A stretch of 64,000 nt of DNA from a phage. Below are positions 1-64,000 of this stretch, one piece after another. Numbering within the stretch: position 1 is the first letter of the stretch; each line of letters opens with the position of its first letter. The notes under the pieces are model-generated. The model was not told the DNA's origin. It worked only from the letters and a program-made list of their open reading frames with translations, and ran no database searches. The translations under genes and the position numbers were made by a program. The stretch is from assembly GCA_018175075.1 (NCBI GenBank), contig GCA_018175075.1_4100.1. The stretch is one strand, 5' to 3'.

Positions 1-165
1 CCTATTAGGAGTGGCAGTGTGAATAACAAAGAGTGGGAAGATTACCGCAAGAAGTGCCGAGAGTTTGATAAAGAACTCACAGGTGCAGTGAACGGGGTAA
101 TGTGGGTATCTGCAATTATTGCAGTACTTGGTTTGGGTGCTATTATTATTAATAAATTATTGTAA
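1..165 (+). CDS. 3' end of CDS entering from upstream; C-terminal TM helix
   Basis: frame 1 open from window edge to TAA 163-165; ...VMWVSAIIAVLGLGAIIINKLL. Confidence 0.4.
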   Translation, partial: PIRSGSVNNKEWEDYRKKCREFDKELTGAVNGVMWVSAIIAVLGLGAIIINKLL

Positions 166-173
166 GGACTAAT

Positions 174-374
174 ATGTTTACTTTATATCTTGCAGTAGTA
201 CTAACTAATGGTGAAATCACTCGCACCGTTGGTGAAGGTGTATATAAAACACCTGATCAGTGTTACTCTGTAACTCATTGGCCTCGTGATGCTGGTGATG
301 AATCTCGCACTGAATACAAATGTATGAAGGTTAAAGGTGACTTTGTAAATCTAAAGGTTATTGAGACTAAGTAA
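174..374 (+). CDS. hypothetical protein
   Basis: 66 aa; AAGGA SD; TAATG overlap with next gene. Confidence 0.6.
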   Translation: MFTLYLAVVLTNGEITRTVGEGVYKTPDQCYSVTHWPRDAGDESRTEYKCMKVKGDFVNLKVIETK

Positions 375-892
375 TGGATATTAATGAGTTGTTGAAATTA
401 GTGTTTAATCGTGAACGCCGCGATACAAGACCAATTGAATATCAAGATGTGATACGCATTGAAACTGATTTCTGTTATGGTAAAACAACTCATGACCTTT
501 TGAATCTCTCTGGAAAACGCTATGCTGATGTTTGTTTTTCAGAGAGAAGTGATGGTTCGGAAATAACGAGTACTGATATTGTTTGTTACGCACGCAGTGC
601 TGATAAATCTTATGAAATAGAACTTATATATTCCCCTAGTTCTAAAACAAATCATCACCGCCATATTTTATATGATGTTTACACACCACCTGGTATTGCT
701 GAATATTTTGTTATTGATTATAGTACTGAAGAAAATGTGTTTCAACAAAGTTTGATTCATAACTTTGAGGTGAATGATCCATTAGTACCAAAGTTGTTCA
801 AACTACTTGACACCATAGATGTTGATTTTGAATTTGTTATGTGCATTAGAACTTCTTTATTCAATGAATTCATGGAACTTTTTAATATATGA
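374..892 (+). CDS. hypothetical protein
   Basis: 172 aa; start/stop coupled to both neighbours. Confidence 0.65.
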   Translation: MDINELLKLVFNRERRDTRPIEYQDVIRIETDFCYGKTTHDLLNLSGKRYADVCFSERSDGSEITSTDIVCYARSADKSYEIELIYSPSSKTNHHRHILYDVYTPPGIAEYFVIDYSTEENVFQQSLIHNFEVNDPLVPKLFKLLDTIDVDFEFVMCIRTSLFNEFMELFNI

Positions 893-1110
893 ATAGATAC
901 TATGTTGTGTATGAACACGTCTCTGAATTTAATAACATACGCGGGTTTTCCAGAGTAGTCACCAAGATGGATGTATTCATTCGTGCTCTTAGTGAAGTAG
1001 ATGCACTGTTTAAATTGTTTGATGAAATTACAAAGTATAACACACCTAAAACACACCGCTATGTGGAAACTGTACATAGCATTATGCTAACTGAAAGTGA
1101 TGAGGAATGA
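889..1110 (+). CDS. hypothetical protein
   Basis: 73 aa; ATGA overlap with upstream stop. Confidence 0.6.
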   Translation: MNRYYVVYEHVSEFNNIRGFSRVVTKMDVFIRALSEVDALFKLFDEITKYNTPKTHRYVETVHSIMLTESDEE

Positions 1111-1113
1111 TAA

Positions 1114-1332
1114 ATGAATTTATATCTAGTTGAAGGTTTAGTACAAGTCTATAAACCAGAAGGTGAAGGTCAACGTTTTTCACACGTAGAAGAATTTAAG
1201 TACGTTGTACAGGCTGATGGTCAGTACGATGCGGAAATTCAAGTAGATGAATCATTCCGTAAGAAAAATGAAATTGGTAAATTTCAATACCAGAACTTAC
1301 AATATAAAGTATGGCCTAGTATAAATGACTAA
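1114..1332 (+). CDS. hypothetical protein
   Basis: 72 aa; GAGGA SD. Confidence 0.6.
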   Translation: MNLYLVEGLVQVYKPEGEGQRFSHVEEFKYVVQADGQYDAEIQVDESFRKKNEIGKFQYQNLQYKVWPSIND

Positions 1333-1540
1333 GATGTGGTGGTGTCATGGTGTATATAACGTGTATGTAAATGGTAGATATAAAATGTCTAGTACCTATG
1401 CAAGACGTGTTAATGCGAACAACCAAGTTGATGCTGCTTGTGAGATCATTGAGTGGTATGCTGAGTTCAATGCACCTGACTATATGTACGAAATAGTTAC
1501 AATAAATGTTGTACAAATCGATACATCTTTGATACAATAA
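1325..1540 (+). CDS. hypothetical protein
   Basis: 71 aa; 8-nt overlap upstream; alternative ATG at 1385. Confidence 0.45.
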   Translation: MTKMWWCHGVYNVYVNGRYKMSSTYARRVNANNQVDAACEIIEWYAEFNAPDYMYEIVTINVVQIDTSLIQ

Positions 1541-1572
1541 CCACATCAAAAAAATTGCATCTGAGGATACTT

Positions 1573-2235
1573 ATGTTAGTTAATCTTAATTTCATCACTT
1601 CACCTGACTGGGCATTACGTGGAGTTTCTTTAAACTTCAAGGAAACTATGTTTGACTACATTGGTGAGTGTACATTGGTAAATGCAACTTTTGATCCAAA
1701 TCATCCGTTTTGGGCTGAAATTCATGATCCAAATGTAAACAACAATACATCTGTTATGACTATTGTCCAGACTAAACATGCAGGTATCCTTGCAGGTTAT
1801 CGACCTGCACATGCAATTGAACACTTCACTGATTACGATGTCGTGGATGAATACCCAATGATCCATGAAGATGGAAGTCTATACACATCTGAAGACTTCC
1901 GTGCTATCTTTAATAGTACTGATGATATTCTACCAAGTGGACGTCCACGTCCTGAGTCTTATCTTATGCATCCATCTTATGGTGTAGCAGATACGCTTGA
2001 ACAGATTATGAATAAGTACAAGAACCTAATTGAAGGTCCAGAAGAAATTGTCCTGTGCTATCACCCAGTACTGAAGTCTGAACAACCAAAGGATGGTGGA
2101 TGGCGTTGGCATAAGAATGGTGATTATATTGGTACTAAACGAAGTAAAGAACGTTTTGAGTACTTGTATGATGAACCAGATGTTGATGTGGTTTTGTGTT
2201 ATAATTTTATTAAGGTGAAAAAGAAATGTATCTAG
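1573..2235 (+). CDS. hypothetical protein
   Basis: 220 aa from first ATG (track uses TTG at 1555). Confidence 0.65.
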   Translation: MLVNLNFITSPDWALRGVSLNFKETMFDYIGECTLVNATFDPNHPFWAEIHDPNVNNNTSVMTIVQTKHAGILAGYRPAHAIEHFTDYDVVDEYPMIHEDGSLYTSEDFRAIFNSTDDILPSGRPRPESYLMHPSYGVADTLEQIMNKYKNLIEGPEEIVLCYHPVLKSEQPKDGGWRWHKNGDYIGTKRSKERFEYLYDEPDVDVVLCYNFIKVKKKCI

Positions 2236-2465
2236 TACTAAGTTTTGTTGTTGCACTATTGTTTATGTTTTATCCTACACTAGTAGCATTAGCCACTAAA
2301 CGACCGATTGTAGATATCACTACTGTATTCTTGCTAAACGTGGCATTAGTACTGGTTTCTATTATCATTCCCGTGAGCTTTACTGTTATTGATATTATTT
2401 CGGTATTACTCTTCGTAATCAGTTATCTTATGCTTATTGAAGAAAAACCAGTTGACAACCATTAG
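2226..2465 (+). CDS. small membrane protein
   Basis: 79 aa, three hydrophobic helices. Confidence 0.6.
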   Translation: MYLVLSFVVALLFMFYPTLVALATKRPIVDITTVFLLNVALVLVSIIIPVSFTVIDIISVLLFVISYLMLIEEKPVDNH

Positions 2466-2479
2466 TAGTACTGTATAAT
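2452..2479 (+). promoter_or_regulatory. sigma70-type promoter
   Basis: TTGACA-N16-TGTATAAT with AGTACT abutting the extended -10; overlaps the 3' end of 2226 gene. Confidence 0.55.
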
Positions 2480-2525
2480 GGTTCCTGTAGTCTGAAACTT
2501 AACACTTAAACTTGAGGTAAAAAAT

Positions 2526-2852
2526 ATGCTATCAGTACTAATTTCAATTCCGTCTTTAATTCTGATTTGGCTTCTGGTTTACGAATGCTTTATTACTGAT
2601 GATAATGATAAAAAAGAGTTCTCTGAGTTGTTTATGCTTGATTCACCGATTGTGCGTATTTTCTATACAGTCGTTGTGGTTTCAGTAATTGTATGGGTTT
2701 TGAGTTTTATCTTCCCACTCGGTGCAGTAGTTAAAACTTTGGATTTAGTTGAGAACTTTGTTGCAATTATGTGGCTAATCAAAGCACTATTTGCAGGAAA
2801 TGTTAAAATTTGGATTGATATTATCAAATTCAAGTTCACGAATAAGATGTAA
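2526..2852 (+). CDS. small membrane protein
   Basis: 108 aa, hydrophobic helices; GAGG SD. Confidence 0.6.
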   Translation: MLSVLISIPSLILIWLLVYECFITDDNDKKEFSELFMLDSPIVRIFYTVVVVSVIVWVLSFIFPLGAVVKTLDLVENFVAIMWLIKALFAGNVKIWIDIIKFKFTNKM

Positions 2853-2878
2853 CAGTCAAAATACCTCTATAGTATTAA

Positions 2879-2915
2879 ATACTTCTGTACATATATATAG
2901 TACAGAAGTATTTCT
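2879..2915 (+). terminator. intrinsic terminator
   Basis: 12-bp stem ATACTTCTGTAC/GTACAGAAGTAT followed by TTTCT. Confidence 0.6.
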
Positions 2916-2930
2916 CGTTAGAGGTTTGTT

Positions 2931-3290
2931 ATGAAAAGTTATATAAAATTAATAGCACTTGTGTGTGCATTATTTTCATGTTTTAGTTATGGTGCAGCAG
3001 CAGAAACATATTGTCGTAGTACTAAGGGAACGTGGCATGTATTGACTAACGACCCTAGAAATGGTAAAAATATAGTTGTTGATGGCGTGATTTATCGTTT
3101 TAAAGTAGAAAGTATTATTGGTAATAAAAAAATCTCGACTTATAGAGATGATTCTGGTACATTAGCAAACGTAATATTAATTGTAGACCCAAGAACTGGT
3201 AATGGTGATATCTATATAGTAATTTACTTGGACTCATCGGTACGCCGTGACCTAGATATAGATAAATTGAACTTACACTGTGAAATATAG
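2931..3290 (+). CDS. secreted small protein, two-Cys family
   Basis: signal peptide MKSYIKLIALVCALFSCFSYGAAA; Cys near both ends of mature part (YCRS...LHCEI). Confidence 0.65.
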   Translation: MKSYIKLIALVCALFSCFSYGAAAETYCRSTKGTWHVLTNDPRNGKNIVVDGVIYRFKVESIIGNKKISTYRDDSGTLANVILIVDPRTGNGDIYIVIYLDSSVRRDLDIDKLNLHCEI

Positions 3291-3301
3291 GACTTAAAAA
3301 A

Positions 3302-3679
3302 ATGGTAAACACTATTTTACTTTTGTTGTTGAATATTCCAATTATTCTGTCTTTTTTAATTTCTATTTTTATGGCAGGATATTGTTTAGTTGCAGTAATT
3401 CATTTTATTTTAACAAACAAATATGTCCTAATTTCTAAGCTTGATTCTATTTTTGCTTGCGATTCAATGGCTTATAACTTATGGTTAATTTGTTCTTGCA
3501 TTATGGGAGTAACTTTCCTTCTGCATGTATTTGATGTCCTTGACCAAAAGTTCGTATACATCAGTACTGGATTGGCTCTTTATCCTGCTACGTGGTACTT
3601 GATTTACGTTGGTGATATATGGTATAGTACTTATAAAGAATATCAGTACAAGAAATCACTTAACGTTGGAGGAAAATAA
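3302..3679 (+). CDS. membrane protein
   Basis: 125 aa, about 4 hydrophobic helices; AGGA SD. Confidence 0.6.
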   Translation: MVNTILLLLLNIPIILSFLISIFMAGYCLVAVIHFILTNKYVLISKLDSIFACDSMAYNLWLICSCIMGVTFLLHVFDVLDQKFVYISTGLALYPATWYLIYVGDIWYSTYKEYQYKKSLNVGGK

Positions 3680-3681
3680 TC

Positions 3682-4032
3682 ATGAAAATTATTTTATTTT
3701 TTGTATGTATGTTAATGTGTGGATTGTCATATGCTGAACCATTGGAAGGTTTAGTTTGTACAGATGGTAATATTAAACATATCTATCAAGGTGATAGTGA
3801 CGATCGAGATATTGTATATATTGATGGACAATCATATACGTTTGTTAAAGAGCATACAGTAGGCGACATTAGCTTCACTGAGTTTTCTAACGACACAGAC
3901 CCTAACTTCTTAGCGTTTATTGAAGTAGATGTATATGAAGATAGTAATGGCACACAATATGCTAAATTAGTTATGATGCGTCGTGGTGCTAAAGAAACTA
4001 GTTTTGGTGGCTTGTGTAAATATAAGGATTGA
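3682..4032 (+). CDS. secreted small protein, two-Cys family
   Basis: signal peptide ...MCGLSYAEP; LVCTDG...GLCKYKD; GGAGG SD. Confidence 0.65.
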   Translation: MKIILFFVCMLMCGLSYAEPLEGLVCTDGNIKHIYQGDSDDRDIVYIDGQSYTFVKEHTVGDISFTEFSNDTDPNFLAFIEVDVYEDSNGTQYAKLVMMRRGAKETSFGGLCKYKD

Positions 4033-4036
4033 TATT

Positions 4037-4228
4037 ATGTTGATTTATCAAAGTGATAATATTCGTGTTATGCAGCATCCCTACTTACAAATCTTTGATG
4101 TGCAGCAGTATATGGAAGGTGATGACCCAAGAACCTATGGTCGTAAGTATGATTACTTCACTGTAAAGCAGTGTAATAATATTAACGAAGTACGACAATT
4201 AGTTCAAGAACTTCAAAACAAAGGTTGA
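4037..4228 (+). CDS. hypothetical protein
   Basis: 63 aa from ATG with AAGGA SD (track start 3983 overlaps upstream gene). Confidence 0.55.
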   Translation: MLIYQSDNIRVMQHPYLQIFDVQQYMEGDDPRTYGRKYDYFTVKQCNNINEVRQLVQELQNKG

Positions 4229-4254
4229 CTTCGGTCAGCCTTTTTTGTTATAAT
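4223..4254 (+). promoter_or_regulatory. fused terminator-promoter hairpin module
   Basis: GGTTGAC-TTCG-GTCAGCC + T6; TTGACT in the stem is a -35, TATAAT 18 nt downstream. Confidence 0.65.
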
Positions 4255-4282
4255 TCTCTTAATAAATTAGAGGATTTTAATT

Positions 4283-4723
4283 ATGTATGTATATCGTTTT
4301 GAACTTAAATTTAGTTACATTGAACCTAACTTAGATCCTGCACGAACTGTAGGTCCGTTTGCACGGTATTCAACCAGATACAGTACTAAAAATGGATTTG
4401 ACCGTTTGCTCATGACTACACCTTCTCAATTCCAACCTGAACCAACTGAGGATGGGATCTATTCAATCAAAAGTGGATGGGTATTTGGCTGTCAAAGTTT
4501 GAAAGATTTGTTCAGATTCTTCACTATGGACTTAGGTAAATTGCATCGTGCTGGGTTTGCTATATCTGTATATGAAGTTCCAGACCACCATGTAGACATT
4601 GGTCGTAATCAGGTTCAGTACTATTGCGGTAGTGCTAAATTAGTTCGTATCATGTCAGTTAAGGAAGCAAAGGATGAGTTCCGACAAAGTAAAAGAGAAA
4701 CACATGAGGTAATATATGGATAA
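4283..4723 (+). CDS. hypothetical protein
   Basis: 146 aa; AGAGGA SD; first gene after hairpin-promoter at 4223. Confidence 0.65.
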   Translation: MYVYRFELKFSYIEPNLDPARTVGPFARYSTRYSTKNGFDRLLMTTPSQFQPEPTEDGIYSIKSGWVFGCQSLKDLFRFFTMDLGKLHRAGFAISVYEVPDHHVDIGRNQVQYYCGSAKLVRIMSVKEAKDEFRQSKRETHEVIYG

Positions 4724-5060
4724 AACTCAAATAGAATTAAAGAAATTTGTTTCATTCTATCTTCCTGATGACCCACGTAATTCACAAAAAGATATTGAAT
4801 ATTATAATATCCTATCTAAACAGTTAATGAGAAAGTTTCAACAGTGTTTAACTATATTCAATACAGATGGAAGACGTAGATACCGAATCGTTTCAATGAA
4901 TGATGAAAACGCAAATTTCTTTGATTACGATGTGGTTTTTAGAGCATATAATGATGATCGTATAAAATTAAATTATGATCAAATTATACTTGACCTGAAT
5001 GTTATATGTGTTATAATCACTCACGTAGCCGAACTTAATGGTTTTAAAGAATGGTATTGA
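4716..5060 (+). CDS. hypothetical protein
   Basis: 114 aa; GAGG SD inside upstream gene. Confidence 0.6.
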   Translation: MDKTQIELKKFVSFYLPDDPRNSQKDIEYYNILSKQLMRKFQQCLTIFNTDGRRRYRIVSMNDENANFFDYDVVFRAYNDDRIKLNYDQIILDLNVICVIITHVAELNGFKEWY

Positions 5061-5074
5061 ATAGAGGATAACAT

Positions 5075-5341
5075 ATGAAGCTTAAATTACAATATAATGG
5101 ATTTACTTTACGTAATGATACTGAATTTATTAATCGTTCTCCTGGTGCTGAACTGTTTTTACGAGAGATGAACATTCCTTTCATCATTACTACAGTGGGC
5201 GACCGTGAAGTTCTACAATACGCAGAGCATCCGATCATTGATGTTCCTTGGTACTCTGAGCATATGTACATGGATATGGCACGTCGCTACAACTGTAAGT
5301 TCGTAGTTGAAGGTGATAAAATTACAGTCGAATTTAAATAA
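5075..5341 (+). CDS. hypothetical protein
   Basis: 88 aa; AGAGGA SD. Confidence 0.6.
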   Translation: MKLKLQYNGFTLRNDTEFINRSPGAELFLREMNIPFIITTVGDREVLQYAEHPIIDVPWYSEHMYMDMARRYNCKFVVEGDKITVEFK

Positions 5342-5352
5342 GGTAAATTAAA

Positions 5353-5646
5353 ATGATCAGTACTTCAGTTAATGAAAGCATCGTCGCTGACGTAGAAATG
5401 GTTAAAGAATGTGCAGATGAAACTCTTCGTGATATGTACATTAATGATTTAATTACTGAATACGGTAGTCGTGGTGTACACGAATTTATTCGTTTAAGTG
5501 GAGAGTTGATGAAAAATCGAATTCGTATGAAGCTTAACGTACATCCAAAAGCATGGGCATTTACATTAAAATACGCAGAAGATATTGTTAATTTGCGTCG
5601 AACTGAAGTATATGAACGTTTGCACAATGGTATGTTAGATAAATGA
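5353..5646 (+). CDS. hypothetical protein
   Basis: 97 aa; AAGG SD; followed by terminator. Confidence 0.6.
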   Translation: MISTSVNESIVADVEMVKECADETLRDMYINDLITEYGSRGVHEFIRLSGELMKNRIRMKLNVHPKAWAFTLKYAEDIVNLRRTEVYERLHNGMLDK

Positions 5647-5655
5647 TTGTAAAAT

Positions 5656-5682
5656 AGGAATTCTTAAATGAATTCCTTTTTG
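5656..5682 (+). terminator. intrinsic terminator
   Basis: AGGAATTC-TTAAAT-GAATTCCT + T5. Confidence 0.65.
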
Positions 5683-5698
5683 TTTATAAGGTATAGTA

Positions 5699-5920
5699 AT
5701 GAAATATATAGTACTTGTACTGATATTATTCAGTACTGTTGTAAGTGCTAAACAAAAAGAATATGTTAAATGTATAAATTATGAAGAGAAATATGTTGAA
5801 ACATATAAAAAAAGTATAATTAAAAACGTTTCGATTACTAACAGAGCAACAATCATTGTACTTAAAAATGGGTTAATTATGCTATATAAACCACACGTTA
5901 AATGTGAAATTATTAATTGA
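5699..5920 (+). CDS. secreted small protein, two-Cys family
   Basis: signal peptide MKYIVLVLILFSTVVSAKQ; YVKCIN...HVKCEIIN. Confidence 0.6.
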   Translation: MKYIVLVLILFSTVVSAKQKEYVKCINYEEKYVETYKKSIIKNVSITNRATIIVLKNGLIMLYKPHVKCEIIN

Positions 5921-5927
5921 GGAAATT

Positions 5928-6500
5928 ATGAATCGTAAAGGTCGTTTTAAAGTATCAAAAAAGAACAAAAGTTCTAGGTTTAAACCTATTGTTTTAACAG
6001 TTAAATCTAACAAAGATTTAACTGCACTTAGTAAAAAGATAATTTCATCTAAGATTGAAGTATCATACGTAAATTCATTAAAATATATGAATGTCAAACC
6101 ACTGGACCAACTCATTTCACTTATATTTGAACGTAATGATTTTGAGATATCAGTAGATGATTATAGAGCCTATAATGCTGGTTTCATTAATGTTACTTGT
6201 AATAAAAAACTAACTGAGTTGGAAAATTTGTCATGTATAATAAATCTAGATAAAGGTGTTGTGAAGTACCATTTTGTACATTTCACTAATATCAATAATG
6301 GAATGGGTGTACAATCCAGACCTATAGTGCCTACGTGTGATGTTACTAAATTAGCAAAGCTCAATGATGAAGAATATTTTCAAGAAAGCATTGTAACTGA
6401 GCATTTAGATGATATAATAGCTACTTACAAAGAATGCATATGGGTGTTGAATGCTATAAAACCTAAATTGTGTTTAATGAATATTGTTCGTGATTTATGA
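5928..6500 (+). CDS. hypothetical protein, basic N-terminus
   Basis: 190 aa from ATG with GAGGA SD (track start 5904 overlaps upstream stop). Confidence 0.6.
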   Translation: MNRKGRFKVSKKNKSSRFKPIVLTVKSNKDLTALSKKIISSKIEVSYVNSLKYMNVKPLDQLISLIFERNDFEISVDDYRAYNAGFINVTCNKKLTELENLSCIINLDKGVVKYHFVHFTNINNGMGVQSRPIVPTCDVTKLAKLNDEEYFQESIVTEHLDDIIATYKECIWVLNAIKPKLCLMNIVRDL

Positions 6501-6513
6501 ATGGGGAATCGTA

Positions 6514-6957
6514 ATGAGTTGGGTAAATGTTAATAGTATTGAACTTAACGAACAAGATATTTTTGCATTTGTAAATTTAACTAATAACACAGTACTAAAA
6601 GGGCGTTTGTTCAGTGCTAGTGATGGGTACAAATGGATCTCTTTGATGGATGATAGTGGTGTGATTTATAATGTAATGCAATTACCCCAATGGGTATATA
6701 GTAACACTGCTGACGATGTTCTTACCGCAGTTATGCGTGAGTTTGAAAAACTCCCAGGTGGTGATATCAAAAACAAAGTTTTTAATGCAGAACGTAAAAA
6801 TTATACAGCACAGCAATTGGAATCCCTTGCCATTGCTGCTTATCAAGCTGCTATTAAGAAGCCAGAGTGCGTTATTCTTAAGTATGTACCAGACTTAAAA
6901 CTTACGTTGGAAAACATGGATGCATTCATTTTTACATCTGAACTTGATCAGTACTAA
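6514..6957 (+). CDS. hypothetical protein
   Basis: 147 aa from MSWVNV; track start 6484 overlaps upstream gene. Confidence 0.6.
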   Translation: MSWVNVNSIELNEQDIFAFVNLTNNTVLKGRLFSASDGYKWISLMDDSGVIYNVMQLPQWVYSNTADDVLTAVMREFEKLPGGDIKNKVFNAERKNYTAQQLESLAIAAYQAAIKKPECVILKYVPDLKLTLENMDAFIFTSELDQY

Positions 6958-7072
6958 TTTAACTTTGGGACAACCATTCTTATTATGATATAATGTTTTA
7001 TGTCATTCGATATAAATGACAACGGAACTATAAATATTATAGTAAAATTTATCTCTTATAGGAGTTATAAAA

Positions 7073-7456
7073 ATGGTTGATAAATGGAATAAGAAAGATC
7101 CATCACATGATGTTGATATTTCTGGTCTAGACAATGCACATAAGCACAAGTATCTAGATTCACTAGGTCTTCTAAAACCAGACCAAAGTCTTGCACATGA
7201 TCGTCCATCCCGTGAAAAAGCATTTAGCCTAGAATCACTAGGTCATGAGCTTAATCGTGTGTTTGAGGATCACCCAATCTATGTACGTGATATTATCGAG
7301 AAACTTAAAGTAACTCCTAAAGAGCACTTTAAAGCAACTGTACACTCTGCATTCCGTGCATTACATGAATCTCTAAAGAAAACTCACAATCTTCGTAAAA
7401 TTCATGATGAAATCGTGAATGCAATCGAAAGTGAAAAACATAAGTTCAAGAAGTAA
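7073..7456 (+). CDS. hypothetical protein (short paralog of 8800..10059)
   Basis: AGGAG SD; KYLDSLGLLKPDQ and IIEKLKVTPKEHFKA motifs shared with 8800 gene. Confidence 0.65.
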   Translation: MVDKWNKKDPSHDVDISGLDNAHKHKYLDSLGLLKPDQSLAHDRPSREKAFSLESLGHELNRVFEDHPIYVRDIIEKLKVTPKEHFKATVHSAFRALHESLKKTHNLRKIHDEIVNAIESEKHKFKK

Positions 7457-7461
7457 TAAAA

Positions 7462-7494
7462 GGGTTGACTAAGGTCAGCCCTTTGTTGTATCAT
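7462..7494 (+). promoter_or_regulatory. fused terminator-promoter hairpin module
   Basis: GGGTTGAC-TAAG-GTCAGCCC + TTTGTT; TTGACT -35, TATCAT -10. Confidence 0.55.
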
Positions 7495-7523
7495 AACTTC
7501 TCAATATAACTGAGGTATCATAT

Positions 7524-7637
7524 ATGCAAGGTTTGAAATTTGTAGTTGCTGCACTCATCGCTGCTGTTGTAGTGGGTACAGTATGTTATTCAATTGACAC
7601 CTATATCAATACACCTAGTGTTGAACAAACCAAATAA
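7524..7637 (+). CDS. 37-aa single-pass membrane peptide
   Basis: below track cutoff; GAGG SD; VVAALIAAVVVGTV helix; first ORF after hairpin-promoter at 7462. Confidence 0.4.
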   Translation: MQGLKFVVAALIAAVVVGTVCYSIDTYINTPSVEQTK

Positions 7638-7645
7638 GGGATATC

Positions 7646-7909
7646 ATGGCTGAAACATTATCACTATATGCGTTAGTACTGTTATTTGTCGGATTTCTTC
7701 CCGCACTCATTACAGCCATTCGTGTTGTTAAACATGAAGCTGCATTGATTGTATGTAGTATTGGGTCGAACATTCTATTGTATTTCTTTTTGACAAATAC
7801 TATTGTACTGTTTGCTTTCTTTATCATGATTCTGTGGGTACTTGTAATTCTCGGATTCTTCATTTGGTCATTGGTTGATCCTAAGAAAAAATCAGGAGAA
7901 GTGAAATGA
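7646..7909 (+). CDS. small membrane protein
   Basis: 87 aa, three hydrophobic helices. Confidence 0.6.
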   Translation: MAETLSLYALVLLFVGFLPALITAIRVVKHEAALIVCSIGSNILLYFFLTNTIVLFAFFIMILWVLVILGFFIWSLVDPKKKSGEVK

Positions 7910-8202
7910 AATTAATTATAGCAATGATAATGTGTTTGGCTTTCCCTGTACTGGCTACTCCTAATCTGGACTGCACACTGTTGCGTTCAGATGGTGACAC
8001 ACTTGAAATCAACACATATGAACTCTTTGGTCCAAGTGTAGTGGAGAATGAAACCACCTACAATTTCAAAGCTATTGACTTTGAAGGTAATGTTCCAGTA
8101 CTAACTACAATGACTATTGACAAAACTACTTTACTCGGACGAATCACCACACAACGCGGAGAAAGTAAAACATTCACAGCGAAAGCTGACTGTAACTACT
8201 AA
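7906..8202 (+). CDS. secreted small protein, two-Cys family
   Basis: signal peptide MKLIIAMIMCLAFPVLATP; LDCTL...KADCNY. Confidence 0.65.
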   Translation: MKLIIAMIMCLAFPVLATPNLDCTLLRSDGDTLEINTYELFGPSVVENETTYNFKAIDFEGNVPVLTTMTIDKTTLLGRITTQRGESKTFTAKADCNY

Positions 8203-8223
8203 TGGTATAGTACAGTGAAAATA

Positions 8224-8254
8224 GGGTTGACTTCGGTCAACCTTTATATATAAT
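8224..8254 (+). promoter_or_regulatory. fused terminator-promoter hairpin module
   Basis: GGGTTGAC-TTCG-GTCAACCT; TTGACT-N16-TATAAT. Confidence 0.6.
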
Positions 8255-8267
8255 GGAAGAAATAAAC

Positions 8268-8795
8268 ATGGAACGTTGGAAATTAATTCCTGATTATGAC
8301 TATTCAATTTCTGATCATGGAAGAGTAAGAAACGAACAAACTGGATATATAAGTTGTGGATTTAAAAATAAAGATGGGTATGTGAAGGTCGATTTGTATC
8401 GCAATTCTGTGAAAAATAGAAAGGCGATTCATCGACTAGTAGCTGAAGCATTTTTACCACCACCCACACAGAAACAGTTACAGTGGGCGAGTAGAACAAA
8501 GAAAAAAGTTGTTCACATAAACCATAAAGATTGTAATAGAAGTAACAATCACTATTTGAATTTGGAATGGAACACAGCATCTGAAAACGTACTATATTCT
8601 TATTCACATGGTAACGCAACAACTAATCGTGGTGCTGCTGTGTTGACATGGGAAATTGTAAGAGAAATAAGAAAAGATTATAATGATAATTATAATGATG
8701 TGATAGAATATGCACGAGAAAATTGTAATAAATACCGTGTATGTAAAAAAACAATACGTCGTATTTTATACAATCAAACATGGATAGAGGATTAA
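8268..8795 (+). CDS. HNH homing endonuclease (NUMOD4-like N-terminus + HNH_3-type core)
   Basis: WKLIPDYDYSISDHGRVRN...; VVHINHKDCNRSNNHYLNLEWNTASEN; the 8253 ATG lies in the -10 box, so 8268 is preferred. Confidence 0.85.
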   Translation: MERWKLIPDYDYSISDHGRVRNEQTGYISCGFKNKDGYVKVDLYRNSVKNRKAIHRLVAEAFLPPPTQKQLQWASRTKKKVVHINHKDCNRSNNHYLNLEWNTASENVLYSYSHGNATTNRGAAVLTWEIVREIRKDYNDNYNDVIEYARENCNKYRVCKKTIRRILYNQTWIED

Positions 8796-8799
8796 AAAT

Positions 8800-10059
8800 A
8801 TGCCACAAGATAATGGGGATATGAAACATCGTAATGGTGGACTAGTACAACACTCGGATAAATGGGCCGACCGAAATCGTCGCAAAAATAGTTATCAAGC
8901 AGGACAAGGTTCACGTGGTTCCAGAAACCAAGGAACGGGACTTGCTGGTAAGGCAAACGCAGAAGCAGGTGAAGTTAAGAGTACTGAGAACATGACTGAG
9001 CTAGAAAAGCTACGTTATGTTAATTCATTGGGACTTCTTAATGCTACACAAAAACAACGTCTAGCTGATATGGAACGTGAAGAAAAAGAAAAGTCTGCTC
9101 CTGCGAAAGAAGAACCAAAACAAGAAGCACCAAAGGCGGTTAACCCTGTCAAAGAACTGTCTGATAAGTTAGGTAAGATTTTTGCTAATAAACCACAACT
9201 TATCCAAGGTATTGTGAAAGAATTGCAATCTGTACCTAAAGAAGAATTAAAAGTCAAAGCACAAGCTGTACTTGATGCAATGAGTGGAAATACCAGTACT
9301 GAACCAACTGAAGTATTCAGTACTATAATGCGTGCACTTGAAGGTACGCAACAAGGTGATGTGCCTGCACAAGAGGAAGTAAGTCTTGAAAGCGTACTTA
9401 AAACATTTGATAGTATTGGTAAAGAAGACCGTGCTAATGCTCAACAAGTTAAGAATGTACTAGCTAAGTTAGAAAACCGTCTGGAAGGTAAAGACGATAA
9501 GATTAAATTAGTATCTGATGCAGTTAACGATGCACTTAAATCTTATGTACAAGGTGAAAAGAGTCGTTTTGTAACTGCAATGGATGCTGCATTCAATACT
9601 ATGAAAAAGTATGAAGCTGATCATGGTGAGAAGGTTACACGAGATGGTTATCTGATGCGTGATGATGAAGAAGGTGCAGTAGAACAGAATGATGTTCATT
9701 CAGACGAAGAAATTGATGACATGGAAGCTGAACTGTCACAAGACCGCCAAATGACTGAAAAATCCCATAACGAACTACAGAAATTAATGCAATGGGTTGC
9801 AGATGTTGGTGAAAAAGCTGGTGCTGATAAGAAGAGTATAAACCGAAATCTTAGTTGGATTAAAGATAAAGTTGGTAACAACGCTCGTAAACTACAAAAA
9901 GCGTGGACTGATGTAGTGAATGGTGCTGTTGACATTGATGTTGAATCCGGTGAGGCATATGATTATGCATTGACTACACTTGATGACTCTTTCCGTGATT
10001 ACGAAAATGGAAATGTAACTCCTTGGGAAAAGGATATCATGAGCAAATACGGTAAATGA
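8800..10059 (+). CDS. acidic low-complexity protein
   Basis: 419 aa, E/K/D/A-rich; AGAGGA SD; LRYVNSLGLLNATQ motif. Confidence 0.65.
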   Translation: MPQDNGDMKHRNGGLVQHSDKWADRNRRKNSYQAGQGSRGSRNQGTGLAGKANAEAGEVKSTENMTELEKLRYVNSLGLLNATQKQRLADMEREEKEKSAPAKEEPKQEAPKAVNPVKELSDKLGKIFANKPQLIQGIVKELQSVPKEELKVKAQAVLDAMSGNTSTEPTEVFSTIMRALEGTQQGDVPAQEEVSLESVLKTFDSIGKEDRANAQQVKNVLAKLENRLEGKDDKIKLVSDAVNDALKSYVQGEKSRFVTAMDAAFNTMKKYEADHGEKVTRDGYLMRDDEEGAVEQNDVHSDEEIDDMEAELSQDRQMTEKSHNELQKLMQWVADVGEKAGADKKSINRNLSWIKDKVGNNARKLQKAWTDVVNGAVDIDVESGEAYDYALTTLDDSFRDYENGNVTPWEKDIMSKYGK

Positions 10060-10069
10060 TAAAACAAAA

Positions 10070-10095
10070 GGTTGACTTCGGTCAGCCTTTTTTTT
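10070..10095 (+). terminator. intrinsic terminator of the same hairpin family
   Basis: GGTTGAC-TTCG-GTCAGCC + T8; no good -10 downstream. Confidence 0.65.
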
Positions 10096-10131
10096 GTAAA
10101 TACAAAAGAGGAATTAAGAAGAGGGATTACA

Positions 10132-10383
10132 ATGAAAAAATATATTATATTTGGAATTGTATTATTTTCCAGTACTGCTTATGGTGCAGATTATCATTGC
10201 TCCGTAGCAAGGCAGGATTTCAGAAATGGGGAGTTCTATACTACCTCATACACAAAAGGAATAATACACGACACCGACAGAACTATTGGATTTAATGTGT
10301 TTGACAACAAAGATTCATATACTTCAGGTATACTATCTGAGCATAAGACTGATGTAATGGGAATAGAAAAAGAGTTCCGGTGA
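10132..10383 (+). CDS. secreted small protein (two-Cys family, possibly truncated)
   Basis: signal peptide MKKYIIFGIVLFSSTAYGADY; only the N-proximal Cys is present. Confidence 0.55.
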   Translation: MKKYIIFGIVLFSSTAYGADYHCSVARQDFRNGEFYTTSYTKGIIHDTDRTIGFNVFDNKDSYTSGILSEHKTDVMGIEKEFR

Positions 10384-10393
10384 TTCAGTAGTA

Positions 10394-10717
10394 ATGTGCA
10401 ATGACATTGAAAGTACTAAAACAATTTATTATAATAATGAACGTAACTATCGTTTTCATAATTTAACCACAAATAAAAGTTTACTATTTTACAATTGTAA
10501 AGAAGTAATACTCCCATCAGACAATAGCTGTACTCCAACTAATCAACCCCCAGCACAATGTAATACTCCCTCTGAACCTGATAAAAATAAAAAAGACAAA
10601 GATAAAGATAAAAAAGAAGACAAAAAACCTTTAAAAGATAAAAAGAAAGATAAAAAACCTAATCCGTTTAAAAATAATAAACCAGCACAACCCGATATGA
10701 CATGTAAAATAAAATAA
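10394..10717 (+). CDS. hypothetical protein with KD-rich tail
   Basis: 107 aa; no SD; FYNCKEV then KDKDKDKK repeats. Confidence 0.4.
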   Translation: MCNDIESTKTIYYNNERNYRFHNLTTNKSLLFYNCKEVILPSDNSCTPTNQPPAQCNTPSEPDKNKKDKDKDKKEDKKPLKDKKKDKKPNPFKNNKPAQPDMTCKIK

Positions 10718-10726
10718 GGATATATA

Positions 10727-11146
10727 ATGAAAAAGATTTTTTTAAGTATTATTTTAGTACTTTTTAGTTTTAATGTATATGCAGCAGATGCTAAACAGGT
10801 TGCAAATACAGTAAAAGATGTTATAGTAGATAATGCTCCTACATTAGAGGAAATTGGGGTAAAAACTTGTGATATAGTAATATATAATTTAGTTAATGAT
10901 GAACGAGTTATGTTGAATACGTATGAACAAGTAGTCCCATTGGTTGAATCTGGTGATGCTTTTAGCTTTACATATAAAGTTAAATTAACAGGAGGGGTTG
11001 AAGTTAATCTTGACATTGATACCGCTTCAGTACTAAAAGATAAACTAGGATATGTGTTCAATCGTATTCGTGAAGAAGGTCATCTTAAGTATGTTTATGA
11101 AAGTAAAATACTAAAACGTGCAATAGTTATAGAAAACTGTAAATGA
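10727..11146 (+). CDS. secreted small protein, two-Cys family
   Basis: signal peptide ...FSFNVYAADA; internal Cys and C-terminal ENCK. Confidence 0.65.
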   Translation: MKKIFLSIILVLFSFNVYAADAKQVANTVKDVIVDNAPTLEEIGVKTCDIVIYNLVNDERVMLNTYEQVVPLVESGDAFSFTYKVKLTGGVEVNLDIDTASVLKDKLGYVFNRIREEGHLKYVYESKILKRAIVIENCK

Positions 11147-11154
11147 TAATAAAA

Positions 11155-11187
11155 GGGTTGACTTCGGTCAGCCTTTTTTGTTATGAT
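11155..11187 (+). promoter_or_regulatory. fused terminator-promoter hairpin module
   Basis: GGTTGAC-TTCG-GTCAGCC + T6; TTGACT-N18-TATGAT. Confidence 0.6.
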
Positions 11188-11215
11188 GTTGGTATTAACT
11201 ACAGAGGATAAAGTA

Positions 11216-11857
11216 ATGACTAAGCAAGACATATTCAAAACTTTAATTGACATTTTGCGTCCATCAAAAACTCGTTGTGCGATGGAGTTTGATATTCCTT
11301 ATGCTGAACGCGTAATCTTTCCACAAGTTAAAGCTGCTGGACTTACTTTGCTTGGAATGGGGATGTACTCTGTAGTAGTTGAACATAAAAACTATCATGG
11401 ACGTGCATTTAAAGTAACCACTTCACGCTGGGATGGTTTTCGTGCTTATGCAAAGTACTGCATTGAAAACGCAGGAACCAAGTTTCTTCCAGTGATCTAC
11501 AGTGCCAACGAACAAGGAAACTTTGGATGGTATGAGATGGACAAGTACTATCCTATAATTAAACAAAAAAATAATTATGATGACTTTGTTAGTACTAAAA
11601 TTGGAGATTTATATTCTTATGCACATGCTGGTCAGTACGCTACTTCAGTGAATGATATGCGTGGAAATTCTGAAGAGATTGCTATTGCAACGGTCGCTGC
11701 TAACATCATGAAAGAGTTTCACGGGCGTTTTGTACCAGACATTCATTCAAGTAATGTGATGATGGATAAAGATGGCAATGTATTCATTACTGATCCTCTT
11801 TCGTGTGATGTACGTAGAGAAATACCAGTTACTGAAGAAGATCCAGTTTTTTATTGA
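11216..11857 (+). CDS. protein-kinase-like protein (mini-kinase 1)
   Basis: LLGMGMYSVVV...RAFKV (G-loop/Lys), PDIHSSNVMMDKDGNVFITDP (catalytic loop, DxG); GAGGA SD. Confidence 0.55.
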   Translation: MTKQDIFKTLIDILRPSKTRCAMEFDIPYAERVIFPQVKAAGLTLLGMGMYSVVVEHKNYHGRAFKVTTSRWDGFRAYAKYCIENAGTKFLPVIYSANEQGNFGWYEMDKYYPIIKQKNNYDDFVSTKIGDLYSYAHAGQYATSVNDMRGNSEEIAIATVAANIMKEFHGRFVPDIHSSNVMMDKDGNVFITDPLSCDVRREIPVTEEDPVFY

Positions 11858-11918
11858 CAGAACTGATGTTCTGGTGTATTCTTAATAAACCATAAAAATT
11901 GCGGTAAAGGATAAAATC

Positions 11919-12200
11919 ATGCGTTCATTTGAAAACTTAATAGGTAAGCATCTTTTATCTGAAATTGATGCAGACGTTAAAGAATTATCCAAATCAAAAA
12001 GTTACATTCATTTGGATGAACTGTTTATTAAGTACGGTGAGATTGGTTTTAAGTCATTATTTGTTTTTACTATGAAAGTACATAGTTTAAAGTACTTCGA
12101 TTTGAGTTCTAAAGATGGTGAACCGAATCTATATTACATGTATTACCTTAAGAACAAAGATGAAGCTAATACATTACTCTCTGAATATATATTGGGGTAA
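11919..12200 (+). CDS. hypothetical protein
   Basis: 93 aa; AAGGA SD. Confidence 0.6.
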   Translation: MRSFENLIGKHLLSEIDADVKELSKSKSYIHLDELFIKYGEIGFKSLFVFTMKVHSLKYFDLSSKDGEPNLYYMYYLKNKDEANTLLSEYILG

Positions 12201-12202
12201 AA

Positions 12203-12541
12203 ATGGAACAATATTTTGAATTAATAAACAAAGTATCATTTTATGTAGTATCTTTGGTTTGGGTGTATTATATGTTTTGCTATATTATTGCATTCTTCCG
12301 ATATACTACTTTATATGAACGTATCTACTATGATGCCCCAATTTCATTCTTGATGTTTTGTGCATGTACGTGGGGAATATTAGAAGTACTGATATGTGGG
12401 TATAGTACTGATGAATTAAATCTGGTATCGGTGTTGACTGGGTTTTCATTTGTTGTTATGATAGCTGCCGTTCCAGTATGGTTGTTCTTTGGACTAGTTC
12501 ATCGCATTGATATATGGCGTTCTAATATCCCTGAAAAGTAA
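12203..12541 (+). CDS. membrane protein, TM-FK paralog family
   Basis: 112 aa; TM1 then AFFRY motif; tail WRSNIPEK. Confidence 0.65.
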   Translation: MEQYFELINKVSFYVVSLVWVYYMFCYIIAFFRYTTLYERIYYDAPISFLMFCACTWGILEVLICGYSTDELNLVSVLTGFSFVVMIAAVPVWLFFGLVHRIDIWRSNIPEK

Positions 12542-12550
12542 GGATTGGAA

Positions 12551-12892
12551 ATGATTTATTACACTAACATGTTTGCCTATGCTGTTGCTTGCATTTACAT
12601 TGTTTACTTCTTATTCGGTGGAGTACTGTGCTTCTTTAAGTACAAAACGTTGTTCAACCGAATGTACCCAAATCATCCAATTGTAGTTGTACTTTTGATT
12701 CTTTCAGTTTCTCAAATAATCGTTGAAACTACAATGGGTATCAGTAGTGTACATTATAGTTTTGGCACTATAGTAATTATTACTATGCTTATTGCATACA
12801 TTTTAGTACTTGGATATGGTATCTTTGGTAATATTGGTATGAAAATGTATCATCGAATTAAAACATTACGTGATAATCTACCGGAGCGTTGA
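12551..12892 (+). CDS. membrane protein, TM-FK paralog family
   Basis: ATG start (track uses TTG at 12545); CFFKYKTLFNRMYP; tail LRDNLPER. Confidence 0.65.
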   Translation: MIYYTNMFAYAVACIYIVYFLFGGVLCFFKYKTLFNRMYPNHPIVVVLLILSVSQIIVETTMGISSVHYSFGTIVIITMLIAYILVLGYGIFGNIGMKMYHRIKTLRDNLPER

Positions 12893-12893
12893 T

Positions 12894-13238
12894 ATGTATA
12901 ATTTGAACCTAATCTCATATATTATAACAACACTGTTTACATTCTATGCCTTTGTTGGTATAATCCTACTGTACTTTAAATTTTATAAAGTGTTTAACCG
13001 TTTCTATCCTTCAATGGAGAATGAGTTTTTCTTTGTGTTGTACGTAGGTTACACATTAATGGCTACATGTTTCACTGTAGCCGATGGTGTCATCGGCATT
13101 AAAACTGATTCCCCAAATGGTAGTACGCTGGTTGCATTTATTCTTACTGGATTCCTTGCAACTTATATTGCCTTCATTACAACATGGTCAGTGGTTGAAT
13201 TTCTCTTGCGACTACGAAAGAATATGCCGAATCGATAG
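12894..13238 (+). CDS. membrane protein, TM-FK paralog family
   Basis: GGAG SD; LYFKFYKVFNRFYP; tail LRKNMPNR. Confidence 0.65.
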   Translation: MYNLNLISYIITTLFTFYAFVGIILLYFKFYKVFNRFYPSMENEFFFVLYVGYTLMATCFTVADGVIGIKTDSPNGSTLVAFILTGFLATYIAFITTWSVVEFLLRLRKNMPNR

Positions 13239-13247
13239 GAGACATAT

Positions 13248-13502
13248 ATGTTTGCGTTGCGTAATAAAAACACTAAAGAATTATTATGTATTGATACCGT
13301 ATGGGATTGTGCGGGATCAACTACAGTTCTTGAAGAAGGAACTGGATATTGCGTGTTTGTTGTTCATGATAGGAATGAACTCGAATTATTACTTGCTGAG
13401 TTCAATGCTGGTGGTAATCCTAACAGTACTGAATACCCTGAGATTATCAATCCAGCACCACCAGGCTCTTATGAAATTCTACAACTGTGGGAGTTGAAGT
13501 AA
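13248..13502 (+). CDS. hypothetical protein (paralog of 15366..15635)
   Basis: 84 aa; AGGAG SD; MFALRNKN... resembles MYALYNKE... Confidence 0.6.
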   Translation: MFALRNKNTKELLCIDTVWDCAGSTTVLEEGTGYCVFVVHDRNELELLLAEFNAGGNPNSTEYPEIINPAPPGSYEILQLWELK

Positions 13503-13882
13503 TGCGTCAAATGCACAAAGTAACCGAGCTAAACAAGCGTCTGGTTAAACAATCAATGTTCGAGGATAAAGAGTCTTATTATAACTTTAAACGTGCTGTA
13601 GAGGCTGCTATCCACATTCAGAAGCTTAAAGAACGTGGTTGTATTATTCTGGAAAATGGGTCGGAAGTTGTAACGGATGACTTTAGTGTAGCGTTTGATG
13701 TTTCACCTGACGGGACGCTATCAATGCCCCGCTTAGGAACTGGAAACATGACTGTTTGGGTTGGCTTCACTATGGGGAATGTACCTGGTACTGTGTACGT
13801 AGATGATGCGGAATTGAAAGACAGTTTCAAAAACTTATCTTATCTTGAACCACAATACGCACATGAAATGAATTTATTTTGA
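13502..13882 (+). CDS. hypothetical protein
   Basis: 126 aa from MRQMHK; TAATG coupling. Confidence 0.6.
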   Translation: MRQMHKVTELNKRLVKQSMFEDKESYYNFKRAVEAAIHIQKLKERGCIILENGSEVVTDDFSVAFDVSPDGTLSMPRLGTGNMTVWVGFTMGNVPGTVYVDDAELKDSFKNLSYLEPQYAHEMNLF

Positions 13883-13883
13883 G

Positions 13884-13941
13884 TTGACAAACACATTCAG
13901 TACTGTATAATGCTTATCAAGGGGATGAACTTCTCATCCCT
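13884..13941 (+). promoter_or_regulatory. promoter + 5'UTR hairpin unit
   Basis: TTGACA-N16-TGTATAAT, then GGGATGA-ACTTC-TCATCCC, then GAGGA SD. Confidence 0.6.
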
Positions 13942-13958
13942 ACAATCGAGGAACTACC

Positions 13959-14513
13959 ATGATTACTTTTAAGAAAACTGCTAACCACATCCATGAAATC
14001 TACATTAACGGTCACAAAGCTGGCCTTCTTCGTTTACTCGCCCATCATCCTGATGTTACCGTATCTGATAATGAACCTAAAGATTGGCGTGTATTTTTCT
14101 TTGGAAAGTACAGTGATTTTCAAGTATCAAACCTGAAGAACATTCGTTCAGTATGCACGTTAACTGAAATTAAAGAAAAGTTAGAAAAAGCATTGAAAAC
14201 TAATCCAGATGGTGTTCTTCCACCTGATAACTTTGTAGAGAAAGGTTATGCATTAGCTCATTTCAAAGATGGTACTATTCAATCTATCAGTACTGAATAT
14301 GAATATCAATGGACTGAGTACTTCACTTATGGATCGCGTAATACATTGATGGCTTCACGTAGTAAATTGGAAGAAGTACTGACTCGTATGAATGAACGCG
14401 AACGTCAATTTTATGACAAACCAGAAATGTGGAGTTCAACTTACATTGACCGTATTGACTATGTTATTATGACTCCAATCTTTGACACTGCTTACTATGA
14501 TTCTTTGAAATAA
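13959..14513 (+). CDS. hypothetical protein
   Basis: 184 aa; own promoter + GGGATGA/TCATCCC leader hairpin + GAGGA SD. Confidence 0.65.
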   Translation: MITFKKTANHIHEIYINGHKAGLLRLLAHHPDVTVSDNEPKDWRVFFFGKYSDFQVSNLKNIRSVCTLTEIKEKLEKALKTNPDGVLPPDNFVEKGYALAHFKDGTIQSISTEYEYQWTEYFTYGSRNTLMASRSKLEEVLTRMNERERQFYDKPEMWSSTYIDRIDYVIMTPIFDTAYYDSLK

Positions 14514-14524
14514 GGATAACTTAT

Positions 14525-14701
14525 ATGAAACTACGTACTCGTAATCGACTGATGGATGCACTGTACCATGAACAGCTTTCACTGAATGAAGTGAAGCGAC
14601 AGTTAATGTACACATATCTGTTACCCGCTCGCATTGCAAAACAACGTGCTAAAGAATTGCTGAAAGAAGCAATCGAGTACTGGGAATCTGATTCGTACTA
14701 A
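14525..14701 (+). CDS. hypothetical small protein
   Basis: 58 aa, below track cutoff; AAGGA SD; MKLRTRNRLMDALYHEQ... Confidence 0.45.
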   Translation: MKLRTRNRLMDALYHEQLSLNEVKRQLMYTYLLPARIAKQRAKELLKEAIEYWESDSY

Positions 14702-14729
14702 TTGTCACGTTAATTAAGTGAGGCGATAA

Positions 14730-14981
14730 ATGAAAATTTTATTAGTTCTAATACTACTAATTGTTTTACCATTTACGTTAGTATCCCCTGAACTTGCATG
14801 GAATGTGTTTGTGTACTTACTATGTACTATTGTAGTAAATGGTATCTTGTTCTTAGTTCTATTCATAAATGGAATAGGACACGGTGGAGGATGGACCAGT
14901 ACTGCTGATATTGTACATAAAACCACTATGTCTTTATTTGTAGTGTGGAATTTATTCTGGACTTGGTTTGTGTTCTTCTAA
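14730..14981 (+). CDS. small membrane protein
   Basis: 83 aa, three hydrophobic helices; GAGG SD. Confidence 0.6.
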   Translation: MKILLVLILLIVLPFTLVSPELAWNVFVYLLCTIVVNGILFLVLFINGIGHGGGWTSTADIVHKTTMSLFVVWNLFWTWFVFF

Positions 14982-14992
14982 TTAAAAAAAAT

Positions 14993-15364
14993 ATGAATAT
15001 AGATTTGAAAGGTGCAACACGAACTGTCATACTCATTGGGGAATATGCTATCAAGATTCCAACCTTTAAAAGTTGGAAGCTATTCTTAACAGGGATGATA
15101 GCTAACCTCAATGAATGTTCGTGGATGCAGTACTCCAAGCGTAGTAATAGTGGTATCTGCCCTACGTTGTGGTCATCATGTACTGGACTAGTAACTGTAC
15201 AGAAACGTTGTAAGCCAGTACAACATAGGGGTTTATTTTGGGTGGAGTTGTGTGCTTTAGCATTGGATTCAGAGTTAAGTACTGACTTCTTCTATTCAGA
15301 TGCGAAGCCAGAAAACTTTGGGTATCTGTGTGGTAAGTTGGTTAAACTTGATTATGGAGATTAA
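14993..15364 (+). CDS. protein-kinase-like protein (mini-kinase 2, 123 aa)
   Basis: GEYAIKIP (VAIK-like Lys), SDAKPENFG...KLVKLDYGD (DxKxxN + DxG); start at MNIDLKG. Confidence 0.45.
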   Translation: MNIDLKGATRTVILIGEYAIKIPTFKSWKLFLTGMIANLNECSWMQYSKRSNSGICPTLWSSCTGLVTVQKRCKPVQHRGLFWVELCALALDSELSTDFFYSDAKPENFGYLCGKLVKLDYGD

Positions 15365-15365
15365 T

Positions 15366-15635
15366 ATGTACGCACTGTATAATAAAGAAAAGAAACGATT
15401 TGCTAAGGTTGAAATTTCGATTGATACATTTGACATGTTGGAGTACTGTATTGTAACGGACTTATATGCTAACTTGTATTACGTTCTTGATGACGTATCA
15501 GTACTGCAACGATTGCTTGAGAATTCCAAAAGTCAATGCCAGGACATCCATGATGGTTCATCTTATGAAACACCTGAGTGTCCCCACGGGCAACTCGATG
15601 GGTATGAGATTGTTAAGTTGGGAATTGTTGAGTAA
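15366..15635 (+). CDS. hypothetical protein (paralog of 13248..13502)
   Basis: 89 aa; GGAG SD; start at MYALYNK. Confidence 0.6.
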   Translation: MYALYNKEKKRFAKVEISIDTFDMLEYCIVTDLYANLYYVLDDVSVLQRLLENSKSQCQDIHDGSSYETPECPHGQLDGYEIVKLGIVE

Positions 15636-15641
15636 AAGGTA

Positions 15642-15670
15642 TTGACACCGTACTCATTTAACTGTATTAT
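15642..15670 (+). promoter_or_regulatory. sigma70-type promoter
   Basis: TTGACA-N17-TATTAT. Confidence 0.55.
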
Positions 15671-15700
15671 GTATGTACACCAACTAATGAGGAATCGGAA

Positions 15701-16060
15701 ATGGCATCTTTATCTGAAATCACTGAACTGAATCCACTGGTAATTAGTACTGTTCAACGCACCAAGACGTTTTACTTCCGTCCTGCTGATGGATGGAAAC
15801 GTGGAATGAATGGTGACTATCGAGTACTGGAAGATTCGCTCATCGAGCGTATCAACTCTGAACTACAGAAGTATGAAGGTGTTAAAGTTGTCCGTTCAAC
15901 TTCTCGTTATTTTGAGTACTACATTGAGTCTTCAACTGTAAATGAAAACTCATCATTCTCGGTGGATAACACTGATATTCTTCGCAATGCAGTTGGTTTG
16001 CTATGCAACATTGCAGAAGAAATGGGATTAACTATCACCACAATGAGTGAGTTAGAATAG
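15701..16060 (+). CDS. hypothetical protein
   Basis: 119 aa; TTGACA-N17-TATTAT promoter at 15642; GAGGA SD. Confidence 0.6.
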   Translation: MASLSEITELNPLVISTVQRTKTFYFRPADGWKRGMNGDYRVLEDSLIERINSELQKYEGVKVVRSTSRYFEYYIESSTVNENSSFSVDNTDILRNAVGLLCNIAEEMGLTITTMSELE

Positions 16061-16070
16061 AATAAAAAAA

Positions 16071-16102
16071 GGGTTGACTTAGGTCGGCCCTTTTGCTATT
16101 AT
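16071..16102 (+). promoter_or_regulatory. fused terminator-promoter hairpin module
   Basis: GGGTTGAC-TTAG-GTCGGCCC + T4; TTGACT-N17-TATTAT. Confidence 0.65.
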
Positions 16103-16130
16103 ATCTATATCGAAACGAAGGAGACAAACC

Positions 16131-16904
16131 ATGACCCGTCAAGAGAAAGCAATCCAAATCGAAAAAAACTTCAATAGCATGATGGCTGCACTGGAATGCC
16201 TTCTTGATACACAAGCTAACTCTATCAACTCTCTGATCGTATCAGGTAAAGGTGGTGTTGGTAAAACTTATAACGTTGACCAACGGTTGCAGAAAGCTGA
16301 TGATAACTTTGAAATCGACTACAAGAAAATCAGTGGTAAAGTAACTACTTTGGGTCTGTACGAAGCACTGTATCGTTCACGTCATGCCGCATCAGTACTG
16401 TTACTTGATGACGTTGATATCTTCTCTGACGAGACTAACATTGATTTGCTTAAAGCTGTGTTGGATACGTCAGAGAAGCGTGTAGTTTCTTACGCGACTT
16501 CTGCTAAGTACCTGGAACAGCAGGGTATCCCTAAGCAGTTTGAATTCCGTGGTAAAGTAATCTTTCTGACTAACAAAAACCTGTCACAGATTGCTAAAGG
16601 TAAAAGCAGCTTAGCACCACACATCGATGCACTGATCACTCGTAGTATCTTTGTTGACCTGCAACTGTTCACCAACGAAGAAGTGATGATTCACATTGAG
16701 AACATCATGAACAAAACTAACATCCTTGAAAACAATGGTGTTAACAAAAATGGTTGTAAAGCAATCCTGAATTGGATGCTGAACAACGAAGAACGTTTGC
16801 GTAGTCCATCACTGCGTATGCCAGTACTGATCGCTGGTTTGTATAATAAATTCCCATACGATTGGGAATCAATGGCAGAGAATATGTTCCTTGAGAAAAT
16901 TTAA
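16131..16904 (+). CDS. P-loop NTPase (AAA-like)
   Basis: Walker A SGKGGVGKT, Walker B VLLLDDVD; AAGGAG SD. Confidence 0.8.
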   Translation: MTRQEKAIQIEKNFNSMMAALECLLDTQANSINSLIVSGKGGVGKTYNVDQRLQKADDNFEIDYKKISGKVTTLGLYEALYRSRHAASVLLLDDVDIFSDETNIDLLKAVLDTSEKRVVSYATSAKYLEQQGIPKQFEFRGKVIFLTNKNLSQIAKGKSSLAPHIDALITRSIFVDLQLFTNEEVMIHIENIMNKTNILENNGVNKNGCKAILNWMLNNEERLRSPSLRMPVLIAGLYNKFPYDWESMAENMFLEKI

Positions 16905-16913
16905 TTACATGTA

Positions 16914-16942
16914 TTGACAGTACTACACTATGGTAGTACTAT
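16914..16942 (+). promoter_or_regulatory. sigma70-type promoter
   Basis: TTGACA-N17-TACTAT, two AGTACT sites in the spacer. Confidence 0.5.
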
Positions 16943-16971
16943 AACTTAATATTCACCACCGGAGATACGAT

Positions 16972-17310
16972 ATGCTTGAGTTTTTTAATTCAGATACAAT
17001 GATTAGTATTACTTTGATTTATCTGTTTGGTTTTTTCTTTTATCATGCACTGGTTGTAGTACTGTGGTATTTTAAAAAGAAAATTGTTTTTAAACTGTAT
17101 CCAGTAAGGAATTCATCACTAGTTCTTTACACACTAGTTCAAGGTTTGTTTGCAATTGTTGGTCTTATGGCACACTTAATTTATTGTGCCAATCCTCACT
17201 TGAACTCAATCTCACAATATATTGTATTCTTTGGGTTGTTCATTTGGTTAGTTGTATACTTAATCCATCTCATTATTCATGGTAGAGATAAAATTCGCGG
17301 AGACTTCTAA
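16972..17310 (+). CDS. membrane protein, TM-FK paralog family
   Basis: 112 aa; VLWYFKKKIVFKLYP; GGAG SD. Confidence 0.65.
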   Translation: MLEFFNSDTMISITLIYLFGFFFYHALVVVLWYFKKKIVFKLYPVRNSSLVLYTLVQGLFAIVGLMAHLIYCANPHLNSISQYIVFFGLFIWLVVYLIHLIIHGRDKIRGDF

Positions 17311-17657
17311 TGTTTGAAGCTTATCTTGAGTTTTTAAGGAGTAGTTCAGTTGCACATTCACTTGCAGGGATTATTCTAACAACTTATGTATCATTTTGGG
17401 TAGTTATGTTTCTAGGATGGTATTTTAAACGACAATTCTATAAACGTAATGGTGAAGATTTTATGAATTCTGCCATTAATCAATCGTTGTTTGCATCAAC
17501 ATTGATTGCATGTATTGTAGCAACACTCACAGGAAAGGTACTACCAGCTTTTTCCGCAGTTTACGGCACACTTGGGATGATATGTTTAACTTTTATATTG
17601 ACCATTAAAATTTGTTGTGTTATGATTGAACTTCGAAATAAGATACCGGAGGAATGA
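17310..17657 (+). CDS. membrane protein, TM-FK paralog family
   Basis: 115 aa; GWYFKRQFYKR; tail LRNKIPEE. Confidence 0.65.
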   Translation: MFEAYLEFLRSSSVAHSLAGIILTTYVSFWVVMFLGWYFKRQFYKRNGEDFMNSAINQSLFASTLIACIVATLTGKVLPAFSAVYGTLGMICLTFILTIKICCVMIELRNKIPEE

Positions 17658-17992
17658 TGGAGTACTTTATTGATTTACTGCCGTGGTATATGAAAGTTAG
17701 TACCATGTACTATATTATTAGTGCTGGATTCTACTTTCTGATGTGGTTCTTTAAACGACCAATTTCAGTATTCATCGCTGATAACATGCTGCAATTAAAA
17801 TTACACGCATGGTTTGGTATGGCGATGATTATGCCTATTATTCACTACTCAATGATTAGTAGAGGTTTCCGTTCTAATGGTGAACCAATTGTATTAGTAT
17901 TCTATTGGGGTTCAACTATTGCATATGTAAGTTTGTTGTTGTTCCCAGTCGTTCATAAGTTACGTGCTAAAGTTCCTGATGCGAGGTACTAA
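17654..17992 (+). CDS. membrane protein, TM-FK paralog family
   Basis: 112 aa; MWFFKRPISVF; tail LRAKVPDARY. Confidence 0.65.
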   Translation: MMEYFIDLLPWYMKVSTMYYIISAGFYFLMWFFKRPISVFIADNMLQLKLHAWFGMAMIMPIIHYSMISRGFRSNGEPIVLVFYWGSTIAYVSLLLFPVVHKLRAKVPDARY

Positions 17993-18306
17993 TGGATATA
18001 GTAACATTGATTTACACGTTGTATTCATTCTATTTCATTATGTGTTGGGTTGGATTTTTATTTGTACTCAAGATGTTTGATTATGTTGAAAAACAGATAA
18101 AAGAATTTTGTATTCCTTTTATCGGTTCAACCATTATTAGTGTTTCTTGTGTGTATTTTTTGGTTTTTGATCCACCAGATAACACTGCAATGATTGACTT
18201 GATGTTACTACCAACAACTGTTACTTTTTTATGTAGTCTGATGCCGCCGATTAGCCGTGGACTAACAGAATTTAGACGCAATCAAAAGCGTAAACGAGGG
18301 ATGTAA
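17992..18306 (+). CDS. membrane protein, TM-FK paralog family (diverged)
   Basis: 104 aa; tail RRNQKRKRGM. Confidence 0.6.
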   Translation: MDIVTLIYTLYSFYFIMCWVGFLFVLKMFDYVEKQIKEFCIPFIGSTIISVSCVYFLVFDPPDNTAMIDLMLLPTTVTFLCSLMPPISRGLTEFRRNQKRKRGM

Positions 18307-18674
18307 TGGAAATTGCTCTTATTATCTTAACTGCTATGCTGTTTATTAGTACTGTGGTTATAATTGGTAAATTCTTTTGTGTATCATTTTTAGAAACGGT
18401 ATACGATGAAATTGCTGATGATTATGAATTACAAGCCGGATTTTTCATTACGTATTGGCTTAGTTTATTTTGTCTAGTCATTGCTTGGATTTTACATATC
18501 TTTAAATGGGGTATGGTAGACGGTGATCCTATTATGGCAATTATTGTTCTAGTGTTTGGTATCCTTGGTGGTGCAGTGCATAATCTAATGGTTATCTGGC
18601 AAACTGTTCAATATGTTTTGGTTCCCTATTTCGAAAAGATGCACAGTACAATTAAAAAACGTAAACGAGGTTAG
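18306..18674 (+). CDS. membrane protein, TM-FK paralog family (diverged)
   Basis: 122 aa; tail IKKRKRG. Confidence 0.6.
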   Translation: MEIALIILTAMLFISTVVIIGKFFCVSFLETVYDEIADDYELQAGFFITYWLSLFCLVIAWILHIFKWGMVDGDPIMAIIVLVFGILGGAVHNLMVIWQTVQYVLVPYFEKMHSTIKKRKRG

Positions 18675-18675
18675 T

Positions 18676-19038
18676 ATGAACGGGATAGAATTATCTTTTG
18701 TTGGTCAATTACTAGTAATGGCGTATACATTTATCTTCTCACTGAATGCATTCGTGTGCATTGGGAAGTACTTCCATAAGCGACCATTATCAAATATATA
18801 TGATGTAATCCAAAAGAGATATAGTCCAGCATATACTGTGTTGGGTACAGTATTCAATTTTGGTTTTATTGTATTAATAATTGGACTGTTCACATCCTCT
18901 TTGAATACAATAACCTTCGGTCTTATGATATGTTCATTGGTATTAGCCGTAATTATATGTTGTTTAGTACTGCACCTTGTGGTACTATTGTATATAAAGA
19001 TCTCTGAAATCCACCAACGTTTGGGTATGAGGAAATAA
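18676..19038 (+). CDS. membrane protein, TM-FK paralog family
   Basis: GAGG SD; start MNGIELSF (track start 18613 overlaps upstream gene); GKYFHKRPL. Confidence 0.6.
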   Translation: MNGIELSFVGQLLVMAYTFIFSLNAFVCIGKYFHKRPLSNIYDVIQKRYSPAYTVLGTVFNFGFIVLIIGLFTSSLNTITFGLMICSLVLAVIICCLVLHLVVLLYIKISEIHQRLGMRK

Positions 19039-19039
19039 T

Positions 19040-19411
19040 ATGAGTTACCGTGAGATATTTTCCATTATTTCAATTATTATGTTCAGTACTGGAACACTGG
19101 TATGGTTATTATACTTCTTCTGTATTAATCCAGTGTATAATATGTTATGTAATATTAAATCAAGTGCCGGATATATCACTTTTATGGTCTTTATGGGATA
19201 TTATTGTCTAAGCATTTTAGGTGTTGTTTTGGTTGTTATATTTGATGTGGGACCAAATAGTGATGGTATGGAAATACATGAATTAATAACCATGTTTGGA
19301 TGTATGATACCAACAGCACTACTGTTTGTAGCTACTGGTAGTGGATTGATAAAATTATATAATTATTTAAAATCCATTCATAATTCCATTCATAATAAGC
19401 GTATGTCATAA
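19040..19411 (+). CDS. membrane protein, TM-FK paralog family (diverged)
   Basis: 123 aa; GAGGA SD; hydrophobic helices, basic tail. Confidence 0.6.
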   Translation: MSYREIFSIISIIMFSTGTLVWLLYFFCINPVYNMLCNIKSSAGYITFMVFMGYYCLSILGVVLVVIFDVGPNSDGMEIHELITMFGCMIPTALLFVATGSGLIKLYNYLKSIHNSIHNKRMS

Positions 19412-19428
19412 TAAAAAATCCAGTACTA

Positions 19429-19450
19429 TTAAGTACTGGATGTATAAGGA
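19429..19450. terminator. palindromic hairpin between convergent gene blocks
   Basis: TCCAGTAC-TATTAA-GTACTGGA, no U-tract. Confidence 0.4.
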
Positions 19451-19453
19451 GTT

Positions 19454-20116
19454 ATGATGAAATCAAAATTAGGTTTGTTTTATAAAAACTATTTTGTTAA
19501 ACAACGTAAATTTATAAAAAAATATTTCTCTGGCGAGAAGTCTAGTCCTATAATCTTTAAAAGACCAAGTTATAATACTTACTTAGCTGGTGCTAAACAG
19601 TCTAAGAAATTTATTACTCTTTTACATAAAAACAAAATTAAAGCTTCTTATGTTGAAACGAGAAGAAACTCATCAATAACTCCTGGTGATTTTATTGAGT
19701 ACGGATGTTTCAATATTAAGTACAATGATAATACATACTTTATGGATATTGATTGTAATACATCCAATCTTTTTAACATTGTAGTAAATCCATTAAAACA
19801 ATATAATGTTTATGGTGATTCTATTATCAAATTAATCAAAAACAAAGATAGCTTTGATTTTGAAATAAATGTTTTAGATGATAATTTTGACGAAGTACCA
19901 GTAAACCCTGAAATCTGTGATATTTTAAACAGTTTAAAAGGTAGTACCTACACTATATCATCTGATTTAATGTTTCAGTACTCATTAATCCATAAAGATA
20001 TTGAAAAGTATATTGAATGCTCCAAAATTTTGAATTATCTTTACGATGAATTTAAAAAGAGTTCTAAAATAACCGCATACACTTTGTACAATATTCCTAA
20101 AATGGTGAATCTTTGA
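19454..20116 (+). CDS. hypothetical protein, basic N-terminus
   Basis: 220 aa; AAGGAG SD; last + strand gene, converges on the - strand array. Confidence 0.6.
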   Translation: MMKSKLGLFYKNYFVKQRKFIKKYFSGEKSSPIIFKRPSYNTYLAGAKQSKKFITLLHKNKIKASYVETRRNSSITPGDFIEYGCFNIKYNDNTYFMDIDCNTSNLFNIVVNPLKQYNVYGDSIIKLIKNKDSFDFEINVLDDNFDEVPVNPEICDILNSLKGSTYTISSDLMFQYSLIHKDIEKYIECSKILNYLYDEFKKSSKITAYTLYNIPKMVNL

Positions 20117-20993
20117 CAAATACAGTACTGGCAACTCCACCGTCTGTAACATATTGTCCAGTACTGTAAATTTGTATACCATCGGTTAAGTAAGTTCTGT
20201 ATAAAGTTGCTGTAACATATACGTTATTCATATTCATCTCTATTGGTAGTACACATTTGGTATAGGCTGAGACATCTGTTTGTGTACCTATACCTAATTG
20301 ACCTGCGTTATCGCCTGTGTTATAACCAGTTGCGTAAACACCTAATGAAGTTATAATATGATTAGAAAAATATGAATAACCCACACTGCTTCTTATTATA
20401 TCACCTGGTGCTTGTGTTGTTTGTCTTAACGAAATATATGTTTGTGATGTAGAACCATTTGCTAACTGACCAAAGTATTGTCCACCACCATGATATGCAA
20501 ATAATTTATTACTACTATTATTACTTGCTATAGCAAAAGCGAAGTAACTTGAGTTTGTTGTATAATCTTTCACCGTATAGGTATTAGTTATTTGAGAACA
20601 TAACGTGTACTTTGAATATAACGTCATGTCGGTTGTACCTACGCCTGATATTGCACCAGTATAATACAATCTCCCATCGGTTCCAATAAATCCTTGCATA
20701 AGAAAATTTGCCAGTATTTTGGATGGTGTTACTCCAGTAGGTACTGTTCCTTGTACAAATGATGAAAGTGAATCGGTACTTCTACCATTTCCCAGTTGTC
20801 CATAACTACCATAACCCGTATTCCATATCGTGTTGTCTGTACATAATACGCTTAATGCACCTGCACTAACTGCAATTTGTTTTATTGTTTTTCCAAGTGC
20901 TGTTATCCTATCAAACACTATCTTTGCAGAAGCCCACGTTGTTGACTTATCAGTTGATAAACCGAATGATGCACCATTTCCAGCATACCACAT
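20097..20993 (-). CDS. RCC1-like repeat protein, C-terminal part of a frameshifted gene
   Basis: GYGSYGQLGNG, DNAGQLGIGT; frame stays open upstream of the listed Met to about 21058. Confidence 0.7.
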   Translation of the reverse strand: MWYAGNGASFGLSTDKSTTWASAKIVFDRITALGKTIKQIAVSAGALSVLCTDNTIWNTGYGSYGQLGNGRSTDSLSSFVQGTVPTGVTPSKILANFLMQGFIGTDGRLYYTGAISGVGTTDMTLYSKYTLCSQITNTYTVKDYTTNSSYFAFAIASNNSSNKLFAYHGGGQYFGQLANGSTSQTYISLRQTTQAPGDIIRSSVGYSYFSNHIITSLGVYATGYNTGDNAGQLGIGTQTDVSAYTKCVLPIEMNMNNVYVTATLYRTYLTDGIQIYSTGQYVTDGGVASTVFVKDSPF

Positions 20994-21024
20994 CGTATTA
21001 TCTTTCTTTTTAATTAATGTTGAC

Positions 21025-21249
21025 TCATACCCGAACCCATAGATCTTCTACGTTTGTATTGCACAAAACCCATTTGGTTTGTGTTATAATATTACCTATA
21101 CCCATTTGCCCAAACTCTTGAGAGCCTCTACTGTACAACGTACCATCTGACATAAGGGCAAAAACTGTTGTATCAGATGAAGCTATTTTTGTAACAGAAG
21201 GTTGTATGTTCTTTTTTGATGATGTGATAATTCTTCCAAAGGGTAGCAT
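21025..21249 (-). CDS. RCC1-like repeat protein, N-terminal fragment (MLPF leader)
   Basis: GGAGG SD; MLPFGRIITS...QEFGQMGIGN; ends EDLWVRV* where paralogs continue. Confidence 0.65.
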   Translation of the reverse strand: MLPFGRIITSSKKNIQPSVTKIASSDTTVFALMSDGTLYSRGSQEFGQMGIGNIITQTKWVLCNTNVEDLWVRV

Positions 21250-21320
21250 TGTATCCTCCAAATGTAAATCGTTATTATATTTAGGACAAAAAAATGCCAG
21301 TACAAAATACTGGCTTTATT
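21250..21320 (-). promoter_or_regulatory. RCC1-array cassette (diverged copy)
   Basis: GCCAGTAT-TTT-GTACTGGC hairpin, TATAAT, GGAGG SD. Confidence 0.5.
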
Positions 21321-22526
21321 TTATATACCACGACTGGGTATTTTATATAATTGAAATTTAGTGTAATAATCAGAAACTGTTGTACCTGTCGCTTGTGGGA
21401 TATAGCCACTCAAATACACATCCCCTTGATTATCCATATACACATTTGTACATTCACTTGGACAGAATAACTCGATGCTGCCAACTTTAGGTGCATCAAC
21501 TGGAACTACAAATGTAGTACTTGATGTTGTATTACCGCGACCGAGCCTACCATATGTGTTTATACCACACATATAAAGTGAATTGTTAGTTTTAACCGTA
21601 AGACCACCATATGTTAATGAATTTGATTTCATTATCATATCATCTGATATTGGTAGAGTGGAGATTGTAGATAATACTGTCCCTGATGAAGCGGCTGAAC
21701 CATTACCCAAGTTACCTTCCGATTGAATCCCACTTGCACGAACTGTATATGTATTATTCGTGTTGTGTTTAGATACAACCCATGATGCACTCCCACCAAG
21801 TTCATAATGTATAACAGTATTGTTGGCTAATGCACCCATTTGTGTCCATACTCTAATGTTAGTTTCACCATTACTTATACCAAGTGAACCCCATGTGTTT
21901 TGACCAGTTACCCAAAGTGTTTTATCAATTTTCTGCACAATCACTGCACTTGAACCTGTTTTTACACTATCCACATTCGTATTAATTGAAGTAAATGTTG
22001 ATAATCTTGTGGTTGTGTTATTACCAAAATATCCCTGTGTATTTGCCCCCATTCCATATAGCGTACCATTTTGAAGTAAAACAAAAATACCCTCCCCTAC
22101 AATTTGAATGTCCTTAATTTGCGACAATTGTGTTGCATTGAATACTGATGTAAAATATGAAGTACAATCAGTATAAGTACTGACAGTACTTAATCCTGCA
22201 CCAATAGCTCTACCTACGCCACTGTAATAAAATTTATTATCTTCGGTTTGGATTAAATTAAAAGAACCTTGGGCTGTTCTAAAACGTTTTACATTTTGGT
22301 ATATTAAAGTCCACTCTTTTACTTTCGCATTAGGTACACCATTTCCGAATCCATAGTTTTGTGAACTAGTTCCACCTATACCCATTAAGTCTCCATTTTT
22401 ATATAATAGTAAGAGTGCTGTTGCTGGAATAACTGACGCACTATAACCATTGTAAATAAAGATTTCTTTCACTTCAGGAACTTTCATTTTATTTGCGTAT
22501 TTTATCATCCTTGGAAAAGGTAACAT
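21321..22526 (-). CDS. RCC1-like beta-propeller protein with MLPF leader
   Basis: MLPFPRMIKYAN; NTWGSLGISNG, GINTYGRLGRGN, QSEGNLGNGS. Confidence 0.8.
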   Translation of the reverse strand: MLPFPRMIKYANKMKVPEVKEIFIYNGYSASVIPATALLLLYKNGDLMGIGGTSSQNYGFGNGVPNAKVKEWTLIYQNVKRFRTAQGSFNLIQTEDNKFYYSGVGRAIGAGLSTVSTYTDCTSYFTSVFNATQLSQIKDIQIVGEGIFVLLQNGTLYGMGANTQGYFGNNTTTRLSTFTSINTNVDSVKTGSSAVIVQKIDKTLWVTGQNTWGSLGISNGETNIRVWTQMGALANNTVIHYELGGSASWVVSKHNTNNTYTVRASGIQSEGNLGNGSAASSGTVLSTISTLPISDDMIMKSNSLTYGGLTVKTNNSLYMCGINTYGRLGRGNTTSSTTFVVPVDAPKVGSIELFCPSECTNVYMDNQGDVYLSGYIPQATGTTVSDYYTKFQLYKIPSRGI

Positions 22527-22597
22527 AAAATCCTCCTTTATTCATTATACTATATTTAATCAAAAAGAAAAGCCAGTGTTAAGTACTGGCATAAAAT
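22527..22597 (-). promoter_or_regulatory. RCC1-array cassette: hairpin + promoter + SD
   Basis: mRNA sense GCCAGTACTTAACACTGGC...TTAAATATAGTATAATGAATAAAGGAGG. Confidence 0.6.
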
Positions 22598-23767
22598 CTA
22601 AGCAGAAGGCATATTCTTCATCTTAATAAATGAAAATTGTGTACCAGTATTTGTGGTTTGATCAGTAAAATATGAATTACTCCCAGCCCAGTACAATTCA
22701 TTATTGACTATACAATATATAACAGAACTCGAACTCTGTGAATACACACGACTTATATTTGATTGTTCTACTCCAGTACTGAACTGAACTACCCCCAACT
22801 GTGAACTTGGTATTACATTAGTTGGTCTACCTAAACCGTTAACACCCGCTCCACCACCACATGTATATACTCCAGTACTATCAGTTGATATATTAACATA
22901 ACCATTTCCGGCATTTTCAAATAGTATTTCACTGGGAACAACACCAAATCCTGTAAGATCTATTTTCCTGAATGTAGTGTAAACAGTAGAACCACCAACA
23001 CCTCTTCCACCATAATCATTAGAACCAGCCATATAGATACTATATCCAGAACTTCCTAAACATAATAACTGTACGTTGTCATATAAAATTTGCATAGATA
23101 TAACGTTATCAGGAATACTCAATACCGTAAAAGTAGTTAAAGAAGAACTTCCAATATTACTACCAACCGATGTTCCACATCTGTAGTACTTACCGCCTTT
23201 TATATAATGGAACGATGAACCGCCTAACTTATGTGCTCCTATTTCACTTACCCCAGTATCTATAAGAATGGGAGATACAACTTTGTTATTAACACCTAAC
23301 TCAGATCTACTGTTCATACCGAACCCATATAAACGACCATCTAACATCAATATTAGTGTACTACCTGACGTACCTGCTGACGTAAATTCTATATTCTTTA
23401 TTTGCGACACGTCAATACCTACAAATAATGAAGTTACTTCAGTCCAGTTAACATATGAACCACTAGCCCCAAAATATCCACCCATGTATAGTCCGGCACA
23501 ATATAACTTATTATCAACCGTCTTTATTAATGTACCGGATACACACGCCCAAAAATCATCAACTTCATAGGGTACATGTACCCAACCACCTAATACATCA
23601 CTATCATTCCCTGTTCCTAATTTGTAGTTCGATCCAGAACCACGCATATACATATTCCCTGTACTATAAAGTAATCCGACATGTAATTGACTACCATCCA
23701 ATTTCTTTATTTCGGGAAGAGTTGGTTTAATATTTCCGTACTTTAACATTCTTCCAAAAGGTAACAT
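22598..23767 (-). CDS. RCC1-like beta-propeller protein with MLPF leader
   Basis: start at MLPFGRMLKYGNI behind GGAGG; GSNYKLGTGND, NSRSELGVNN. Confidence 0.8.
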   Translation of the reverse strand: MLPFGRMLKYGNIKPTLPEIKKLDGSQLHVGLLYSTGNMYMRGSGSNYKLGTGNDSDVLGGWVHVPYEVDDFWACVSGTLIKTVDNKLYCAGLYMGGYFGASGSYVNWTEVTSLFVGIDVSQIKNIEFTSAGTSGSTLILMLDGRLYGFGMNSRSELGVNNKVVSPILIDTGVSEIGAHKLGGSSFHYIKGGKYYRCGTSVGSNIGSSSLTTFTVLSIPDNVISMQILYDNVQLLCLGSSGYSIYMAGSNDYGGRGVGGSTVYTTFRKIDLTGFGVVPSEILFENAGNGYVNISTDSTGVYTCGGGAGVNGLGRPTNVIPSSQLGVVQFSTGVEQSNISRVYSQSSSSVIYCIVNNELYWAGSNSYFTDQTTNTGTQFSFIKMKNMPSA

Positions 23768-23845
23768 AATTCCTCCTTTATTCATTATACTATATTTAAT
23801 ACAAATAAGAAAGCCAGTACAAAGTACTGGCATAGTTTTATAGTA
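23768..23845 (-). promoter_or_regulatory. RCC1-array cassette: hairpin + promoter + SD
   Basis: GCCAGTAC-TTT-GTACTGGC then TTAAATATAGTATAATGAATAAAGGAGG. Confidence 0.6.
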
Positions 23846-24955
23846 TTATTTCGGCATTGTAATTGCAGACCATGAGTTCGTGGTAATAGGACCTGGCACA
23901 TACAAAAAAGAACCACAAGCATAAATTTGATTATTACCATCAAATACTATACTAAAATGTGCACATGTGTATAATGCTGATTTTTCTGGGTTGTAATTAT
24001 CTAAAGTTAGTGTATTGGTGAATCTACTCAAACCACCACCAGAACCATTTCTACCAAATTCACCAGTACTGTATATCTTTCCTTCGGTTGTTGCGTACAT
24101 ATTAACATATGAAGTCGCACTTGATTTTGATATTTTATGTATCTTACTATCAATAGTAGTGGAGTTAAATGCAAATGGATATACTTGTGTGTTCGTTGTA
24201 ATACCGTTACCAAGTTGACCAATATACTGCCAACCTGCGTTGTATATATTGCTGGCTGAATAAGCAAGAGTACCAGTACTGTTACCACCAAATAGTTTAA
24301 CACTTGTTAACCTGCTTACTAGTGTAGTATACTGTCCGGGACTTACGCCAAGTGAACCATATCCACTGCTCCCGCAACCGAGAAGTTCATTATTTGATGT
24401 TAATATTAATGTGTTATTCTGTGTACCCAATATATCAAGGACTGTATTAGCTCCGGTATTAACAACTGAAACAAAAGTACTCTGAACCGTGGAATACCCA
24501 CCACCGAGTGAATAGTTACCATTCATGCCTCTACCATAAACAATCGAACCACTAGCATCAACGTAGTGCATTGTATCTGCACCAATTGATATCATTTTAA
24601 TATTAGATATATGTGGAAATGAAGAAGTAACATTCAAACCACCCAACGGAATCATAGTATTTCCTGTGCCTAATTGTGTGGTAACTCCATGCATTATGAA
24701 TTCTTCACCCTTGAGATAAAGAATATTGTACGCACCAGCCCATGCATCAGTAACACCTTCTGAAATTAATATCCAAGTATTTCTTGTTGCTGTATTTTCA
24801 ACGTTTAACTGCAAATACGTATTAACCCCACAACCATAAAGTGAGCCATCGCCATAGAGGACGTACAAATTATCAAGACCGCACAGAACTTTCTTTATCT
24901 TTGGAGCTTCAGGTGCAATATTTCCGTACTTAACCATTCTAGCAAAAGGTAACAT
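23846..24955 (-). CDS. RCC1-like beta-propeller protein with MLPF leader
   Basis: MLPFARMVKYGNI; SGYGSLGVS, QYIGQLGNGIT. Confidence 0.8.
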   Translation of the reverse strand: MLPFARMVKYGNIAPEAPKIKKVLCGLDNLYVLYGDGSLYGCGVNTYLQLNVENTATRNTWILISEGVTDAWAGAYNILYLKGEEFIMHGVTTQLGTGNTMIPLGGLNVTSSFPHISNIKMISIGADTMHYVDASGSIVYGRGMNGNYSLGGGYSTVQSTFVSVVNTGANTVLDILGTQNNTLILTSNNELLGCGSSGYGSLGVSPGQYTTLVSRLTSVKLFGGNSTGTLAYSASNIYNAGWQYIGQLGNGITTNTQVYPFAFNSTTIDSKIHKISKSSATSYVNMYATTEGKIYSTGEFGRNGSGGGLSRFTNTLTLDNYNPEKSALYTCAHFSIVFDGNNQIYACGSFLYVPGPITTNSWSAITMPK

Positions 24956-24965
24956 AAATTCCTCC

Positions 24966-25367
24966 TTAAATTTGTGGCAATTGGTATTCAGTTAAAGTCC
25001 ATGTACCAACAACTGTCCCTACTGGAGACATACCAGTGTAGTATAATTTCCCACTCACATATGCAAATAATGCATTGTCATTCGCAGCAACCAACGATGT
25101 TGACGGATCATAAACTACAGAATTTGGAAATTGTGCTTGGACGAAAATTGAAGCATTATTAGATGAATTGTTACCAAGCTGTCCATAATTATTATACCCT
25201 GTTCCAAAAATACGACTTCCATTTCTATATAATAATCCCCTAGGGTTTTGTGAATATGTTTGTATAAATTCAAAATCGGAAACATTAGTTAATTGTAAAT
25301 AAGTACTTTGTGGCGTTAAAGATATCTTATTAGTATTAGATAGAACACCATTTCCTAATTGTCCGTG
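24966..25367 (-). pseudogene. RCC1-like protein, displaced C-terminal 133 codons of the 25336..26145 gene
   Basis: stop-free frame, no usable ATG: HGQLGNGVLSNT...NNYGQLGNNSS...TLTEYQLPQI*. Confidence 0.65.
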
Positions 25368-26145
25368 AATTTTGTGACCCTACACCATATAGCGGATAAG
25401 TATTATCTACATTAAGAACTATACCCAACATATTGTTATATGAAATTATATCAACTGGGTACTGGCCTGTAGGAAAACTATACTTTGTCCAACTCGTCAA
25501 AGTATCAGTAGCAGAACCAGTTAACAATGTACCAGTACTAGTTTTACCACATCTCCATGCTGAATTATCATTTTTAATTATCCAAGTTGGACTATTGAAA
25601 AATGAACTAACCTTTTTAACATTAATATTAACCTGTGTAAATGATGTAAGTGTAGATGAACTACTACCCAACTCATAGGTTGAATTATCACCTATTGCGT
25701 AAAGAACACTATCATTTGTTAGTAAAAACATATTACGAACATTTGGATATATCTCCTTGATATTATCCACATTAAAACCTGAAAAATAAGACGTACAATC
25801 AACAAATGTAGTACTTTGAACTGCCCTAGATGTACCAGTCCAAAAGTTCCAACCTGCATAATAAAATTTATTATCATTGGTCTGAACTAAGCTATATGAA
25901 GCATTCCTTGTGCACCAAAAATTTTTCACATTTTGCATTAAGCGAACCCATTTGGTCTGTGTCGTTGTATTTCCAAGACCGAATATACCAGCATTGTTAC
26001 CGCCAATACCCCACAAATCACCGTTCTTATACAGAATCATCAATGTGTTGTTGGTAAAAGCCGATGGTGCTTGCATTTTAATTACATTAGATTCATATAC
26101 AGGTGCTATATTCCCGTACTTTAACATTCTCCCAAAAGGTAACAT
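25336..26145 (-). CDS. RCC1-like repeat protein with MLPF leader, truncated by frameshift
   Basis: MLPFGRMLKYGNI; NNAGIFGLGNT, DNSTYELGSSS; ends GVGSQNSRTIRKWCSI* inside a repeat motif. Confidence 0.75.
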   Translation of the reverse strand: MLPFGRMLKYGNIAPVYESNVIKMQAPSAFTNNTLMILYKNGDLWGIGGNNAGIFGLGNTTTQTKWVRLMQNVKNFWCTRNASYSLVQTNDNKFYYAGWNFWTGTSRAVQSTTFVDCTSYFSGFNVDNIKEIYPNVRNMFLLTNDSVLYAIGDNSTYELGSSSSTLTSFTQVNINVKKVSSFFNSPTWIIKNDNSAWRCGKTSTGTLLTGSATDTLTSWTKYSFPTGQYPVDIISYNNMLGIVLNVDNTYPLYGVGSQNSRTIRKWCSI

Positions 26146-26153
26146 ATTCCCTC

Positions 26154-27329
26154 CTATTCCGGTAAAATCATTTTCTTCATTTTAACTTGTTGTGTACCTG
26201 GACTCTGTTCCTGAAACATAGACCCGTTACCACACCAGTACACCTCATTAGTACCCACTAACGCGTATAACACACCAGAACCACCTTGTACTGAAAATGC
26301 ATTAACATCTGGTGCAACATCCATATCCTCATATTGTACCTGGTGGTAATAAGATCTTTCTGATGCAGTAGTAACAGGCCAACCAAGAGGAACACCACTA
26401 CCACATGTATAAAGTTTACCATTCTGTGTCATTGCCATTATAAAATAATTCAAACTGTGATTGTTCATCGACCCAGCATCTGGTATAATACCACTAATTG
26501 CAGGAGTGGTACTAAATGGACTCATGATAATAGTAGTGTCGCCATACCCTATTCCTAAACAATAATCAGTGTTTTTTCCAGCAGTATATACATTAATCTT
26601 ATTTCTATTGGATGTAAGTACTGAAGTGGTTTCAGGAGTACATGAAATACCAATAACTGTTCCAGATATATCAGTACTTACTGTAAATGTGGATAGTTTA
26701 GATGAACTTGAACCTAGGTTATAACTTGCATTATTACCACATCTGTAATATTGTCCATTTTTTACAAAATGGAAAGCACCACCCGACTGTGTTCCTGCGA
26801 TTAAAGTAACACCCGTGTTAATCAAAATAGGTGTTGATTTTATTCCAGTAACACCCAATTCACCCCCAGCATTACGGCCTATCCCATATAAGTTACCATC
26901 ACTTAACAGAATTAACAAAGAACCATTGGATGCGGTAGTTTCGGTAGAAGCTATATCTTGAACTGTAGTAAGGCTTGGAATTGTAGACAATATAGATGTA
27001 ATATTAGTCCATCCGGGAACAGGTGATGCAGATACACCGACATAGTTCATTTGCCCTGCTAAGTAAAATTCTCCGTCAGTCGTAAGTATAATTGTCCCTG
27101 CGAATAAACACCAAACATTAGAAACTTTATATGGACACTGTACCCACCCATTTTGTACATACTCCGTACTATTATTTCCTAGCCTATAATGTGCACCACT
27201 TCCACGTAGATATAAGTTACCACTATCAAATAACATACCCATATGTGATGACGATGTACTAATCTTTAATACACCAGAAGGTGCAGGTTTAATATTTCCA
27301 TACTTAACCATTCTTGCAAAAGGTAACAT
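26154..27329 (-). CDS. RCC1-like beta-propeller protein with MLPF leader
   Basis: start at MLPFARMVKYGNI; GAHYRLGNNS, RNAGGELGVTG. Confidence 0.8.
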   Translation of the reverse strand: MLPFARMVKYGNIKPAPSGVLKISTSSSHMGMLFDSGNLYLRGSGAHYRLGNNSTEYVQNGWVQCPYKVSNVWCLFAGTIILTTDGEFYLAGQMNYVGVSASPVPGWTNITSILSTIPSLTTVQDIASTETTASNGSLLILLSDGNLYGIGRNAGGELGVTGIKSTPILINTGVTLIAGTQSGGAFHFVKNGQYYRCGNNASYNLGSSSSKLSTFTVSTDISGTVIGISCTPETTSVLTSNRNKINVYTAGKNTDYCLGIGYGDTTIIMSPFSTTPAISGIIPDAGSMNNHSLNYFIMAMTQNGKLYTCGSGVPLGWPVTTASERSYYHQVQYEDMDVAPDVNAFSVQGGSGVLYALVGTNEVYWCGNGSMFQEQSPGTQQVKMKKMILPE

Positions 27330-27399
27330 ATTTCCTCCTTTATTCATTATACTATATTTAATCAAAAAGAAAAGCCAGTACTCTGTACTGGCCTATATT
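27330..27399 (-). promoter_or_regulatory. RCC1-array cassette: hairpin + promoter + SD
   Basis: same ~70-bp cassette. Confidence 0.6.
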
Positions 27400-28137
27400 T
27401 TAGACTGAATTGTTAGGATAATATCTCCCACGTCCCCATATTATTCGCACAGCACCACCACCAGCAGCCGTATAAGAAAAATTATCCCATATACTACCAC
27501 CACCACCATACATCTTACCAGCACCACCACTACCAGCACCACCATTATATGAACCATCGTATCTACCGCCAATACCATTAGCACCTTGAACAATGATACC
27601 AGTACCACCACCCGTACCAATGAACGAGGTATTATAGAATGCACCACCACCACCGCCGCCGCCAGCACCATTTTCACCAGTGATTGCATCTCCGTTACCA
27701 CCTTTACCAGTGTAGCCACCAGCACCACCACCAATGACTGCACCACCACTTACACCAGCGTTGCCCCCATTACCACCACCATCATTAATAGCGTTAGCAG
27801 CTTTCCCACCTAGTCCACCAACCCTATATTCACCAGTGAAGCTAACACATAGTTTTTCAGTTCCACGATATAAACCGTTTTCAACTGCTGTAGTAGTGTT
27901 GGGATGTGTAAGAGAAACACTTAAGTACTCACCACTAGTAACCGGAATATTATTACGCCACGATAAGCCGCCACCAGCACCACGTTGACCACCCGGCGAA
28001 ATAACACATACTGATATTTCGGTAACGCCAGCAGGAACTGTAAATTGTGTTGTTCCTATTGTCGTGATTAATTGTTCACCATGTGGCTTATATTCAATTT
28101 TATTCCCGTACTTAACCATTCTTCCAAAAGGTAACAT
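27400..28137 (-). CDS. glycine-rich (Gly_rich-type) protein with the same MLPF leader
   Basis: MLPFGRMVKYGN; FTVPAGVTEISVCVISPGGQRGAGGG then GGxGG tracts; no RCC1 motifs. Confidence 0.75.
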   Translation of the reverse strand: MLPFGRMVKYGNKIEYKPHGEQLITTIGTTQFTVPAGVTEISVCVISPGGQRGAGGGLSWRNNIPVTSGEYLSVSLTHPNTTTAVENGLYRGTEKLCVSFTGEYRVGGLGGKAANAINDGGGNGGNAGVSGGAVIGGGAGGYTGKGGNGDAITGENGAGGGGGGGAFYNTSFIGTGGGTGIIVQGANGIGGRYDGSYNGGAGSGGAGKMYGGGGSIWDNFSYTAAGGGAVRIIWGRGRYYPNNSV

Positions 28138-28210
28138 AATTCCCTCCTTTATTCATTATAATATATTTAATACAAAAAAGAAAAGCCAGTACTCTGTACT
28201 GGCTTTTACA
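28138..28210 (-). promoter_or_regulatory. RCC1-array cassette: hairpin + promoter + SD
   Basis: same ~70-bp cassette. Confidence 0.6.
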
Positions 28211-29401
28211 TTACAATTGTCTAGGTGTATCCAGTACATATCTATTTGTACGAGGACCACCATCATCATGCGTTCCGGTTGAATATATATTTTTCATATC
28301 AGCAGTTAGGAAAGTACGATACGAACCGCGATATATTTTAATTTTATCATACATAGAATATGTTATTCCTGACGGCAATGGACATGCAGTAAATTTACCA
28401 ATGGTAACATTAGAACCAACACCTAATGTACCAGCATAACCACTCGCATTTAAACCAGTTGCATATACACCTGTACTCGTAACTAGTATACTAGATTGTG
28501 ATGCATATCCAGTATGGATTGAATAATAAGTTCCTGATGGTAATGTAGTACTATTATTCCCTAATACTGCTAGTGCTGTACTATTCGTAGTGTTATTACC
28601 CCATGCCCCATTATTAGCTAATCCACCAACTAGAAACTGACGTGCTCCTGTATTTGGATTCTCCACTAAAGCACTGACAGCACCAAATGAACAAACAGTA
28701 TATTGTAATGTTTTTGTATATGTGGTACTTGGCTTATACAAAGTATATTCATTAAATGGTGTCCATGTGGTACTAGTACTTATGCCAGATGTACTACCAC
28801 CAATATATAAATTATTTTGTGTATCAAAAAACATTGCACAGTAATTTGTTGACTGTATTTGTGCAATATCTACATCTGGTGTTACCGCTTTAACAAATGA
28901 ACCATCTGATATTTGATAAGTAGTTCCTGTACCATCTGCGAATTGTCTAGCACTATTCCACCCTGTACTCCATATTGTATTATTATCCATTAAGAAAGTA
29001 AACCACGTAGTACCTGCATACATCTGTTTAATTGAAGTACTTGAACTTTGTGTGTACAAATTTTCAATATATTGGTTATAACTTAAAAATGATGTAGTAC
29101 TAGTTTCTAAACCAATATGACTACCATATCCACAATAAAAATAATTTAAGTCATTATCTTGTACTAACAAAGTTCCTTGTGTCATCCAGCAATCTTTGAC
29201 ATTTTCTCTAATTAATGTCCACGACCTTACTGCATTATTATTTCCTCTACCAAACTTCCCATAACTATTACTGCCTCGTGCGTATAGTTGACCGTCGGTA
29301 TAAAGTACAACAACCTCAGTATCAGTTGGTATTATTTTCTTAATTTGTAGTGGTACAGGCACAATATTCCCATAATTCATCATTCTTGCAAAAGGTAACA
29401 T
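28211..29401 (-). CDS. RCC1-like beta-propeller protein with MLPF leader
   Basis: MLPFARMMNYGNI; SNSYGKFGRGNN, GYAGTLGVGS. Confidence 0.8.
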   Translation of the reverse strand: MLPFARMMNYGNIVPVPLQIKKIIPTDTEVVVLYTDGQLYARGSNSYGKFGRGNNNAVRSWTLIRENVKDCWMTQGTLLVQDNDLNYFYCGYGSHIGLETSTTSFLSYNQYIENLYTQSSSTSIKQMYAGTTWFTFLMDNNTIWSTGWNSARQFADGTGTTYQISDGSFVKAVTPDVDIAQIQSTNYCAMFFDTQNNLYIGGSTSGISTSTTWTPFNEYTLYKPSTTYTKTLQYTVCSFGAVSALVENPNTGARQFLVGGLANNGAWGNNTTNSTALAVLGNNSTTLPSGTYYSIHTGYASQSSILVTSTGVYATGLNASGYAGTLGVGSNVTIGKFTACPLPSGITYSMYDKIKIYRGSYRTFLTADMKNIYSTGTHDDGGPRTNRYVLDTPRQL

Positions 29402-29472
29402 AATTCCCCTCCTTATTCATTATACTATATTTAATACAAATAAGAAAGCCAGTATCAAGTACTGGCCTATAT
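29402..29472 (-). promoter_or_regulatory. RCC1-array cassette: hairpin + promoter + SD
   Basis: same ~70-bp cassette. Confidence 0.6.
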
Positions 29473-30642
29473 TTAAACTGGCGAATCTAATATAAATTCT
29501 AAACTACTAATGCCACCATATGTGACATCTGTTCCCGTGCTATATACAAAATTACCATCAGTTATATAAGTTCGGTTATAACTACCTGCCATCTGTGACT
29601 TACTATAATCAAACCCATCAGGTACGATTGCTTTGGTATATACTAATGCATTAGTAGATGTACCAATACCTAACATACCAGCTTGTGTAGATTGATTGTA
29701 GCCGCAACAATATATACCATCTGTTGTAGCAATAACTTGGTTATAATATGAAGTATTGTTAGCAATGCTTACTACATCACCAGGTGGCATTAGTGATGCT
29801 GTTTGTACCTCAAATGCTCTATAATCTTTGAGAGAACCATCTTTCCCATCTGCTTGTGCACCAAATATTCTTGAACCACCATTTGCGATGATAGTTTTAC
29901 CAGTGGGATCAGTGCCTATTGCCATTGCCATTGAAGTACCATTATTCACATAGTACTTTATATTAATTGTATTACTTAAGCTGGTAGGAGCACCATAATA
30001 TATATTATATAACTTACTTCCTGAACTTGTAACTGCATTGACTCTTCCTGTATAAAATAACCATCCTTGGTTTGTAACATAACCGTGCATTAAATTACTT
30101 GCAAACAATTTAACAGGTAATTGATTTGCTGCGGTAGGAACAGTACTTTTGACGAATCTACCAGAAACATGGTTAATTGTTGTCCCATCACCCAACTGAC
30201 CATCCGACCCTACTCCAGTACTCCATATTGTTTGGTCTGATAGTAACACACTTGTAGTCTGATAACTAACGGCTATATCTAATATTGGTAATGTTAATGT
30301 ATTGAATATAGGCATAGCAGATGTCCATATTGATACTCCTGACCCTTTCATACCAACAGTTGTTGAACTTCCACTGTACCATATTTCATTATTGCTTTTC
30401 TTAACAACTATCGACGTGGCACCCATCCAAAAATCTTCAACACCAGAAGTACTAAAAGTCCATGTAGTAACAGTATTTTTGTGACCTAAACCCAAAATAC
30501 CATATGCATTATCACCACGCACATATAAATCACCACTGTTTGTTAAAACAGCAACATTATAGTTGTTAGCAAGTATTTTTTTAATATTTGGTTTATCAGG
30601 TGCAATATTCCCGTACTTAAACATCCTCGCAAAAGGTAACAT
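29473..30642 (-). CDS. RCC1-like beta-propeller protein with MLPF leader
   Basis: MLPFARMFKYGNI; DNAYGILGLGH, GSDGQLGDGT, TQAGMLGIGT. Confidence 0.8.
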   Translation of the reverse strand: MLPFARMFKYGNIAPDKPNIKKILANNYNVAVLTNSGDLYVRGDNAYGILGLGHKNTVTTWTFSTSGVEDFWMGATSIVVKKSNNEIWYSGSSTTVGMKGSGVSIWTSAMPIFNTLTLPILDIAVSYQTTSVLLSDQTIWSTGVGSDGQLGDGTTINHVSGRFVKSTVPTAANQLPVKLFASNLMHGYVTNQGWLFYTGRVNAVTSSGSKLYNIYYGAPTSLSNTINIKYYVNNGTSMAMAIGTDPTGKTIIANGGSRIFGAQADGKDGSLKDYRAFEVQTASLMPPGDVVSIANNTSYYNQVIATTDGIYCCGYNQSTQAGMLGIGTSTNALVYTKAIVPDGFDYSKSQMAGSYNRTYITDGNFVYSTGTDVTYGGISSLEFILDSPV

Positions 30643-30711
30643 ATTTCCTCCTTATTCATTATACTATATTTAATACAAATAAGAATGCCAGTATCAAGTA
30701 CTGGCATTATG
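30643..30711 (-). promoter_or_regulatory. RCC1-array cassette: hairpin + promoter + SD
   Basis: same ~70-bp cassette. Confidence 0.6.
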
Positions 30712-31821
30712 TTATTTTGGTAAATCAATTTTAGTAAAGACTGCAACATCTGCACTTGCACCTGGAATGGCGTAATACGATCCAGTACTATATACATTCC
30801 CGTCTTTGGTTAATAATGATGTTAATCCGTCACTAAAAGCAACATCACTAATCTCACTAACTTCTACAGGTAATTGTAAATTAGCAGCACTATAGATAGC
30901 ACCCGTTTGAGAATTGTTTAATCCCAAACCACGGTTTCCCCCAATACCTTTCTGATATGCACTAGTTAATATAATTTGCGTAGCCGTGCTTGTTGCCTCT
31001 GAATTTGTCATAAACAAAGGTGAATTATTAGGTAAAGTACTTACAGGAACTGCTTTGAATGTAGTTGAATCTGAACTAAGAAAGTTTGGAGTTGTACCAC
31101 ATGTGAAATATGATGTACCATTATAGTAATTGAGTGTATGTCCACCAATAGCTGCATCTATTACACCAGAACTACGCAGTCCCCAAATGTTAACTTGTGT
31201 TCTGTTCCCTGTGCCATGTAATCCACGGTCATTCCACCCTGAACTATATAACTTATTATCTATGCTAATATACATACTATCATTAGGAGTAGACATAACT
31301 TTACGCACATTAGAAGCACATAGTGTTAATGTATATATTGATGAAGAACCAATCCCCAATACACCACGGTATCCATTAGCCCCAGCACCATAGAGTACTG
31401 AACTTGAACTTAGTACAAATATTACACCACTATTGCATACAATATTAGCAATTTGATTCACTGGTATTGTATTTGTAAACCACTCGGTTCTATCAACTAA
31501 TGTAGTACTGTAAGAAGTAGTTGTAGAAGATGTGAACCAGTACGTTTGACCTGATGTCCATATCGTATTATCATTTTTAATAATAACAAGTGTTCGTCCT
31601 CCAGTGAAAAAATTAGAAACATCTGCACTTACTAATATCCATGAAGATACCGTGTTGGTATTACCATTTCCAGATTCACCACCTTGATTTCTGCCTATGT
31701 AATACAATTCATGTGAATCAGTCAATACGAATTGACCTTGAGTAGAAGCACCAACTTTAATTATATTTTTAGGACCAGAGGTAATATTCCCATAATCAAA
31801 TAGTCTTACAAAAGGTAACAT
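30712..31821 (-). CDS. RCC1-like beta-propeller protein with MLPF leader
   Basis: start at MLPFVRLFDYGNI behind GGAGGG; RNQGGESGNGNT, NGYRGVLGIGS. Confidence 0.8.
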   Translation of the reverse strand: MLPFVRLFDYGNITSGPKNIIKVGASTQGQFVLTDSHELYYIGRNQGGESGNGNTNTVSSWILVSADVSNFFTGGRTLVIIKNDNTIWTSGQTYWFTSSTTTSYSTTLVDRTEWFTNTIPVNQIANIVCNSGVIFVLSSSSVLYGAGANGYRGVLGIGSSSIYTLTLCASNVRKVMSTPNDSMYISIDNKLYSSGWNDRGLHGTGNRTQVNIWGLRSSGVIDAAIGGHTLNYYNGTSYFTCGTTPNFLSSDSTTFKAVPVSTLPNNSPLFMTNSEATSTATQIILTSAYQKGIGGNRGLGLNNSQTGAIYSAANLQLPVEVSEISDVAFSDGLTSLLTKDGNVYSTGSYYAIPGASADVAVFTKIDLPK

Positions 31822-31829
31822 ATTCCCTC

Positions 31830-33032
31830 CTATTGTTGCCATAACTGCGTTGGCATTAATGTTAGTGTAGTAATACTATAAGTGCCATCAGGCAATCTAC
31901 CACCATTACCATTCCAGCCACCACATGCATATAATTTATAATCTTTAGTAATTATTATGGTTCTGCTCCAATCTTTAGATGCCATAAGAACATTGTCATA
32001 ACCACCACTTATTGCACTAAGATTAAAAATAGCCCAAGTCTTAACTAATGTATTAGTTCCATTACCTTCTTGACCATATGAGTTAGGACCACTACTTCTA
32101 ACATATGGTGCGTATTGTGCCATAGGTGAACCAATTGATGCATTTCCCATATTACTTGGACAAATAAAATTACTGTACTTACTTACATCAACCGTGACCG
32201 ATGTATTCCTAATTGGTGTTAGCTGATTTACTGATGTAGTCGTACCATTACCAGCTTGTCCAGTATTGTTAGACCCACTATAATATACAGGCCCACCAGT
32301 AGTAAACCACCAAGTAACATTGTATGTAGTACTAATATGTTCTACATTACTAATCACGAATTTGTTCAAATATACAACAGAACTACCACCACATCCACTT
32401 TCACCAAAGTTATCCTTACCACAAAACCATGCATCTTTATTTGATTTAATATAGTGCGTTCCTTGTAATGAACATGCCATATCTATAACTTCACCCATAT
32501 TAGTCATAACTGTTAGTGTAGGGATTGAATTTTGATTACCCGACCCACATTCACCATTAGTATTTTTTCCACACGCAATTACTCTACCATCTGTTAATAA
32601 TATTCTAGTACTTTCACCTATATATACACTCTTGATCATATTAGCCATTACGCCAATTTTATTAAATGAAGCAGTAACATCAGTCCATGTTCTCAAATAA
32701 CCACTAACAGGTGTTGCATCTCCATAATCAGAAAATGCACCCACCGACCCAGTGTAGTATATTTTATTATCCAAATCAACCATCAATGAACCATGAACAC
32801 CCAGCCAATAGGCTGCACAGTTACGTGCAAGTACAGTAAATGACGGAACTGCTGCTGAATTCCCAAGACCAAATTGAGACATGTTATTACTACCATAACC
32901 ATATAAAGTATTAGTTGGGCTATGTAGATACATACAGTTTGTATAATGTTGTTGTAAAACATCTGAGAACTCTATAGGTTCTGGCCCTGGTGCAATATTA
33001 CCGTACTTAACCATTCTAGCAAAAGGTAACAT
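31830..33032 (-). CDS. RCC1-like beta-propeller protein with MLPF leader
   Basis: MLPFARMVKYGNI; NNMSQFGLGN, NNTGQAGNGT, NSYGQEGNGT. Confidence 0.8.
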   Translation of the reverse strand: MLPFARMVKYGNIAPGPEPIEFSDVLQQHYTNCMYLHSPTNTLYGYGSNNMSQFGLGNSAAVPSFTVLARNCAAYWLGVHGSLMVDLDNKIYYTGSVGAFSDYGDATPVSGYLRTWTDVTASFNKIGVMANMIKSVYIGESTRILLTDGRVIACGKNTNGECGSGNQNSIPTLTVMTNMGEVIDMACSLQGTHYIKSNKDAWFCGKDNFGESGCGGSSVVYLNKFVISNVEHISTTYNVTWWFTTGGPVYYSGSNNTGQAGNGTTTSVNQLTPIRNTSVTVDVSKYSNFICPSNMGNASIGSPMAQYAPYVRSSGPNSYGQEGNGTNTLVKTWAIFNLSAISGGYDNVLMASKDWSRTIIITKDYKLYACGGWNGNGGRLPDGTYSITTLTLMPTQLWQQ

Positions 33033-33104
33033 ATTTCCCTCCTTTATTCATTATATTATATTTAATCAAAAATAAAAGCCAGTACTTGAGTACTGGCATA
33101 TCAA
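33033..33104 (-). promoter_or_regulatory. RCC1-array cassette: hairpin + promoter + SD
   Basis: same ~70-bp cassette. Confidence 0.6.
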
Positions 33105-34271
33105 TTACGAAAAACGTGGATCATCAAGAACAAACACGGTACTACTTGGACCACCTTGTGTGGTGACAGCACTAGTACTGTAAAGAAAGTTACCATCTGT
33201 CATATAAGTTCTACGATTCGTACAAATAACTCTTACTTTATTCATATCGATATCAGGATTAGGTAATGGACATGAAGTATACACTGATACATCAGTACTT
33301 GTTCCTATTCCCAGCGTACCTTCATTTGTGGTTGAACCGCTATTCAACCCACTAGCATATATACCACTGCTTGTAATAACAAAAGTGGCGTAGAATGGAG
33401 AACCTTCACCTATATTTAATTTAGTTCCAGGTGGTTGTCTTGCCGCAGCAACCGCACCATATGCTTTCCCACCAGATGTGGCAAGATTACCAAGAGCACC
33501 ATACTGTTGTTGTCCACCATTATACACTGTGTTAGTGCCATCACTGTTAGTGTGGATACCAATAGAATTATAGTTACTGTTGCTATATACTAAAGCGGCA
33601 TTAGAAGTAACTGTATTTCGTGTATATACTTTATATTGTTGGGTAAAATTACCACTAGTGGACGTACCCTGTACAGTTCCAGTGTAGTATATATATCCGT
33701 CTGTACCAATGAATGAGTGCATAACACTACCTGCAAAAATTTTTTCTGGAGTAACACCTGACGGTATTGTTGATTGTACAAATCTACCCACTACATTTGT
33801 TGTTGTATTATTTCCCAATTGACCGGAGTCACCATAACCACTTGACCATATGGTATTGTTCTCAAGAAGAACACTAATTGATAATCTTGATAAAGCTATT
33901 TCTTTAACATCACTTTCTAATGTATCAAAAAATGAAGTACAATTTGTCCAAGTGTTCACTACGCTAGAACTAACACCAATTTGTTTATTATCACCAGAAC
34001 TATAATAATTCCCATCATATGTTTGTATAAGTATAACAGAACCACCAACCCATACTTTATCAACTGAACCAAACGTTCTTGTCCATGTGGTAACTATATC
34101 CCCGCTATTATTACCCAATCCAAAGCAACCACTACTATCTACGCCTCGTACATATAAATCTCCTGAAGTCATCAGAACTGCACAGAATGATTGTGCACCT
34201 TTAACATCTTTAATTGGCTCTGGTTCAGGTGCAACATTTCCATAATCAAACATTCTAACAAAAGGTAACAT
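33105..34271 (-). CDS. RCC1-like beta-propeller protein with MLPF leader
   Basis: start at MLPFVRMFDYGNV; DSSGCFGLGNN, GDSGQLGNNT, NEGTLGIGT. Confidence 0.8.
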   Translation of the reverse strand: MLPFVRMFDYGNVAPEPEPIKDVKGAQSFCAVLMTSGDLYVRGVDSSGCFGLGNNSGDIVTTWTRTFGSVDKVWVGGSVILIQTYDGNYYSSGDNKQIGVSSSVVNTWTNCTSFFDTLESDVKEIALSRLSISVLLENNTIWSSGYGDSGQLGNNTTTNVVGRFVQSTIPSGVTPEKIFAGSVMHSFIGTDGYIYYTGTVQGTSTSGNFTQQYKVYTRNTVTSNAALVYSNSNYNSIGIHTNSDGTNTVYNGGQQQYGALGNLATSGGKAYGAVAAARQPPGTKLNIGEGSPFYATFVITSSGIYASGLNSGSTTNEGTLGIGTSTDVSVYTSCPLPNPDIDMNKVRVICTNRRTYMTDGNFLYSTSAVTTQGGPSSTVFVLDDPRFS

Positions 34272-34319
34272 ATTTCCTCCTTTATTCATTATATCATATT
34301 TACCCCATAAACAAAACCC

Positions 34320-34348
34320 TTGACAACCTTCCAGTACTGGTGTACTAT
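34320..34348 (+). promoter_or_regulatory. sigma70-type promoter of the small-gene array (divergent from RCC1 array)
   Basis: TTGACA-N17-TACTAT, CAGTACTGG in the spacer. Confidence 0.55.
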
Positions 34349-34373
34349 AGAAGGAATATAAGGAGAACTACAC

Positions 34374-34601
34374 ATGACAAATACTCTTAAGTACTACATT
34401 AATACTCTAAATGAACTAGAGTACGCGAAGTTTCTCGCGGATAGTTCGTGGCTAATTGAGCTAAAAAATTATAATAGTCCAGGATGCACCCTTATGATGA
34501 ACAATGCAATTGATACCCTCATTGTGAGTATTTTACACAGCAACATCTGCGGGGATAGAAACAAACAATTATCAAAAATCTTAGTACTGCTATCTATATG
34601 A
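34374..34601 (+). CDS. small protein, YY/LIYRY tandem family
   Basis: 75 aa; AAGGAG SD after the 34320 promoter; MTNTLKYYINTL... Confidence 0.6.
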   Translation: MTNTLKYYINTLNELEYAKFLADSSWLIELKNYNSPGCTLMMNNAIDTLIVSILHSNICGDRNKQLSKILVLLSI

Positions 34602-34801
34602 ATATCGAACAGTACTACATCGATGCACTACCAACAAAAGGTCTACGTGAAAGCCTACTGCATACACAAACTAATTTCAAACACCTCAAACGTAGCCCTA
34701 AACTCCTGAACTCGTACAGGAATAATAACATAAGAAATGCTTTACAAGGGGTAGAATGTATGCAATACTATTACATCCTTACCCTATTAATCGAGTACTA
34801 A
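34598..34801 (+). CDS. small protein, YY/LIYRY tandem family
   Basis: MNIEQYYIDALP...LTLLIEY; ATGA coupling. Confidence 0.6.
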   Translation: MNIEQYYIDALPTKGLRESLLHTQTNFKHLKRSPKLLNSYRNNNIRNALQGVECMQYYYILTLLIEY

Positions 34802-34802
34802 T

Positions 34803-35012
34803 ATGAATACTGAACATAAAGAATTCTACACCAAATACCTTAGCAACGAAGAACAATTGTTTCTAAGGAGTGTATCACCTGTAAGTACCAATACTCAATT
34901 CGGTAGAGATTGCTTTAATAATTGTATACGTAGTACTCTAGAAGCAATCGAATGCAATAACAAAAATATTATGTACTCAGGTTTAATAGGACTAATATAT
35001 TTCTATGAATAA
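34803..35012 (+). CDS. small protein, YY/LIYRY tandem family
   Basis: MNTEHKEFYTKYL...GLIYFYE; close paralog of 38188. Confidence 0.65.
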   Translation: MNTEHKEFYTKYLSNEEQLFLRSVSPVSTNTQFGRDCFNNCIRSTLEAIECNNKNIMYSGLIGLIYFYE

Positions 35013-35199
35013 TCATAAAGATTTCTATTGTAGTAAACTACCCAAACAAGAACAGCTATCATTCTCTTTAGCACCACCTATGAGAAAGGATAATCTGTAT
35101 TATAATTACGATTTCAGGATGGTGACACGTTATGCAATAGAACATCAGTTCCCTGAAACTAAGTACCGCTCTATCCTGAACCTCATCTTTAAGTTCTAA
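35005..35199 (+). CDS. small protein, YY/LIYRY tandem family
   Basis: MNNHKDFYCSKLP...; paralog of 38390. Confidence 0.6.
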   Translation: MNNHKDFYCSKLPKQEQLSFSLAPPMRKDNLYYNYDFRMVTRYAIEHQFPETKYRSILNLIFKF

Positions 35200-35251
35200 A
35201 AGGTACACCAGGGACCGAGTACTTTAATATAGTAAGGCTAATTACATTATA

Positions 35252-35437
35252 ATGAATCATATAAGCTACTACTACCAACAACTATCCGACAGAGACAAGT
35301 ACAGTCACAACTCCCATGTGTGGTACTACAAACGCGGCAGTATAAGAGACAAACAACATTACTTCTGTATTTCTATTAAAGAAGCACTGACAACTAAGTA
35401 CACGTACCGAGCAGTACTTAAACTTATTGAAATGTAA
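35252..35437 (+). CDS. small protein, YY/LIYRY family (VLKLI subgroup)
   Basis: MNHISYYYQQLSD...YRAVLKLIEM. Confidence 0.6.
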   Translation: MNHISYYYQQLSDRDKYSHNSHVWYYKRGSIRDKQHYFCISIKEALTTKYTYRAVLKLIEM

Positions 35438-35447
35438 AGAGAATACT

Positions 35448-35630
35448 ATGAACATTGAATTGTACTTAAGTAAATTACAGCCTGGCGATAGATTCATCTA
35501 CAATAAGTTCGAATTCAACTACAAGAACGGGAGCAACAAATATCGTCGAGGATACCTATATACAAGCACAAGAGATGCACAAAACGAAAAGTACACATAC
35601 AGAGAAGTACTTAAACTAATCTCTATTTGA
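35448..35630 (+). CDS. small protein, YY/LIYRY family (VLKLI subgroup)
   Basis: MNIELYLSKLQP...EKYTYREVLKLISI. Confidence 0.6.
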   Translation: MNIELYLSKLQPGDRFIYNKFEFNYKNGSNKYRRGYLYTSTRDAQNEKYTYREVLKLISI

Positions 35631-35638
35631 GGTAATAT

Positions 35639-35824
35639 ATGAATACATTTGAGTACTATACCAATAAACTATCTATGCCTGAAAGATCTCATCTCTATGT
35701 GTGGAGAAATGCGTATAAAAGCGGCAATAAACTTATACAAAGAAATTCCCTTACAGTGTGTACAAATTTAATTAAAGCAGAGTACCGCACATATATTGAA
35801 GTACTGAAACTAATCTCTATCTAA
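35639..35824 (+). CDS. small protein, YY/LIYRY family (VLKLI subgroup)
   Basis: MNTFEYYTNKLS...YIEVLKLISI; GAGG SD. Confidence 0.6.
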   Translation: MNTFEYYTNKLSMPERSHLYVWRNAYKSGNKLIQRNSLTVCTNLIKAEYRTYIEVLKLISI

Positions 35825-35832
35825 GGTACTCT

Positions 35833-36012
35833 ATGCAAGAATTCTATATCTATAAACTTCAGCACAAAGATAGATACAACTATAATAAATTCCAAAGGTA
35901 CTACACAGTCGGGAACAAAAGAGATAAAAAACGATACTTTCTATCATGTACAGTAGAAGCACAAAACGAAAAGTACACGTACAGAGAAGTACTGAAACTC
36001 ATCTCTATGTAA
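35833..36012 (+). CDS. small protein, YY/LIYRY family (VLKLI subgroup)
   Basis: 59 aa, below track cutoff: MQEFYIYKLQ...EKYTYREVLKLISM; AAGG SD. Confidence 0.55.
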   Translation: MQEFYIYKLQHKDRYNYNKFQRYYTVGNKRDKKRYFLSCTVEAQNEKYTYREVLKLISM

Positions 36013-36020
36013 GGAATAAT

Positions 36021-36200
36021 ATGCAAGAATACTATATAGAACACATAAGCATTAAAGACCGTTTCATGTACGACACCTTCGTGAAGTACTACAACCTGGC
36101 AACTAACAGTACTAAAAATATTAATCTCAATAGCTGCATTCATCACGCACTAACAAAAGATAATCCCTTCAGGGAAATCCTCGCACTAGCATCTGTATAA
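36021..36200 (+). CDS. small protein, YY/LIYRY family (VLKLI subgroup)
   Basis: MQEYYIEHISIK...FREILALASV; AAGGA SD. Confidence 0.6.
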   Translation: MQEYYIEHISIKDRFMYDTFVKYYNLATNSTKNINLNSCIHHALTKDNPFREILALASV

Positions 36201-36210
36201 AGGAAACCAA

Positions 36211-36870
36211 ATGAAACTTAATGCACACAGCAAACAATACCTTAAGCACTTTAAGTACCTCAACAGTATTCAAGCAGAATCTTTTACACCAGCATATACG
36301 TATCACCCAAATGTACTAAAGAAACGAAATAAAAAGAAAAAATCCAGAAATGTTCTCGTATCTAAGAACCTCAAATCGTACTTGAAGAAAAATAATATAG
36401 CTCTTGCTTTTATTAATATCTATAATACTGATTTAAAAGTATTGAGTACTAATACCAGCACAAAAGCACTAAAGAATGCATCTATCTATATACACATGGA
36501 TAATATCCCGTGCACTATAATTCTATCTTTCGGGAATGTATACTTCTTCGGGAATTGTAATAGCACCCATGATATCAGTACTGCACAATTCCAAATCGGC
36601 GATATGTACTGCATGGGTTCAGAAAAAATACACGATAACATGCACTTCTTCCAAAAGCAACGTACTAACGAAACTGATACAGTACTGCAATTCCTCAAAG
36701 AACTAGAACACAAAGAATTATCCGAGGAAGAAGAATTCATGTACAGTACTGTAATCGATAATCCAGAACTCTATAAAAACGCGTACAAACTAACAAAACA
36801 TGTACAGGAACTTATCAGTACTGATAAGAAATTTCATCACCTCATTACGTATATTTCAAACTATGTATAA
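36211..36870 (+). CDS. hypothetical protein, basic N-terminus (interrupts the small-gene array)
   Basis: 219 aa; AAGGA SD. Confidence 0.6.
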   Translation: MKLNAHSKQYLKHFKYLNSIQAESFTPAYTYHPNVLKKRNKKKKSRNVLVSKNLKSYLKKNNIALAFINIYNTDLKVLSTNTSTKALKNASIYIHMDNIPCTIILSFGNVYFFGNCNSTHDISTAQFQIGDMYCMGSEKIHDNMHFFQKQRTNETDTVLQFLKELEHKELSEEEEFMYSTVIDNPELYKNAYKLTKHVQELISTDKKFHHLITYISNYV

Positions 36871-37045
36871 AGAATACTACAAAGATAAAATCCCAATGCA
36901 TCTACAACACCATATACCAAACGTTGCATTGGGTATCAAAGATCACGCAAAGATAATGTTCCAACAATGTACTAAGTACACGCTCATATACGATGATAAT
37001 CCATATATGCTGTACTACGTAGTAATGCTAACATTCAGGTACTAA
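36863..37045 (+). CDS. small protein, YY/LIYRY tandem family
   Basis: MYKEYYKDKIPMHL...VVMLTFRY. Confidence 0.6.
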   Translation: MYKEYYKDKIPMHLQHHIPNVALGIKDHAKIMFQQCTKYTLIYDDNPYMLYYVVMLTFRY

Positions 37046-37046
37046 T

Positions 37047-37226
37047 ATGAATACTTATAAAGAATTCTACCTCTCGTACCTTAATTCCGATATAGTAACA
37101 TCCAATACATTCAGTACTAAAATTATCTATAATGAATTAATGAAAGAATGTATTAAAGGTGCTATTAACCCTAAAGATACGTATGACTTGTACTATGCAG
37201 TACTAACCCTTGTTTTCACGAAATAA
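37047..37226 (+). CDS. small protein, YY/LIYRY tandem family
   Basis: 59 aa, below track cutoff: MNTYKEFYLSYL...AVLTLVFTK. Confidence 0.55.
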   Translation: MNTYKEFYLSYLNSDIVTSNTFSTKIIYNELMKECIKGAINPKDTYDLYYAVLTLVFTK

Positions 37227-37234
37227 CACATAAT

Positions 37235-37426
37235 ATGAATAACCACAAAGAATACTACATAGAGAAACTCCCAATGTATCTCCAACACCTTGTACCAACA
37301 GAACCATTGGGTATAGAAAAAAACTACGAAAAAGACTACTTCATTCAGTGCACTAAATCCTCGATATATATTGAAGACTATAATCGAGTACTGTATCACA
37401 TCCTTTTACTAATATATAGGTACTAA
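37235..37426 (+). CDS. small protein, YY/LIYRY tandem family
   Basis: MNNHKEYYIEKLPMYL...ILLLIYRY. Confidence 0.65.
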   Translation: MNNHKEYYIEKLPMYLQHLVPTEPLGIEKNYEKDYFIQCTKSSIYIEDYNRVLYHILLLIYRY

Positions 37427-37427
37427 T

Positions 37428-37610
37428 ATGCACAAAGAATACTACACACAATTTCTCCCCAGCATTTTTGAACACTACGCCAGATACAAAGTCCCTATGG
37501 ATAACGATTTGGCAGTACTGGGATTCAATAACTGCATAGAACGAAGTATAGAAAATAGTAGTAGTTATGACCAGCTATATAACACTATCCTACTTATATT
37601 CAGGTACTAA
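37428..37610 (+). CDS. small protein, YY/LIYRY tandem family
   Basis: MHKEYYTQFLP...TILLIFRY; AGGTACTAATATG junction. Confidence 0.65.
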   Translation: MHKEYYTQFLPSIFEHYARYKVPMDNDLAVLGFNNCIERSIENSSSYDQLYNTILLIFRY

Positions 37611-37611
37611 T

Positions 37612-37800
37612 ATGCATAAAGAATACTACACAAAATATTTCCCAATGTACCTCAGTACTAATCTATTAGATAAACCTCGCGGTATCAATGCACAAAACGA
37701 TAAAGTGTATTTTACTATGTGTACTAAAGCATGTATACTAGATTTTGACAGCTACCATCGAGTACTGTATCATACCCTGTACCTAGCTTTCGTATTCTAA
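37612..37800 (+). CDS. small protein, YY/LIYRY tandem family
   Basis: MHKEYYTKYFPMYL...; same junction. Confidence 0.65.
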   Translation: MHKEYYTKYFPMYLSTNLLDKPRGINAQNDKVYFTMCTKACILDFDSYHRVLYHTLYLAFVF

Positions 37801-37809
37801 AAGAACAAT

Positions 37810-37995
37810 ATGCATAAAGAATTCTACTTAAGCCATCTCGATCTAAACTCCCAAATGCTTATACCACTAATCCCAATAGATATCAAGGATAAGAAAAATA
37901 CCGAACAATTCATTTACCATACACAGTGTGCGATCACCCCAAATTACATTCCATATGAATTGTACTACATTATCGCCCTAATATATAGGTACTAA
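37810..37995 (+). CDS. small protein, YY/LIYRY tandem family
   Basis: MHKEFYLSHL...IIALIYRY. Confidence 0.65.
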   Translation: MHKEFYLSHLDLNSQMLIPLIPIDIKDKKNTEQFIYHTQCAITPNYIPYELYYIIALIYRY

Positions 37996-37996
37996 T

Positions 37997-38182
37997 ATGC
38001 ATAGAGAATACTACACACAATTTGTTAAAGGGAACTACAAACATGCCGTACCCAGAACCCCTTTAAATTCTCATGACCCAAGTACTATATTCTTGTTTAA
38101 TGACGCAATACGTACAGTACTCAATACTAAAGATGAAGATGTGCAGTACGTATTCTTACTATTACTTATATACAGACACTAA
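37997..38182 (+). CDS. small protein, YY/LIYRY tandem family
   Basis: MHREYYTQFV...FLLLLIYRH. Confidence 0.65.
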   Translation: MHREYYTQFVKGNYKHAVPRTPLNSHDPSTIFLFNDAIRTVLNTKDEDVQYVFLLLLIYRH

Positions 38183-38187
38183 CTAAT

Positions 38188-38397
38188 ATGAATAAAGAAC
38201 ATAAAGAATTCTACTCCAAATACATAAGCCCCTCAGAACAAATGTTTCTAAGAACTACTCCACCTTTAAGTACTAATACATTTTTCGGCAGAGTATGCTA
38301 CAATAATTGTATTCAAATGACTTTAAACGCAAACGAAGATGGTAACAGTACTAACCTGTACTCAGGTATCATAGGTATACTATTCCTGTATGAATAA
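38188..38397 (+). CDS. small protein, YY/LIYRY tandem family
   Basis: MNKEHKEFYSKYI...GILFLYE; paralog of 34803. Confidence 0.65.
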   Translation: MNKEHKEFYSKYISPSEQMFLRTTPPLSTNTFFGRVCYNNCIQMTLNANEDGNSTNLYSGIIGILFLYE

Positions 38398-38581
38398 TTA
38401 CAAAGACTTCTATTTGAATACACTACCTACTGTACTTTCTCTAAGTGCTCAATGTAAAATCCCGCTGGATAATGCTTACGCCAGATATAGCTATTCCATA
38501 ACTGTTAATCGATGTATAGAGAATCATTGCAGTACTAACACTAGTACTATCATATTAATTAATAGAGAATACTATGTATAA
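38390..38581 (+). CDS. small protein, YY/LIYRY tandem family
   Basis: MNNYKDFYLNTLP... Confidence 0.6.
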   Translation: MNNYKDFYLNTLPTVLSLSAQCKIPLDNAYARYSYSITVNRCIENHCSTNTSTIILINREYYV

Positions 38582-38765
38582 AAACTTCTATATAAGTAAA
38601 CTAAAAGAAAATGAACAAGTATGGATTAGATCTATAATTCCACTGGCATTTAATAGATATGCATTTAACAGATGTACCGAGATTGCTATAGACCCTTATA
38701 ATATTAAAGAGAATGTACAGTATAATCAGTACTACTATATCTTAATGCTTATATATAGAAAGTAA
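38574..38765 (+). CDS. small protein, YY/LIYRY tandem family
   Basis: MYKNFYISKLKE...YILMLIYRK; last gene of the array. Confidence 0.6.
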   Translation: MYKNFYISKLKENEQVWIRSIIPLAFNRYAFNRCTEIAIDPYNIKENVQYNQYYYILMLIYRK

Positions 38766-38782
38766 TTAAACACATAGAGACA

Positions 38783-38872
38783 GGGGAAGCTCCTAGTGAA
38801 CAACCTTTATGTACAGGCGAATTGTTAAAATTCAGCCTGGACAAATGCGATCACTAGGATTCTCCCCAGGCT
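38783..38872 (+). other. long-range inverted repeat / structured element after the small-gene array
   Basis: GGGGA..TCCTAGTGA (38783-99) pairs with TCACTAGGA..TCCCC (38851-67); AGCCTGG/CCAGGCT alternative stem. Confidence 0.4.
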
Positions 38873-39403
38873 AAACCCCGTAATCATAGGTAGTCATAAG
38901 TAATCATATATAAACATTTATATGAGCACCGTAGAATCACAGAATGATTATATATGATTCAGTACTGATTAGTATAGACAAGATTGCTCAAGAATGCACG
39001 GAAATGTGTGTGAATGATTCAGTACTGATATCCCACTAAGTAGGCAGAGGAAGTCTGCCGTACTTTGTAGTTTCCAAGCTCCTTTTCCATTTTGCAAATT
39101 ACATCAAATGTAATCAAAAGTAATCACACAATGATTAGTACTGAATTATTACTTTCACCTTAATTACAATTACCCTTTTACCCTTCGGGGTAAAATTCCA
39201 TTACCCCTTGAGGCTCCAGCAAAAAGTTGGTTAGTACTCCATCCTAAATCTCGATCCTAAAAATTTTGGAGTACCTATGAAATAAAAGTTGGATCTTCGA
39301 AAGTTGAAATTTACGTTGGGACGTTTATGATTTGTGGGATATAATGATGTTTGTAGTCGGGTAGTTCTCAAGAATATCAGTACTGAATGATGAAAGAAAG
39401 CTA

Positions 39404-39431
39404 TTGACTTTATGATTCAGTACTGTATAAT
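39404..39431 (+). promoter_or_regulatory. orphan promoter in the ORF-free hub
   Basis: TTGACT-N16-TGTATAAT-GTTTTACAT, same class as the mini-gene promoters. Confidence 0.55.
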
Positions 39432-39437
39432 GTTTTA

Positions 39438-39550
39438 CATAGAGAGATGAGTTGCCGCAAACAATTCATTCACTCTACTTCCTGTCGTGAGACAGTACAG
39501 AAAGATAGTTCCTCCTATGGGTGGTACATCTTTTAGAACCTCTTTTTTCG
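39438..39550 (+). ncRNA. candidate non-coding transcript (or 29-aa peptide mRNA, ORF 39447..39536)
   Basis: runs from the orphan promoter to T6 at 39543-48; contains CTGTC-GTGA-GACAG hairpin. Confidence 0.3.
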
Positions 39551-39819
39551 TAATATGAACAGTACTGATATTAACAGAATGGTGTCAGTACTGATTTTAA
39601 TTTAATGCATTATGCCACCAGCACAAGCTGGTGGATTCCCTCTAACAGTATTCAGTACTACATGATGGTCTTCATCCTCCTAGGGTAACATAGTGAGGGC
39701 TATGATGGCAGTACTGAATACTCCCTTTCAAAAGATAGATCTATGGTATAGTACTGACGGATTTTGGGCGTAGTTACCCTGGATGGATTTTGGGCGTAGA
39801 TATGTCTAGCCCTCCAGAA

Positions 39820-39950
39820 GTCTGGAAGTAAAGATGGCTATCCATCTAGACGGCTAAACGGCTAGATTTCTGGATGGCTGGATGGCTAGACGTTTGGACG
39901 GCTAAACGGCTAGATGGTTACACGTCTGGAAGTATAGACGGCTAAATCAA
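39820..39950 (+). repeat. iteron-like direct repeats
   Basis: GACGGCTAAACGGCTAGAT x2 (39849, 39897) + GACGGCTAAAT (39938); GGATGGCT x3; GTCTGGAAGTA x2; A/T tract follows. Confidence 0.6.
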
Positions 39951-40094
39951 AATTTTATTTTGTTTTTTCCAATAGTTCCCCTACCGCGTGGGGATAGTTT
40001 CCCCGCAGTATCTGGTGTTAGATTTTTCTGAATCTGGAATCATTATCTTATAAACTGGGGGCAATGTCAACGGCCTGGACGGATATTTTTAAAA

Positions 40095-40195
40095 ATTTTT
40101 TCAGTACTGAATTTTGGGCGTAACTATGCACCCGGTGGGCTGGAGTCTTTCTCGACTTGATGGAACTATTATACAGTACTGGAAAAATAAAGCAA
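40095..40195 (-). ncRNA. GGGTGC-core promoter-proximal RNA element, copy 1 (with promoter)
   Basis: TTGCTT-N16-TATAAT then ..GUCGAGAAAGAC..AGCCCACCGGGUGC..UACGCCCAAAAU. Confidence 0.35.
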
Positions 40196-40319
40196 TACCC
40201 TGGATGAAAAAAGTTTTAATTAATTTGCTTGCCATCCTGGGCCGGACTATGGTACTATAATTCAGTACTGAGAAAGTGCGTTAACCTGCTAGGGTGCGGG
40301 AGTGTATCCTTTTTTTATA

Positions 40320-40410
40320 TCTTGAATTTTGGGCGTAATTCCGCACCCTCTGGGGTTTCCGCTTTCTCGCGTCTATGTAGTAATTATACGCTTTTTCAGG
40401 ATCAAGTCAA
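40320..40410 (-). ncRNA. GGGTGC-core RNA element, copy 2 (with promoter)
   Basis: TTGACT-N16-TATAAT then ..CGCGAGAAAGCG..CCCCAGAGGGUGC..UACGCCCAAAAU. Confidence 0.35.
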
Positions 40411-40561
40411 TACCTAAAAACAAATAATTGAAAATAATTTAACGCGTTTAAACGGCCCGTAACGCCCTGGAATGATTAGAATGGTGCAAATGTATAGCTT
40501 AGGTGTATTAATGCGTTAGAATGCGTCTGAGGCCGTTTTATGGGGTGTAGTAGTGATTTGG

Positions 40562-40654
40562 TTGATTCAGTACTGAATAATAGTACTCCTATATAGAAAG
40601 ATAGTTCCCCTGGATTGATTCAGTACTGAATAATAGTACTCCTATATAGAAAGA
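40562..40654 (+). repeat. tandem direct repeat, period 53 bp
   Basis: TTGATTCAGTACTGAATAATAGTACTCCTATATAGAAAGA at 40562 and 40615. Confidence 0.7.
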
Positions 40655-40685
40655 AAACTATTTTAAAAGTACATGTAGAAAGTAC

Positions 40686-40745
40686 TTGCACCGTACTGAT
40701 AAAAGCGTATAATGTTTTACATCGAGAGCGGGAACACTTCCCGCT
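40686..40745 (+). promoter_or_regulatory. mini-gene promoter + 5'UTR hairpin unit
   Basis: AGTACTTGCAC..TATAATGTTTTACATC + AGCGGGAA-CAC-TTCCCGCT. Confidence 0.6.
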
Positions 40746-40768
40746 ACACTTTAAAAGAGATGAAAACG

Positions 40769-41131
40769 ATGGCGACTCAAATCAATAAAATCATGCTTAA
40801 CCTGGTAAACTTCCGCGATGAGATGAAAGGTCTTCCGGCTGAAACTGTAAAAATTCACATTGCAGCTTATCGGGAACTTATTGCAATGTTGCCGCTTAAG
40901 CGTGAACAATACGCCGCTACTTTGATGCTGGATTCAATGATCCATGTAATGATCTCAAATGATTTAACGATGGTTTATCAGTACATGGGAGAAAATTTCG
41001 CGGTGTGTAGTAAGCCAGTACCAGGGATGGCAACTACTGAGGAATTGCACGGTTTAAATTTAAAGCAAGATGCATGGGATAATATGCCTCGTTTCCTGGT
41101 ATGGGCTGACAGTGGCAAAATTTACAAATAA
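40769..41131 (+). CDS. hypothetical protein
   Basis: 120 aa from MATQINK; the track start 40712 lies inside the -10 box. Confidence 0.6.
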   Translation: MATQINKIMLNLVNFRDEMKGLPAETVKIHIAAYRELIAMLPLKREQYAATLMLDSMIHVMISNDLTMVYQYMGENFAVCSKPVPGMATTEELHGLNLKQDAWDNMPRFLVWADSGKIYK

Positions 41132-41145
41132 GTTTAATAAAGTAC

Positions 41146-41204
41146 TTGCAAACTATGTTTAATGGCGTATAATGTTTTACATCAGGTGGGGAATAGTTCC
41201 CCAC
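41146..41204 (+). promoter_or_regulatory. mini-gene promoter + 5'UTR hairpin unit
   Basis: TTGCAA-N16-TATAATGTTTTACATC + GTGGGGAA-TAG-TTCCCCAC. Confidence 0.6.
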
Positions 41205-41224
41205 TATATAAGAGGATTAAAAAA

Positions 41225-41464
41225 ATGGCTAAATCAAAAATGTTCTTAGGTCACAAAAACAAAACTCATTGGAATGTAAGCCTGTGGATTAATAACGATG
41301 AGGGATTGTATCGGTTGGCCCTGGATTTTATTAACGACAACACTAATCGCAATGATGCGGCCCGTCATATGATGTTATTTTTAGAACAGACTGGACAAGA
41401 TAAAACACCGGACGGATTCAAATATAGCACTACTGCGATCCGTGCGGCGATGGTTGGAATGTAA
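41225..41464 (+). CDS. hypothetical protein (paralog of 43265..43504)
   Basis: MAKSKMFLGHKNKTHWNVSLWINNDEGLY...TPDGFKYSTTAIRAAMVGM. Confidence 0.7.
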   Translation: MAKSKMFLGHKNKTHWNVSLWINNDEGLYRLALDFINDNTNRNDAARHMMLFLEQTGQDKTPDGFKYSTTAIRAAMVGM

Positions 41465-41554
41465 TAGAATAGAATTTATTTAAAGTACTATCGCAAAAAA
41501 TGATAGTACTTTATAATAGTGTTTTATTCATACACCAACGATAAGGGCAACAGC

Positions 41555-41818
41555 ATGAATATTAAGTATTTTGCGACGCGTGAACAAGCTCGGATCGCTG
41601 CACGCCAGGACGGGGCAACGTTTAAAGATATGGGCGTACAATCGGAACGTGGTAAACGTTGGGCCATTGTAAAGCGTAGTACCGCCAGATCATTACAGTA
41701 CTGGTTAGCGGCCTTAAAAAGTCCCGATAGTGTATCGCGTCGAGTGGTAGAAATAAAGCTCGACCGAAAGGGCAACCGCGTGACCGTGTACCGTACTAAA
41801 AAGATTGCAGTACTATAA
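41555..41818 (+). CDS. hypothetical protein (paralog of 54831..55226)
   Basis: MNIKYFATREQARIAARQDGATFKDMG...DRKGNRVTVYRTKK. Confidence 0.65.
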   Translation: MNIKYFATREQARIAARQDGATFKDMGVQSERGKRWAIVKRSTARSLQYWLAALKSPDSVSRRVVEIKLDRKGNRVTVYRTKKIAVL

Positions 41819-41826
41819 AAAAGTAC

Positions 41827-41885
41827 TTGCAAACTCTGTTTAATGGCGTATAATGTTTTACATCGAGAGCGGGAACACTTCCCGC
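41827..41885 (+). promoter_or_regulatory. mini-gene promoter + 5'UTR hairpin unit
   Basis: TTGCAA-N16-TATAATGTTTTACATC + GCGGGAA-CAC-TTCCCGC. Confidence 0.6.
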
Positions 41886-41906
41886 CTATAACCTGGAGTA
41901 ATAAAA

Positions 41907-42137
41907 ATGACTAATATGTATATGACTGAAGTTAAAACCGTAAAAGATACTACCACAAATAAAGTTACTTACTTACAGCGGATCTGTGGTGTATGGCAAC
42001 GTATCAGCAAATCAAAGTACTATAAATTAACATCATATGCAAACCGTTCTGATTCATTCAGTACTGAAATAAAAGGTAATAAAGTACACCAATACGGCAC
42101 TTATTATTATTACAGCCTGGACGCGATTGCAGTATAA
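41907..42137 (+). CDS. hypothetical protein
   Basis: 76 aa; promoter + GCGGGAA/TTCCCGC hairpin + GGAG SD. Confidence 0.65.
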   Translation: MTNMYMTEVKTVKDTTTNKVTYLQRICGVWQRISKSKYYKLTSYANRSDSFSTEIKGNKVHQYGTYYYYSLDAIAV

Positions 42138-42167
42138 GCAGTTTACAAATCTTTACAATTGCCGGTA

Positions 42168-42260
42168 TTGACTTATTTTGTCAGTACTGGCATAATGTAT
42201 TCATTGGCAGATAAGCCGTAGCCCATAGGGTGCGGGAGTGTATCTATAGAAAAATTAGTT
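42168..42260 (+). ncRNA. GGGTGC-core RNA element, copy 3 (with promoter)
   Basis: TTGACT-N17-CATAAT then ..GGCAGAUAAGCC..GCCCAUAGGGUGC. Confidence 0.35.
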
Positions 42261-42340
42261 TAGTATAGTTACAATTGTGCACCCGGTGGGTTAGCTGTTG
42301 TCATGGGGTATATTATGCCAGTACTGGATAGTGCTGTCAA
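42250..42340 (-). ncRNA. GGGTGC-core RNA element, copy 4 (with promoter), convergent with copy 3
   Basis: TTGACA-N17-CATAAT then ..ACCCACCGGGUGCACAAUUGUAACUAU. Confidence 0.35.
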
Positions 42341-42384
42341 TACTTTTTTAATATTCAGTACTGAAAACTATTTTTAAAAAGTAC

Positions 42385-42530
42385 TTGCAAACTATGTTTA
42401 AAGGCGTATAATGTTTTACATCAGGACGGGGAACGAAATAAGTAACTTCCCGTTAAGTAGCCCAGGAGTAAGGCACACGAAAAACTCCCCTGATAAAATA
42501 GTTTGACAATTGTTTTTAAAAGCGTATAAT
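42385..42530 (+). ncRNA. conserved ~80-nt leader RNA L1 between tandem promoters
   Basis: TTGCAA..TATAAT, AUCAGG..ACGGGGAA/UUCCCGU..UAAGUAG..GGAG/CUCC..CCUGAU, then TTGACA-N16-TATAAT. Confidence 0.4.
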
Positions 42531-42562
42531 ACTTACATCAACTACTGAATGAGGGTTACAAA

Positions 42563-43174
42563 ATGAAAACTATCACTACTACTACTTTCGTTATGGATTT
42601 TTCTGAATTGAACGCAGAACAAAAAACGTCAGCTATCGAACTGGTTCGGGAACGTGAAAAAAACTCAAACGACAATTATTTTTCTGAAAGTGAAATTGAA
42701 TACTATAAAGAAACAGTACTACCGGAATATGGCATTAATGACGCTGAAATACAATTCAGTGGCTTTTGGTCCCAGGGTGACGGTGCATCAATCAGTACTG
42801 ACCACGTTGACGCAGTGAAGTTTTTACGCAAGGTAAGAGCATTAACTAAGTATCGCTCAATCCGTCACCTGCTGAATGAAGATGATTTGGCGATGAGTGT
42901 AAAGCGTTCGCACTCCCACTACTCGCATGAGAATACTGTAAGCGGGTACATTGAATCGGCTTACACTGATTTAACCGCAAAACAAGAAACGTTAGTTAAT
43001 GAGCTTGAGGAACTACTCACTGAAACTATTCGTGAATTGTCCCGCAAGTTGTACCGTGATTTAGAGAATGCATATGAGGATCAATTCACCACTGAAAACA
43101 TTACGGCACTGATTGAGGGTAACGAATATCAATTCAATGTTATTGATGGCGTAGTAGAATCAATCGAATATTAA
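42563..43174 (+). CDS. hypothetical acidic protein
   Basis: 203 aa; FSGFWSQGDGASI motif; tandem promoters + conserved leader upstream. Confidence 0.7.
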   Translation: MKTITTTTFVMDFSELNAEQKTSAIELVREREKNSNDNYFSESEIEYYKETVLPEYGINDAEIQFSGFWSQGDGASISTDHVDAVKFLRKVRALTKYRSIRHLLNEDDLAMSVKRSHSHYSHENTVSGYIESAYTDLTAKQETLVNELEELLTETIRELSRKLYRDLENAYEDQFTTENITALIEGNEYQFNVIDGVVESIEY

Positions 43175-43185
43175 TTTAAAAAGTA

Positions 43186-43245
43186 CTTGCAAACTAAGTT
43201 TAAAAGCGTATAATACTTTATATCGAGGCGGGGAATGGTTCCCCG
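43186..43245 (+). promoter_or_regulatory. mini-gene promoter + 5'UTR hairpin unit
   Basis: TTGCAA-N16-TATAAT + GCGGGGAA-TGG-TTCCCCGC. Confidence 0.6.
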
Positions 43246-43264
43246 CTCAAACGAGGATTTAAAA

Positions 43265-43504
43265 ATGGCTAGTACTAAAACTTACAACGGTCACAAAAAC
43301 AAAACTCATTGGAATGTAAGCCTTTGGATTAATAACGGTGAGTCATTGTATCGGCTTGCTCAAAGTTGCATCGCACAAAGTAGAACTAAAGATATTGCTG
43401 CGGAATGTATGTACCGCAGATTAAAAGCCAACGGTACTACTACAACGCCGGACGGCTTTAAGTATAGCACTACTGCGATCCGTGCTGCAATGGTTGGAAT
43501 GTAA
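43265..43504 (+). CDS. hypothetical protein (paralog of 41225..41464)
   Basis: MASTKTYNGHKNKTHWNVSLWINNGESLY... Confidence 0.7.
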   Translation: MASTKTYNGHKNKTHWNVSLWINNGESLYRLAQSCIAQSRTKDIAAECMYRRLKANGTTTTPDGFKYSTTAIRAAMVGM

Positions 43505-43561
43505 TATTCAGTACTGAGATAATGGCGGGGAATGGTTCCCGCCTTTACTGAGGGTTATCTA

Positions 43562-43849
43562 ATGAGTAAAGTAATAAAGTACAATGTGTTAAGTAAATCA
43601 TTGTCTATCAGTGAATGCACCGATGGTTTTTGGATGTACGATGAAACGCGTGGCATGAATTTAGCTATGCGTGCAAAAACTGCTGAGGCGGCGTATATTC
43701 AAGCACTGGAATACTACCAGGAACGTTTAAAGGAAGTAGAAGAAGATTATAAAAGCCTCAAAGCGAAAGTAGATCATTTCGTCGGTCAATTCGTGGAAGA
43801 CAACGACGAGGACGGGCACTACTGCGACCGTTGCGGATCTTACAGTTAA
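43562..43849 (+). CDS. hypothetical protein
   Basis: 95 aa; leader hairpin GGCGGGGAA/TTCCCGCC; GAGGG SD. Confidence 0.65.
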   Translation: MSKVIKYNVLSKSLSISECTDGFWMYDETRGMNLAMRAKTAEAAYIQALEYYQERLKEVEEDYKSLKAKVDHFVGQFVEDNDEDGHYCDRCGSYS

Positions 43850-43866
43850 GTACTAAGGATTATATA

Positions 43867-44079
43867 ATGAGTGATTTAATTGAACGTATCAAAGAGCTTG
43901 AAGAAAAAGAATTGCAGTTGATCGGGTTACGGAATAAAGTATTCCATGATTTAGGTGGCTTTATTAATGCCTGGGATAGTGGCGATCCTGATGCGTTACC
44001 TGCTAACCGCCAGGCGATGATCAATGATGTGCGTGGTGTCTTTGAGTATGTTTTAAAAGTACTAGACACTAAGCAATAA
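43867..44079 (+). CDS. hypothetical protein
   Basis: 70 aa from MSDLIERIKE; AAGGA SD. Confidence 0.6.
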   Translation: MSDLIERIKELEEKELQLIGLRNKVFHDLGGFINAWDSGDPDALPANRQAMINDVRGVFEYVLKVLDTKQ

Positions 44080-44140
44080 AGGCGTATAATACTTTATATT
44101 GGTACTGACAAACATTATAAGCGATTCAGGAGCTTTAATC

Positions 44141-44326
44141 ATGACAACATTATCTGAGGTTATCCGCGTTCAAGCTGCAAAGGCTGGAATGACTGTTATC
44201 AATGTAGGGATCAAGATTGAGATCTCCCCTAACGAGTTGCAAGGGATTCCCGATCCTACTAGCTGGGATCGTGCTGGGCGAATGATGCGTAATGCTTCAT
44301 TACTGGACGGTACAAAATTTAATTAA
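44141..44326 (+). CDS. hypothetical protein
   Basis: 61 aa from MTTLSEV; AGGAG SD. Confidence 0.6.
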   Translation: MTTLSEVIRVQAAKAGMTVINVGIKIEISPNELQGIPDPTSWDRAGRMMRNASLLDGTKFN

Positions 44327-44333
44327 AAAGTAC

Positions 44334-44392
44334 TTGCAATTAGTTTTTAGTACTGTATAATGGTTTACATCAAAGGGAGAAATGGTTCTCCC
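44334..44392 (+). promoter_or_regulatory. mini-gene promoter + 5'UTR hairpin unit
   Basis: TTGCAA-N16-TGTATAAT + GGGAGAA-ATGG-TTCTCCC. Confidence 0.6.
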
Positions 44393-44411
44393 TGGTAATG
44401 AGGAAAATAAA

Positions 44412-44633
44412 ATGGCTAATATCACTACTCTTTCCCAACTGGAAGCACTGGTTAAATCTATGCGGGAACATGCCGACAAAATCGGCGTACAAGATCCAGC
44501 CGTTTGCTTCTGCGACGAAATGAATGATGATACACTGGTAATAGCAGAAGTCCAGGACGTTTCTAACTATTCCTCGCGTTACACTGGCGGCGTAGCAAAT
44601 AAAGGTGACTTCTGTTTATACCTTACAAAATAA
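44412..44633 (+). CDS. hypothetical protein
   Basis: 73 aa from MANITT; promoter+hairpin; terminator follows. Confidence 0.65.
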   Translation: MANITTLSQLEALVKSMREHADKIGVQDPAVCFCDEMNDDTLVIAEVQDVSNYSSRYTGGVANKGDFCLYLTK

Positions 44634-44638
44634 CAACG

Positions 44639-44668
44639 CGGGGAGATAATAACTCCCCGTTACTTTTT
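44639..44668 (+). terminator. intrinsic terminator
   Basis: CGGGGAG-ATAATAA-CTCCCCG + TTACTTTTT. Confidence 0.6.
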
Positions 44669-44768
44669 CAGTACTGAATCATTTAATAGACGGATCTCGG
44701 CACCCGGTGGGTTAGTGACTGTTTCGTCTTGATGTAGTAATTATGCCAGTACTGGATGCACTTGTCAA
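44639..44768 (-). ncRNA. GGGTGC-core small RNA candidate, copy 5 (promoter to hairpin)
   Basis: TTGACA-N17-CATAAT (44763-44740); ..GACGAAACAGUC..ACCCACCGGGUGC..; ends at CGGGGAG/CTCCCCG hairpin. Confidence 0.4.
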
Positions 44769-44876
44769 CAACTATTTTTCAAATACTTTTTATTAAAATA
44801 CTTGCAATTAGTTTTTAAACGCGTATAATGTTTTGCATAGGGGGAGCGGTTCCCCTGGTAACTAAGGAATAATAAA

Positions 44877-45113
44877 ATGCTTGAACAAATCAAATCAACG
44901 TCTGCGAATGTAACGGGAACGGTAGCACACTTTACTAGTGATGAATCGCGGGGCGTTCCCTATTGTGCTGTACATGTAAACACTGAGGGTAACTACTGGT
45001 TTACGGTTTACGGATCATATTCATTTGGACGGCCTGGACATCAAAAAATTCTGGATAAAGTACAGCCAACGGGTAAAAATATCACTGCTGAAATGTTTTA
45101 TAAAAAATCATAA
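44877..45113 (+). CDS. hypothetical protein
   Basis: 78 aa; promoter+hairpin+AAGGA SD. Confidence 0.65.
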   Translation: MLEQIKSTSANVTGTVAHFTSDESRGVPYCAVHVNTEGNYWFTVYGSYSFGRPGHQKILDKVQPTGKNITAEMFYKKS

Positions 45114-45198
45114 AGTACTTGATAATAGTTTTTAGTACTGTATAATATTTTACATCGCAAGGGGGGAGCGGTTCCCCCTGGTAACTAAGGATAATCAA

Positions 45199-45498
45199 AT
45201 GAAAATTGCAATCATCGCCCTGGCTTTATCTGTTTCCTCTTTCGCTGTTAATGCGTCGTTAGATGTAAGTAGTGAAAAATTCATTCAGTGCACTGTAGCG
45301 ATGACCAATGAAAGTACTGGCGAGATTGTTTTAAAGGATTTAGAGATCCAGCCAGAAGCATTTAAAAACGGGCCGTTCCATGAAGAAGACGAAAAAGGTA
45401 GCACGACAATTTATTACGATGCAAGTACTAAACGCGGTTCGGTCACTGTTATGGATACTGAGAAAGTAACGCATTCCGGCGTTATTAATTGCCGTTGA
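45199..45498 (+). CDS. secreted small protein, two-Cys type
   Basis: signal peptide MKIAIIALALSVSSFAVNAS; FIQCTV...GVINCR. Confidence 0.65.
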   Translation: MKIAIIALALSVSSFAVNASLDVSSEKFIQCTVAMTNESTGEIVLKDLEIQPEAFKNGPFHEEDEKGSTTIYYDASTKRGSVTVMDTEKVTHSGVINCR

Positions 45499-45519
45499 TA
45501 GATACTACGGGGTAACATC

Positions 45520-45750
45520 ATGACTAAGCGAATTGTTTTACTTAACGAAAGCAGTACTACACAACTACTTAACGCCGTGCATTATGATATTGAAACGAGC
45601 GTTAATCTTATCAGTACTGTAGTACTGTTGGACACTGGAAAGGTCGCCAATGATAAAGCGATTGCAGGTATATTAACGGATCTTGAGCCTGGTAGCAGTG
45701 CACCAATAACGTTAAATGGTAAAGTGTTTAATATTTTACTCACTGATTAA
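45520..45750 (+). CDS. hypothetical protein
   Basis: 76 aa; followed by strong terminator. Confidence 0.6.
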   Translation: MTKRIVLLNESSTTQLLNAVHYDIETSVNLISTVVLLDTGKVANDKAIAGILTDLEPGSSAPITLNGKVFNILLTD

Positions 45751-45756
45751 GTACAT

Positions 45757-45779
45757 AGCCCACCTGGTGGGCTTTTTTG
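45757..45779 (+). terminator. intrinsic terminator
   Basis: AGCCCAC-CTG-GTGGGCT + T6. Confidence 0.7.
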
Positions 45780-45867
45780 TTTTTGTAGTATCGTAGTACT
45801 GAGATACTTTGAAAATAGTTTTAAAAAAATAGTTGACATTACCGCAAAAAGGCGTAGAATATATTAC

Positions 45868-45940
45868 ATCAAGACGGGGAGCACTAAGTAGACCGCCAGT
45901 AAGTCGAACGAAAAACTGGACACGTCGAGAAAACTTTGAT
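45868..45940 (+). ncRNA. leader RNA L3 (diverged copy)
   Basis: AUCAA-GACG..UAAGUAG..CCAGU-loop-ACUGG..CGUC..UUGAU nested pairs after TTGACA-N16-TAGAAT. Confidence 0.35.
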
Positions 45941-45983
45941 ACACTAATAAACGTAAACTAAACTTTAATTGAGGATTTATAAA

Positions 45984-46466
45984 ATGGCTAATGTAAAATC
46001 ATTCATCAAAGCACTGGTAGCAAATGAAACTAACGTCGCGGCTGAGATCCTGGCTGAACTGGATAACGATACCATGAAAGCGGTACGCAATAATTTTAAC
46101 ATCGCTTACAGTACTGCGAAAGAACTACAAGCAAATAAAGCGGCAGAAATTGAAGCGGCAAAGGCGGCCCGTGAAGCAGAACTACAAGCAACAATTGAAA
46201 GTATTCAGGCGGCAGTAGTTGGATTGGATCTGGAAGTAGTTACAGAGATGGCACAAAAAGCCCTGGCGAAAAAGTACGGTGAAGATAAGCCAGAAGTAAA
46301 AGCTAAAAAATGGATTCAAGAACGTGTAGCGGTAGTACTTGATAACGGGGAAGAATATCTGATTCCGGTGCGTGGTAACTGCATTGCGGTAGTACTGGAT
46401 GCGATTAACTCCAGTGGTATGACTCGCGAGGAATGGATCGAAGCTCATCGCAAAGTTGAAGCATAA
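45984..46466 (+). CDS. hypothetical Ala/Glu-rich helical protein
   Basis: 160 aa from MANVKSF; GAGGA SD; ~110-nt structured leader. Confidence 0.65.
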   Translation: MANVKSFIKALVANETNVAAEILAELDNDTMKAVRNNFNIAYSTAKELQANKAAEIEAAKAAREAELQATIESIQAAVVGLDLEVVTEMAQKALAKKYGEDKPEVKAKKWIQERVAVVLDNGEEYLIPVRGNCIAVVLDAINSSGMTREEWIEAHRKVEA

Positions 46467-46487
46467 CAATTAAAGTACTGAATCATT

Positions 46488-46514
46488 AGCCCACTTATAC
46501 AGTGGGCTTTTTTG
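46488..46514 (+). terminator. intrinsic terminator
   Basis: AGCCCACT-TATAC-AGTGGGCT + T6. Confidence 0.7.
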
Positions 46515-46750
46515 TGTTTATCGTTTACCAGGCCACCAGCACCGCCTAGAAACGATTCTAACGTATTAAACTGTTTATCTGATGCATTGCCCTAGCTGGT
46601 GGCGTTAAAGTCGTTAGAATGCGATTGAGTGCGTTTAAAGTATTTTGCAAAAAGTAATAAAAAGTACTTGCACGATTAAGAGATTAGCGTATAATGTTTT
46701 ACATCGAGAGGGGGAAACGGTTCTCCTTCCAAATCAAAGGAATCAAAACA

Positions 46751-46978
46751 ATGGCTATTATCATTACTCGCGTATCTGGTACTACTGGCAACGAACAAGT
46801 AGTTGCAGTCATTACCAACAAGGAAGGTGCGGAATTGCAAAATGCAATGAATACCTGGGCCGTTAATGAGTTCGGTCAGTGGGCAAGTGTAGCATACATT
46901 GAAACCTATCAAGTGCCGTCGATTAGTTTAACTGATTTGGGCGTTGAGCGTATCCTTTGCCTTGATGAATTAAATTAA
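46751..46978 (+). CDS. hypothetical protein
   Basis: 75 aa from MAIIITRV; track start is a -10 box artefact. Confidence 0.65.
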   Translation: MAIIITRVSGTTGNEQVVAVITNKEGAELQNAMNTWAVNEFGQWASVAYIETYQVPSISLTDLGVERILCLDELN

Positions 46979-47064
46979 AAAAGTACTTGCAAAGTAAATC
47001 GAATAAAGTATAATACATTACATCAAGGGGAGAAAATGGTTCTCCCCACTACAAGGAAACTAAA

Positions 47065-47208
47065 ATGAAAACTTGTCAATGTGGTCAGAAATCTATTACT
47101 GGTTTAAAGCGGGGCGTTGCTCTTTGCCAGTACCATTATAATTTACAAGTATGGGGTAAAGAATGGGCCGACCAGGTGGAAGCAGCAAAGAAAGCAAAAA
47201 GTAAGTAA
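47065..47208 (+). CDS. 47-aa Cys-rich small protein
   Basis: below track cutoff; promoter+hairpin+AAGGA SD; MKTCQCGQ...ALCQYH. Confidence 0.5.
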   Translation: MKTCQCGQKSITGLKRGVALCQYHYNLQVWGKEWADQVEAAKKAKSK

Positions 47209-47268
47209 AAATATTATCACAGTACTATTGACATAGTTTGATAGTACTGGCATAATAGATTTTATCAA
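47207..47268 (+). repeat. type-2 ~60-bp promoter repeat
   Basis: AAAATATTATCACAGTACTATTGACATAGTTTGATAGTACTGGCATAAT..; TTGACA-N17-CATAAT. Confidence 0.6.
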
Positions 47269-47287
47269 AACAACTGAGGAAAATAAA

Positions 47288-47500
47288 ATGGCTATCATCA
47301 CTAAAATCAAAGTTAACAAGACTATCGTTAAACTGGCAGAAGTGAAAGAAGGTTATAAAGTATCTTGGTGCGGTATGTATCGGACGTTCGCAGATATAGA
47401 TGATGCAATCAATTACTACACTGACACGGTTAAAAACTTTGTTCGTGCTGATGTGGTTATGGCAGTGGCAACATATAAAGCAGCGAAAGAAAGTAAGTAA
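47288..47500 (+). CDS. hypothetical protein (paralog of 50419..50598)
   Basis: MAIITKIKVNK...; type-2 promoter repeat upstream. Confidence 0.65.
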   Translation: MAIITKIKVNKTIVKLAEVKEGYKVSWCGMYRTFADIDDAINYYTDTVKNFVRADVVMAVATYKAAKESK

Positions 47501-47560
47501 AAATATTATCACAGTACTATTGACATAGTTTGATAGTACTGGCATAATAGATTTTATCAA
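47499..47560 (+). repeat. type-2 ~60-bp promoter repeat
   Basis: near-identical to 47207 copy, including the upstream gene's last codons (AGTAAGTAA). Confidence 0.6.
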
Positions 47561-47589
47561 GACAACATATTAATTTAAGGAATACAAAA

Positions 47590-47913
47590 ATGGCTAAAAC
47601 TATCATTAACACCGTTTCCCTGGCTGCAATCCGTGCAATCAATGTTGACGGTAAACGTTGGACTGATTCATATGGCAATACTTATCATTCTTGTCATGTA
47701 AGCGTTGAACTGGATAACGGTTTGAATGATCTGGCGGTTGAATCATTTACTTATGGCTATGAAGATGCATATCAACAAACGGCGTTATCTCTCTTAAAGG
47801 AATCAGTAGACGGGCTTAATACTGATGAAACCTCCCTTACTCGTTTGTGTAATGATTTGTCTATCCCGTTGCATTGTACTGTACAGAATGTTAAACGCAA
47901 AAAAGATCTTTAA
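47590..47913 (+). CDS. hypothetical protein (paralog of 54412..54735)
   Basis: DGKRWTDSYGNTYHSCHVS...FTYGYEDAY...VKRKKDL. Confidence 0.7.
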   Translation: MAKTIINTVSLAAIRAINVDGKRWTDSYGNTYHSCHVSVELDNGLNDLAVESFTYGYEDAYQQTALSLLKESVDGLNTDETSLTRLCNDLSIPLHCTVQNVKRKKDL

Positions 47914-47993
47914 TTAGCTTTACTTTATGCAGATACTTTGATATAGTGTCTGCATAGGGGAAAGAAATTAAATTAACTTAAGAGGATCGTATA

Positions 47994-48263
47994 ATGAAAA
48001 ATATCAGTACTTTAATCGACGCAGGTACACATGTTCGGCGGTCTATGGTTGCAACCAGTACTACAAAACAAGTAGCGAGCGGTTATCTTGTATTTGTGCA
48101 CGATGGTAAACTCCTGGAACGTTCAATCAATTTTGATGTTAAAAACAATTGCCGTTTTATTATCTTTAAGCGTGAACAATATAAAATCGATTTGCCAGCA
48201 AAGCCCATTAGCGGGGCGTACAACGTGCAATCATTGTTTGAGCGTCAACCTTACACCTATTAA
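47994..48263 (+). CDS. hypothetical protein
   Basis: 89 aa; AGAGGA SD. Confidence 0.6.
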   Translation: MKNISTLIDAGTHVRRSMVATSTTKQVASGYLVFVHDGKLLERSINFDVKNNCRFIIFKREQYKIDLPAKPISGAYNVQSLFERQPYTY

Positions 48264-48314
48264 TCAAAACATCGTTAGCGGTCGTTTTAGGCCGCTTATA
48301 TTGGGGATTATACC

Positions 48315-48587
48315 ATGAACGTTAATCAAGTACTGAATGAGATCGAAAGCATCATTAAACCGATGAAGCGTACTGATGCTATGTTAACACCGGAAGAATG
48401 CCGCCTTTATGAGCGTTACAGCGTCGAACAAGTCCAGGCAATGGCTATGGCTACCCCAGCCGTTAAACCGCCTGAGAATGCGTTACAGGACGTTACAGGG
48501 GATTATATCATCAATCCAGTACTAGGGAAGATGGCTGCAATCACCGAAGATCAACAAGACTACTTAAGCCAGTACTTAAAAGGTTAA
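48315..48587 (+). CDS. hypothetical protein
   Basis: 90 aa. Confidence 0.6.
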   Translation: MNVNQVLNEIESIIKPMKRTDAMLTPEECRLYERYSVEQVQAMAMATPAVKPPENALQDVTGDYIINPVLGKMAAITEDQQDYLSQYLKG

Positions 48588-48592
48588 TTAAT

Positions 48593-48802
48593 ATGCTTAC
48601 TGTACAGGATAAGATCGACATCTTAAAGGTTAATATGTATGTGATTGATGCAGTACCTGGTAAAGTATTTGCATACGATGACACCACTGTAAGCGATTTC
48701 TACTATAGCCAGGCCGTGGGGGATCTTTCTGTACAGTCGGTTATTGAAAACGTAGTTAATGCAGCGTATGAGCATTTACTTTCAAATAGTACTTGCAATT
48801 AG
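48593..48802 (+). CDS. hypothetical protein
   Basis: 69 aa; last codons (STCN*) double as the next -35 region. Confidence 0.6.
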   Translation: MLTVQDKIDILKVNMYVIDAVPGKVFAYDDTTVSDFYYSQAVGDLSVQSVIENVVNAAYEHLLSNSTCN

Positions 48803-48871
48803 TTTTTAAACGCGTATAATGTTTTACATGAAGGGGAGAAATGATTCTCCCCACTAATTAAGGAATATGAA

Positions 48872-49018
48872 ATGAAAGCATCAAAAAAGAGTACTAACAA
48901 GAAAGCACGTTCAACCTTAGATGGGGTATTCCCTTTACGTTTCGTTGATGAAGTGGTTTCCTACCCGCCTGGCCTTACTCCTGAGATGGTAGAAAGTTTG
49001 CGTAAATCTAAAAAATAG
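48872..49018 (+). CDS. 48-aa basic small protein
   Basis: below track cutoff; promoter+GGGGAGAA/TTCTCCCC hairpin+AAGGA SD. Confidence 0.5.
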   Translation: MKASKKSTNKKARSTLDGVFPLRFVDEVVSYPPGLTPEMVESLRKSKK

Positions 49019-49021
49019 TAC

Positions 49022-49081
49022 TTGCAATTAGTTTTTAGTACTGTATAATGTTTTACATGAAGGGGAGAAATGATTCTCCCC
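49022..49081 (+). promoter_or_regulatory. mini-gene promoter + 5'UTR hairpin unit
   Basis: TTGCAA-N16-TGTATAATGTTTTACAT + GGGGAGAA-ATGA-TTCTCCCC. Confidence 0.6.
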
Positions 49082-49099
49082 AATAACAGGAGAAACAAA

Positions 49100-49252
49100 A
49101 TGAAACAATACAACGCTCGGTTTGATGTTACTATCGGTAACGGCAAAGGTCAATTCTCTTTCAGTACTCGCCGCAGTTATACAGAAAACTTCCTGCGTAA
49201 TTGTGCACTGACCGCCGCACAAATTAAACATTACTTTCAGGCTAAAAAATGA
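49100..49252 (+). CDS. 50-aa small protein
   Basis: start MKQYNARF after promoter+hairpin; track start is an artefact. Confidence 0.55.
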   Translation: MKQYNARFDVTIGNGKGQFSFSTRRSYTENFLRNCALTAAQIKHYFQAKK

Positions 49253-49338
49253 AATCATTAGCTTATTACAGTTCGGCCCTGGTCGGTGCATTGATCGCGG
49301 CATTGTTAGTAACCTATCTATTCTTTATGGTGATTTAA
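49249..49338 (+). CDS. 29-aa single-pass membrane peptide
   Basis: ATGA coupling; MKSLAYYSSALVGALIAALLVTYLFFMVI. Confidence 0.4.
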   Translation: MKSLAYYSSALVGALIAALLVTYLFFMVI

Positions 49339-49473
49339 ATGAATCCTAACGGTATAATTTACAGTACTCCTAAAACGAAAGCAGACAAGGTAAACGCTAA
49401 AAAAGCGAAAGTAAAGGAGTACATCAAGCAAGGCATGACGCGAAAGGCCGCAGTACTTAAAGCTAAAAAATAA
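49339..49473 (+). CDS. 44-aa Lys-rich small protein
   Basis: ATG directly after upstream TAA; followed by hairpin-promoter at 49484. Confidence 0.4.
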   Translation: MNPNGIIYSTPKTKADKVNAKKAKVKEYIKQGMTRKAAVLKAKK

Positions 49474-49483
49474 ATGAAAAAAG

Positions 49484-49570
49484 TGGTTGACTTCGGTCAG
49501 CCATTTTGCTATTATATATTCATTGAGAGATAGCTCACTAGCCCACAGGGTGCGGAAGTGTATCTATTAT
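49484..49570 (+). promoter_or_regulatory. fused terminator-promoter hairpin + GGGTGC-core element, copy 6
   Basis: TGGTTGAC-TTCG-GTCAGCCA; TTGACT-N17-TATTAT; ..UGAGAGAUAGCUCA..GCCCACAGGGUGC. Confidence 0.55.
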
Positions 49571-49687
49571 ATAAGTATTGAGTACTGAAAACTATTTTTA
49601 AAAAGTACTTGCAAACTATCTCAATAGGCGTATAATGTTTTACATCGAAAGGGGAAACGGTTTCCCCTGGTAATAAGGAAACAAATC

Positions 49688-50029
49688 ATGACTATTGCAA
49701 TTGCTCAATCTAACTTTGAAAATGAAATCATCGCTCAGACACTGCGTTTAAGTGATGGTCGGGCCGAAATTAATTACGGTTTCAATTCAGGCGGTTGTGA
49801 AAAATATCAGTACTTTGTAACGGCTGATGGCGGTGTCCTGGGTATCAATACAGTTATTGTAAACATACAGAAAATTAATTTCAATGATCCAGACGATAGC
49901 CAGTTTTACATCACAGGCGTAGACGTGAACTATGAGGATGACTCACTAACTGATGATCACACTGGCGAGCGGTTAGAAAGTGCATACGGTGAAGATGATT
50001 ATCAGTCCGGTCCAGAAGATTTCGAATAA
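49688..50029 (+). CDS. hypothetical acidic protein
   Basis: 113 aa; promoter+hairpin+AAGGA SD. Confidence 0.65.
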   Translation: MTIAIAQSNFENEIIAQTLRLSDGRAEINYGFNSGGCEKYQYFVTADGGVLGINTVIVNIQKINFNDPDDSQFYITGVDVNYEDDSLTDDHTGERLESAYGEDDYQSGPEDFE

Positions 50030-50122
50030 TATAAAAAATAGTTTGACAATAGATTATAGTACTGTATAATAGTTTACATCAAGGGGAGAAATGATTCTCC
50101 CCACTAACAGAGAGAAAACAAA

Positions 50123-50335
50123 ATGGCTAATATCTGCACTGTACTGAAAAATGCAAAACAAGTTTTATTTTCTGATCACGATCATTTAAACAAGGATATT
50201 ACTGGCGTTCGGAATATCAAAGATGTAAAAAGTGTTATGGGTATCTATTGCAATATGAAACGTGTTGGAACGTTCGGCGACAAAGTACTATACCAGGCAG
50301 GGGATTACAATTTTACACTGACTATCATTAACTAA
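50123..50335 (+). CDS. hypothetical protein
   Basis: 70 aa; promoter+hairpin. Confidence 0.65.
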   Translation: MANICTVLKNAKQVLFSDHDHLNKDITGVRNIKDVKSVMGIYCNMKRVGTFGDKVLYQAGDYNFTLTIIN

Positions 50336-50395
50336 AAATATTATCACAGTACTATTGACATAGTTTGATAGTACTGACATAATAACTTTTATCAA
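50334..50395 (+). repeat. type-2 ~60-bp promoter repeat
   Basis: same repeat; -10 CATAAT. Confidence 0.6.
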
Positions 50396-50418
50396 CTACA
50401 CTACTAAGGAATTAAAAA

Positions 50419-50598
50419 ATGGCTATCATCGCAAAAACTGAAATCGTTGGTCTGGATTCTATCATCATGACGTTTGAAGATCAAAAAGGTATGTATGTAG
50501 TTTCATATGGTGATTATGTTCGGGAGTATGAAACGGTAGACGAAGCCTTTGAAAGTTATATTCGCCAGGTGAATAAAGCATACGACGACTACCGCTAA
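50419..50598 (+). CDS. hypothetical protein (paralog of 47288..47500)
   Basis: 59 aa, below track cutoff: MAIIAKTEIVG...; type-2 promoter repeat. Confidence 0.55.
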   Translation: MAIIAKTEIVGLDSIIMTFEDQKGMYVVSYGDYVREYETVDEAFESYIRQVNKAYDDYR

Positions 50599-50655
50599 AA
50601 TATATTACCAGTACTATTGACAACGTTTGATAGTACTGTATAATAAGTTTTATAA
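50597..50655 (+). repeat. type-2 promoter repeat (variant)
   Basis: ..CCAGTACTATTGACAACGTTTGATAGTACTGTATAAT. Confidence 0.55.
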
Positions 50656-50688
50656 ACAGTAGTTAACTTAACCTAAGAGAGAAATAAA

Positions 50689-50832
50689 ATGATCGCACTG
50701 GATTCATTCATCGACGCAGTACTGGCAAAAACTGGCGAGGATCTGACCGCAGAACAATACGCAATGATCGAGCAATGCCAGCAAGACGGTAAATCGGTGA
50801 AAGATACTGTTAAGATTATCCGCAAGATGTAA
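50689..50832 (+). CDS. 47-aa small protein
   Basis: below track cutoff; AGAGAG SD-like; MIALDSFIDAVLAKTG... Confidence 0.45.
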   Translation: MIALDSFIDAVLAKTGEDLTAEQYAMIEQCQQDGKSVKDTVKIIRKM

Positions 50833-50937
50833 TATTATAGCCCACTGGTTAACGCTGGTGGGCTTTAATTCATTACCCTATACAATGCCAGTACTAAACC
50901 GTTTATCTCGTTAGAATGCATTACAGGACGTTTGACA

Positions 50938-51135
50938 ATGATTAGCATGAAATCAGTACAAAAACAAATAGAAACATTATCAAAAATTAAACGTAAACAG
51001 TACTCGTTAGAATATACAATCAATGGTAACTATCATCTAATGAAAGAAAATAATTTTATAGTCATTGATGAATCATTGCAAATCATTAGTATAGTACTGA
51101 AAGCATTAATTAATGATAGAAAAAAATTAAAATAA
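50938..51135 (+). CDS. hypothetical protein
   Basis: 65 aa from first ATG; atypically AT-rich; weak signals. Confidence 0.35.
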   Translation: MISMKSVQKQIETLSKIKRKQYSLEYTINGNYHLMKENNFIVIDESLQIISIVLKALINDRKKLK

Positions 51136-51139
51136 TCTA

Positions 51140-51235
51140 TTGACAATATCCTCCAGTACTGGCATAATACTTACATCAAGACGAGAACGTCACTAACCCA
51201 TAGGGTGCACAAATGTAACTATATAACATCGATCA
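51140..51235 (+). ncRNA. GGGTGC-core RNA element, copy 7 (with promoter)
   Basis: TTGACA-N17-CATAAT then ..GACGAGAACGUC..ACCCAUAGGGUGCACAAAUGUAACUAU. Confidence 0.35.
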
Positions 51236-51303
51236 ATAAATGATCAAAAAAGTACTGGATCAATTTAGCATAAGGCGTATAATTCTGATCAATTCTTGAT
51301 CAA
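51231..51303 (+). promoter_or_regulatory. GATCAA cluster around a promoter (operator / Dam-site candidate)
   Basis: five GATCAA in 73 bp; TATAAT at 51278-83; palindrome TGATCAATTCTTGATCA at 51286-51302. Confidence 0.45.
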
Positions 51304-51464
51304 AGGCAATATACGCAGTTGAATTTATATAGACAGTACAAAGGCGTTACTATCCGTGGTAATGCTGGTGGATATGTAGTATCATGTGGTTTGAATAAGA
51401 TTAGCACTAGTAGTATTATTGTAGCATTACAGTACTATAGTATTTTTATAATGAGGTTAAAATA

Positions 51465-51722
51465 ATGGCAGTAGGATACGCGAAAGACGGGGCCGAACAA
51501 GACGAGATTAACGCAGTGATTCAGGCCGCCGTTAACCACGCTAGAAAGCAAATTAACGCACAAAGAGAATCACTAGTACATTGCCTCGACTGCGGCGATA
51601 AAATCCCTGAGAATCGACGCCAGGCCGTTATAGGGTGCATGTATTGTATTACTTGCCAGGCGGATCATGATAGTACTTTTAAAAGAGATCCGCGTAATTG
51701 TTGGCATAGATCTATGAGATAA
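51465..51722 (+). CDS. TraR/DksA-family C4 zinc-finger protein
   Basis: CLDCGDKIPENRRQAVIGCMYCITCQ = CxxC-N17-CxxC with the IPxxRR motif. Confidence 0.8.
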   Translation: MAVGYAKDGAEQDEINAVIQAAVNHARKQINAQRESLVHCLDCGDKIPENRRQAVIGCMYCITCQADHDSTFKRDPRNCWHRSMR

Positions 51723-51786
51723 AAAGTAATTGACAGTACTGAAAGATAGTGTATAATGTTTTATATCTTAAATGAGGATAGAAATC

Positions 51787-52143
51787 ATGGGAATACAACA
51801 TATCACGCGTACTACTGACAATGGCGAGATCACTGGTTATCAGGTACAGGGCAAAGTAGCACAATTGCAGTACTGGTTTGTTAAACGTGGAATCATTGCA
51901 CCGGATCTTGATTATGACCGTGTTGCTTTCATTGATTCTCTTTATGTTGATCCTGATAGTCGGGGCAATGGTGAAGGTAACGAATTAATGAATGCCTTTA
52001 TCGATGCCGCCGATGATTCAGATTGTATCATCTTAGAATGCGATACGGGAGAAGATAACGCCTTTAATCTTAAAGAATGGTACGAAGGTTTCGGATTCGA
52101 GGTATTGATAGATAGTGAATATCCTATCATGATTTTATCATAG
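51787..52143 (+). CDS. GNAT-family N-acetyltransferase
   Basis: YVDPDSRGNGEGNELMNAFID (motif A-like), WYEGFGFE; GAGGA SD. Confidence 0.7.
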   Translation: MGIQHITRTTDNGEITGYQVQGKVAQLQYWFVKRGIIAPDLDYDRVAFIDSLYVDPDSRGNGEGNELMNAFIDAADDSDCIILECDTGEDNAFNLKEWYEGFGFEVLIDSEYPIMILS

Positions 52144-52215
52144 TACTTGCATTTAGTTTTCAGTACTGTTATAGTACTTACATCAAGGGGAAACATCTTC
52201 CCCTACTAAGAGGAA

Positions 52216-52410
52216 ATGAAAATGGAAAACTTATCAAGTATTTTAGTACAAGATGATTTCGGTAATCCTGGAAGTGCTATCATAGTTCGGGGCAATAAAG
52301 CAACGTTTGTTATTGCTGGTGGACCCGTACAGCGTAGCATTAAAAATAATGCTGTTACCATTAATAATGTACGCTATCGCTTAGATAAAGAATTAATTCA
52401 TAAACTGTAA
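52216..52410 (+). CDS. hypothetical protein
   Basis: 64 aa (or start 52222); promoter+GGGGAA/TTCCCC hairpin. Confidence 0.6.
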   Translation: MKMENLSSILVQDDFGNPGSAIIVRGNKATFVIAGGPVQRSIKNNAVTINNVRYRLDKELIHKL

Positions 52411-52437
52411 TATTAATTTAATAGAGGATAACAATAA

Positions 52438-52761
52438 ATGTACATTCATACTACTATCACAAAGGAAGTCCGTTGCCAGTTCGAAAGTATTCCGGGCGTA
52501 TGTTTCATCACTGGTACGTTTTCCCCTGGTGATCGTGATAATCCAGTACTGTTACAATTACGCCATCCATCATGGGATAAAGCATTTGATCTACCGTTGA
52601 ATGAATTCGCAACTACTGCTGAAAAGTACATTAAAAATATTCGCGAGAATGATCGACTATTCATTAATGCTTTTAGTGATTCCGCGTTAAGCGAGATCCA
52701 CGGTGTATTGGTTGCAATCATGGAATCAATGGAGAAAACTAAATTCAAACAAGGTGAATAA
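52438..52761 (+). CDS. hypothetical protein
   Basis: 107 aa; AGAGGA SD. Confidence 0.65.
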   Translation: MYIHTTITKEVRCQFESIPGVCFITGTFSPGDRDNPVLLQLRHPSWDKAFDLPLNEFATTAEKYIKNIRENDRLFINAFSDSALSEIHGVLVAIMESMEKTKFKQGE

Positions 52762-52844
52762 AAACTATTGACAAGATAATCTAGTACTGTATAATAAGTT
52801 ACATGAAGGGGAGAAATGATTCTCCCCACTGAGAGGAAAGAAAA

Positions 52845-53057
52845 ATGCAAGGTCAACTAATCGTTCGTAAATGGTCTGATACTAACGCTAAACCGTGGGA
52901 TGTACAATACATCGGCCCCAATGGTGAATCCAGATATCAACCAGGTGTAACGCATAGTACTGAGCAATTCGCCGCCGCTCATCGTGAACGTCTGTTACAA
53001 TCAATGCAGCAAGGTTCCGGTGAAAAATTCATTCAGGATCATTGGCTGAAAGATTAA
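52845..53057 (+). CDS. hypothetical protein
   Basis: 70 aa; promoter+hairpin+GAGAGG SD. Confidence 0.65.
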   Translation: MQGQLIVRKWSDTNAKPWDVQYIGPNGESRYQPGVTHSTEQFAAAHRERLLQSMQQGSGEKFIQDHWLKD

Positions 53058-53143
53058 AAAGTACTTGCACAGTACTGAATAAAGTGTATAATGTTTTATA
53101 TCGGAAGGGGAATAGTTCCCCTCCCAACAAAGAGGAAAGTATA

Positions 53144-53317
53144 ATGATCCAAGTAGAATTATCAGTACTGAAAGATCTGTTTTATCGGTTAGGTACTAAT
53201 GGCGAGTATCCTAAAAGTGATACCGCAAAACTTTTTGTATCACTCGACTTATGGCAACGCGAACAATTAGTAATGTCCTGGCGTAAAGGTAAAGCAGATC
53301 GCGAGGTGAAAGCATGA
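53144..53317 (+). CDS. hypothetical protein
   Basis: 57 aa from MIQVELSVL; promoter+hairpin. Confidence 0.55.
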   Translation: MIQVELSVLKDLFYRLGTNGEYPKSDTAKLFVSLDLWQREQLVMSWRKGKADREVKA

Positions 53318-53463
53318 AAGAATTCTTATTCGAAGTAGTGTTTCAAGGTGTCGGTAGTAACCAACTGATTCGATCAAGTGGTTACAATGTCAACCAGGCA
53401 TGGAATAACATTAAACAAATGTACCCGAACGCTATCACCTATCGCAACCCGAAAGAAGTTTAA
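53314..53463 (+). CDS. 49-aa small protein
   Basis: ATGA coupling; MKEFLFEVVFQGVGSNQ... Confidence 0.45.
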   Translation: MKEFLFEVVFQGVGSNQLIRSSGYNVNQAWNNIKQMYPNAITYRNPKEV

Positions 53464-53477
53464 AAATAATTGAAAAA

Positions 53478-53560
53478 GGGATTGACTCCGGTCAGTCCCT
53501 TTGCTATTATATACGCATAGAAACAAATCAGCCCACCGGGTGCATAAATGTATCTATTGT
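53478..53560 (+). promoter_or_regulatory. fused terminator-promoter hairpin + GGGTGC-core element, copy 8
   Basis: GGGATTGAC-TCCG-GTCAGTCCC; TTGACT-N17-TATTAT; ..GCCCACCGGGUGC.. Confidence 0.55.
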
Positions 53561-53600
53561 TTGCTGGTGGCTAGTACTGAAAACTATTTTAAAAAAGTAC

Positions 53601-53744
53601 TTGCATTGTACTTAGAATAAAGTATAATGTTTTACATCAGGACGGGGAACGAAACAAGTAACCCCGTTAAGTAGTCCAGGAGTAAGACATACGAAAAACT
53701 CCCCTGATAAAATAGTTTGACAATAGAAAGTAAACGAGTATAAT
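53601..53744 (+). ncRNA. conserved ~80-nt leader RNA L2 between tandem promoters
   Basis: near-copy of L1 with ACGGGG/CCCCGU stem variant; downstream gene unrelated to that of L1. Confidence 0.4.
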
Positions 53745-53777
53745 ACTCACATCAACCACTGATAAGGAAACATAAAA

Positions 53778-54053
53778 ATGCGGATTCTACTGACAGCTAA
53801 CGAAATCGAACAAGTACTGACTACTAACCTGGAAGACTGGAAACGTGAAGCAGATATCCAGGCGGTTCAACAGCTTAACGATGAGTTAACGCCGGATGAC
53901 TTAAGCAAGATTGTAGATCCTCAATTCTACGAAGATATCCACGACACCGCGTTAAGCGTCGAGGATGTACTAGATAAGCACTACATTGATATTGATTTGC
54001 AGGTTTACGGTCGTAAAAACTTTATCACTATTCACGACATTTACAATAATTAA
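53778..54053 (+). CDS. hypothetical acidic protein
   Basis: 91 aa; tandem promoters + conserved leader upstream. Confidence 0.65.
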   Translation: MRILLTANEIEQVLTTNLEDWKREADIQAVQQLNDELTPDDLSKIVDPQFYEDIHDTALSVEDVLDKHYIDIDLQVYGRKNFITIHDIYNN

Positions 54054-54056
54054 GTA

Positions 54057-54118
54057 TTGACAAAGTATCTTAGTACTGTATAATAGTTTACATCGAGTGA
54101 GGGGAAACGGTTCCCCTC
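54057..54118 (+). promoter_or_regulatory. mini-gene promoter + 5'UTR hairpin unit
   Basis: TTGACA-N16-TGTATAAT + GAGGGGAA-ACGG-TTCCCCTC; near-identical copy at 54328-54390. Confidence 0.6.
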
Positions 54119-54141
54119 CTAACAAAGAGAGAGAAATAAAA

Positions 54142-54324
54142 ATGGCTAAGTGCACTATCTGCAAGAAAGAAATAGTATTAGTTCCAAGTGCCCGTGAACG
54201 TGCCGCTCGGTTCGGTGGCAAAGCGTCAGACTATACAAAAATGTTTACTACCCATGCAGCTTGCCAGGTAGCAAAACGTTCACAAGAAAGCGTAGAATTA
54301 ATGCGTAAACTTTCCAAAAAATAA
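54142..54324 (+). CDS. small Cys-containing protein (possible Zn ribbon)
   Basis: MAKCTICKKEIVLVP...THAACQV; promoter+hairpin. Confidence 0.6.
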   Translation: MAKCTICKKEIVLVPSARERAARFGGKASDYTKMFTTHAACQVAKRSQESVELMRKLSKK

Positions 54325-54411
54325 GTATTGACAAAGTATCTTAGTACTGTATAATAGTTTACATCAAGTGAGGGGAATGGTTCCCCTCCTAACTAAAAGA
54401 GAGAAATAAAA

Positions 54412-54735
54412 ATGGCTATGATCCTTGCCCAGAAAGTAGAATTGAAAATTGTAACCTCATTTGACATTAACGTTAATCGGTGGACTGATTCACACGGCAA
54501 TACTTACCACTCTTGCTACGTGTCTGCGTTAATTGGCGACCGCTGGGAAGACCTGGGACATGAAACCTTTACATACGGTTACGGCACACAAGGCGAATAC
54601 ACGGGCTTGGAGATCATTAAAGAAACCGTTATAGGTTTCAACCCGAAAGAAAAAGTTATTCACCAAATCGAAAAAGAGATTAACAAAGAAATAACAGTTC
54701 GATACAACGATGTAAAACGTAAGAAAGACATGTAA
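54412..54735 (+). CDS. hypothetical protein (paralog of 47590..47913)
   Basis: NRWTDSHGNTYHSCYVS...FTYGYGTQ...VKRKKDM. Confidence 0.7.
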   Translation: MAMILAQKVELKIVTSFDINVNRWTDSHGNTYHSCYVSALIGDRWEDLGHETFTYGYGTQGEYTGLEIIKETVIGFNPKEKVIHQIEKEINKEITVRYNDVKRKKDM

Positions 54736-54830
54736 TAGAATCCATTTAAAGTACTATTTGACATTGCCCAGATAGTACTTTATAATAGACTCTAACTTGT
54801 AGTACTAACTTAACTAATAGGATGTATACC

Positions 54831-55226
54831 ATGATTACTAAATTCTACGCTACCCGTGAAGCTGCCCGTATTGTTGCACGCGAGGAAGGAGCAGCATTTA
54901 AAGACATGGGCAAAGATGCACCGAAAGGCCAACGCTGGGCCGTACAGTTCAAAGAGATCTCTGATATTGTGAATTCACCTGAGCCAGTACTAACAGCAGC
55001 AGAACTAAAACGAGCGGATATGCTGGCGGCAATACTTGACGCACAAGATGAGTTTATCGCTGGTTCTGATATCAAAGTACAGGTAAACCACACCGCATGG
55101 ACTCACGCGGATCACCTGGCAAACCTTAAGCGTCCAAGTGAACTGATTCGCAACCAGAAAGAGATCCGACATGATCGTAAGGGTAATCGTGTAACAGTAT
55201 ACAGTAAACGCCGCCAGGTTATCTAA
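54831..55226 (+). CDS. hypothetical protein (paralog of 41555..41818)
   Basis: MITKFYATREAARIVAREEGAAFKDMG...DRKGNRVTVYSKRR. Confidence 0.65.
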   Translation: MITKFYATREAARIVAREEGAAFKDMGKDAPKGQRWAVQFKEISDIVNSPEPVLTAAELKRADMLAAILDAQDEFIAGSDIKVQVNHTAWTHADHLANLKRPSELIRNQKEIRHDRKGNRVTVYSKRRQVI

Positions 55227-55248
55227 TAACTTGCAGTACTAACAACAC

Positions 55249-55273
55249 GGCGGGATCAGTTCCCGCCTTTTTT
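55249..55273 (+). terminator. intrinsic terminator
   Basis: GGCGGGA-TCAG-TTCCCGCC + T6. Confidence 0.7.
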
Positions 55274-55287
55274 ATAGGACAAACAAA

Positions 55288-55542
55288 ATGATTAAGGTTC
55301 AACTATATAAAGATAACATCTTACGGGTACACTATAAAGCACCTCAGAGAATCATCACAAAGGCCGTACAGCTTGCTAATGAGTTTATTAATGGTAACCT
55401 ATTACCTAGGAAGTTAAGCAACGGGAAACTGCGTGTAATCGACGTGGACACTAACAACAGGATAGTAATCGAGAACACAGGAAAGATAAACCTTTATGAG
55501 CATCAACAATACAATAAGAAAATAAAACTAATATCACGTTGA
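55288..55542 (+). CDS. hypothetical protein
   Basis: 84 aa; follows terminator at 55249. Confidence 0.6.
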   Translation: MIKVQLYKDNILRVHYKAPQRIITKAVQLANEFINGNLLPRKLSNGKLRVIDVDTNNRIVIENTGKINLYEHQQYNKKIKLISR

Positions 55543-55595
55543 CAGTACTCAAATGTTTTAGTACTATGTACACATACCAACACGGGAGAAACAAA

Positions 55596-55814
55596 ATGAA
55601 ATTATCTAAAATCGAAAAGAAAACTATTGATGAAGCAGTTAAGCACGGTTATACCTTTCGTAATGATTCACATTTTACCAATTTTCAACAAGGGTATCGT
55701 ACTATTAAAAAACTAATTGACAAAGGTTTATTAGTTGAAGTCAATAACGGTAACGGTATCGAGTATCAACCAACACAAGACGCATTTTATTTTAAGAAAT
55801 ATAATATTATCTAA
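55596..55814 (+). CDS. hypothetical protein
   Basis: 72 aa from MKLSKIEKK; TTGACA-N17-TACTAT promoter at 55540. Confidence 0.6.
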   Translation: MKLSKIEKKTIDEAVKHGYTFRNDSHFTNFQQGYRTIKKLIDKGLLVEVNNGNGIEYQPTQDAFYFKKYNII

Positions 55815-55872
55815 TTGACAGTACTCAAATGTTTTAGTACTATATGTACATACCAACACGGGGAGAAACAAA

Positions 55873-56115
55873 ATGATTACTTTAGAAAAACGTATCAAAG
55901 AAACTACATCGCTGGTGGAACTGTTAACAGTACTGAAATGTAAAACAACACCATTCAGCACGCCGGACTTTATTAATATGGTTGATGTTAATGGTCGCTA
56001 TCGTATCACGGTCGTGAATGGTGCGGCGAAAGTATTCAGTACTAAAAACACTAAGGAAGTGATCCACGCCGTTAATGTTAAAAAAGTAGTTGCCATTGAT
56101 AGTAAAGTACTGTAA
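55873..56115 (+). CDS. hypothetical protein
   Basis: 80 aa; near-identical copy of the 55540 promoter upstream. Confidence 0.6.
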   Translation: MITLEKRIKETTSLVELLTVLKCKTTPFSTPDFINMVDVNGRYRITVVNGAAKVFSTKNTKEVIHAVNVKKVVAIDSKVL

Positions 56116-56146
56116 GATAGTTTCATTAACTCAAGGAGTAAATGCA

Positions 56147-56731
56147 ATGCGTAATTATACTAAATTCATCCGTACACTGTCAGAAATGGAAACCAACAAA
56201 GAGATCCTTTCAGCTTGTCGGTTAGCTGGCCTGGAGATCATCGGGGCGGGATCTTCCCGTATAGTTTTCGCTTTAAATGATCGGTTAGTGATTAAGGTCG
56301 CGAATTGTGATGCGGGTGTAGAACAAAATGAAACTGAATGTAAGGTATGGAATTTTTTAGACTATGACCGCCCTCAGTTGAAACAGTACTTTGCAAAGGT
56401 GCATATGCATTTATGCGATCCTGATAATATGTTTATCGTTATGGATCGGTTGAGTACTGCAAGCAAAGGCAGTGTGAAGCACGTTAACGCGTGCAATGAA
56501 TTAAAGTACAATATTAAACGTAATGCAATCGAACGCCAGCACCGCTTTGCTGATGCACTACAACACGTTGATGATACATTATCAACACTAACGATAAGAG
56601 ATATCAGAAAACAGAATATCGGCCAGGATCGTAATGGACTTATTAAAGTACTTGATTACGGTTTAACCCGCAATATCTGGAATCAGTACTATAAAAAGCG
56701 TGATGTAGCAGCAAGTAAGGTAACACGATAA
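56147..56731 (+). CDS. protein-kinase-like protein (mini-kinase 3)
   Basis: IIGAGSSRIVF...LVIKVA; RDIRKQNIGQDRNGLIKVLDYG; AAGGAG SD. Confidence 0.55.
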   Translation: MRNYTKFIRTLSEMETNKEILSACRLAGLEIIGAGSSRIVFALNDRLVIKVANCDAGVEQNETECKVWNFLDYDRPQLKQYFAKVHMHLCDPDNMFIVMDRLSTASKGSVKHVNACNELKYNIKRNAIERQHRFADALQHVDDTLSTLTIRDIRKQNIGQDRNGLIKVLDYGLTRNIWNQYYKKRDVAASKVTR

Positions 56732-56745
56732 AAAAGATTAAAAAA

Positions 56746-56832
56746 GGGATTGACTCCGGTCAGTCCCTTTGCTATTATATATTCATTGAGAGATAACTCA
56801 CTGACCCATAGGGTGCATAAGTGTATCTATTA
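56746..56832 (+). promoter_or_regulatory. fused terminator-promoter hairpin + GGGTGC-core element, copy 9
   Basis: same hairpin; TTGACT-N17-TATTAT; ..UGAGAGAUAACUCA..ACCCAUAGGGUGC. Confidence 0.55.
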
Positions 56833-56953
56833 TATAAGTATTCAGTACTGGAAACTATTTTTAAAAAGTACTTGCATTGTACTTAGAATCAAGTATAATG
56901 TTTTATATCGAGAGGGGGAAATGGTTCTCCCTGGTACATTAAGGAATAAAATC

Positions 56954-57175
56954 ATGACTACAATGACTTGCATTCACGCTTCAAACCTGCTTAATGATGC
57001 GGCCTTTAATGTTGATTCAGAATATCAATGTTATCGGGATGAAAATAAAAAAGTTTTTGTAGTTGATAATAATGGTTTCCATATTGAATTACAATCCGGC
57101 TTCACTGGTGTTGATGGTAAATCAGTATGGGGCGTACAGGATGATAAAGGTACATATCATTTTAAACGTAATTAA
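56954..57175 (+). CDS. hypothetical protein
   Basis: 73 aa from MTTMTCIH; the long track ORF runs through the regulatory module. Confidence 0.6.
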   Translation: MTTMTCIHASNLLNDAAFNVDSEYQCYRDENKKVFVVDNNGFHIELQSGFTGVDGKSVWGVQDDKGTYHFKRN

Positions 57176-57261
57176 GTATTGACAAAGTATATCAGTACTG
57201 TATAATAGTTTACATCAAGGGGAGAATAGTTCTCCCCACACCAATAAAAGGAAACAAAATT

Positions 57262-57534
57262 ATGTCCAGCTACTCCGCTACTATGATCATTAAAGATATG
57301 AACGGTAATCCTACTTCTGCTGGTGGATCATTTGGAAACATTAATTTAGATGGTCGGTTATCCATGCAATCAGCCATTGATGCAGCTAAAGAAGTTTTTA
57401 AGAATGAATGTACTGTAAGCAAGCTGGATTATATGGGATTCGCTATCGAGAAAACTAATCGTTTTGTGAACTACAAAAAGCCTATGATGATTGATACTAA
57501 CCTGAAAGCTAACGAAGTGGAATACTTATTATGA
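57262..57534 (+). CDS. hypothetical protein
   Basis: 90 aa; promoter+hairpin. Confidence 0.65.
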   Translation: MSSYSATMIIKDMNGNPTSAGGSFGNINLDGRLSMQSAIDAAKEVFKNECTVSKLDYMGFAIEKTNRFVNYKKPMMIDTNLKANEVEYLL

Positions 57535-57722
57535 CAGTAGAAGAAGTTAAAAAAGTACTGGCAGTACTACGCTATCATAATCATTGTAAGGTGAAGAATG
57601 ATCCTGATTATCTTGATTCATCCCTGGAGGAAGACACCTTAAACGCGATAAGCTATATGCAAACATTAGCAAAGCGTATGACCGAAAAGAATAGGCCGGA
57701 CTATATAGGAAATAAAATTTAA
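57531..57722 (+). CDS. hypothetical protein
   Basis: 63 aa; ATGA coupling. Confidence 0.6.
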   Translation: MTVEEVKKVLAVLRYHNHCKVKNDPDYLDSSLEEDTLNAISYMQTLAKRMTEKNRPDYIGNKI

Positions 57723-57809
57723 AAAGTACTTGCATTGTAGTTAGATTAACGTATAATGTTTTATATCGAGAGGGGGAAATGGTTTCCCCTCAAGTCCAGG
57801 AGATACACC

Positions 57810-58073
57810 ATGAACACTATCGAAATCACTATCAATGCACACGTATACGACAACGTAGTACTGCAAACTACTATGACCGCTAATGATACCAGTACTTTGC
57901 GGAATACTGTTATTAGTGCCGTATGTGCTGCAATCGGTGATGTCGCCCTGGAAAATGCAAAACACGTAAACGATGGTTTCACTATGTGCAAACGTGATAA
58001 CGCAAAACATATCATCGTGGAAGGTTACGGCGGTGTAGAATTTAATGTTTATATGAAAAAAGTACTTGCATAA
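57810..58073 (+). CDS. hypothetical protein
   Basis: 87 aa from MNTIEITI; 3' end (KKVLA*) overlaps the next -35. Confidence 0.65.
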   Translation: MNTIEITINAHVYDNVVLQTTMTANDTSTLRNTVISAVCAAIGDVALENAKHVNDGFTMCKRDNAKHIIVEGYGGVEFNVYMKKVLA

Positions 58074-58140
58074 TAACTAAAACAAAGTATAATGTTTTGC
58101 ATAGGGGGAGATATCCTCCCCCACTAAAAGGAGTAATAAA

Positions 58141-58365
58141 ATGGCTAACTTTGATGAACTGATGCGGGAAGTAGCTACCCTGGCAGAAGAGAAGAAATCA
58201 TTCGATTCTATCTATAACACCGCTCACCGTGATTCAGTACTGGCATGTACTCAGGATCAAAAAGATGAACTAATCGCCACCTATCATGAAGCATGGAAGT
58301 ACTACCGCCAATGGGAGAAAGAAGAAAGCGAGTCTACCATCAACGGCATCAATAATCTAATCTAA
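58141..58365 (+). CDS. hypothetical protein
   Basis: 74 aa; promoter+GGGGGAG/CTCCCCC hairpin. Confidence 0.65.
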   Translation: MANFDELMREVATLAEEKKSFDSIYNTAHRDSVLACTQDQKDELIATYHEAWKYYRQWEKEESESTINGINNLI

Positions 58366-58371
58366 AAGTTT

Positions 58372-58425
58372 TATTTCAGTACTATTGACATAGCTTGATA
58401 GTACTGATGTAATAACTTTACTAAC
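58372..58425 (+). repeat. type-2 promoter repeat (variant)
   Basis: ..TCAGTACTATTGACATAGCTTGATAGTACTGATGTAAT. Confidence 0.55.
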
Positions 58426-58441
58426 TACAAGGGGAAACATC

Positions 58442-58699
58442 ATGGAACAATTCACACAATATCGGGTAAATCCTCAAGCTATGGCCTACGTAGAAGACCA
58501 TAAAACGTTACCAGTACTGCAACCAGTTAAAGGCCATATCTATCGTGGCCTTGCCTGGGATACGGCCCAGGATGGATATAAAACCGTCGCAGTGGGGATG
58601 TATTGCGGGAATGGTGAATGGTTTGATCCTAACAATCCGATTGCACTTGACAGTACTGAAAAAATGAAATGGGCCGACTACATCGAAGATATTTCATAA
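58442..58699 (+). CDS. hypothetical protein
   Basis: 85 aa; type-2 promoter repeat upstream. Confidence 0.6.
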   Translation: MEQFTQYRVNPQAMAYVEDHKTLPVLQPVKGHIYRGLAWDTAQDGYKTVAVGMYCGNGEWFDPNNPIALDSTEKMKWADYIEDIS

Positions 58700-58789
58700 A
58701 AACTATTTGACAGTACTAACCAGTAATGTATAATGTTTTACATAGAGCGGGGGAATAGTTCTCCCGCCAATAGTTTGGAGTAAAACATT

Positions 58790-58990
58790 ATGTCTATCGC
58801 TATCGCCCTGGTTGAAGTACTGAAAGAAGCTAAAGCCAACCTTATCGATGTACAGATTAAGGAATTGCAAAACGGCTTAATCGGCTGTACTTGTACCGCT
58901 GGCGGTGCGGCAGACTATCGAGAACACGAATCACTCGAATCACTGGTTCGGTATCTTACCATGATCGTTGATGATTGGAGAATCATCTAA
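58790..58990 (+). CDS. hypothetical protein
   Basis: 66 aa; promoter+hairpin. Confidence 0.6.
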   Translation: MSIAIALVEVLKEAKANLIDVQIKELQNGLIGCTCTAGGAADYREHESLESLVRYLTMIVDDWRII

Positions 58991-59009
58991 CAAAAAAAGA
59001 ATAAAAAAA

Positions 59010-59090
59010 GGGATTGACTCCGGTCAGTCCCTTTGCTATTATATACGCATAGACAAAAACTAGCCCACAGGGTGCATAAGTGTATCCAAA
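59010..59090 (+). promoter_or_regulatory. fused terminator-promoter hairpin + GGGTGC-core element, copy 10
   Basis: same hairpin; TTGACT-N17-TATTAT; ..UAGACAAAAACUA..GCCCACAGGGUGC. Confidence 0.55.
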
Positions 59091-59238
59091 ATATATAGTT
59101 AATAACGGTGAGTAACTATCTGCTGGTGGAGTGAAAACTATTAATAAAAAAAAGTATTGACAAAGTATATCAGTACTGCAATAATGTATCTCGTAGGGCG
59201 GCAATGGTGCGACGGCCCACAAAGTTAGGAGATTCAAA

Positions 59239-59571
59239 ATGACTACTTCAATCGCTATCGTTAAAGCTTTCATCCGTACTAATGTTTCCTCTGTATTCAT
59301 CGACGGCCTCGACCGTAACGTAGAATACTCAATCATTATCGCACAAACGGCAAACGGTTCTCGGTACATCCTGAATGATAGTGAAGCAAATCACTACTAC
59401 TTCACTAAAGCCACTGGCTTTAAACGCATCGATGCTGATGTAGTATACGCTAAGATGAATAAGCTGGTAGACAAGATTAACGCGAAAGGTACTATCGATT
59501 TACAGTACTGGACCGAAACCGATCCAGAATATGGATCTCACCGCTACCTGAATCCAGGTATTAAAATGTAA
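59239..59571 (+). CDS. hypothetical protein
   Basis: 110 aa; TTGACA promoter at 59158; AGGAG SD. Confidence 0.65.
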   Translation: MTTSIAIVKAFIRTNVSSVFIDGLDRNVEYSIIIAQTANGSRYILNDSEANHYYFTKATGFKRIDADVVYAKMNKLVDKINAKGTIDLQYWTETDPEYGSHRYLNPGIKM

Positions 59572-59578
59572 AAAGTAC

Positions 59579-59640
59579 TTGCATAGTACTTAGAATCAAG
59601 TATAATGTTTTACATAGAGAGGGGGAAATGGTTCTCCCTC
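59579..59640 (+). promoter_or_regulatory. mini-gene promoter + 5'UTR hairpin unit
   Basis: TTGCAT-N16-TATAATGTTTTACAT + GAGGGGGAA-ATGG-TTCTCCCTC. Confidence 0.6.
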
Positions 59641-59660
59641 CTACTTTAAGGAGTATTATC

Positions 59661-60062
59661 ATGACCTTCACTATCACTTCTTACGCTGACGTTTTAGTAC
59701 TGGCCCGGACTTTTGGTAAAGCTGGCCTTGAACACGCTGTAAGTAATGGTCATATGCACCCTGAATATTGCCGCATCATTGGAAGCTGTAAACGTTGGGC
59801 CGTGTCCCGTAACATTGAGATTGAAAACTTCAATGACGGTAACAACGAATATACAGTTGATGCAGTATTCGAATCCGTTGATCTCGGCGGTATCTATAAC
59901 ACTAACCTGAATGATGTGCGTATCGTTCGCACGGGGTTCGGTGCTTATGATGTATCTATCCGTGAAGCTATGGACAAGGGATACATTAGCAAGGACCAGT
60001 TAGCTTACATCATGCAGCAAACTAAGGAACGTAACGAAGCACGTACTATCTTAGGGCTGTAA
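59661..60062 (+). CDS. hypothetical protein
   Basis: 133 aa from MTFTITSY; promoter+hairpin+AAGGAG SD. Confidence 0.65.
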   Translation: MTFTITSYADVLVLARTFGKAGLEHAVSNGHMHPEYCRIIGSCKRWAVSRNIEIENFNDGNNEYTVDAVFESVDLGGIYNTNLNDVRIVRTGFGAYDVSIREAMDKGYISKDQLAYIMQQTKERNEARTILGL

Positions 60063-60130
60063 GCAATACACATCACCAAACATCATAGGCCGCTCTCTAG
60101 CGGCCTTAACTATATCAGGAGGGCATACAT

Positions 60131-60340
60131 ATGTTCTATACAGTATACAGCGTTCTAGGCACTATTGCAGGCGTACATGATAACGTCAATGATGCTATGC
60201 GTACAGTACTGCAACAGGTTCCACTAAAGCCTAAGACCATTAAGCAGATGACAGCACGACTAACCAGGGCGACCGATGGCGTGGAAGTATGGCAGGACTA
60301 CGGGGATACACAGATAATCGTTAGCGTAACGAAGGATTAA
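60131..60340 (+). CDS. hypothetical protein
   Basis: 69 aa; AGGAGG SD; last gene of the G+C-richer block. Confidence 0.6.
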   Translation: MFYTVYSVLGTIAGVHDNVNDAMRTVLQQVPLKPKTIKQMTARLTRATDGVEVWQDYGDTQIIVSVTKD

Positions 60341-60368
60341 TGCGTAAAGGGATCTAGTACTGATTCAG

Positions 60369-60434
60369 AAAAAAGTCAAGGCGTTTTTAAAATTATGCGT
60401 TAAAAAAATGCATAGGTAATCCCTTGACTTTTTT
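60369..60434. repeat. 13-bp inverted repeat at the block boundary
   Basis: AAAAAAGTCAAGG (60369-81) / CCTTGACTTTTTT (60422-34). Confidence 0.5.
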
Positions 60435-60531
60435 GAAATAAAAGGGATTGGACTATGGCAAAATGCGTAGGGGGCTAAAGGGCGGGTAACCTTAGCGACT
60501 TCGATAAAGGGGTATTACGAATAAAATGTTA

Positions 60532-60559
60532 TTGACTTTTTATATGAATCGTATAAAAT
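60532..60559 (+). promoter_or_regulatory. sigma70-type promoter of the GTNYQ array
   Basis: TTGACT-N16-TAAAAT, about 30 nt upstream of 60590. Confidence 0.45.
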
Positions 60560-60589
60560 ATGATTGATATTAATTTTAAGGGAGTCCCT

Positions 60590-60787
60590 ATGCGTATTTT
60601 AACTAAAGAACAGCACCACGAAAGACTTATCAATAACATGGCTATGATAATGTATAAGTCCCATGACCGTGGTATTGCCTATAAGCGTGAATTAATTATG
60701 GCACTATTCATTGGAACTAACTTTCAGGAAAGGTATGTCAACGATTGGATTTGGTATTTAATTGAAGATATAACGAGTAAACTATGA
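60590..60787 (+). CDS. small protein, GTNYQ tandem family
   Basis: MRILTKEQHHERL...FIGTNFQERYV...ITSKL; promoter at 60532. Confidence 0.65.
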   Translation: MRILTKEQHHERLINNMAMIMYKSHDRGIAYKRELIMALFIGTNFQERYVNDWIWYLIEDITSKL

Positions 60788-60984
60788 AAATGCGTATTTT
60801 AAATAAAGAAGAATATCAATCACTGTTACGTAAAAACTACGTAAAGATTTACAACACAGACACACATGTAGAACGAATGGAGTTATACCTTTTGATTACA
60901 TTGGGAACAAACTATCAGGGTAGATGGGTGTGGCAATATATGGATACATTGAAAAATAAAATATTGTCCACGAGGAAACAATGA
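60784..60984 (+). CDS. small protein, GTNYQ tandem family
   Basis: MKMRILNKEEYQSLL...TLGTNYQGRWV; ATGA coupling. Confidence 0.65.
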   Translation: MKMRILNKEEYQSLLRKNYVKIYNTDTHVERMELYLLITLGTNYQGRWVWQYMDTLKNKILSTRKQ

Positions 60985-61190
60985 AAACTATAACACGAAC
61001 CCAATCATACGGTCTTATCTTGAAATACATGGACTTAATGGTGGATATCAGCAAAGACCTGCCTAAAACTGAAATTGAAGTTGCAAGAGCAGAGATCCGC
61101 ATGTTGGCTGTACTGAACACAAACCATCAGGAAGAGTATGTTCAAGATTGGATTCGATTTTTAATAGAAGATATTAAGAGTAAACTATGA
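60981..61190 (+). CDS. small protein, GTNYQ tandem family
   Basis: ...IRMLAVLNTNHQEEYV...IKSKL. Confidence 0.65.
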   Translation: MKTITRTQSYGLILKYMDLMVDISKDLPKTEIEVARAEIRMLAVLNTNHQEEYVQDWIRFLIEDIKSKL

Positions 61191-61399
61191 TTATATTAAC
61201 ACCTGAAGAATATAAGAAACGTTTTAAATCTGTCCAGGCTGAAATATTACTTATATACCTTTCAAATGCAGATCTTAACTTATCAAGGGTAATGGAGAAG
61301 GATTTACTTATGGGTGCATTTTTGGATACAGACTTTCAGGAGTATTATGTAGGAGAATACTTTATTGCACTTCAGAACCACATTAAGAGTAAACTATGA
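61187..61399 (+). CDS. small protein, GTNYQ tandem family
   Basis: MIILTPEEYKKRF...FLDTDFQEYYV...IKSKL. Confidence 0.65.
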   Translation: MIILTPEEYKKRFKSVQAEILLIYLSNADLNLSRVMEKDLLMGAFLDTDFQEYYVGEYFIALQNHIKSKL

Positions 61400-61611
61400 T
61401 TATTCTAGAAAAATCATATCAATATACTGAACGCATCGCTGCCAGACAACTTGAAATCCTCATAATATACGAAGAGACTTCTGATTTAAACTTAGCCGAG
61501 GTATTGGAAAATGAAATACTTTTGGGTGCATTCTTGGGAACAGACTATCAGGAGTATTATGAGGAAAAGTATTTGTCATCTCTTGAGAAATACGTCAGGA
61601 GCAAACTATGA
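61396..61611 (+). CDS. small protein, GTNYQ tandem family
   Basis: MIILEKSYQYTERI...FLGTDYQEYYE...VRSKL. Confidence 0.65.
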   Translation: MIILEKSYQYTERIAARQLEILIIYEETSDLNLAEVLENEILLGAFLGTDYQEYYEEKYLSSLEKYVRSKL

Positions 61612-61835
61612 AACATTTAAGTAATATAGAGAAGAATAAAATTATCATTGCTGTAATAAACAAATATTTTACACTTCCACAAAAAGAATGTTTATCTATA
61701 AGGGAACACAGGATAAACACCACCGAGATTCGCATGTTGGCTGTACTGGGGACTAACTTCCAAGAAGGCTATGTTCATGAGCACATCGTTGCACTCACTA
61801 ATTACATAATGGACAAATGTAATGAACATCATTAA
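61608..61835 (+). CDS. small protein, GTNYQ tandem family
   Basis: ...IRMLAVLGTNFQEGYV. Confidence 0.65.
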   Translation: MKHLSNIEKNKIIIAVINKYFTLPQKECLSIREHRINTTEIRMLAVLGTNFQEGYVHEHIVALTNYIMDKCNEHH

Positions 61836-62046
61836 TAACTTTGAATACGAGGCCCGTGCTAAGAGTGCCAGAAAAAAAGAGAACACCATTTACTTCACTA
61901 TGATGTACTTACAATGGACTGAAATTGAAGAAAAGGTTGCTGAAGTATGGATGTTGGAATTCATGGGGACGCAGTATCAGAATAGGTTTGCGGGTGAGTA
62001 TATCAATGTTCTTATGAAACAAATAGAAAGAAAGGAAAAGAACTAA
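61822..62046 (+). CDS. small protein, GTNYQ tandem family
   Basis: ...MLEFMGTQYQNRFA. Confidence 0.6.
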   Translation: MNIINNFEYEARAKSARKKENTIYFTMMYLQWTEIEEKVAEVWMLEFMGTQYQNRFAGEYINVLMKQIERKEKN

Positions 62047-62204
62047 TGGTTTTCATTAACATATCTGACCAACTCGATACTAAACTAGAAGTCGAGCAGA
62101 GTGAGGGATGGATGTTGTACTTTCTTGGAACTTCTCATCAGAATTTTTATATCCATGAACACATAGTTGCACTCACAAATCTAATAAGGGATAAATGTAA
62201 ATGA
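62046..62204 (+). CDS. small protein, GTNYQ family, N-terminally truncated member
   Basis: 52 aa, below track cutoff: ...MLYFLGTSHQNFYIHEHIVALTNLI. Confidence 0.45.
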   Translation: MVFINISDQLDTKLEVEQSEGWMLYFLGTSHQNFYIHEHIVALTNLIRDKCK

Positions 62205-62458
62205 AACACTTGACGAACGATGAATATTCACTTAGAATTCGAAAGCTCACCCCAGAAGCAAGAGTAATCTACGATGACGATGCACTTTCATGGAACGAGA
62301 TGAAAGTTAAAGTTCATGAGCTATGGTTGCTGTACTTTGTGGGAACCCAATATCAAGAGAAATATTGTACCGATTATCTTGAACAACTAATGGATCTTAT
62401 ACAGATAAAACTAAATGAACGAATTGTGGAAAAATATGAAAACTTTATCAAGCTCTGA
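62201..62458 (+). CDS. small protein, GTNYQ tandem family
   Basis: MKHLTNDEYSLRI...LLYFVGTQYQEKYC. Confidence 0.65.
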   Translation: MKHLTNDEYSLRIRKLTPEARVIYDDDALSWNEMKVKVHELWLLYFVGTQYQEKYCTDYLEQLMDLIQIKLNERIVEKYENFIKL

Positions 62459-62687
62459 GTATCAAGCCGCCCTCTTCTCTATTCTTAACACCCTTAGAAA
62501 AAACTATGCATTACATGGTGCACCTGAATTGGATGTTATCAACGGTGATGTTTATCTTATGAAATTCATTGGAACAAACTATCAAGAACTGTTCATTCTA
62601 CGATACCTATCAGCATTAAGAAACCAAATCCAATATAAAACCGTCAAGGCCAAAAAAGAATGGAATAAACAATGCGACAAAGACTAA
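62436..62687 (+). CDS. small protein, GTNYQ tandem family
   Basis: MKTLSSSEYQAAL...MKFIGTNYQELFI. Confidence 0.6.
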   Translation: MKTLSSSEYQAALFSILNTLRKNYALHGAPELDVINGDVYLMKFIGTNYQELFILRYLSALRNQIQYKTVKAKKEWNKQCDKD

Positions 62688-62923
62688 ATCACAAAATGTA
62701 TTGTAAACTATTGCAGACACTGGCACAGAAACACTATGACACTGTATCTGAAATATTACCCTATGATATCATGCGTTTAATTCATAGTGAGGCAGAGATG
62801 CTTGTACTGATGACAGGCACTGATAAAAAAGCAATTGCCAAATCAATAGATATGTTCATCGAAGCACAATGTCAACACATTAGAACCGAGATATGGAGAC
62901 GAGAGAATGATAACACTAAATGA
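62672..62923 (+). CDS. small protein, GTNYQ family (diverged)
   Basis: ...EMLVLMTGTDKKAIA; same size and position. Confidence 0.55.
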   Translation: MRQRLNHKMYCKLLQTLAQKHYDTVSEILPYDIMRLIHSEAEMLVLMTGTDKKAIAKSIDMFIEAQCQHIRTEIWRRENDNTK

Positions 62924-63122
62924 GTTTCAGTATCATTGGAGGTTACAAGCTATAAGAAGGAAAGTTGTTAGTATTTCTTTAGACAAGTCTATTGCACAAG
63001 AGGACAAATGTGTTATAATAGCTGAAATGAAGTTGGGTGCTTTCGTAGGAACAAACTATCAAAACATCTACACTGACGTATTGTTAAGTGCCTTACGTAA
63101 CAAGGTGATATCTAAAGAATGA
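62907..63122 (+). CDS. small protein, GTNYQ tandem family
   Basis: MITLNEFQYHWRL...LGAFVGTNYQNIYT. Confidence 0.65.
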   Translation: MITLNEFQYHWRLQAIRRKVVSISLDKSIAQEDKCVIIAEMKLGAFVGTNYQNIYTDVLLSALRNKVISKE

Positions 63123-63337
63123 GAAAATTACAAGGCTTTGAATACATCAGACTCCTGAAAACATGTGCCAACAGAAGAGTAAAGATTCAATCTGATAAGA
63201 GCATCCCTGCCAACCTAAAACATGCAATGGTAGCTGAACTCTATGCAGGGGCACTCATAGGGACAAACTATCAACAAATGTATATAGACATGTGGGTTGA
63301 TGCATTAGTCAAGGTGACCCAAAGTAAATGCAAATGA
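63119..63337 (+). CDS. small protein, GTNYQ tandem family
   Basis: ...YAGALIGTNYQQMYI. Confidence 0.65.
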   Translation: MRKLQGFEYIRLLKTCANRRVKIQSDKSIPANLKHAMVAELYAGALIGTNYQQMYIDMWVDALVKVTQSKCK

Positions 63338-63546
63338 TTAATTTAAGTAAAGATGAATATTATGAACGTCTTGCAAAAACTTATCCAGCACGTAACGCCG
63401 TTTATAATAGTAACATTATTGAACGCTCAAAGAAGTTGATTGTAGTAAATGAGATTAAGATGCTTTCAGTCTTAGGAACAAACTATCAAGAGAATGCTGT
63501 ACTGTTGTTAATTGATGCCCTCCAGAGAGAGATACAAAGTAAATGA
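63328..63546 (+). CDS. small protein, GTNYQ tandem family
   Basis: MQMINLSKDEYYERL...MLSVLGTNYQENAV. Confidence 0.65.
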   Translation: MQMINLSKDEYYERLAKTYPARNAVYNSNIIERSKKLIVVNEIKMLSVLGTNYQENAVLLLIDALQREIQSK

Positions 63547-63791
63547 TTCATTTATCTTACCATGATTATCAAAAACGTTTAAATGCATCAAGGGATATAA
63601 GGATTCAAATCTTCAATAACAAAAAATTGAAACCTGACACCAGAAGAATCAAAATGATAGAAGCAGAGTTATGCAACTTCCTGGGGACGAACTATCAGGC
63701 AGGTAAGGTAAAAAACTATCTTAGAGAACTAATGATTTGTATCGAAAATAAATGTGAGGTTGATGAACATGCAAATGATCAATTTAAGTAA
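63543..63791 (+). CDS. small protein, GTNYQ tandem family
   Basis: ...ELCNFLGTNYQAGKV. Confidence 0.65.
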   Translation: MIHLSYHDYQKRLNASRDIRIQIFNNKKLKPDTRRIKMIEAELCNFLGTNYQAGKVKNYLRELMICIENKCEVDEHANDQFK

Positions 63792-64000
63792 AGATGAATA
63801 TACCGAGCGTATGACAAAAATTACGCACAAACGTAATACAATCTATCACAACCCAGAAATCCAACACAGTAAGAAAATGATTATGATGCGTGAGTTAAAG
63901 ATGGGTGTATTCTTAGGAACAAACTATCAAGATACAGAAGTAAATCGCTTAATCGCGGAGTTACTACTGGAAATCAAAGGTAAGCTGTACTTTCATCAAA
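63769..64000 (+). CDS. small protein, GTNYQ tandem family (3' end outside window)
   Basis: MQMINLSKDEYTERM...MGVFLGTNYQDTEV; open to window edge. Confidence 0.6.
   Translation, partial: MQMINLSKDEYTERMTKITHKRNTIYHNPEIQHSKKMIMMRELKMGVFLGTNYQDTEVNRLIAELLLEIKGKLYFHQ

Follow-up and report, generated by a model that had tools for sequence, protein, structure and literature searches.

A 21-kb block within the phage DNA analysed here (contig GCA_018175075.1_4100.1; the window is the whole stretch analysed, 64,000 nucleotides) is, in our reading, the long direct terminal repeat (DTR) of an Asteriusvirus (121Q/PBECO4-type) jumbo coliphage, with an interior of putative immediate-early, host-takeover genes. 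We put the probability of this reading at about 85%. Both termini of the block are homologous to experimentally mapped termini of relatives, its promoter-hairpin cassettes are exclusive to it, its codon usage is partitioned from that of the other genes, and its content is mosaic. Homology and the logic of the sequence suggest that the DTR is physically duplicated in this phage. A preliminary description of the block missed its identity as the genome's terminal repeat.

Results

Termini of the block

Base 1 of fEgEco12 aligns base for base with window position 39039, and its last base with 60492. The DTR of that phage, 20,993 bp long, was found with PhageTerm, and restriction digests agree (PMC13070987). 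Position 39039 is also base 1 of CRJP21 and one end of the G17 record, while positions 60433-60492 are identical to the other G17 end; moreover, the CRJP21 record carries the block at both of its ends (1-20152 and 345887-366301). The records of ELP-22, E9.1 and vB_Ec-M-J likewise start at base 1 of the leader. Published DTRs measure 20,668 bp in Sharanji, 21,525 bp in vB_Ec-M-J, 22,456 bp with 51 ORFs in CBB, and 20,030 bp in the Klebsiella phage Muenster. By the terminus alignments the natural unit is 39039-60492 (Table 1), which the boundaries first proposed, 38766-60400, match almost exactly; the ORF-free, repeat-rich DNA described at the two ends of the block was seen at both.

The linear genome of the virion would carry this ~21.4-kb sequence at either end, and assembly would have merged the two copies into one, leaving unique DNA on both sides in the window. 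Its ORF-free, repeat-rich edges would be explained as the places where the DNA molecule in the virion physically ends, with packaging or end-processing signals. We consider it very unlikely that the phage lacks terminal redundancy here, for instance being circularly permuted or having its ends elsewhere, and that the block is an internal early-gene cluster. Such an arrangement would agree with the many GenBank records of Asteriusvirus deposited permuted and with the different DTR, of 8.3 kb, reported for one relative, UE-S1. However, both terminus sequences are conserved base for base in the window, every carefully mapped relative has a DTR of ~20-21.5 kb at the same position, and the UE-S1 assignment is probably incorrect according to the fEgEco12 authors (PMC13070987).

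Table 1 Features of the putative terminal repeat and its surroundings (window coordinates).
Feature	Position	Strand	Evidence or remark
Tandem small-gene array outside the DTR, ~18 genes of ~60 aa	34374..38765	+	3 paralog families
Unique DNA just outside the left terminus; GTAATCA x3, TGATTCAGTACTGA x2	38877..39038	.	direct reading, TRF
Putative DTR, presumably one collapsed copy, 21,454 bp	39039..60492	+	termini alignment to fEgEco12, CRJP21, G17
ORF-free DTR leader, 1.66 kb, conserved part of the DTR	39039..40700	+	record coverage, ORF inspection
Orphan class A-like promoter TTGACT-N16-TATAAT-GTTTTACATA, then 9-bp hairpin	39404..39470	+	no ORF behind
Tandem array of 8-bp units RRAYGGCT, ~780-900 bp from the terminus	39816..39943	.	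repeat search, TRF, autocorrelation
Three orphan class C units: promoter, ~30 nt, core CCCAnnGGGTGC	40089..40380		cores 40139 (-), 40354 (-), 40286 (+)
~54 small co-oriented genes, mean 83 aa, putative immediate-early	40686..60340	+	coding density 0.71
DUF7249 protein	41225..41464	+	paralog at 43265-43504
Other DTR paralog pairs	41555/54831; 47590/54412
Orphan class A promoter, then conserved element AAGTAGnCCnGnAGTAAG...ACGAAAAACT	42407..42502	+	further copies 45886, 53669
Class B promoter, representative: CAGTACTATTGACA-N17-CATAAT, no hairpin	47198..47274	+	repeat search, promoter scan; further copies start at 47490, 50325, 50587, 58355
Class A cassette, representative: A-tract, GTACTTGCAA, N16, TATAAT, GTTTTACATG, hairpin GGGGAGAA-ATGA-TTCTCCCC, SD, ATG	49015..49102	+
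DksA/TraR-type C4 zinc-finger protein, 85 aa	51465..51722	+	Pfam PF01258, E = 5.3e-9
GNAT family N-acetyltransferase, 118 aa	51787..52143	+	Pfam PF00583, E = 4.1e-9
Weakly kinase-like protein, 194 aa	56147..56731	+	Pfam Pkinase E = 0.0022, below curated cut-off; PHROG 4301, E = 8e-42
Class C unit, representative: upstream terminator hairpin AAAGGGATTGACTCCGGTCAGTCCCTTT, TATTAT, core CCCATAGGGTGC	56738..56860	+	other cores: + 42222, 49542, 51197, 53532, 59064; - 42290, 44711
ORF-free right end of the DTR, ending ...GGGCGGGTAACCT	60341..60492	+	alignment to fEgEco12 and G17 ends
Promoter TTGACT-16-TAAAAT outside the DTR, then tight array of ~11 paralogous genes of ~70 aa	60532..63791	+

Base composition and codon usage

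Windowed and oligonucleotide counts bore out the impression that the block is richer in G+C than both flanks, with frequent CCGG, GGCG and CGC. The G+C fraction of 40701-60340 is 0.386 and that of 38766-40700 is 0.385, while the flanks have 0.342, 0.351 and 0.346 (block vs flanks, Mann-Whitney p = 1.4e-8, 500-bp windows). Per kb, CCGG occurs 1.17 times (0-0.58 in flanks), GGCG/CGCC 4.99 times (1.06-1.48) and CGC/GCG 18.5 times (6-7). In the relative ECO103 4-12-1 the block is also the most G+C-rich part of the genome, at ~0.385, the thirty other 10-kb windows ranging from 0.309 to 0.372. The extra G+C sits in coding sequence and not in hairpins or spacers: coding sequences of DTR genes reach 0.406 (GC3 0.381) and those of flank genes 0.33-0.36, and the spacers between DTR genes have only 0.348. 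The ORF-free leader, though non-coding, is G+C-rich too (0.385).

The codons of DTR genes have moved toward the set preferred by E. coli and away from those read by phage tRNAs. In the window, AGA falls to 0.07 (0.30 in other genes), ATA to 0.09 (0.30) and ACA to 0.19 (0.36); indeed, the strongest depletion affects exactly the codons of the phage's own tRNAs, which are Arg-UCU, Thr-UGU, Gly-UCC and a CAU tRNA. In ECO103 4-12-1, DTR genes differ from the rest in Fop (0.545 vs 0.428, p = 3e-14), in the fraction of phage-tRNA codons (0.125 vs 0.286, p = 8e-12) and in GC3 (0.377 vs 0.246, p = 6e-20). The shift is uneven, CTG, CCG, ATC and GGC being raised while CTC, CCC, GTC and TCG remain low. 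Since CGG, rare in E. coli, is also raised (0.17 vs 0.01), part of the shift is a plain increase in G+C rather than host optimisation. The DTR codons would match the tRNAs supplied by the host, since those encoded by the phage would not yet be made at an early stage.

The composition could instead be a by-product of the recombination regime of the DTR, through frequent homologous exchange, biased gene conversion or import from a higher-G+C pool of coliphage early genes, and not of translational selection for early expression. That DTRs recombine in circularisation or concatemer formation is established, and the discordant similarity of DTR and flank to fEgEco12 and 121Q, the occurrence of DTR genes in other phage genera, the rise of CGG and the G+C-rich leader all point the same way. 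We nevertheless hold this rather improbable as a replacement for the host-codon explanation, in view of the codon-specific shift, the phage-tRNA codons being the most depleted, and the gene spacers free of enrichment; the two are not mutually exclusive.

Promoters and the class A cassette

Sigma-70-like sites on the + strand number 48 in the DTR (2.24/kb; 0.26-1.06/kb in the flanks), 11 of them with a perfect 12/12 consensus, and such a promoter ends 29-58 nt upstream of 35/54 DTR genes (65%) vs 12/79 flank genes. The motif TATAATGTTTTACATC, allowing <=2 mismatches, has 25 copies where 0.21 would be expected, and 24 of the 25 lie within 39426-59616, all on the + strand. The claim of a private promoter and an invariant start region for nearly every gene was thus right about the motif and overstated its reach, there being 24 copies for ~54 genes and a promoter of any kind for 65%. 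In the class C unit at 56738-56860, the -35 box TTGACT lies inside the terminator hairpin. The ~45 strong DTR promoters would serve unmodified host sigma-70 RNA polymerase, many of them being predicted to combine a perfect TTGACA-N16/17-TATAAT with A-rich upstream tracts and AT-rich discriminators.

Class A cassettes (24-25, between 40686 and 59640) consist, in order, of promoter, conserved start region, G+C-rich 5' hairpin, SD and ATG. Every one of the 25 hairpins of this kind falls within the DTR, and the 42.5 kb of flank contains none; 24/25 sit 10-16 nt past a -10 box, and the stem, of 7-9 bp and G+C-rich, stands 17-23 nt upstream of the start codon. In ECO103 4-12-1, 24/24 motifs fall inside its 21,275-bp DTR, and the ~329 kb scanned outside it, of 350 kb, hold none. 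Stem positions 4, 6, 7 and 8 show compensatory variants (G-C/A-T/G-T and C-G).

The hairpin most likely acts at the RNA level. Three roles are conceivable: protection of the transcript 5' end against decay that depends on RNase E/RppH, insulation of the ribosome-binding site, or a shared feature through which a phage factor could act on the entire promoter class. The predicted unpaired 5' leader ahead of it is ~4-8 nt (for a typical start, 7 nt past the -10 box), at or past the length usually considered protective, so that a role as stabiliser is uncertain. An early class needs a shut-off mechanism, and the inverted repeat might serve as an operator in the DNA, bound by a dimeric repressor of early promoters that comes from phage or host: its arms are strongly conserved (GGGGAA/TTCCCC), and it has a fixed place directly past the start site (+6 to +28), the position expected for a roadblock repressor. 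This we regard as unlikely: the compensatory variation keeps pairing and not sequence, G-T (G-U) intermediates pair in RNA yet break DNA symmetry, the loops vary in length and sequence (3-5 nt), and the tight 17-23 nt spacing to SD/ATG suggests a role in the mRNA.

Genes of the block and its flanks

The DTR genes, all directed inward from the left end, are equivalent to g01-g056 in the fEgEco12 annotation. They had been said mostly to start ATGGCT; only 9/55 block genes do (11 with ATGGCN), which is still an enrichment over the flanks (1-2/90). Besides the products in Table 1, profile searches found a ParE-like domain, and most remaining products have no known function. The DksA/TraR zinc finger, GNAT, ParE-like and kinase-like proteins fit host takeover. 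The tandem small-gene arrays described on either side were found at 34.4-38.8 kb and 60.6-63.8 kb and are paralogous. The sequence AGTACT, in excess genome-wide, is absent from 60532-63791.

Terminal non-coding DNA

Repeats similar to those outside the left terminus return just within the DTR, at 39093-39145 (direct reading, TRF). ORF inspection revealed no credible ORF in the leader, which is covered to at least 80% in 36 records at 85-97% identity, the whole DTR being so covered in 1 record. Its 8-bp array gives an autocorrelation peak at lag 8, and related arrays are present in unrelated DTR phages, close to the ends of their genomes. In Muenster, a stretch homologous to the three class C units of the leader lies at an equal distance from the terminus.

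Mosaicism of the block

DTR gene content is highly mosaic among relatives. Coverage of at least 80% is reached by 1 record for the DTR vs 17 for a flank of the same size. fEgEco12 is 96.5% identical in the block and 85.8% in the flank, and 121Q 89.3% (26% coverage) in the block and 97.3% (89%) in the flank. Single DTR genes are common to rV5-like and phi92-like coliphages at 75-90% nucleotide identity. The proposal of a separately evolving module holds in the limited sense of this mosaic content, discordant relatedness and gene sharing.

The further proposal of horizontal acquisition, in which a genomic island or mobile element would have come in from a source richer in G+C, draws on the higher G+C and distinct codon usage, the genes common to those unrelated coliphages and the very mosaic content. 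It is largely refuted, and we rate it as highly improbable. The synteny check found the block in one and the same place, and bounded by the same end sequences, in every Asteriusvirus record examined, the leader is conserved genus-wide, and counterparts exist in other genera (Muenster, CBB, PA5oct). Furthermore, the edges are mapped physical genome ends and not att-like repeats, the intergenic DNA between genes is not G+C-enriched, and a Pfam domain scan found no integrase, transposase or recombinase domain in the block, in line with what had been noted on integrase and transposase.

Discussion

The block resembles the DTRs of fEgEco12, Sharanji and vB_Ec-M-J in homologous sequence (up to 96.5% identity) and identical terminal bases, and also in size and order, an ORF-free leader being followed by ~55 small co-oriented genes. 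It differs from them in its mosaic content, the best record covering 95% and most 25-60%. The Asteriusvirus DTR literature examined gives existence and size, and describes no promoter-hairpin cassettes, codon partition or non-coding elements.

The DTR of the Pseudomonas jumbo phage PA5oct is 39 kb long with 105 genes, many highly transcribed at 5 min, and the phage relies on host RNA polymerase, with promoters TTGAC/TATAATA. The likeness lies in a long repeat full of small function-unknown genes, and in early transcription by host RNA polymerase from such promoters; the PA5oct repeat also has abundant non-coding RNAs. However, host, size and sequences are different, no 5' hairpin cassette is reported in PA5oct, and early timing is experimental there and here suggested by homology and sequence logic. 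The pre-early (first-step-transfer) region of T5/BF23, in ~10-kb terminal repeats, shares first-expressed genes with strong host-type promoters and ORF-free, repeat-rich DNA near the genome end, and T5-like Aeromonas, Vibrio and Providencia phages have a related 8-bp-unit array. By contrast, neither two-step DNA transfer nor an injection stop signal is known for the Asteriusvirus group, whose repeat is double the length and whose genome is three times larger; among the families listed by a general Pfam scan of the DTR genes, none corresponds to T5 A1, A2 or dmp.

The terminal redundancy of SPO1 reportedly holds ~24 small genes in many short units, each said to have an early promoter and a ribosome-binding site that are both strong. 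This host-takeover module, like Herelleviridae long terminal repeats, is similar in its small genes and short promoter-bearing units, but belongs to a Gram-positive host, with sigma-A promoters and unrelated genes; we know of no shared 5' hairpin there. In T4, codons of phage tRNAs are reportedly favoured in later genes and avoided in early ones, as here, with the difference that in the present case the split sharply follows the limits of a physical unit, the DTR, which is the genome-wide extreme.

The genome also has some strong sigma-70-like promoters outside the DTR (a few bins of ECO103 4-12-1 carry 3-9 per 10 kb), so the DTR is probably not the sole early region. A distinct temporal class such as immediate-early genes, one of the earlier suggestions, is the best-supported reading, given the dense consensus sigma-70 promoters, the host-tuned codons and the PA5oct RNA-seq. 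The most likely role of the DTR is that of an immediate-early module for host takeover, of the kind seen in T5, SPO1 and PA5oct.

Identity and termini of the G+C-rich block

In megablast searches the window is closest to the ~350-kb jumbo coliphages of the genus Asteriusvirus (121Q, PBECO4, G17 and phAPEC6), and the top match is CRJP21 (95% coverage, 94.8% identity). The block of deviating composition, first placed at 38766-60400, is identified by alignment as one collapsed copy of the Asteriusvirus direct terminal repeat (DTR). Base 1 of the record of fEgEco12, whose DTR of 20,993 bp was determined by PhageTerm and restriction digests (PMC13070987), aligns with window 39039 (AGTAGGCAGAGG...), and its final base (...GGGCGGGTAACCT) with 60492; beyond both aligned termini the window runs into DNA that is unique flank in fEgEco12. 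Base 1 of CRJP21 and one end of a G17 record also fall on 39039, and the remaining G17 end is identical to window 60433-60492. Moreover, the records of ELP-22, E9.1 and vB_Ec-M-J open at the same base 39039, the first of the ORF-free left part of the DTR (hereafter the leader), and CRJP21 carries the block at both record ends. Since termini and record ends of relatives fall on those bases, the natural unit is 39039-60492. Its edges coincide with experimentally mapped genome ends, as expected of an Asteriusvirus or Rak2-like DTR, and the ORF-free, repeat-rich DNA described at both edges of the block, which we confirm, is placed by the alignment at the physical ends of the genome. The length of 21,454 bp lies within the ~20-22 kb anticipated for such a repeat, as does that of the relative ECO103 4-12-1 (21,275 bp). 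Published values are 20,030 bp for Muenster, 20,668 bp for Sharanji, 21,525 bp for vB_Ec-M-J and 22,456 bp, with 51 ORFs, for CBB.

A mobile element was considered and rejected: in agreement with the preliminary description, a Pfam scan of the 54 DTR proteins revealed no domain of an integrase, transposase or other recombinase, and the unit with its leader is present in all Asteriusvirus records examined, variation among them being confined to the internal gene content of the DTR. Horizontal acquisition of the block, proposed at first, is not supported either: all relatives, and other genera as well (e.g. the Klebsiella phage Muenster), have the unit as a fixed part of their genome structure, and it is not an acquired island. 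The idea of a separately evolving module is right for the content, which is mosaic and discordant with its surroundings, and wrong for the unit. As a control for mosaicism, a left flank of the same size (window 1-21454) was used as query; it matched 52 records, 17 of them covering at least 80%, and the DTR matched 225 records with a single one reaching that coverage. Identity to fEgEco12 is 85.8% over the left flank and 96.5% over the DTR, and 121Q shows 97.3% identity with 89% coverage over the flank and 89.3% identity with 26% coverage over the DTR. As these two relatives run opposite ways, relatedness is discordant between flank and DTR. Single DTR genes are also found in rV5-like and phi92-like phages at 75-90% nucleotide identity.

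Positions of features in the window
Feature	Position	Description
DTR, one collapsed copy	39039-60492	21,454 bp; termini aligned to mapped ends of relatives
Leader	39039-40700	1.66 kb, without ORF; conserved part of the DTR
Orphan promoter with hairpin	39404-39470	in leader
RRAYGGCT array (8-bp unit)	39816-39943	128 bp; in leader, ~780-900 bp from terminus
Three orphan promoter units with core CCCAnnGGGTGC		in leader
Class A cassette		A-tract, GTACTTGCA or TTGACA, N16, TATAAT, GTTTTACATC, hairpin; 24-25 copies
Class A hairpin		7-9 bp, GGGGAA-loop-TTCCCC; -10 to -16 kcal/mol
Class B promoter		CAGTACTATTGACA-N17-CATAAT; 5 copies, without hairpin
Class C unit		sigma-70-like promoter, ~30 nt, invariant core CCCAnnGGGTGC; 11 copies (7 +, 4 -), without ORF
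Class C cores, + strand	40286, 42222, 49542, 51197, 53532, 56805, 59064	
Class C cores, - strand	40139, 40354, 42290, 44711	
Conserved non-coding element GACGGGGA..AAGTAGnCCnGnAGTAAG..ACGAAAAACT	42407-42502, 45860-45983, 53628-53716	directly behind class A promoters
Left flank array	34374-38765	tightly packed small paralogous genes, ~60 aa
Right flank array	60560-63791	tightly packed small paralogous genes, ~70 aa
RCC1-like array, - strand	21025-34271	~12 tandem paralogous genes, ~370-400 aa
DUF7249 gene	43202-43506	
DTR-style promoters outside the DTR	2437-2500, 13869-13960	TTGACA-N-CAGTACTGTATAAT

Composition and codon usage

The higher G+C content noticed by eye was borne out by computation: it is 0.386 for 40701-60340, 0.385 for 38766-40700 and 0.342-0.351 for the flanks (Mann-Whitney test on 500-bp windows, p = 1.4e-8), and CCGG, GGCG/CGCC and CGC/GCG, reported as frequent in the block, reach 2-4 times the flank density. 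The extra G+C resides in coding DNA: coding sequences of the DTR have a G+C of 0.406 (GC1/2/3 = 0.49/0.34/0.38) against 0.33-0.36 for flank genes, and the spacers between DTR genes have just 0.348, which rules out hairpins and terminators as the source of the excess.

The synonymous shift is codon-specific and directed towards E. coli-preferred codons, CTC, CCC, GTC and TCG remaining low in DTR genes. The frequency of optimal codons (Fop), calculated with an E. coli-optimal set based on Sharp and Li-type preferences, is 0.565 in the DTR and 0.438 outside it in the window (p = 3e-46). Furthermore, the codons most depleted in the DTR genes of the window are those cognate to phage tRNAs. One complete relative encodes Thr-UGU, Arg-UCU, Gly-UCC, Ser-UGA, Ser-ACU, Asn-GUU and a CAU tRNA, and a similar set has been reported for UE-S1; a tRNA scan of the window found none. 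Part of the G+C shift of the DTR may stem from processes linked to recombination, which are a partial rival explanation, but the codon-specific pattern and the unshifted G+C of the spacers speak for selection. Host-type codon usage, a mark of an immediate-early class, is found both in the window and genome-wide in a relative.

Codon usage of DTR genes and of other genes in the window
Codon	DTR	Small flank genes	RCC1-like genes	Non-DTR	p
CTG	0.25	0.12	0.03		
ATC	0.48	0.22	0.09		
GGC	0.27	0.06	0.07		
CCG	0.28	0.07	0.07		
AGA	0.07			0.30	3e-12
ATA	0.09			0.30	4e-16
ACA	0.19			0.36	5e-9
GGA	0.15			0.23	0.005

This independent relative is ECO103 4-12-1, of which 350 kb were analysed and whose terminus motifs bracket its DTR. 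G+C drops from 0.37-0.41 to ~0.34 at the left DTR boundary, and thirty other 10-kb windows lie at 0.309-0.372. Among 574 ORFs, the medians for the DTR (n = 51) and the rest are 0.545 and 0.428 for Fop (p = 3e-14), 0.125 and 0.286 for the fraction of phage-tRNA codons (p = 8e-12), and 0.377 and 0.246 for GC3 (p = 6e-20); the two bins wholly within the DTR are the extremes among all 35. Phage-tRNA codon use reaches its genome maximum (0.42) in the bins that adjoin the DTR on its right side, and the contrast between them and the DTR is the sharpest possible.

Promoters and the hairpin cassette

A conserved start region had been described in the block, and the motif TATAATGTTTTACATC, allowing up to 2 mismatches, indeed occurs 25 times in the window against 0.21 expected, 24 of the copies lying within 39426-59616, all on the + strand. 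That nearly every gene has a private promoter was overstated: an own sigma-70-type promoter, with its end 29-58 nt upstream, is present for 35 of the 54 DTR genes (65%), which is still an enrichment over the 15% of the flanks. There are 48 sigma-70-like sites on the + strand of the DTR (2.24/kb, against 0.26-1.06/kb in the flanks), and perfect 12/12 TTGACA-N16/17-TATAAT sites number 11. Sigma-70 promoters of this kind are what an immediate-early or host-takeover class would be expected to carry.

Three promoter classes can be distinguished. In class A, 17-23 nt separate the end of the hairpin from the ATG, with the SD in between. All 25 class A-type hairpins of the 64-kb window lie within the DTR, 24 of them 10-16 nt downstream of a -10 box. 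The stem varies at position 4 (G-C, A-T and G-T), position 6 (GC/CG) and position 7 (GC/AT/TA/CG), and this compensatory variation argues for selection on RNA pairing. Several loops carry ATGG; the purine-rich arm gives no orientation to the hairpin, the inverted repeat being alike on both strands. A search of 38000-61500 against Rfam returned three weak matches only, all under gathering scores, and neither the hairpin nor the orphan units were assigned to a known RNA family. The 5' hairpin most plausibly works on the mRNA, its possible roles being protection of the 5' end, insulation of the ribosome-binding site or provision of a common handle for class-wide control; pure 5'-end protection is uncertain because the predicted unpaired 5' leader is 4-8 nt.

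The same arrangement recurs in ECO103 4-12-1, where all 24 copies of TATAATRKTTTRYAT lie within the DTR on a single strand, none being found outside it (~329 kb of the 350 kb scanned), and where all promoter-hairpin cassettes are within the DTR. Some strong sigma-70-like sites are also present outside the DTR of this relative, a few bins having 3-9 of them per 10 kb, and early regions may thus not be confined to the DTR. In the window, a few DTR-style promoters lie outside the DTR, with a G+C-rich hairpin (GGGGATGA-ACTTC-TCATCCC) behind the one at ~13.9 kb, and a copy of the TATAATGTTTTACATC motif with 2 mismatches is located at 6989. These sites suggest that the early class may extend to scattered outposts beyond the DTR.

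The gene array and its neighbours

The DTR comprises ~54 small genes (mean 83 aa), all on the + strand, with a coding density of 0.71 against 0.78-0.92 in the flanks; the start codons of some were set by hand against fEgEco12 gene lengths. ATGGCT, thought to open most of them, is the start of 9 out of 55 (11 with ATGGCN), an enrichment over 1-2 of 90 flank genes and far from a majority. Recognisable products are a DksA/TraR zinc finger protein, a GNAT acetyltransferase, a ParE-like domain, a weak kinase-like protein, DUF7249 (two copies) and DUF7247, the others being mostly without known function. Three paralog pairs are present, and none of the families of the T5 pre-early proteins A1, A2 and Dmp appeared among the Pfam matches of the DTR proteins.

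The DUF7249 gene and other single DTR genes are common to other coliphages of ~135-150 kb (rV5-like, phi92-like and Phapecoctavirus; 75-93% nucleotide identity), and their presence in these unrelated phages indicates early-gene exchange between lineages. DUF7249 and others also occur, within that identity range, in records of the same size class labelled Campylobacter phage, host labels that look doubtful.

The flanks consist, as first described, of tandem arrays of small paralogous genes, in which stop and start codons often overlap; the two arrays are unrelated to one another and to the DTR genes. Further left lies an array of larger genes, all starting MLPF.RM..YGN, which in relatives bear the annotation regulator of chromosome condensation (RCC1-like) or DNA condensation protein. 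Behind every one of them come a GCCAGTACT...TACTGGC terminator and a conserved promoter-like ATATAGTATAAT, and these genes lean heavily on phage-tRNA codons (AGA 0.52, ATA 0.45).

The leader and non-coding elements

At least 80% of the leader is covered in 36 records, against 1 record for the whole DTR. It holds many CAGTACTG palindromes and the RRAYGGCT array, composed of ~13-16 tandem units (GGATGGCT / AGACGGCT / AAACGGCT). Wherever an Asteriusvirus record opens at the physical end, this array is 773-923 bp away from the terminus. Unrelated DTR phages have related arrays ~10-850 bp from their record ends, namely at 40-114 bp in the T7-like podovirus PGT2, at ~70-140 bp in the podovirus KPV811, at 10-840 bp in ~127-kb Vibrio harveyi phages and at ~650-850 bp in jumbo phages of Erwinia, Serratia and Xanthomonas; T5-like phages of Aeromonas, Vibrio and Providencia also carry them. 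The array may be a shared terminus-associated element, comparable to the SRL/SRR heptamer arrays of T7.

Some class C units form convergent pairs, and in 4 copies the -35 box lies within the stem of the preceding terminator. Their core is also present in the Muenster DTR, once just 18 nt from the terminus. RNAalifold, applied to the 11 units, gave a trivial 4-bp stem without covariation, and for this reason we do not call them structured sRNAs; they are conserved as sequence, not as RNA structure. Behind two of the three GACGGGGA elements lie a second promoter and a gene, and the remaining copy forms a 120-nt 5' UTR; all three are possible small RNAs or leader elements.

AGTACT, often as CAGTACTG or TTCAGTACTGAA, occurs 143 times in the DTR against ~6 expected and 140 times in the left 39 kb against ~15 expected, with no copy in 60493-64000. 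About 85% of the copies outside the DTR lie inside genes, in all three reading frames. In a relative, every 50 kb of the genome contain 83-144 copies, and the first 2.7 kb of the Muenster DTR contain 28. Across the genome the motif stands at 4-9 times first-order expectation, with its peak in the DTR; a first-order Markov model gives a 9- to 20-fold excess, most of which is absorbed by an order-4 model (140 vs 112), the signal being carried by GTAC-containing pentamers. AGTACT adjoins both promoter hexamers in the DTR and forms terminator stems in the RCC1-like array, and is a candidate protein-binding or modification site.

Discussion

The Asteriusvirus DTR as such has already been published (2025-2026), and the location of early genes in long DTRs is an established idea. 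The DTR described here most likely holds an immediate-early host-takeover gene set. The linear virion DNA would carry the DTR at both ends; after entry, the host sigma-70 RNA polymerase would at once use the dense consensus promoters, all pointing inward from the left, and the DTR genes would be translated with the host tRNA pool, which would explain their codon usage. Their products (small proteins, the DksA/TraR-like factor, the acetyltransferase and the kinase-like protein) would redirect the host, and expression of later genes would depend on the sigma factor and the tRNAs of the phage. Speculatively, such co-oriented promoters at the end that enters the cell might, as in T7, also help to pull the DNA in.

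The best experimental support comes from the related Pseudomonas phage PA5oct, whose 39-kb DTR carries 105 genes, many strongly transcribed at 5 min, and two abundant ncRNAs; its infection is rifampicin-sensitive and its promoters read TTGAC/TATAATA. Early transcription of the DTR was shown there by experiment, whereas for the present DTR it is inferred from homology and sequence features. In the literature, no transcriptome was found for any Asteriusvirus. The pre-early genes in the terminal repeats of T5/BF23 and the host-takeover module of SPO1 are classical cases of the same logic.

Two broader readings reach beyond an ordinary early region in a DTR: that the cassette is an RNA-level regulon tag, and that the near-terminus non-coding elements are a shared end architecture. 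Under the first, one 5' stem-loop would be common to the ~25 putative immediate-early mRNAs, and through it a phage-encoded factor or a phage-modified host RNase could stabilise all of them, or destroy them, in one step; under the second, the RRAYGGCT array, the 11 units of promoter and CCCAnnGGGTGC and the dense AGTACT palindromes would serve DTR generation, DNA entry or end protection. We consider these readings rather unlikely. The searchable literature yielded no description of a DTR-exclusive promoter-hairpin cassette, of a codon/tRNA partition coinciding with the DTR or of the orphan units, nor was one found of a shared end architecture.

The abrupt change in G+C, in codon usage and in promoter grammar is a marker of the physical ends in these 350-kb phages and, as many GenBank records of the genus are permuted or contain a collapsed repeat, makes the DTR locatable by sequence features alone. 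Our work delimits ~54 candidate host-takeover or anti-defence genes. Together, the consensus promoter, the 5' hairpin and the SD make up a uniform and very strong expression cassette that is a possible part for synthetic biology. The codon partition between the DTR and the rest, matched to the phage tRNAs, offers a clean natural case of temporal codon tuning. The conserved near-terminus non-coding elements are the likeliest source of novelty, and point to the recognition, duplication or injection of the DTR.

Follow-up and report, generated by a model that had tools for sequence, protein, structure and literature searches.

This locus raises the question of why copies of Chi, the octamer recognised by enterobacterial RecBCD, are gathered in one block of a phage genome. 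The window, the whole stretch of 64,000 nt that was analysed, belongs to an Asteriusvirus, an E. coli jumbo phage of about 350 kb, and the records closest to it are E. coli phages. It contains 15 copies of GCTGGTGG, an exact match to the enterobacterial Chi octamer, 10 on the plus strand (positions 13407, 39627, 46595, 50854, 51364, 52315, 53563, 55911, 57319 and 59122) and 5 on the minus strand (27458, 27716, 27971, 39615 and 46533). Dinucleotide shuffles of the window yielded a mean of 0.69 and a maximum of 5 copies, and 15 was reached in none of the 100. On the plus strand of the block at 39.6-59.2 kb, nine copies were seen against 0.17 expected from an order-2 Markov model, and GCTGGTGG ranks 24th among all 8-mers there, preceded only by overlapping words of two other motifs.

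The excess claimed in the original prediction is thus confirmed, and the Chi cluster is real and stronger than first noted. All coordinates originally listed are correct, but the plus-strand copies at 52315 and 55911 were overlooked, and the clustering stands with nine rather than seven plus-strand copies in the block. The three minus-strand copies at 27.4-28.0 kb, which had been attributed to the codons of a glycine-rich gene, do lie within a 245-aa Gly-rich ORF (27400-28137, minus strand), where they read Ala-Gly-Gly.

Eleven of the 15 copies, among them every copy in the 39.6-59.2 kb block, are inside a long direct terminal repeat (DTR), the main features of which are as follows.

39039..60492, no strand: long DTR, 21,454 bp, present as a single copy in this assembly
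40681..59606, plus strand: host-type early promoters (promoter matches), small genes and terminators that fill the DTR
56090..56731, plus strand: protein-kinase-like gene, a conserved DTR marker across the phage group (tblastn; weak Pfam Pkinase match)

The left (39039) and right (60492) physical termini were placed by homology with CRJP21 and fEgEco12. The first 400 nt of both of their DTRs map to 39039 and the last 40 nt to 60453-60492, and the end sequences are identical. Termini have been determined experimentally in fEgEco12, G17, XbC2 and PA5oct, with those of fEgEco12 fixed by PhageTerm and restriction mapping. In CRJP21, positions 1-20152 are repeated at 346150-366301 (20,152 bp, 0 mismatches), and fENko-Kae01 has a 19,736 bp repeat at both ends (0 mismatches). 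DTR lengths in these jumbo phages are 17-32 kb. Within the array, AGTACTTGC-N15-19-TATAAT has 17 matches where 0.01 are expected and perfect TTGACA-N16/17-TATAAT has 11, all on the plus strand. The kinase-like gene was found by tblastn within the annotated DTRs of vB_Ec-M-J, fENko-Kae01 and Muenster. That the block is a DTR had gone unrecognised; the same array is hence also present at the left end of the genome.

The Chi enrichment is limited to this one segment, and the segment is the genome terminus, as was found when the genome-wide count and the comparison with genome termini proposed in the original prediction were carried out. CRJP21 has 9 plus and 2 minus copies in the DTR, and 9 plus and 5 minus in the other 326 kb (12.7-fold, p=2e-7). 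The figures for fENko-Kae01 are 12 plus and 2 minus, and 12 plus and 6 minus in the other 321 kb (12.6-fold, p=2e-9). Every other 20-kb window in these two genomes contains four Chi sites or fewer. The DTR counts in other phages are 10 plus and 2 minus in fEgEco12, 7 and 1 in Muenster, 7 and 2 in XbC2, and 9 and 3 in XaC1. No Chi was found in the approximately 18-20 kb adjoining the DTR in fEgEco12, Muenster and XaC1, and XbC2 has 1 plus and 2 minus copies in 52.5 kb outside its DTR. As Chi sites are orthologous within Asteriusvirus, the window, CRJP21 and fEgEco12 were counted once, as one lineage, and the five lineages pooled are fEgEco12, Muenster, fENko-Kae01, XbC2 and XaC1. Each of these diverged lineages has an enrichment confined to the DTR (7-12 plus and 1-3 minus copies, <0.5 expected), and the pool has 45 plus copies (0.93 expected) and 10 minus copies (0.27 expected). 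The pooled density is 0.50 Chi per kb, compared with 0.217 per kb in E. coli. Chi in the DTR is about 50-fold above composition and, in the two complete genomes, about 13-fold above the rest of the genome (~320 kb).

The individual sites in the DTR of the window are listed below.

39615..39634, both strands: inverted Chi pair CCACCAGC-ACAA-GCTGGTGG; the minus arm faces the left end, about 576-577 bp away
46533..46540, minus strand: second left-facing Chi; pairs with 46595; kept in CRJP21 and fEgEco12
46595..46602, plus strand: right-facing Chi, intergenic
50854..50861, plus strand: right-facing Chi, intergenic; overlaps the 3' arm of a terminator-like hairpin (AGCCCAC...GTGGGCT)
51364..51371, plus strand: right-facing Chi, intergenic according to ATG-ORF prediction; segment missing from CRJP21
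52315..52322, plus strand: right-facing Chi in a 64-aa ORF, phase 0 (Ala-Gly-Gly)
53563..53570, plus strand: right-facing Chi in the variable slot of a repeated intergenic module
55911..55918, plus strand: right-facing Chi in an 80-aa ORF, phase 2 (Leu-Val)
57319..57326, plus strand: right-facing Chi in a 90-aa ORF, phase 0 (Ala-Gly-Gly)
58898..58905, plus strand: decayed Chi, GCTGGCGG; intact GCTGGTGG at CRJP21 18560 and fEgEco12 19402
59122..59129, plus strand: Chi nearest the right terminus (1,363 bp), intergenic, in the variable slot of the module

The copies at 53563 and 59122 had been placed at the same position after a GGGTGC element. They do share a variable slot, but at different distances, namely 19 nt and 46 nt past GCCCACNGGGTGC. 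Only these two of the four copies of the module carry Chi, created by different sequence changes. The pair at 39615/39627 forms a perfect 8-bp stem with a 4-nt loop (-15.7 kcal/mol) and is homologous in fENko-Kae01, where both arms are retained and the loop is changed. That at 46533/46595 has 9-bp arms with 54 nt between, and neither pair belongs to a longer inverted repeat.

RecBCD reads 5'-GCTGGTGG-3' only when coming from the right. The nine plus copies in the DTR face the right terminus at 60492 and the two minus copies face the left terminus at 39039. In each of the five lineages a correctly oriented Chi is found at 0.4-1.4 kb from the right terminus. This fits well with the suggestion that the DNA is exposed from the right-hand side of the map, as the right terminus of the window lies 1.36 kb beyond the last Chi. 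The left end has only 1-3 correctly oriented copies; the first is within 0.2-0.6 kb of the terminus in three of the five lineages and 5-6 kb in for the other two. The minus copies at 39615 and 46533 are indeed paired with 39627 and 46595, as originally described, but they are more than hairpin partners, because in three of the five lineages a minus copy points at the left terminus from a distance of 0.2-0.6 kb. Co-orientation itself, which had been taken as evidence, does not hold up. The strand ratio of 29:5 in three pooled lineages is the one predicted by coding-strand composition (plus-strand probability 0.71-0.86), and in these lineages the enrichment is 20-60-fold for either orientation. 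Composition accounts in full for the 5:1 strand bias, which therefore does not show selection for orientation.

We consider that the Chi cluster is probably a selected property of the ~21-kb DTR, through which RecBCD entering at a terminus would be switched to RecA loading and recombination between the two DTRs. Linear virion DNA, or ends formed in replication or packaging, would present a double-strand end to host RecBCD, and an enzyme entering there would degrade redundant DNA only. It would then meet one of 7-12 right-facing Chi sites, with an escape probability of about 1-8% if each site is recognised 30% of the time, and at Chi would switch to produce a RecA-coated 3' tail ending within DTR sequence. 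That tail could invade the other copy of the DTR, whether in its own molecule or in a sister, leaving the genome circularised or concatenated with one DTR per junction and the unique sequence intact. It is reasonable for Chi to be limited to the repeat, since elsewhere there is no second copy from which resected DNA could be restored. No report of RecBCD- or RecA-dependent or -enhanced growth of these phages was found in the searchable literature.

Protection alone, as in the original prediction, would give the same enrichment and the same geometry. Chi would attenuate the RecBCD nuclease inside an expendable repeat, and the ends would be joined by phage machinery rather than by Chi-loaded RecA, perhaps with less RecBCD-dependent acquisition of CRISPR spacers from the entering end as a by-product. 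Since RecA/UvsX-UvsY and nucleases are encoded within the phage group itself, these phages may not need recombination driven by the host. This is also a point against the explanation we prefer, and one in which these phages are unlike the Chi-rich lambdoid class. The fENko-Kae01 record annotates RecA (ENKO_307), UvsY (ENKO_308) and several nucleases, by annotation only, and the CRJP21 record also names recombination proteins, under labels that are not reliable. We nevertheless regard protection alone as unlikely, as papers from the Smith laboratory indicate that effects of Chi on DNA survival generally need RecA, with Chi an activator of recombination rather than a simple stop, and the limitation to a duplicated segment is better explained by repair from the second copy. 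The protection and recombination readings are inseparable by sequence. Lambda Gam, T7 gp5.9 and T4 gp2 had no phmmer match in CRJP21, fENko-Kae01 or the window, in searches where the positive controls T4 gp4, gp5, gp1 and gp53 were found. No member of a RecBCD-inhibitor family (Pfam, PHROG) was detected by sequence among 51 DTR ORFs. Most genes have no assigned function, and a novel inhibitor may be among them.

The octamer might instead be bound, independently of RecBCD, by a phage or host protein that acts in packaging, in the initiation of replication, in entry of the DNA or in early transcription; that it equals Chi would then be a coincidence or a secondary matter. Such a role is consistent with the equal enrichment of both orientations, the conserved two-octamer hairpin close to the left terminus and the retention of GCTGGTGG in XbC2 and XaC1, which are propagated on Xanthomonas; the octamer is the enteric Chi and may not be that of Xanthomonas. 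It is also consistent with PA5oct, a relative from Pseudomonas, where GCTGGTGG is not a Chi; its DTR has not acquired the Pseudomonas octamer GCTGGCGC. The Chi strategy is thus not universal, and this control is phylogenetically distant. Both the Xanthomonas-grown relatives and PA5oct also count against the reading we prefer, as do the strand ratio and the small number of Chi facing the left end. We judge this role improbable, and more so than protection alone. The DTR Chi sites have no common flanks and irregular spacing (0.2-7 kb), about half are intergenic (~30% of the DNA is intergenic) and those in coding DNA represent all three reading phases, which would be unusual for a binding array tied to transcription units. 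Moreover, with 65,536 possible octamers, it is improbable that every lineage would match the host Chi exactly by chance. Enterobacterial ancestry can explain the retention in XbC2 and XaC1, as phages of Cronobacter, Erwinia and Serratia share >50% similarity with XbC2, and the GC content of both Xanthomonas-grown phages is 35-37%, compared with 65% in the host; XacN1, a bona fide Xanthomonas phage, lacks Chi enrichment. Chi is active in all enterics tested and, as noted above, the nearest relatives of the window are phages of E. coli, in keeping with the enteric host originally proposed. However, Chi as a sign of an enteric host is unsafe as a rule, because the same array is found in these two relatives propagated on Xanthomonas. 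A third possibility, accumulation of the octamer without selection in a GC-rich, modular DTR with a G-rich coding strand, can draw on the DTR G+C content, 4-9 points above the flanks, on the strand ratio that tracks composition, on the two sites in paralogous modules and on the three copies outside the DTR that are due to Gly-rich codons. It is nonetheless hardly credible, since a DTR would have 0.14-0.6 copies under Markov models of orders 1-4 but has 7-12, and the contexts of the sites are unrelated. All 24 one-mismatch neighbours summed give 3-6 copies and are not enriched, and the 39-kb early DTR of PA5oct, similar in composition (36.5% GC) and architecture, has 0 copies of GCTGGTGG; these two results effectively refute a compositional artefact. 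Chi is the sole 8-mer beyond the promoter and AGTACT families enriched in all three lineages tested, and the octamers are kept amid flanks that are 87-95% identical (probability of all 10 being intact, about 0.03). The interpretation in the original prediction is, overall, partly supported.

Under the preferred reading, recombination between terminal repeats, the array has counterparts in known systems. A Chi density above both composition and that of E. coli, and concentration in terminally redundant or end-proximal DNA, are what these DTRs have in common with P1 and Chi-rich lambdoid (LLS) phages. In P1 and its relatives P7 and D6, Chi is concentrated at the terminal redundancy and circularisation by RecBCD and RecA has been proposed (Subramaniam & Smith, bioRxiv 10.1101/2021.07.08.451572; Zheng et al. 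2025, PMC12315714). The host octamer is the same, the density is ~2.5 times that of E. coli (0.50/kb in the jumbo-phage DTRs, 0.53/kb in P1), sites in the terminally redundant DNA are non-coding as often as coding with no tie to the CTG|GTG frame, and the proposed function is likewise terminal-repeat recombination. However, P1 is temperate, 95 kb in length and headful-packaged from pac, with its redundancy spread over 20-40 kb and a graded Chi density that extends, on both strands, through much of its genome. The jumbo phages are virulent, ~350 kb, with fixed ends and a recombinase of their own in the group, and their Chi stops sharply at the DTR edges. Cre-lox is a further feature of P1, for which dependence on RecBCD/RecA has been shown by experiment, whereas the jumbo-phage counterpart is predicted from sequence. 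The logic of P1 may thus operate in a jumbo phage that is virulent and has fixed ends.

The LLS class, which lacks any Rec module (Zheng et al. 2025, PMC12315714; Bobay et al. 2013 as cited there), likewise has a density ~2.5 times that of E. coli and no recognisable RecBCD inhibitor. LLS phages have cohesive ends and no long repeat, and their Chi is genome-wide with enrichment in the last 22%, whereas in the jumbo phages Chi is confined to a duplicated terminal segment of 17-32 kb and UvsX/UvsY-type genes are present, which places them outside this class going by the fENko-Kae01 annotation. T5, whose repeat is its first-step-transfer DNA, shares the non-permuted long DTR, full of small early genes under strong host-type promoters; PhageTerm classed XbC2 and XaC1 as 'long DTR, T5 type', and RNA-seq of PA5oct showed its DTR genes to be early. 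The 10.2-kb repeat of T5 has only 2 Chi, about the genome-average density, and hence no DTR-specific array, and two-step DNA transfer is not known for the jumbo phages. T4 gp2, lambda Gam and T7 gp5.9 answer the same problem, linear phage ends exposed to RecBCD, but do so as proteins, by capping the ends or inhibiting the enzyme. The jumbo-phage array is cis-acting DNA that would exploit it, and the phage may in this way use the end-degrading RecBCD of its host for protecting or joining its own ends.

The 64-kb window has 15 copies of the E. coli recombination hotspot octamer Chi (GCTGGTGG), 10 of them on the + strand and five on the − strand. Dinucleotide-preserving shuffles of the window contained a mean of 0.69 copies and none of 100 reached 15, confirming the excess claimed in the original prediction, namely a strand-biased cluster of Chi sites at 39615-59129. 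The positions listed there were all correct, but two + strand copies, at 52315 and 55911, had been overlooked, and the segment from 39.6 to 59.2 kb holds nine + and two − copies. As had been proposed, these two − copies are bare inverted-repeat partners of + copies (arms of 8 and 9 bp), and the three − copies at 27.4-28.0 kb are codons of a Gly-rich gene.

27400-28137, − strand: Gly-rich ORF of 245 aa, in which three Chi octamers are read as Ala-Gly-Gly codons

This ORF lies within a − strand block and adjoins RCC1-like repeat genes in related records. On the + strand of the Chi block, 0.17 copies are expected (order-2 Markov model) and Chi ranks 24th of all 8-mers, outranked only by overlapping words of the palindrome CAGTACTG and of the early-promoter consensus AGTACTTGCA...GTATAATGTTTTA.

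The key fact, which the original prediction did not recognize, is that this block is a terminal repeat. By its nearest records, the phage is an Asteriusvirus and belongs with the E. coli jumbo phages of the 121Q/PBECO4/G17 group. The region matches two places in CRJP21 (366,301 bp; GenBank accession number OQ708376.1), the closest of these records. Positions 1-20152 and 346150-366301 of CRJP21 are identical (0 mismatches) and therefore form a direct terminal repeat (DTR). The product labels of CRJP21 do not seem to line up with its genes (a 'terminase large subunit' of 100 aa, a 'DNA ligase' of 75 aa and a 'topoisomerase II large subunit' of 97 aa are examples); the annotated functions are thus not to be trusted and were excluded as evidence.

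39039-60492: one copy of the DTR, 21,454 bp (the first bases of the CRJP21 repeat map to 39039 and the last to 60492)

The boundary sequences at 39039 and 60492 are the same as those of the 20,993 bp DTR of fEgEco12, which was detected with PhageTerm and confirmed by restriction mapping (fEgEco12 paper). A redundancy of ~20 kb has been reported for G17, based on coverage. The window includes a single DTR copy flanked by both unique junctions, and 11 of the 11 Chi sites of the block fall inside it. In all lineages examined, the G+C content of the DTR is 4-9 percentage points above that of the adjoining unique DNA (e.g. 0.385 versus 0.324 and 0.358 versus 0.272). The right termini of the five lineages compared below share the pattern CTRT...TAAAGG...CT (window 60453-60492), and the Asteriusvirus left terminus (39039-39060) opens with a small inverted repeat, GGCAGA-GGAAG-TCTGCC. 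Judged from sequence, these terminal patterns may be signals for terminase recognition or cutting.

Chi octamers in the DTRs and in other DNA of jumbo phages

CRJP21: DTR (20,152 bp), 9 + and 2 − (expected 0.14-0.33 and 0.03-0.08); rest of genome (325,997 bp), 9 + and 5 − (expected ~5 and 3)
fENko-Kae01 (Klebsiella phage, ~29 % genome similarity): DTR (19,736 bp), 12 + and 2 −; rest of genome (320,633 bp), 12 + and 6 −
fEgEco12: DTR, 10 + and 2 −; sampled flank (19 kb), 0
Muenster (Alcyoneusvirus): DTR, 7 + and 1 −; sampled flank (20 kb), 0
XbC2: DTR (1-17581, 17,581 bp), 7 + and 2 −; sampled flank (52.5 kb), 1 + and 2 −
XaC1: DTR (1-32031, 32,031 bp), 9 + and 3 −; sampled flank (18 kb), 0

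Genome-wide counting and location relative to the termini, the checks suggested with the original prediction, confine the enrichment to the DTR, where Chi is ~13-fold denser than in the rest of the two genomes so analysed (12.7-fold, p=2e-7, in CRJP21; 12.6-fold, p=2e-9, in fENko-Kae01). Every other 20-kb window of these two genomes has at most four copies. In the pooled DTRs (110 kb) of fEgEco12 (representing Asteriusvirus), Muenster, fENko-Kae01, XbC2 and XaC1, there are 45 + copies against 0.93 expected and 10 − copies against 0.27 expected. This corresponds to 0.50 per kb, versus 0.217 per kb in E. coli, and the density drops from about 0.5 to about 0.04 per kb at the edge of the duplicated DNA. 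There is very little doubt about either the enrichment or its DTR specificity.

Small + strand genes are arrayed along the DTR, which has the following features.

40681-59606, + strand: 17 early promoters, AGTACTTGC-N15-19-TATAAT (0.01 expected), all inside the DTR
40681-59606, + strand: 11 perfect sigma-70 promoters, TTGACA-N16/17-TATAAT, all inside the DTR
49480-49700, 53475-53700, 56743-56960 and 59007-59240: four copies of an intergenic module, ~230 bp each
51465-51722, 51772-52143 and 56090-56731: example ORFs from the Pfam and PHROG survey

From its promoters, the DTR reads as a dense early region that would be transcribed by the host RNA polymerase; in the Pseudomonas relative PA5oct, DTR genes are early by RNA-seq. 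Each module combines, in this order, a hairpin with a 12-bp stem (AAAGGGATTGACTCCGGTCAGTCCCTTT), the element GCCCACNGGGTGC, a variable slot and an early promoter. Seven copies of GCCCACNGGGTGC (≤1 mismatch; 0.05 expected) lie in the window, on both strands and always in the DTR. No other 8-mer of the window is as over-represented as the palindrome CAGTACTG (AGTACT core), with 38 copies in 39039-60492 (~1.4 expected) and 26 in 1-39038. The Muenster, fENko-Kae01 and XbC2 DTRs are also strongly enriched in it (61, 13 and 28 copies), and it often lies just downstream of a Chi or ahead of promoters. Among 51 DTR ORFs, Pfam identified only a ParE-like toxin, a DksA/TraR zinc finger, a GNAT acetyltransferase, a weak protein kinase hit and several DUFs, and all PHROG matches were to families without an assigned function. 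Scans of the whole window for tRNAs and Rfam families found nothing, hence the Chi hairpins are not known RNA genes.

Several observations bear on whether the octamer itself is selected. Each DTR contains 7-12 exact copies of Chi, versus 3-6 for all 24 one-mismatch neighbours summed, and, leaving aside the AGTACT and promoter families, no other 8-mer is enriched in fEgEco12, Muenster and fENko-Kae01 alike. About half of the sites are intergenic, versus ~30 % of the DTR, and the coding copies use all three phases (AGG, WW and LV). In PA5oct, which shares this DTR architecture, the 39,080 bp early-transcribed repeat (36.5 % GC), searched on both strands, has zero copies of GCTGGTGG, which is not a Chi in its Pseudomonas host; nor was a switch to the Pseudomonas octamer, GCTGGCGC, found in PA5oct. 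An artefact of composition or codon usage was therefore rejected, as neighbours are few, sites occupy every phase as well as intergenic DNA, and the PA5oct DTR lacks Chi. Hitch-hiking on repeats was also rejected, because contexts differ and only two of the four paralogous modules carry Chi, each through a different change in the variable slot. Within Asteriusvirus, the sites are orthologous and kept where their flanks are 87-95 % identical; the chance of finding all ten shared octamers unbroken, given local identity, is ~0.03. One site was lost in the window by point mutation (58898, GCTGGCGG) and one in CRJP21 by an indel. Selection for co-orientation, which the original prediction over-read, is not supported. 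The strand ratio of 29 : 5, pooled over three lineages, is the compositional expectation (p+ 0.71-0.86), and both orientations are 20-60-fold enriched. The excess of Chi needs selection; its co-orientation does not.

RecBCD reads 5'-GCTGGTGG-3' only when approaching from the right of the octamer, so + copies face the right terminus and − copies the left. In all lineages, the nearest right-facing Chi is 375-1,363 bp from the right end with 6-11 more behind it and, assuming 30 % recognition per site, the chance of RecBCD passing all of them is 1-8 %. From the left end, the nearest left-facing Chi is reached after 215-577 bp in Asteriusvirus, fENko-Kae01 and XbC2, and after 5.4-6.5 kb in XaC1 and Muenster. 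A left-terminal element, CCACCAGC-N4-GCTGGTGG, is homologous in Asteriusvirus and fENko-Kae01, where the loop differs and both arms are kept, and the left-terminal sequence with its Chi hairpin is conserved in 34 records (composite query). The enzyme system, host class and exposed side named in the original prediction were judged right and, overall, its interpretation is partly supported.

The role that we consider probable for Chi is RecBCD/RecA recombination between the DTRs. Chi would have been selected in the sole part of the genome that is present twice. RecBCD would load at an exposed terminus, resect redundant DNA and recognize Chi, and would then load RecA on the 3' tail, which could invade the other DTR copy. 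The products would be circular or concatemeric genomes in which each junction keeps one DTR and the unique sequence is intact. Homologues of T4 gp2, lambda Gam and T7 gp5.9 were not detectable in two complete genomes, in which T4 gp4, gp5, gp1 and gp53 were found, and none of the 51 DTR ORFs matched a RecBCD-inhibitor family; the absence of known inhibitors from these searches fits with recombination. Counting against it are the RecA/UvsX-like and UvsY proteins encoded by this phage group, the weak coverage of the left end by Chi in two lineages, the enteric octamer kept by the Xanthomonas-propagated phages XbC2 and XaC1, and the failure of PA5oct to take up the Pseudomonas octamer. Protection only, in which Chi acts without RecA-mediated joining, makes the same prediction at the sequence level, and we think it unlikely.

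A RecBCD-independent role of the octamer draws mainly on XbC2 and XaC1, which were propagated on Xanthomonas vesicatoria (65 % GC) and have 35-37 % GC, yet concentrate the enteric octamer in their DTRs. The heterogeneous contexts of the sites and their exact identity with the host Chi disfavour such a role, which we regard as improbable. As XbC2 has >50 % similarity to phages of Cronobacter, Erwinia and Serratia, retention of Chi through enterobacterial ancestry, or an unrecognized enterobacterial host, is plausible. XacN1, a bona fide Xanthomonas phage, has Chi at about 2-fold, counted as no enrichment and giving little information on a host switch. The XbC2 and XaC1 case brings into question either their natural host or what the Xanthomonas Chi is.

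The recombination reading can be extended, tentatively and with some doubt, to the whole clade (Asteriusvirus, Alcyoneusvirus, Mimasvirus-like phages and relatives). The long terminal repeat would be a Chi-armed sacrificial buffer, and RecBCD resection with Chi-triggered RecA loading would be the obligatory first step in circularizing or concatenating the 350-kb genome before the phage's own UvsX/UvsY are expressed. If so, a host 'anti-phage' nuclease is a required host factor, and the great length of the repeats is explained.

To our knowledge, RecBCD exploitation by Chi-rich phages has so far been described only in temperate phages of the lambdoid and P1-like types. The finding takes Chi exploitation to large virulent phages with fixed ends, and the density step at the duplication boundary in five lineages is the cleanest natural 'experiment' so far. 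It offers a possible functional rationale for the 17-32 kb terminal repeats of jumbo phages, and the predicted dependency on host RecBCD and RecA bears on phage-therapy candidates of this group. Many Asteriusvirus records do not give the physical termini, which the Chi block, as a practical marker, can also help to locate. A search of the accessible literature for Chi or RecBCD tied to these jumbo phages or their repeats found no paper; the fEgEco12 paper treats circularization via the repeats and does not discuss Chi.

T5 (GenBank accession number AY543070.1) was rejected as a general precedent for a Chi-rich long DTR, as its 10.2-kb repeat has two Chi, which the literature puts at about the average density of its genome. 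They are at 8127 and 8689 on the + strand of the left terminal repeat, close to the end with the injection stop signal, and are the sole Chi in the first 45 kb. The recombination reading follows a logic already put forward for P1, in which Chi clusters in the region of headful terminal redundancy and cyclization requires RecBCD/RecA (bioRxiv 10.1101/2021.07.08.451572; PMC12315714). There is a resemblance, too, to the lambdoid phage LLS with its terminally clustered, co-oriented Chi (PMC12315714), but LLS-class phages do not have the RecA/UvsX-like and UvsY proteins of the jumbo group. The principle is already known from P1 and LLS, and what is new is a Chi array restricted so sharply to a fixed long DTR, and this in virulent jumbo phages with their own recombinase.
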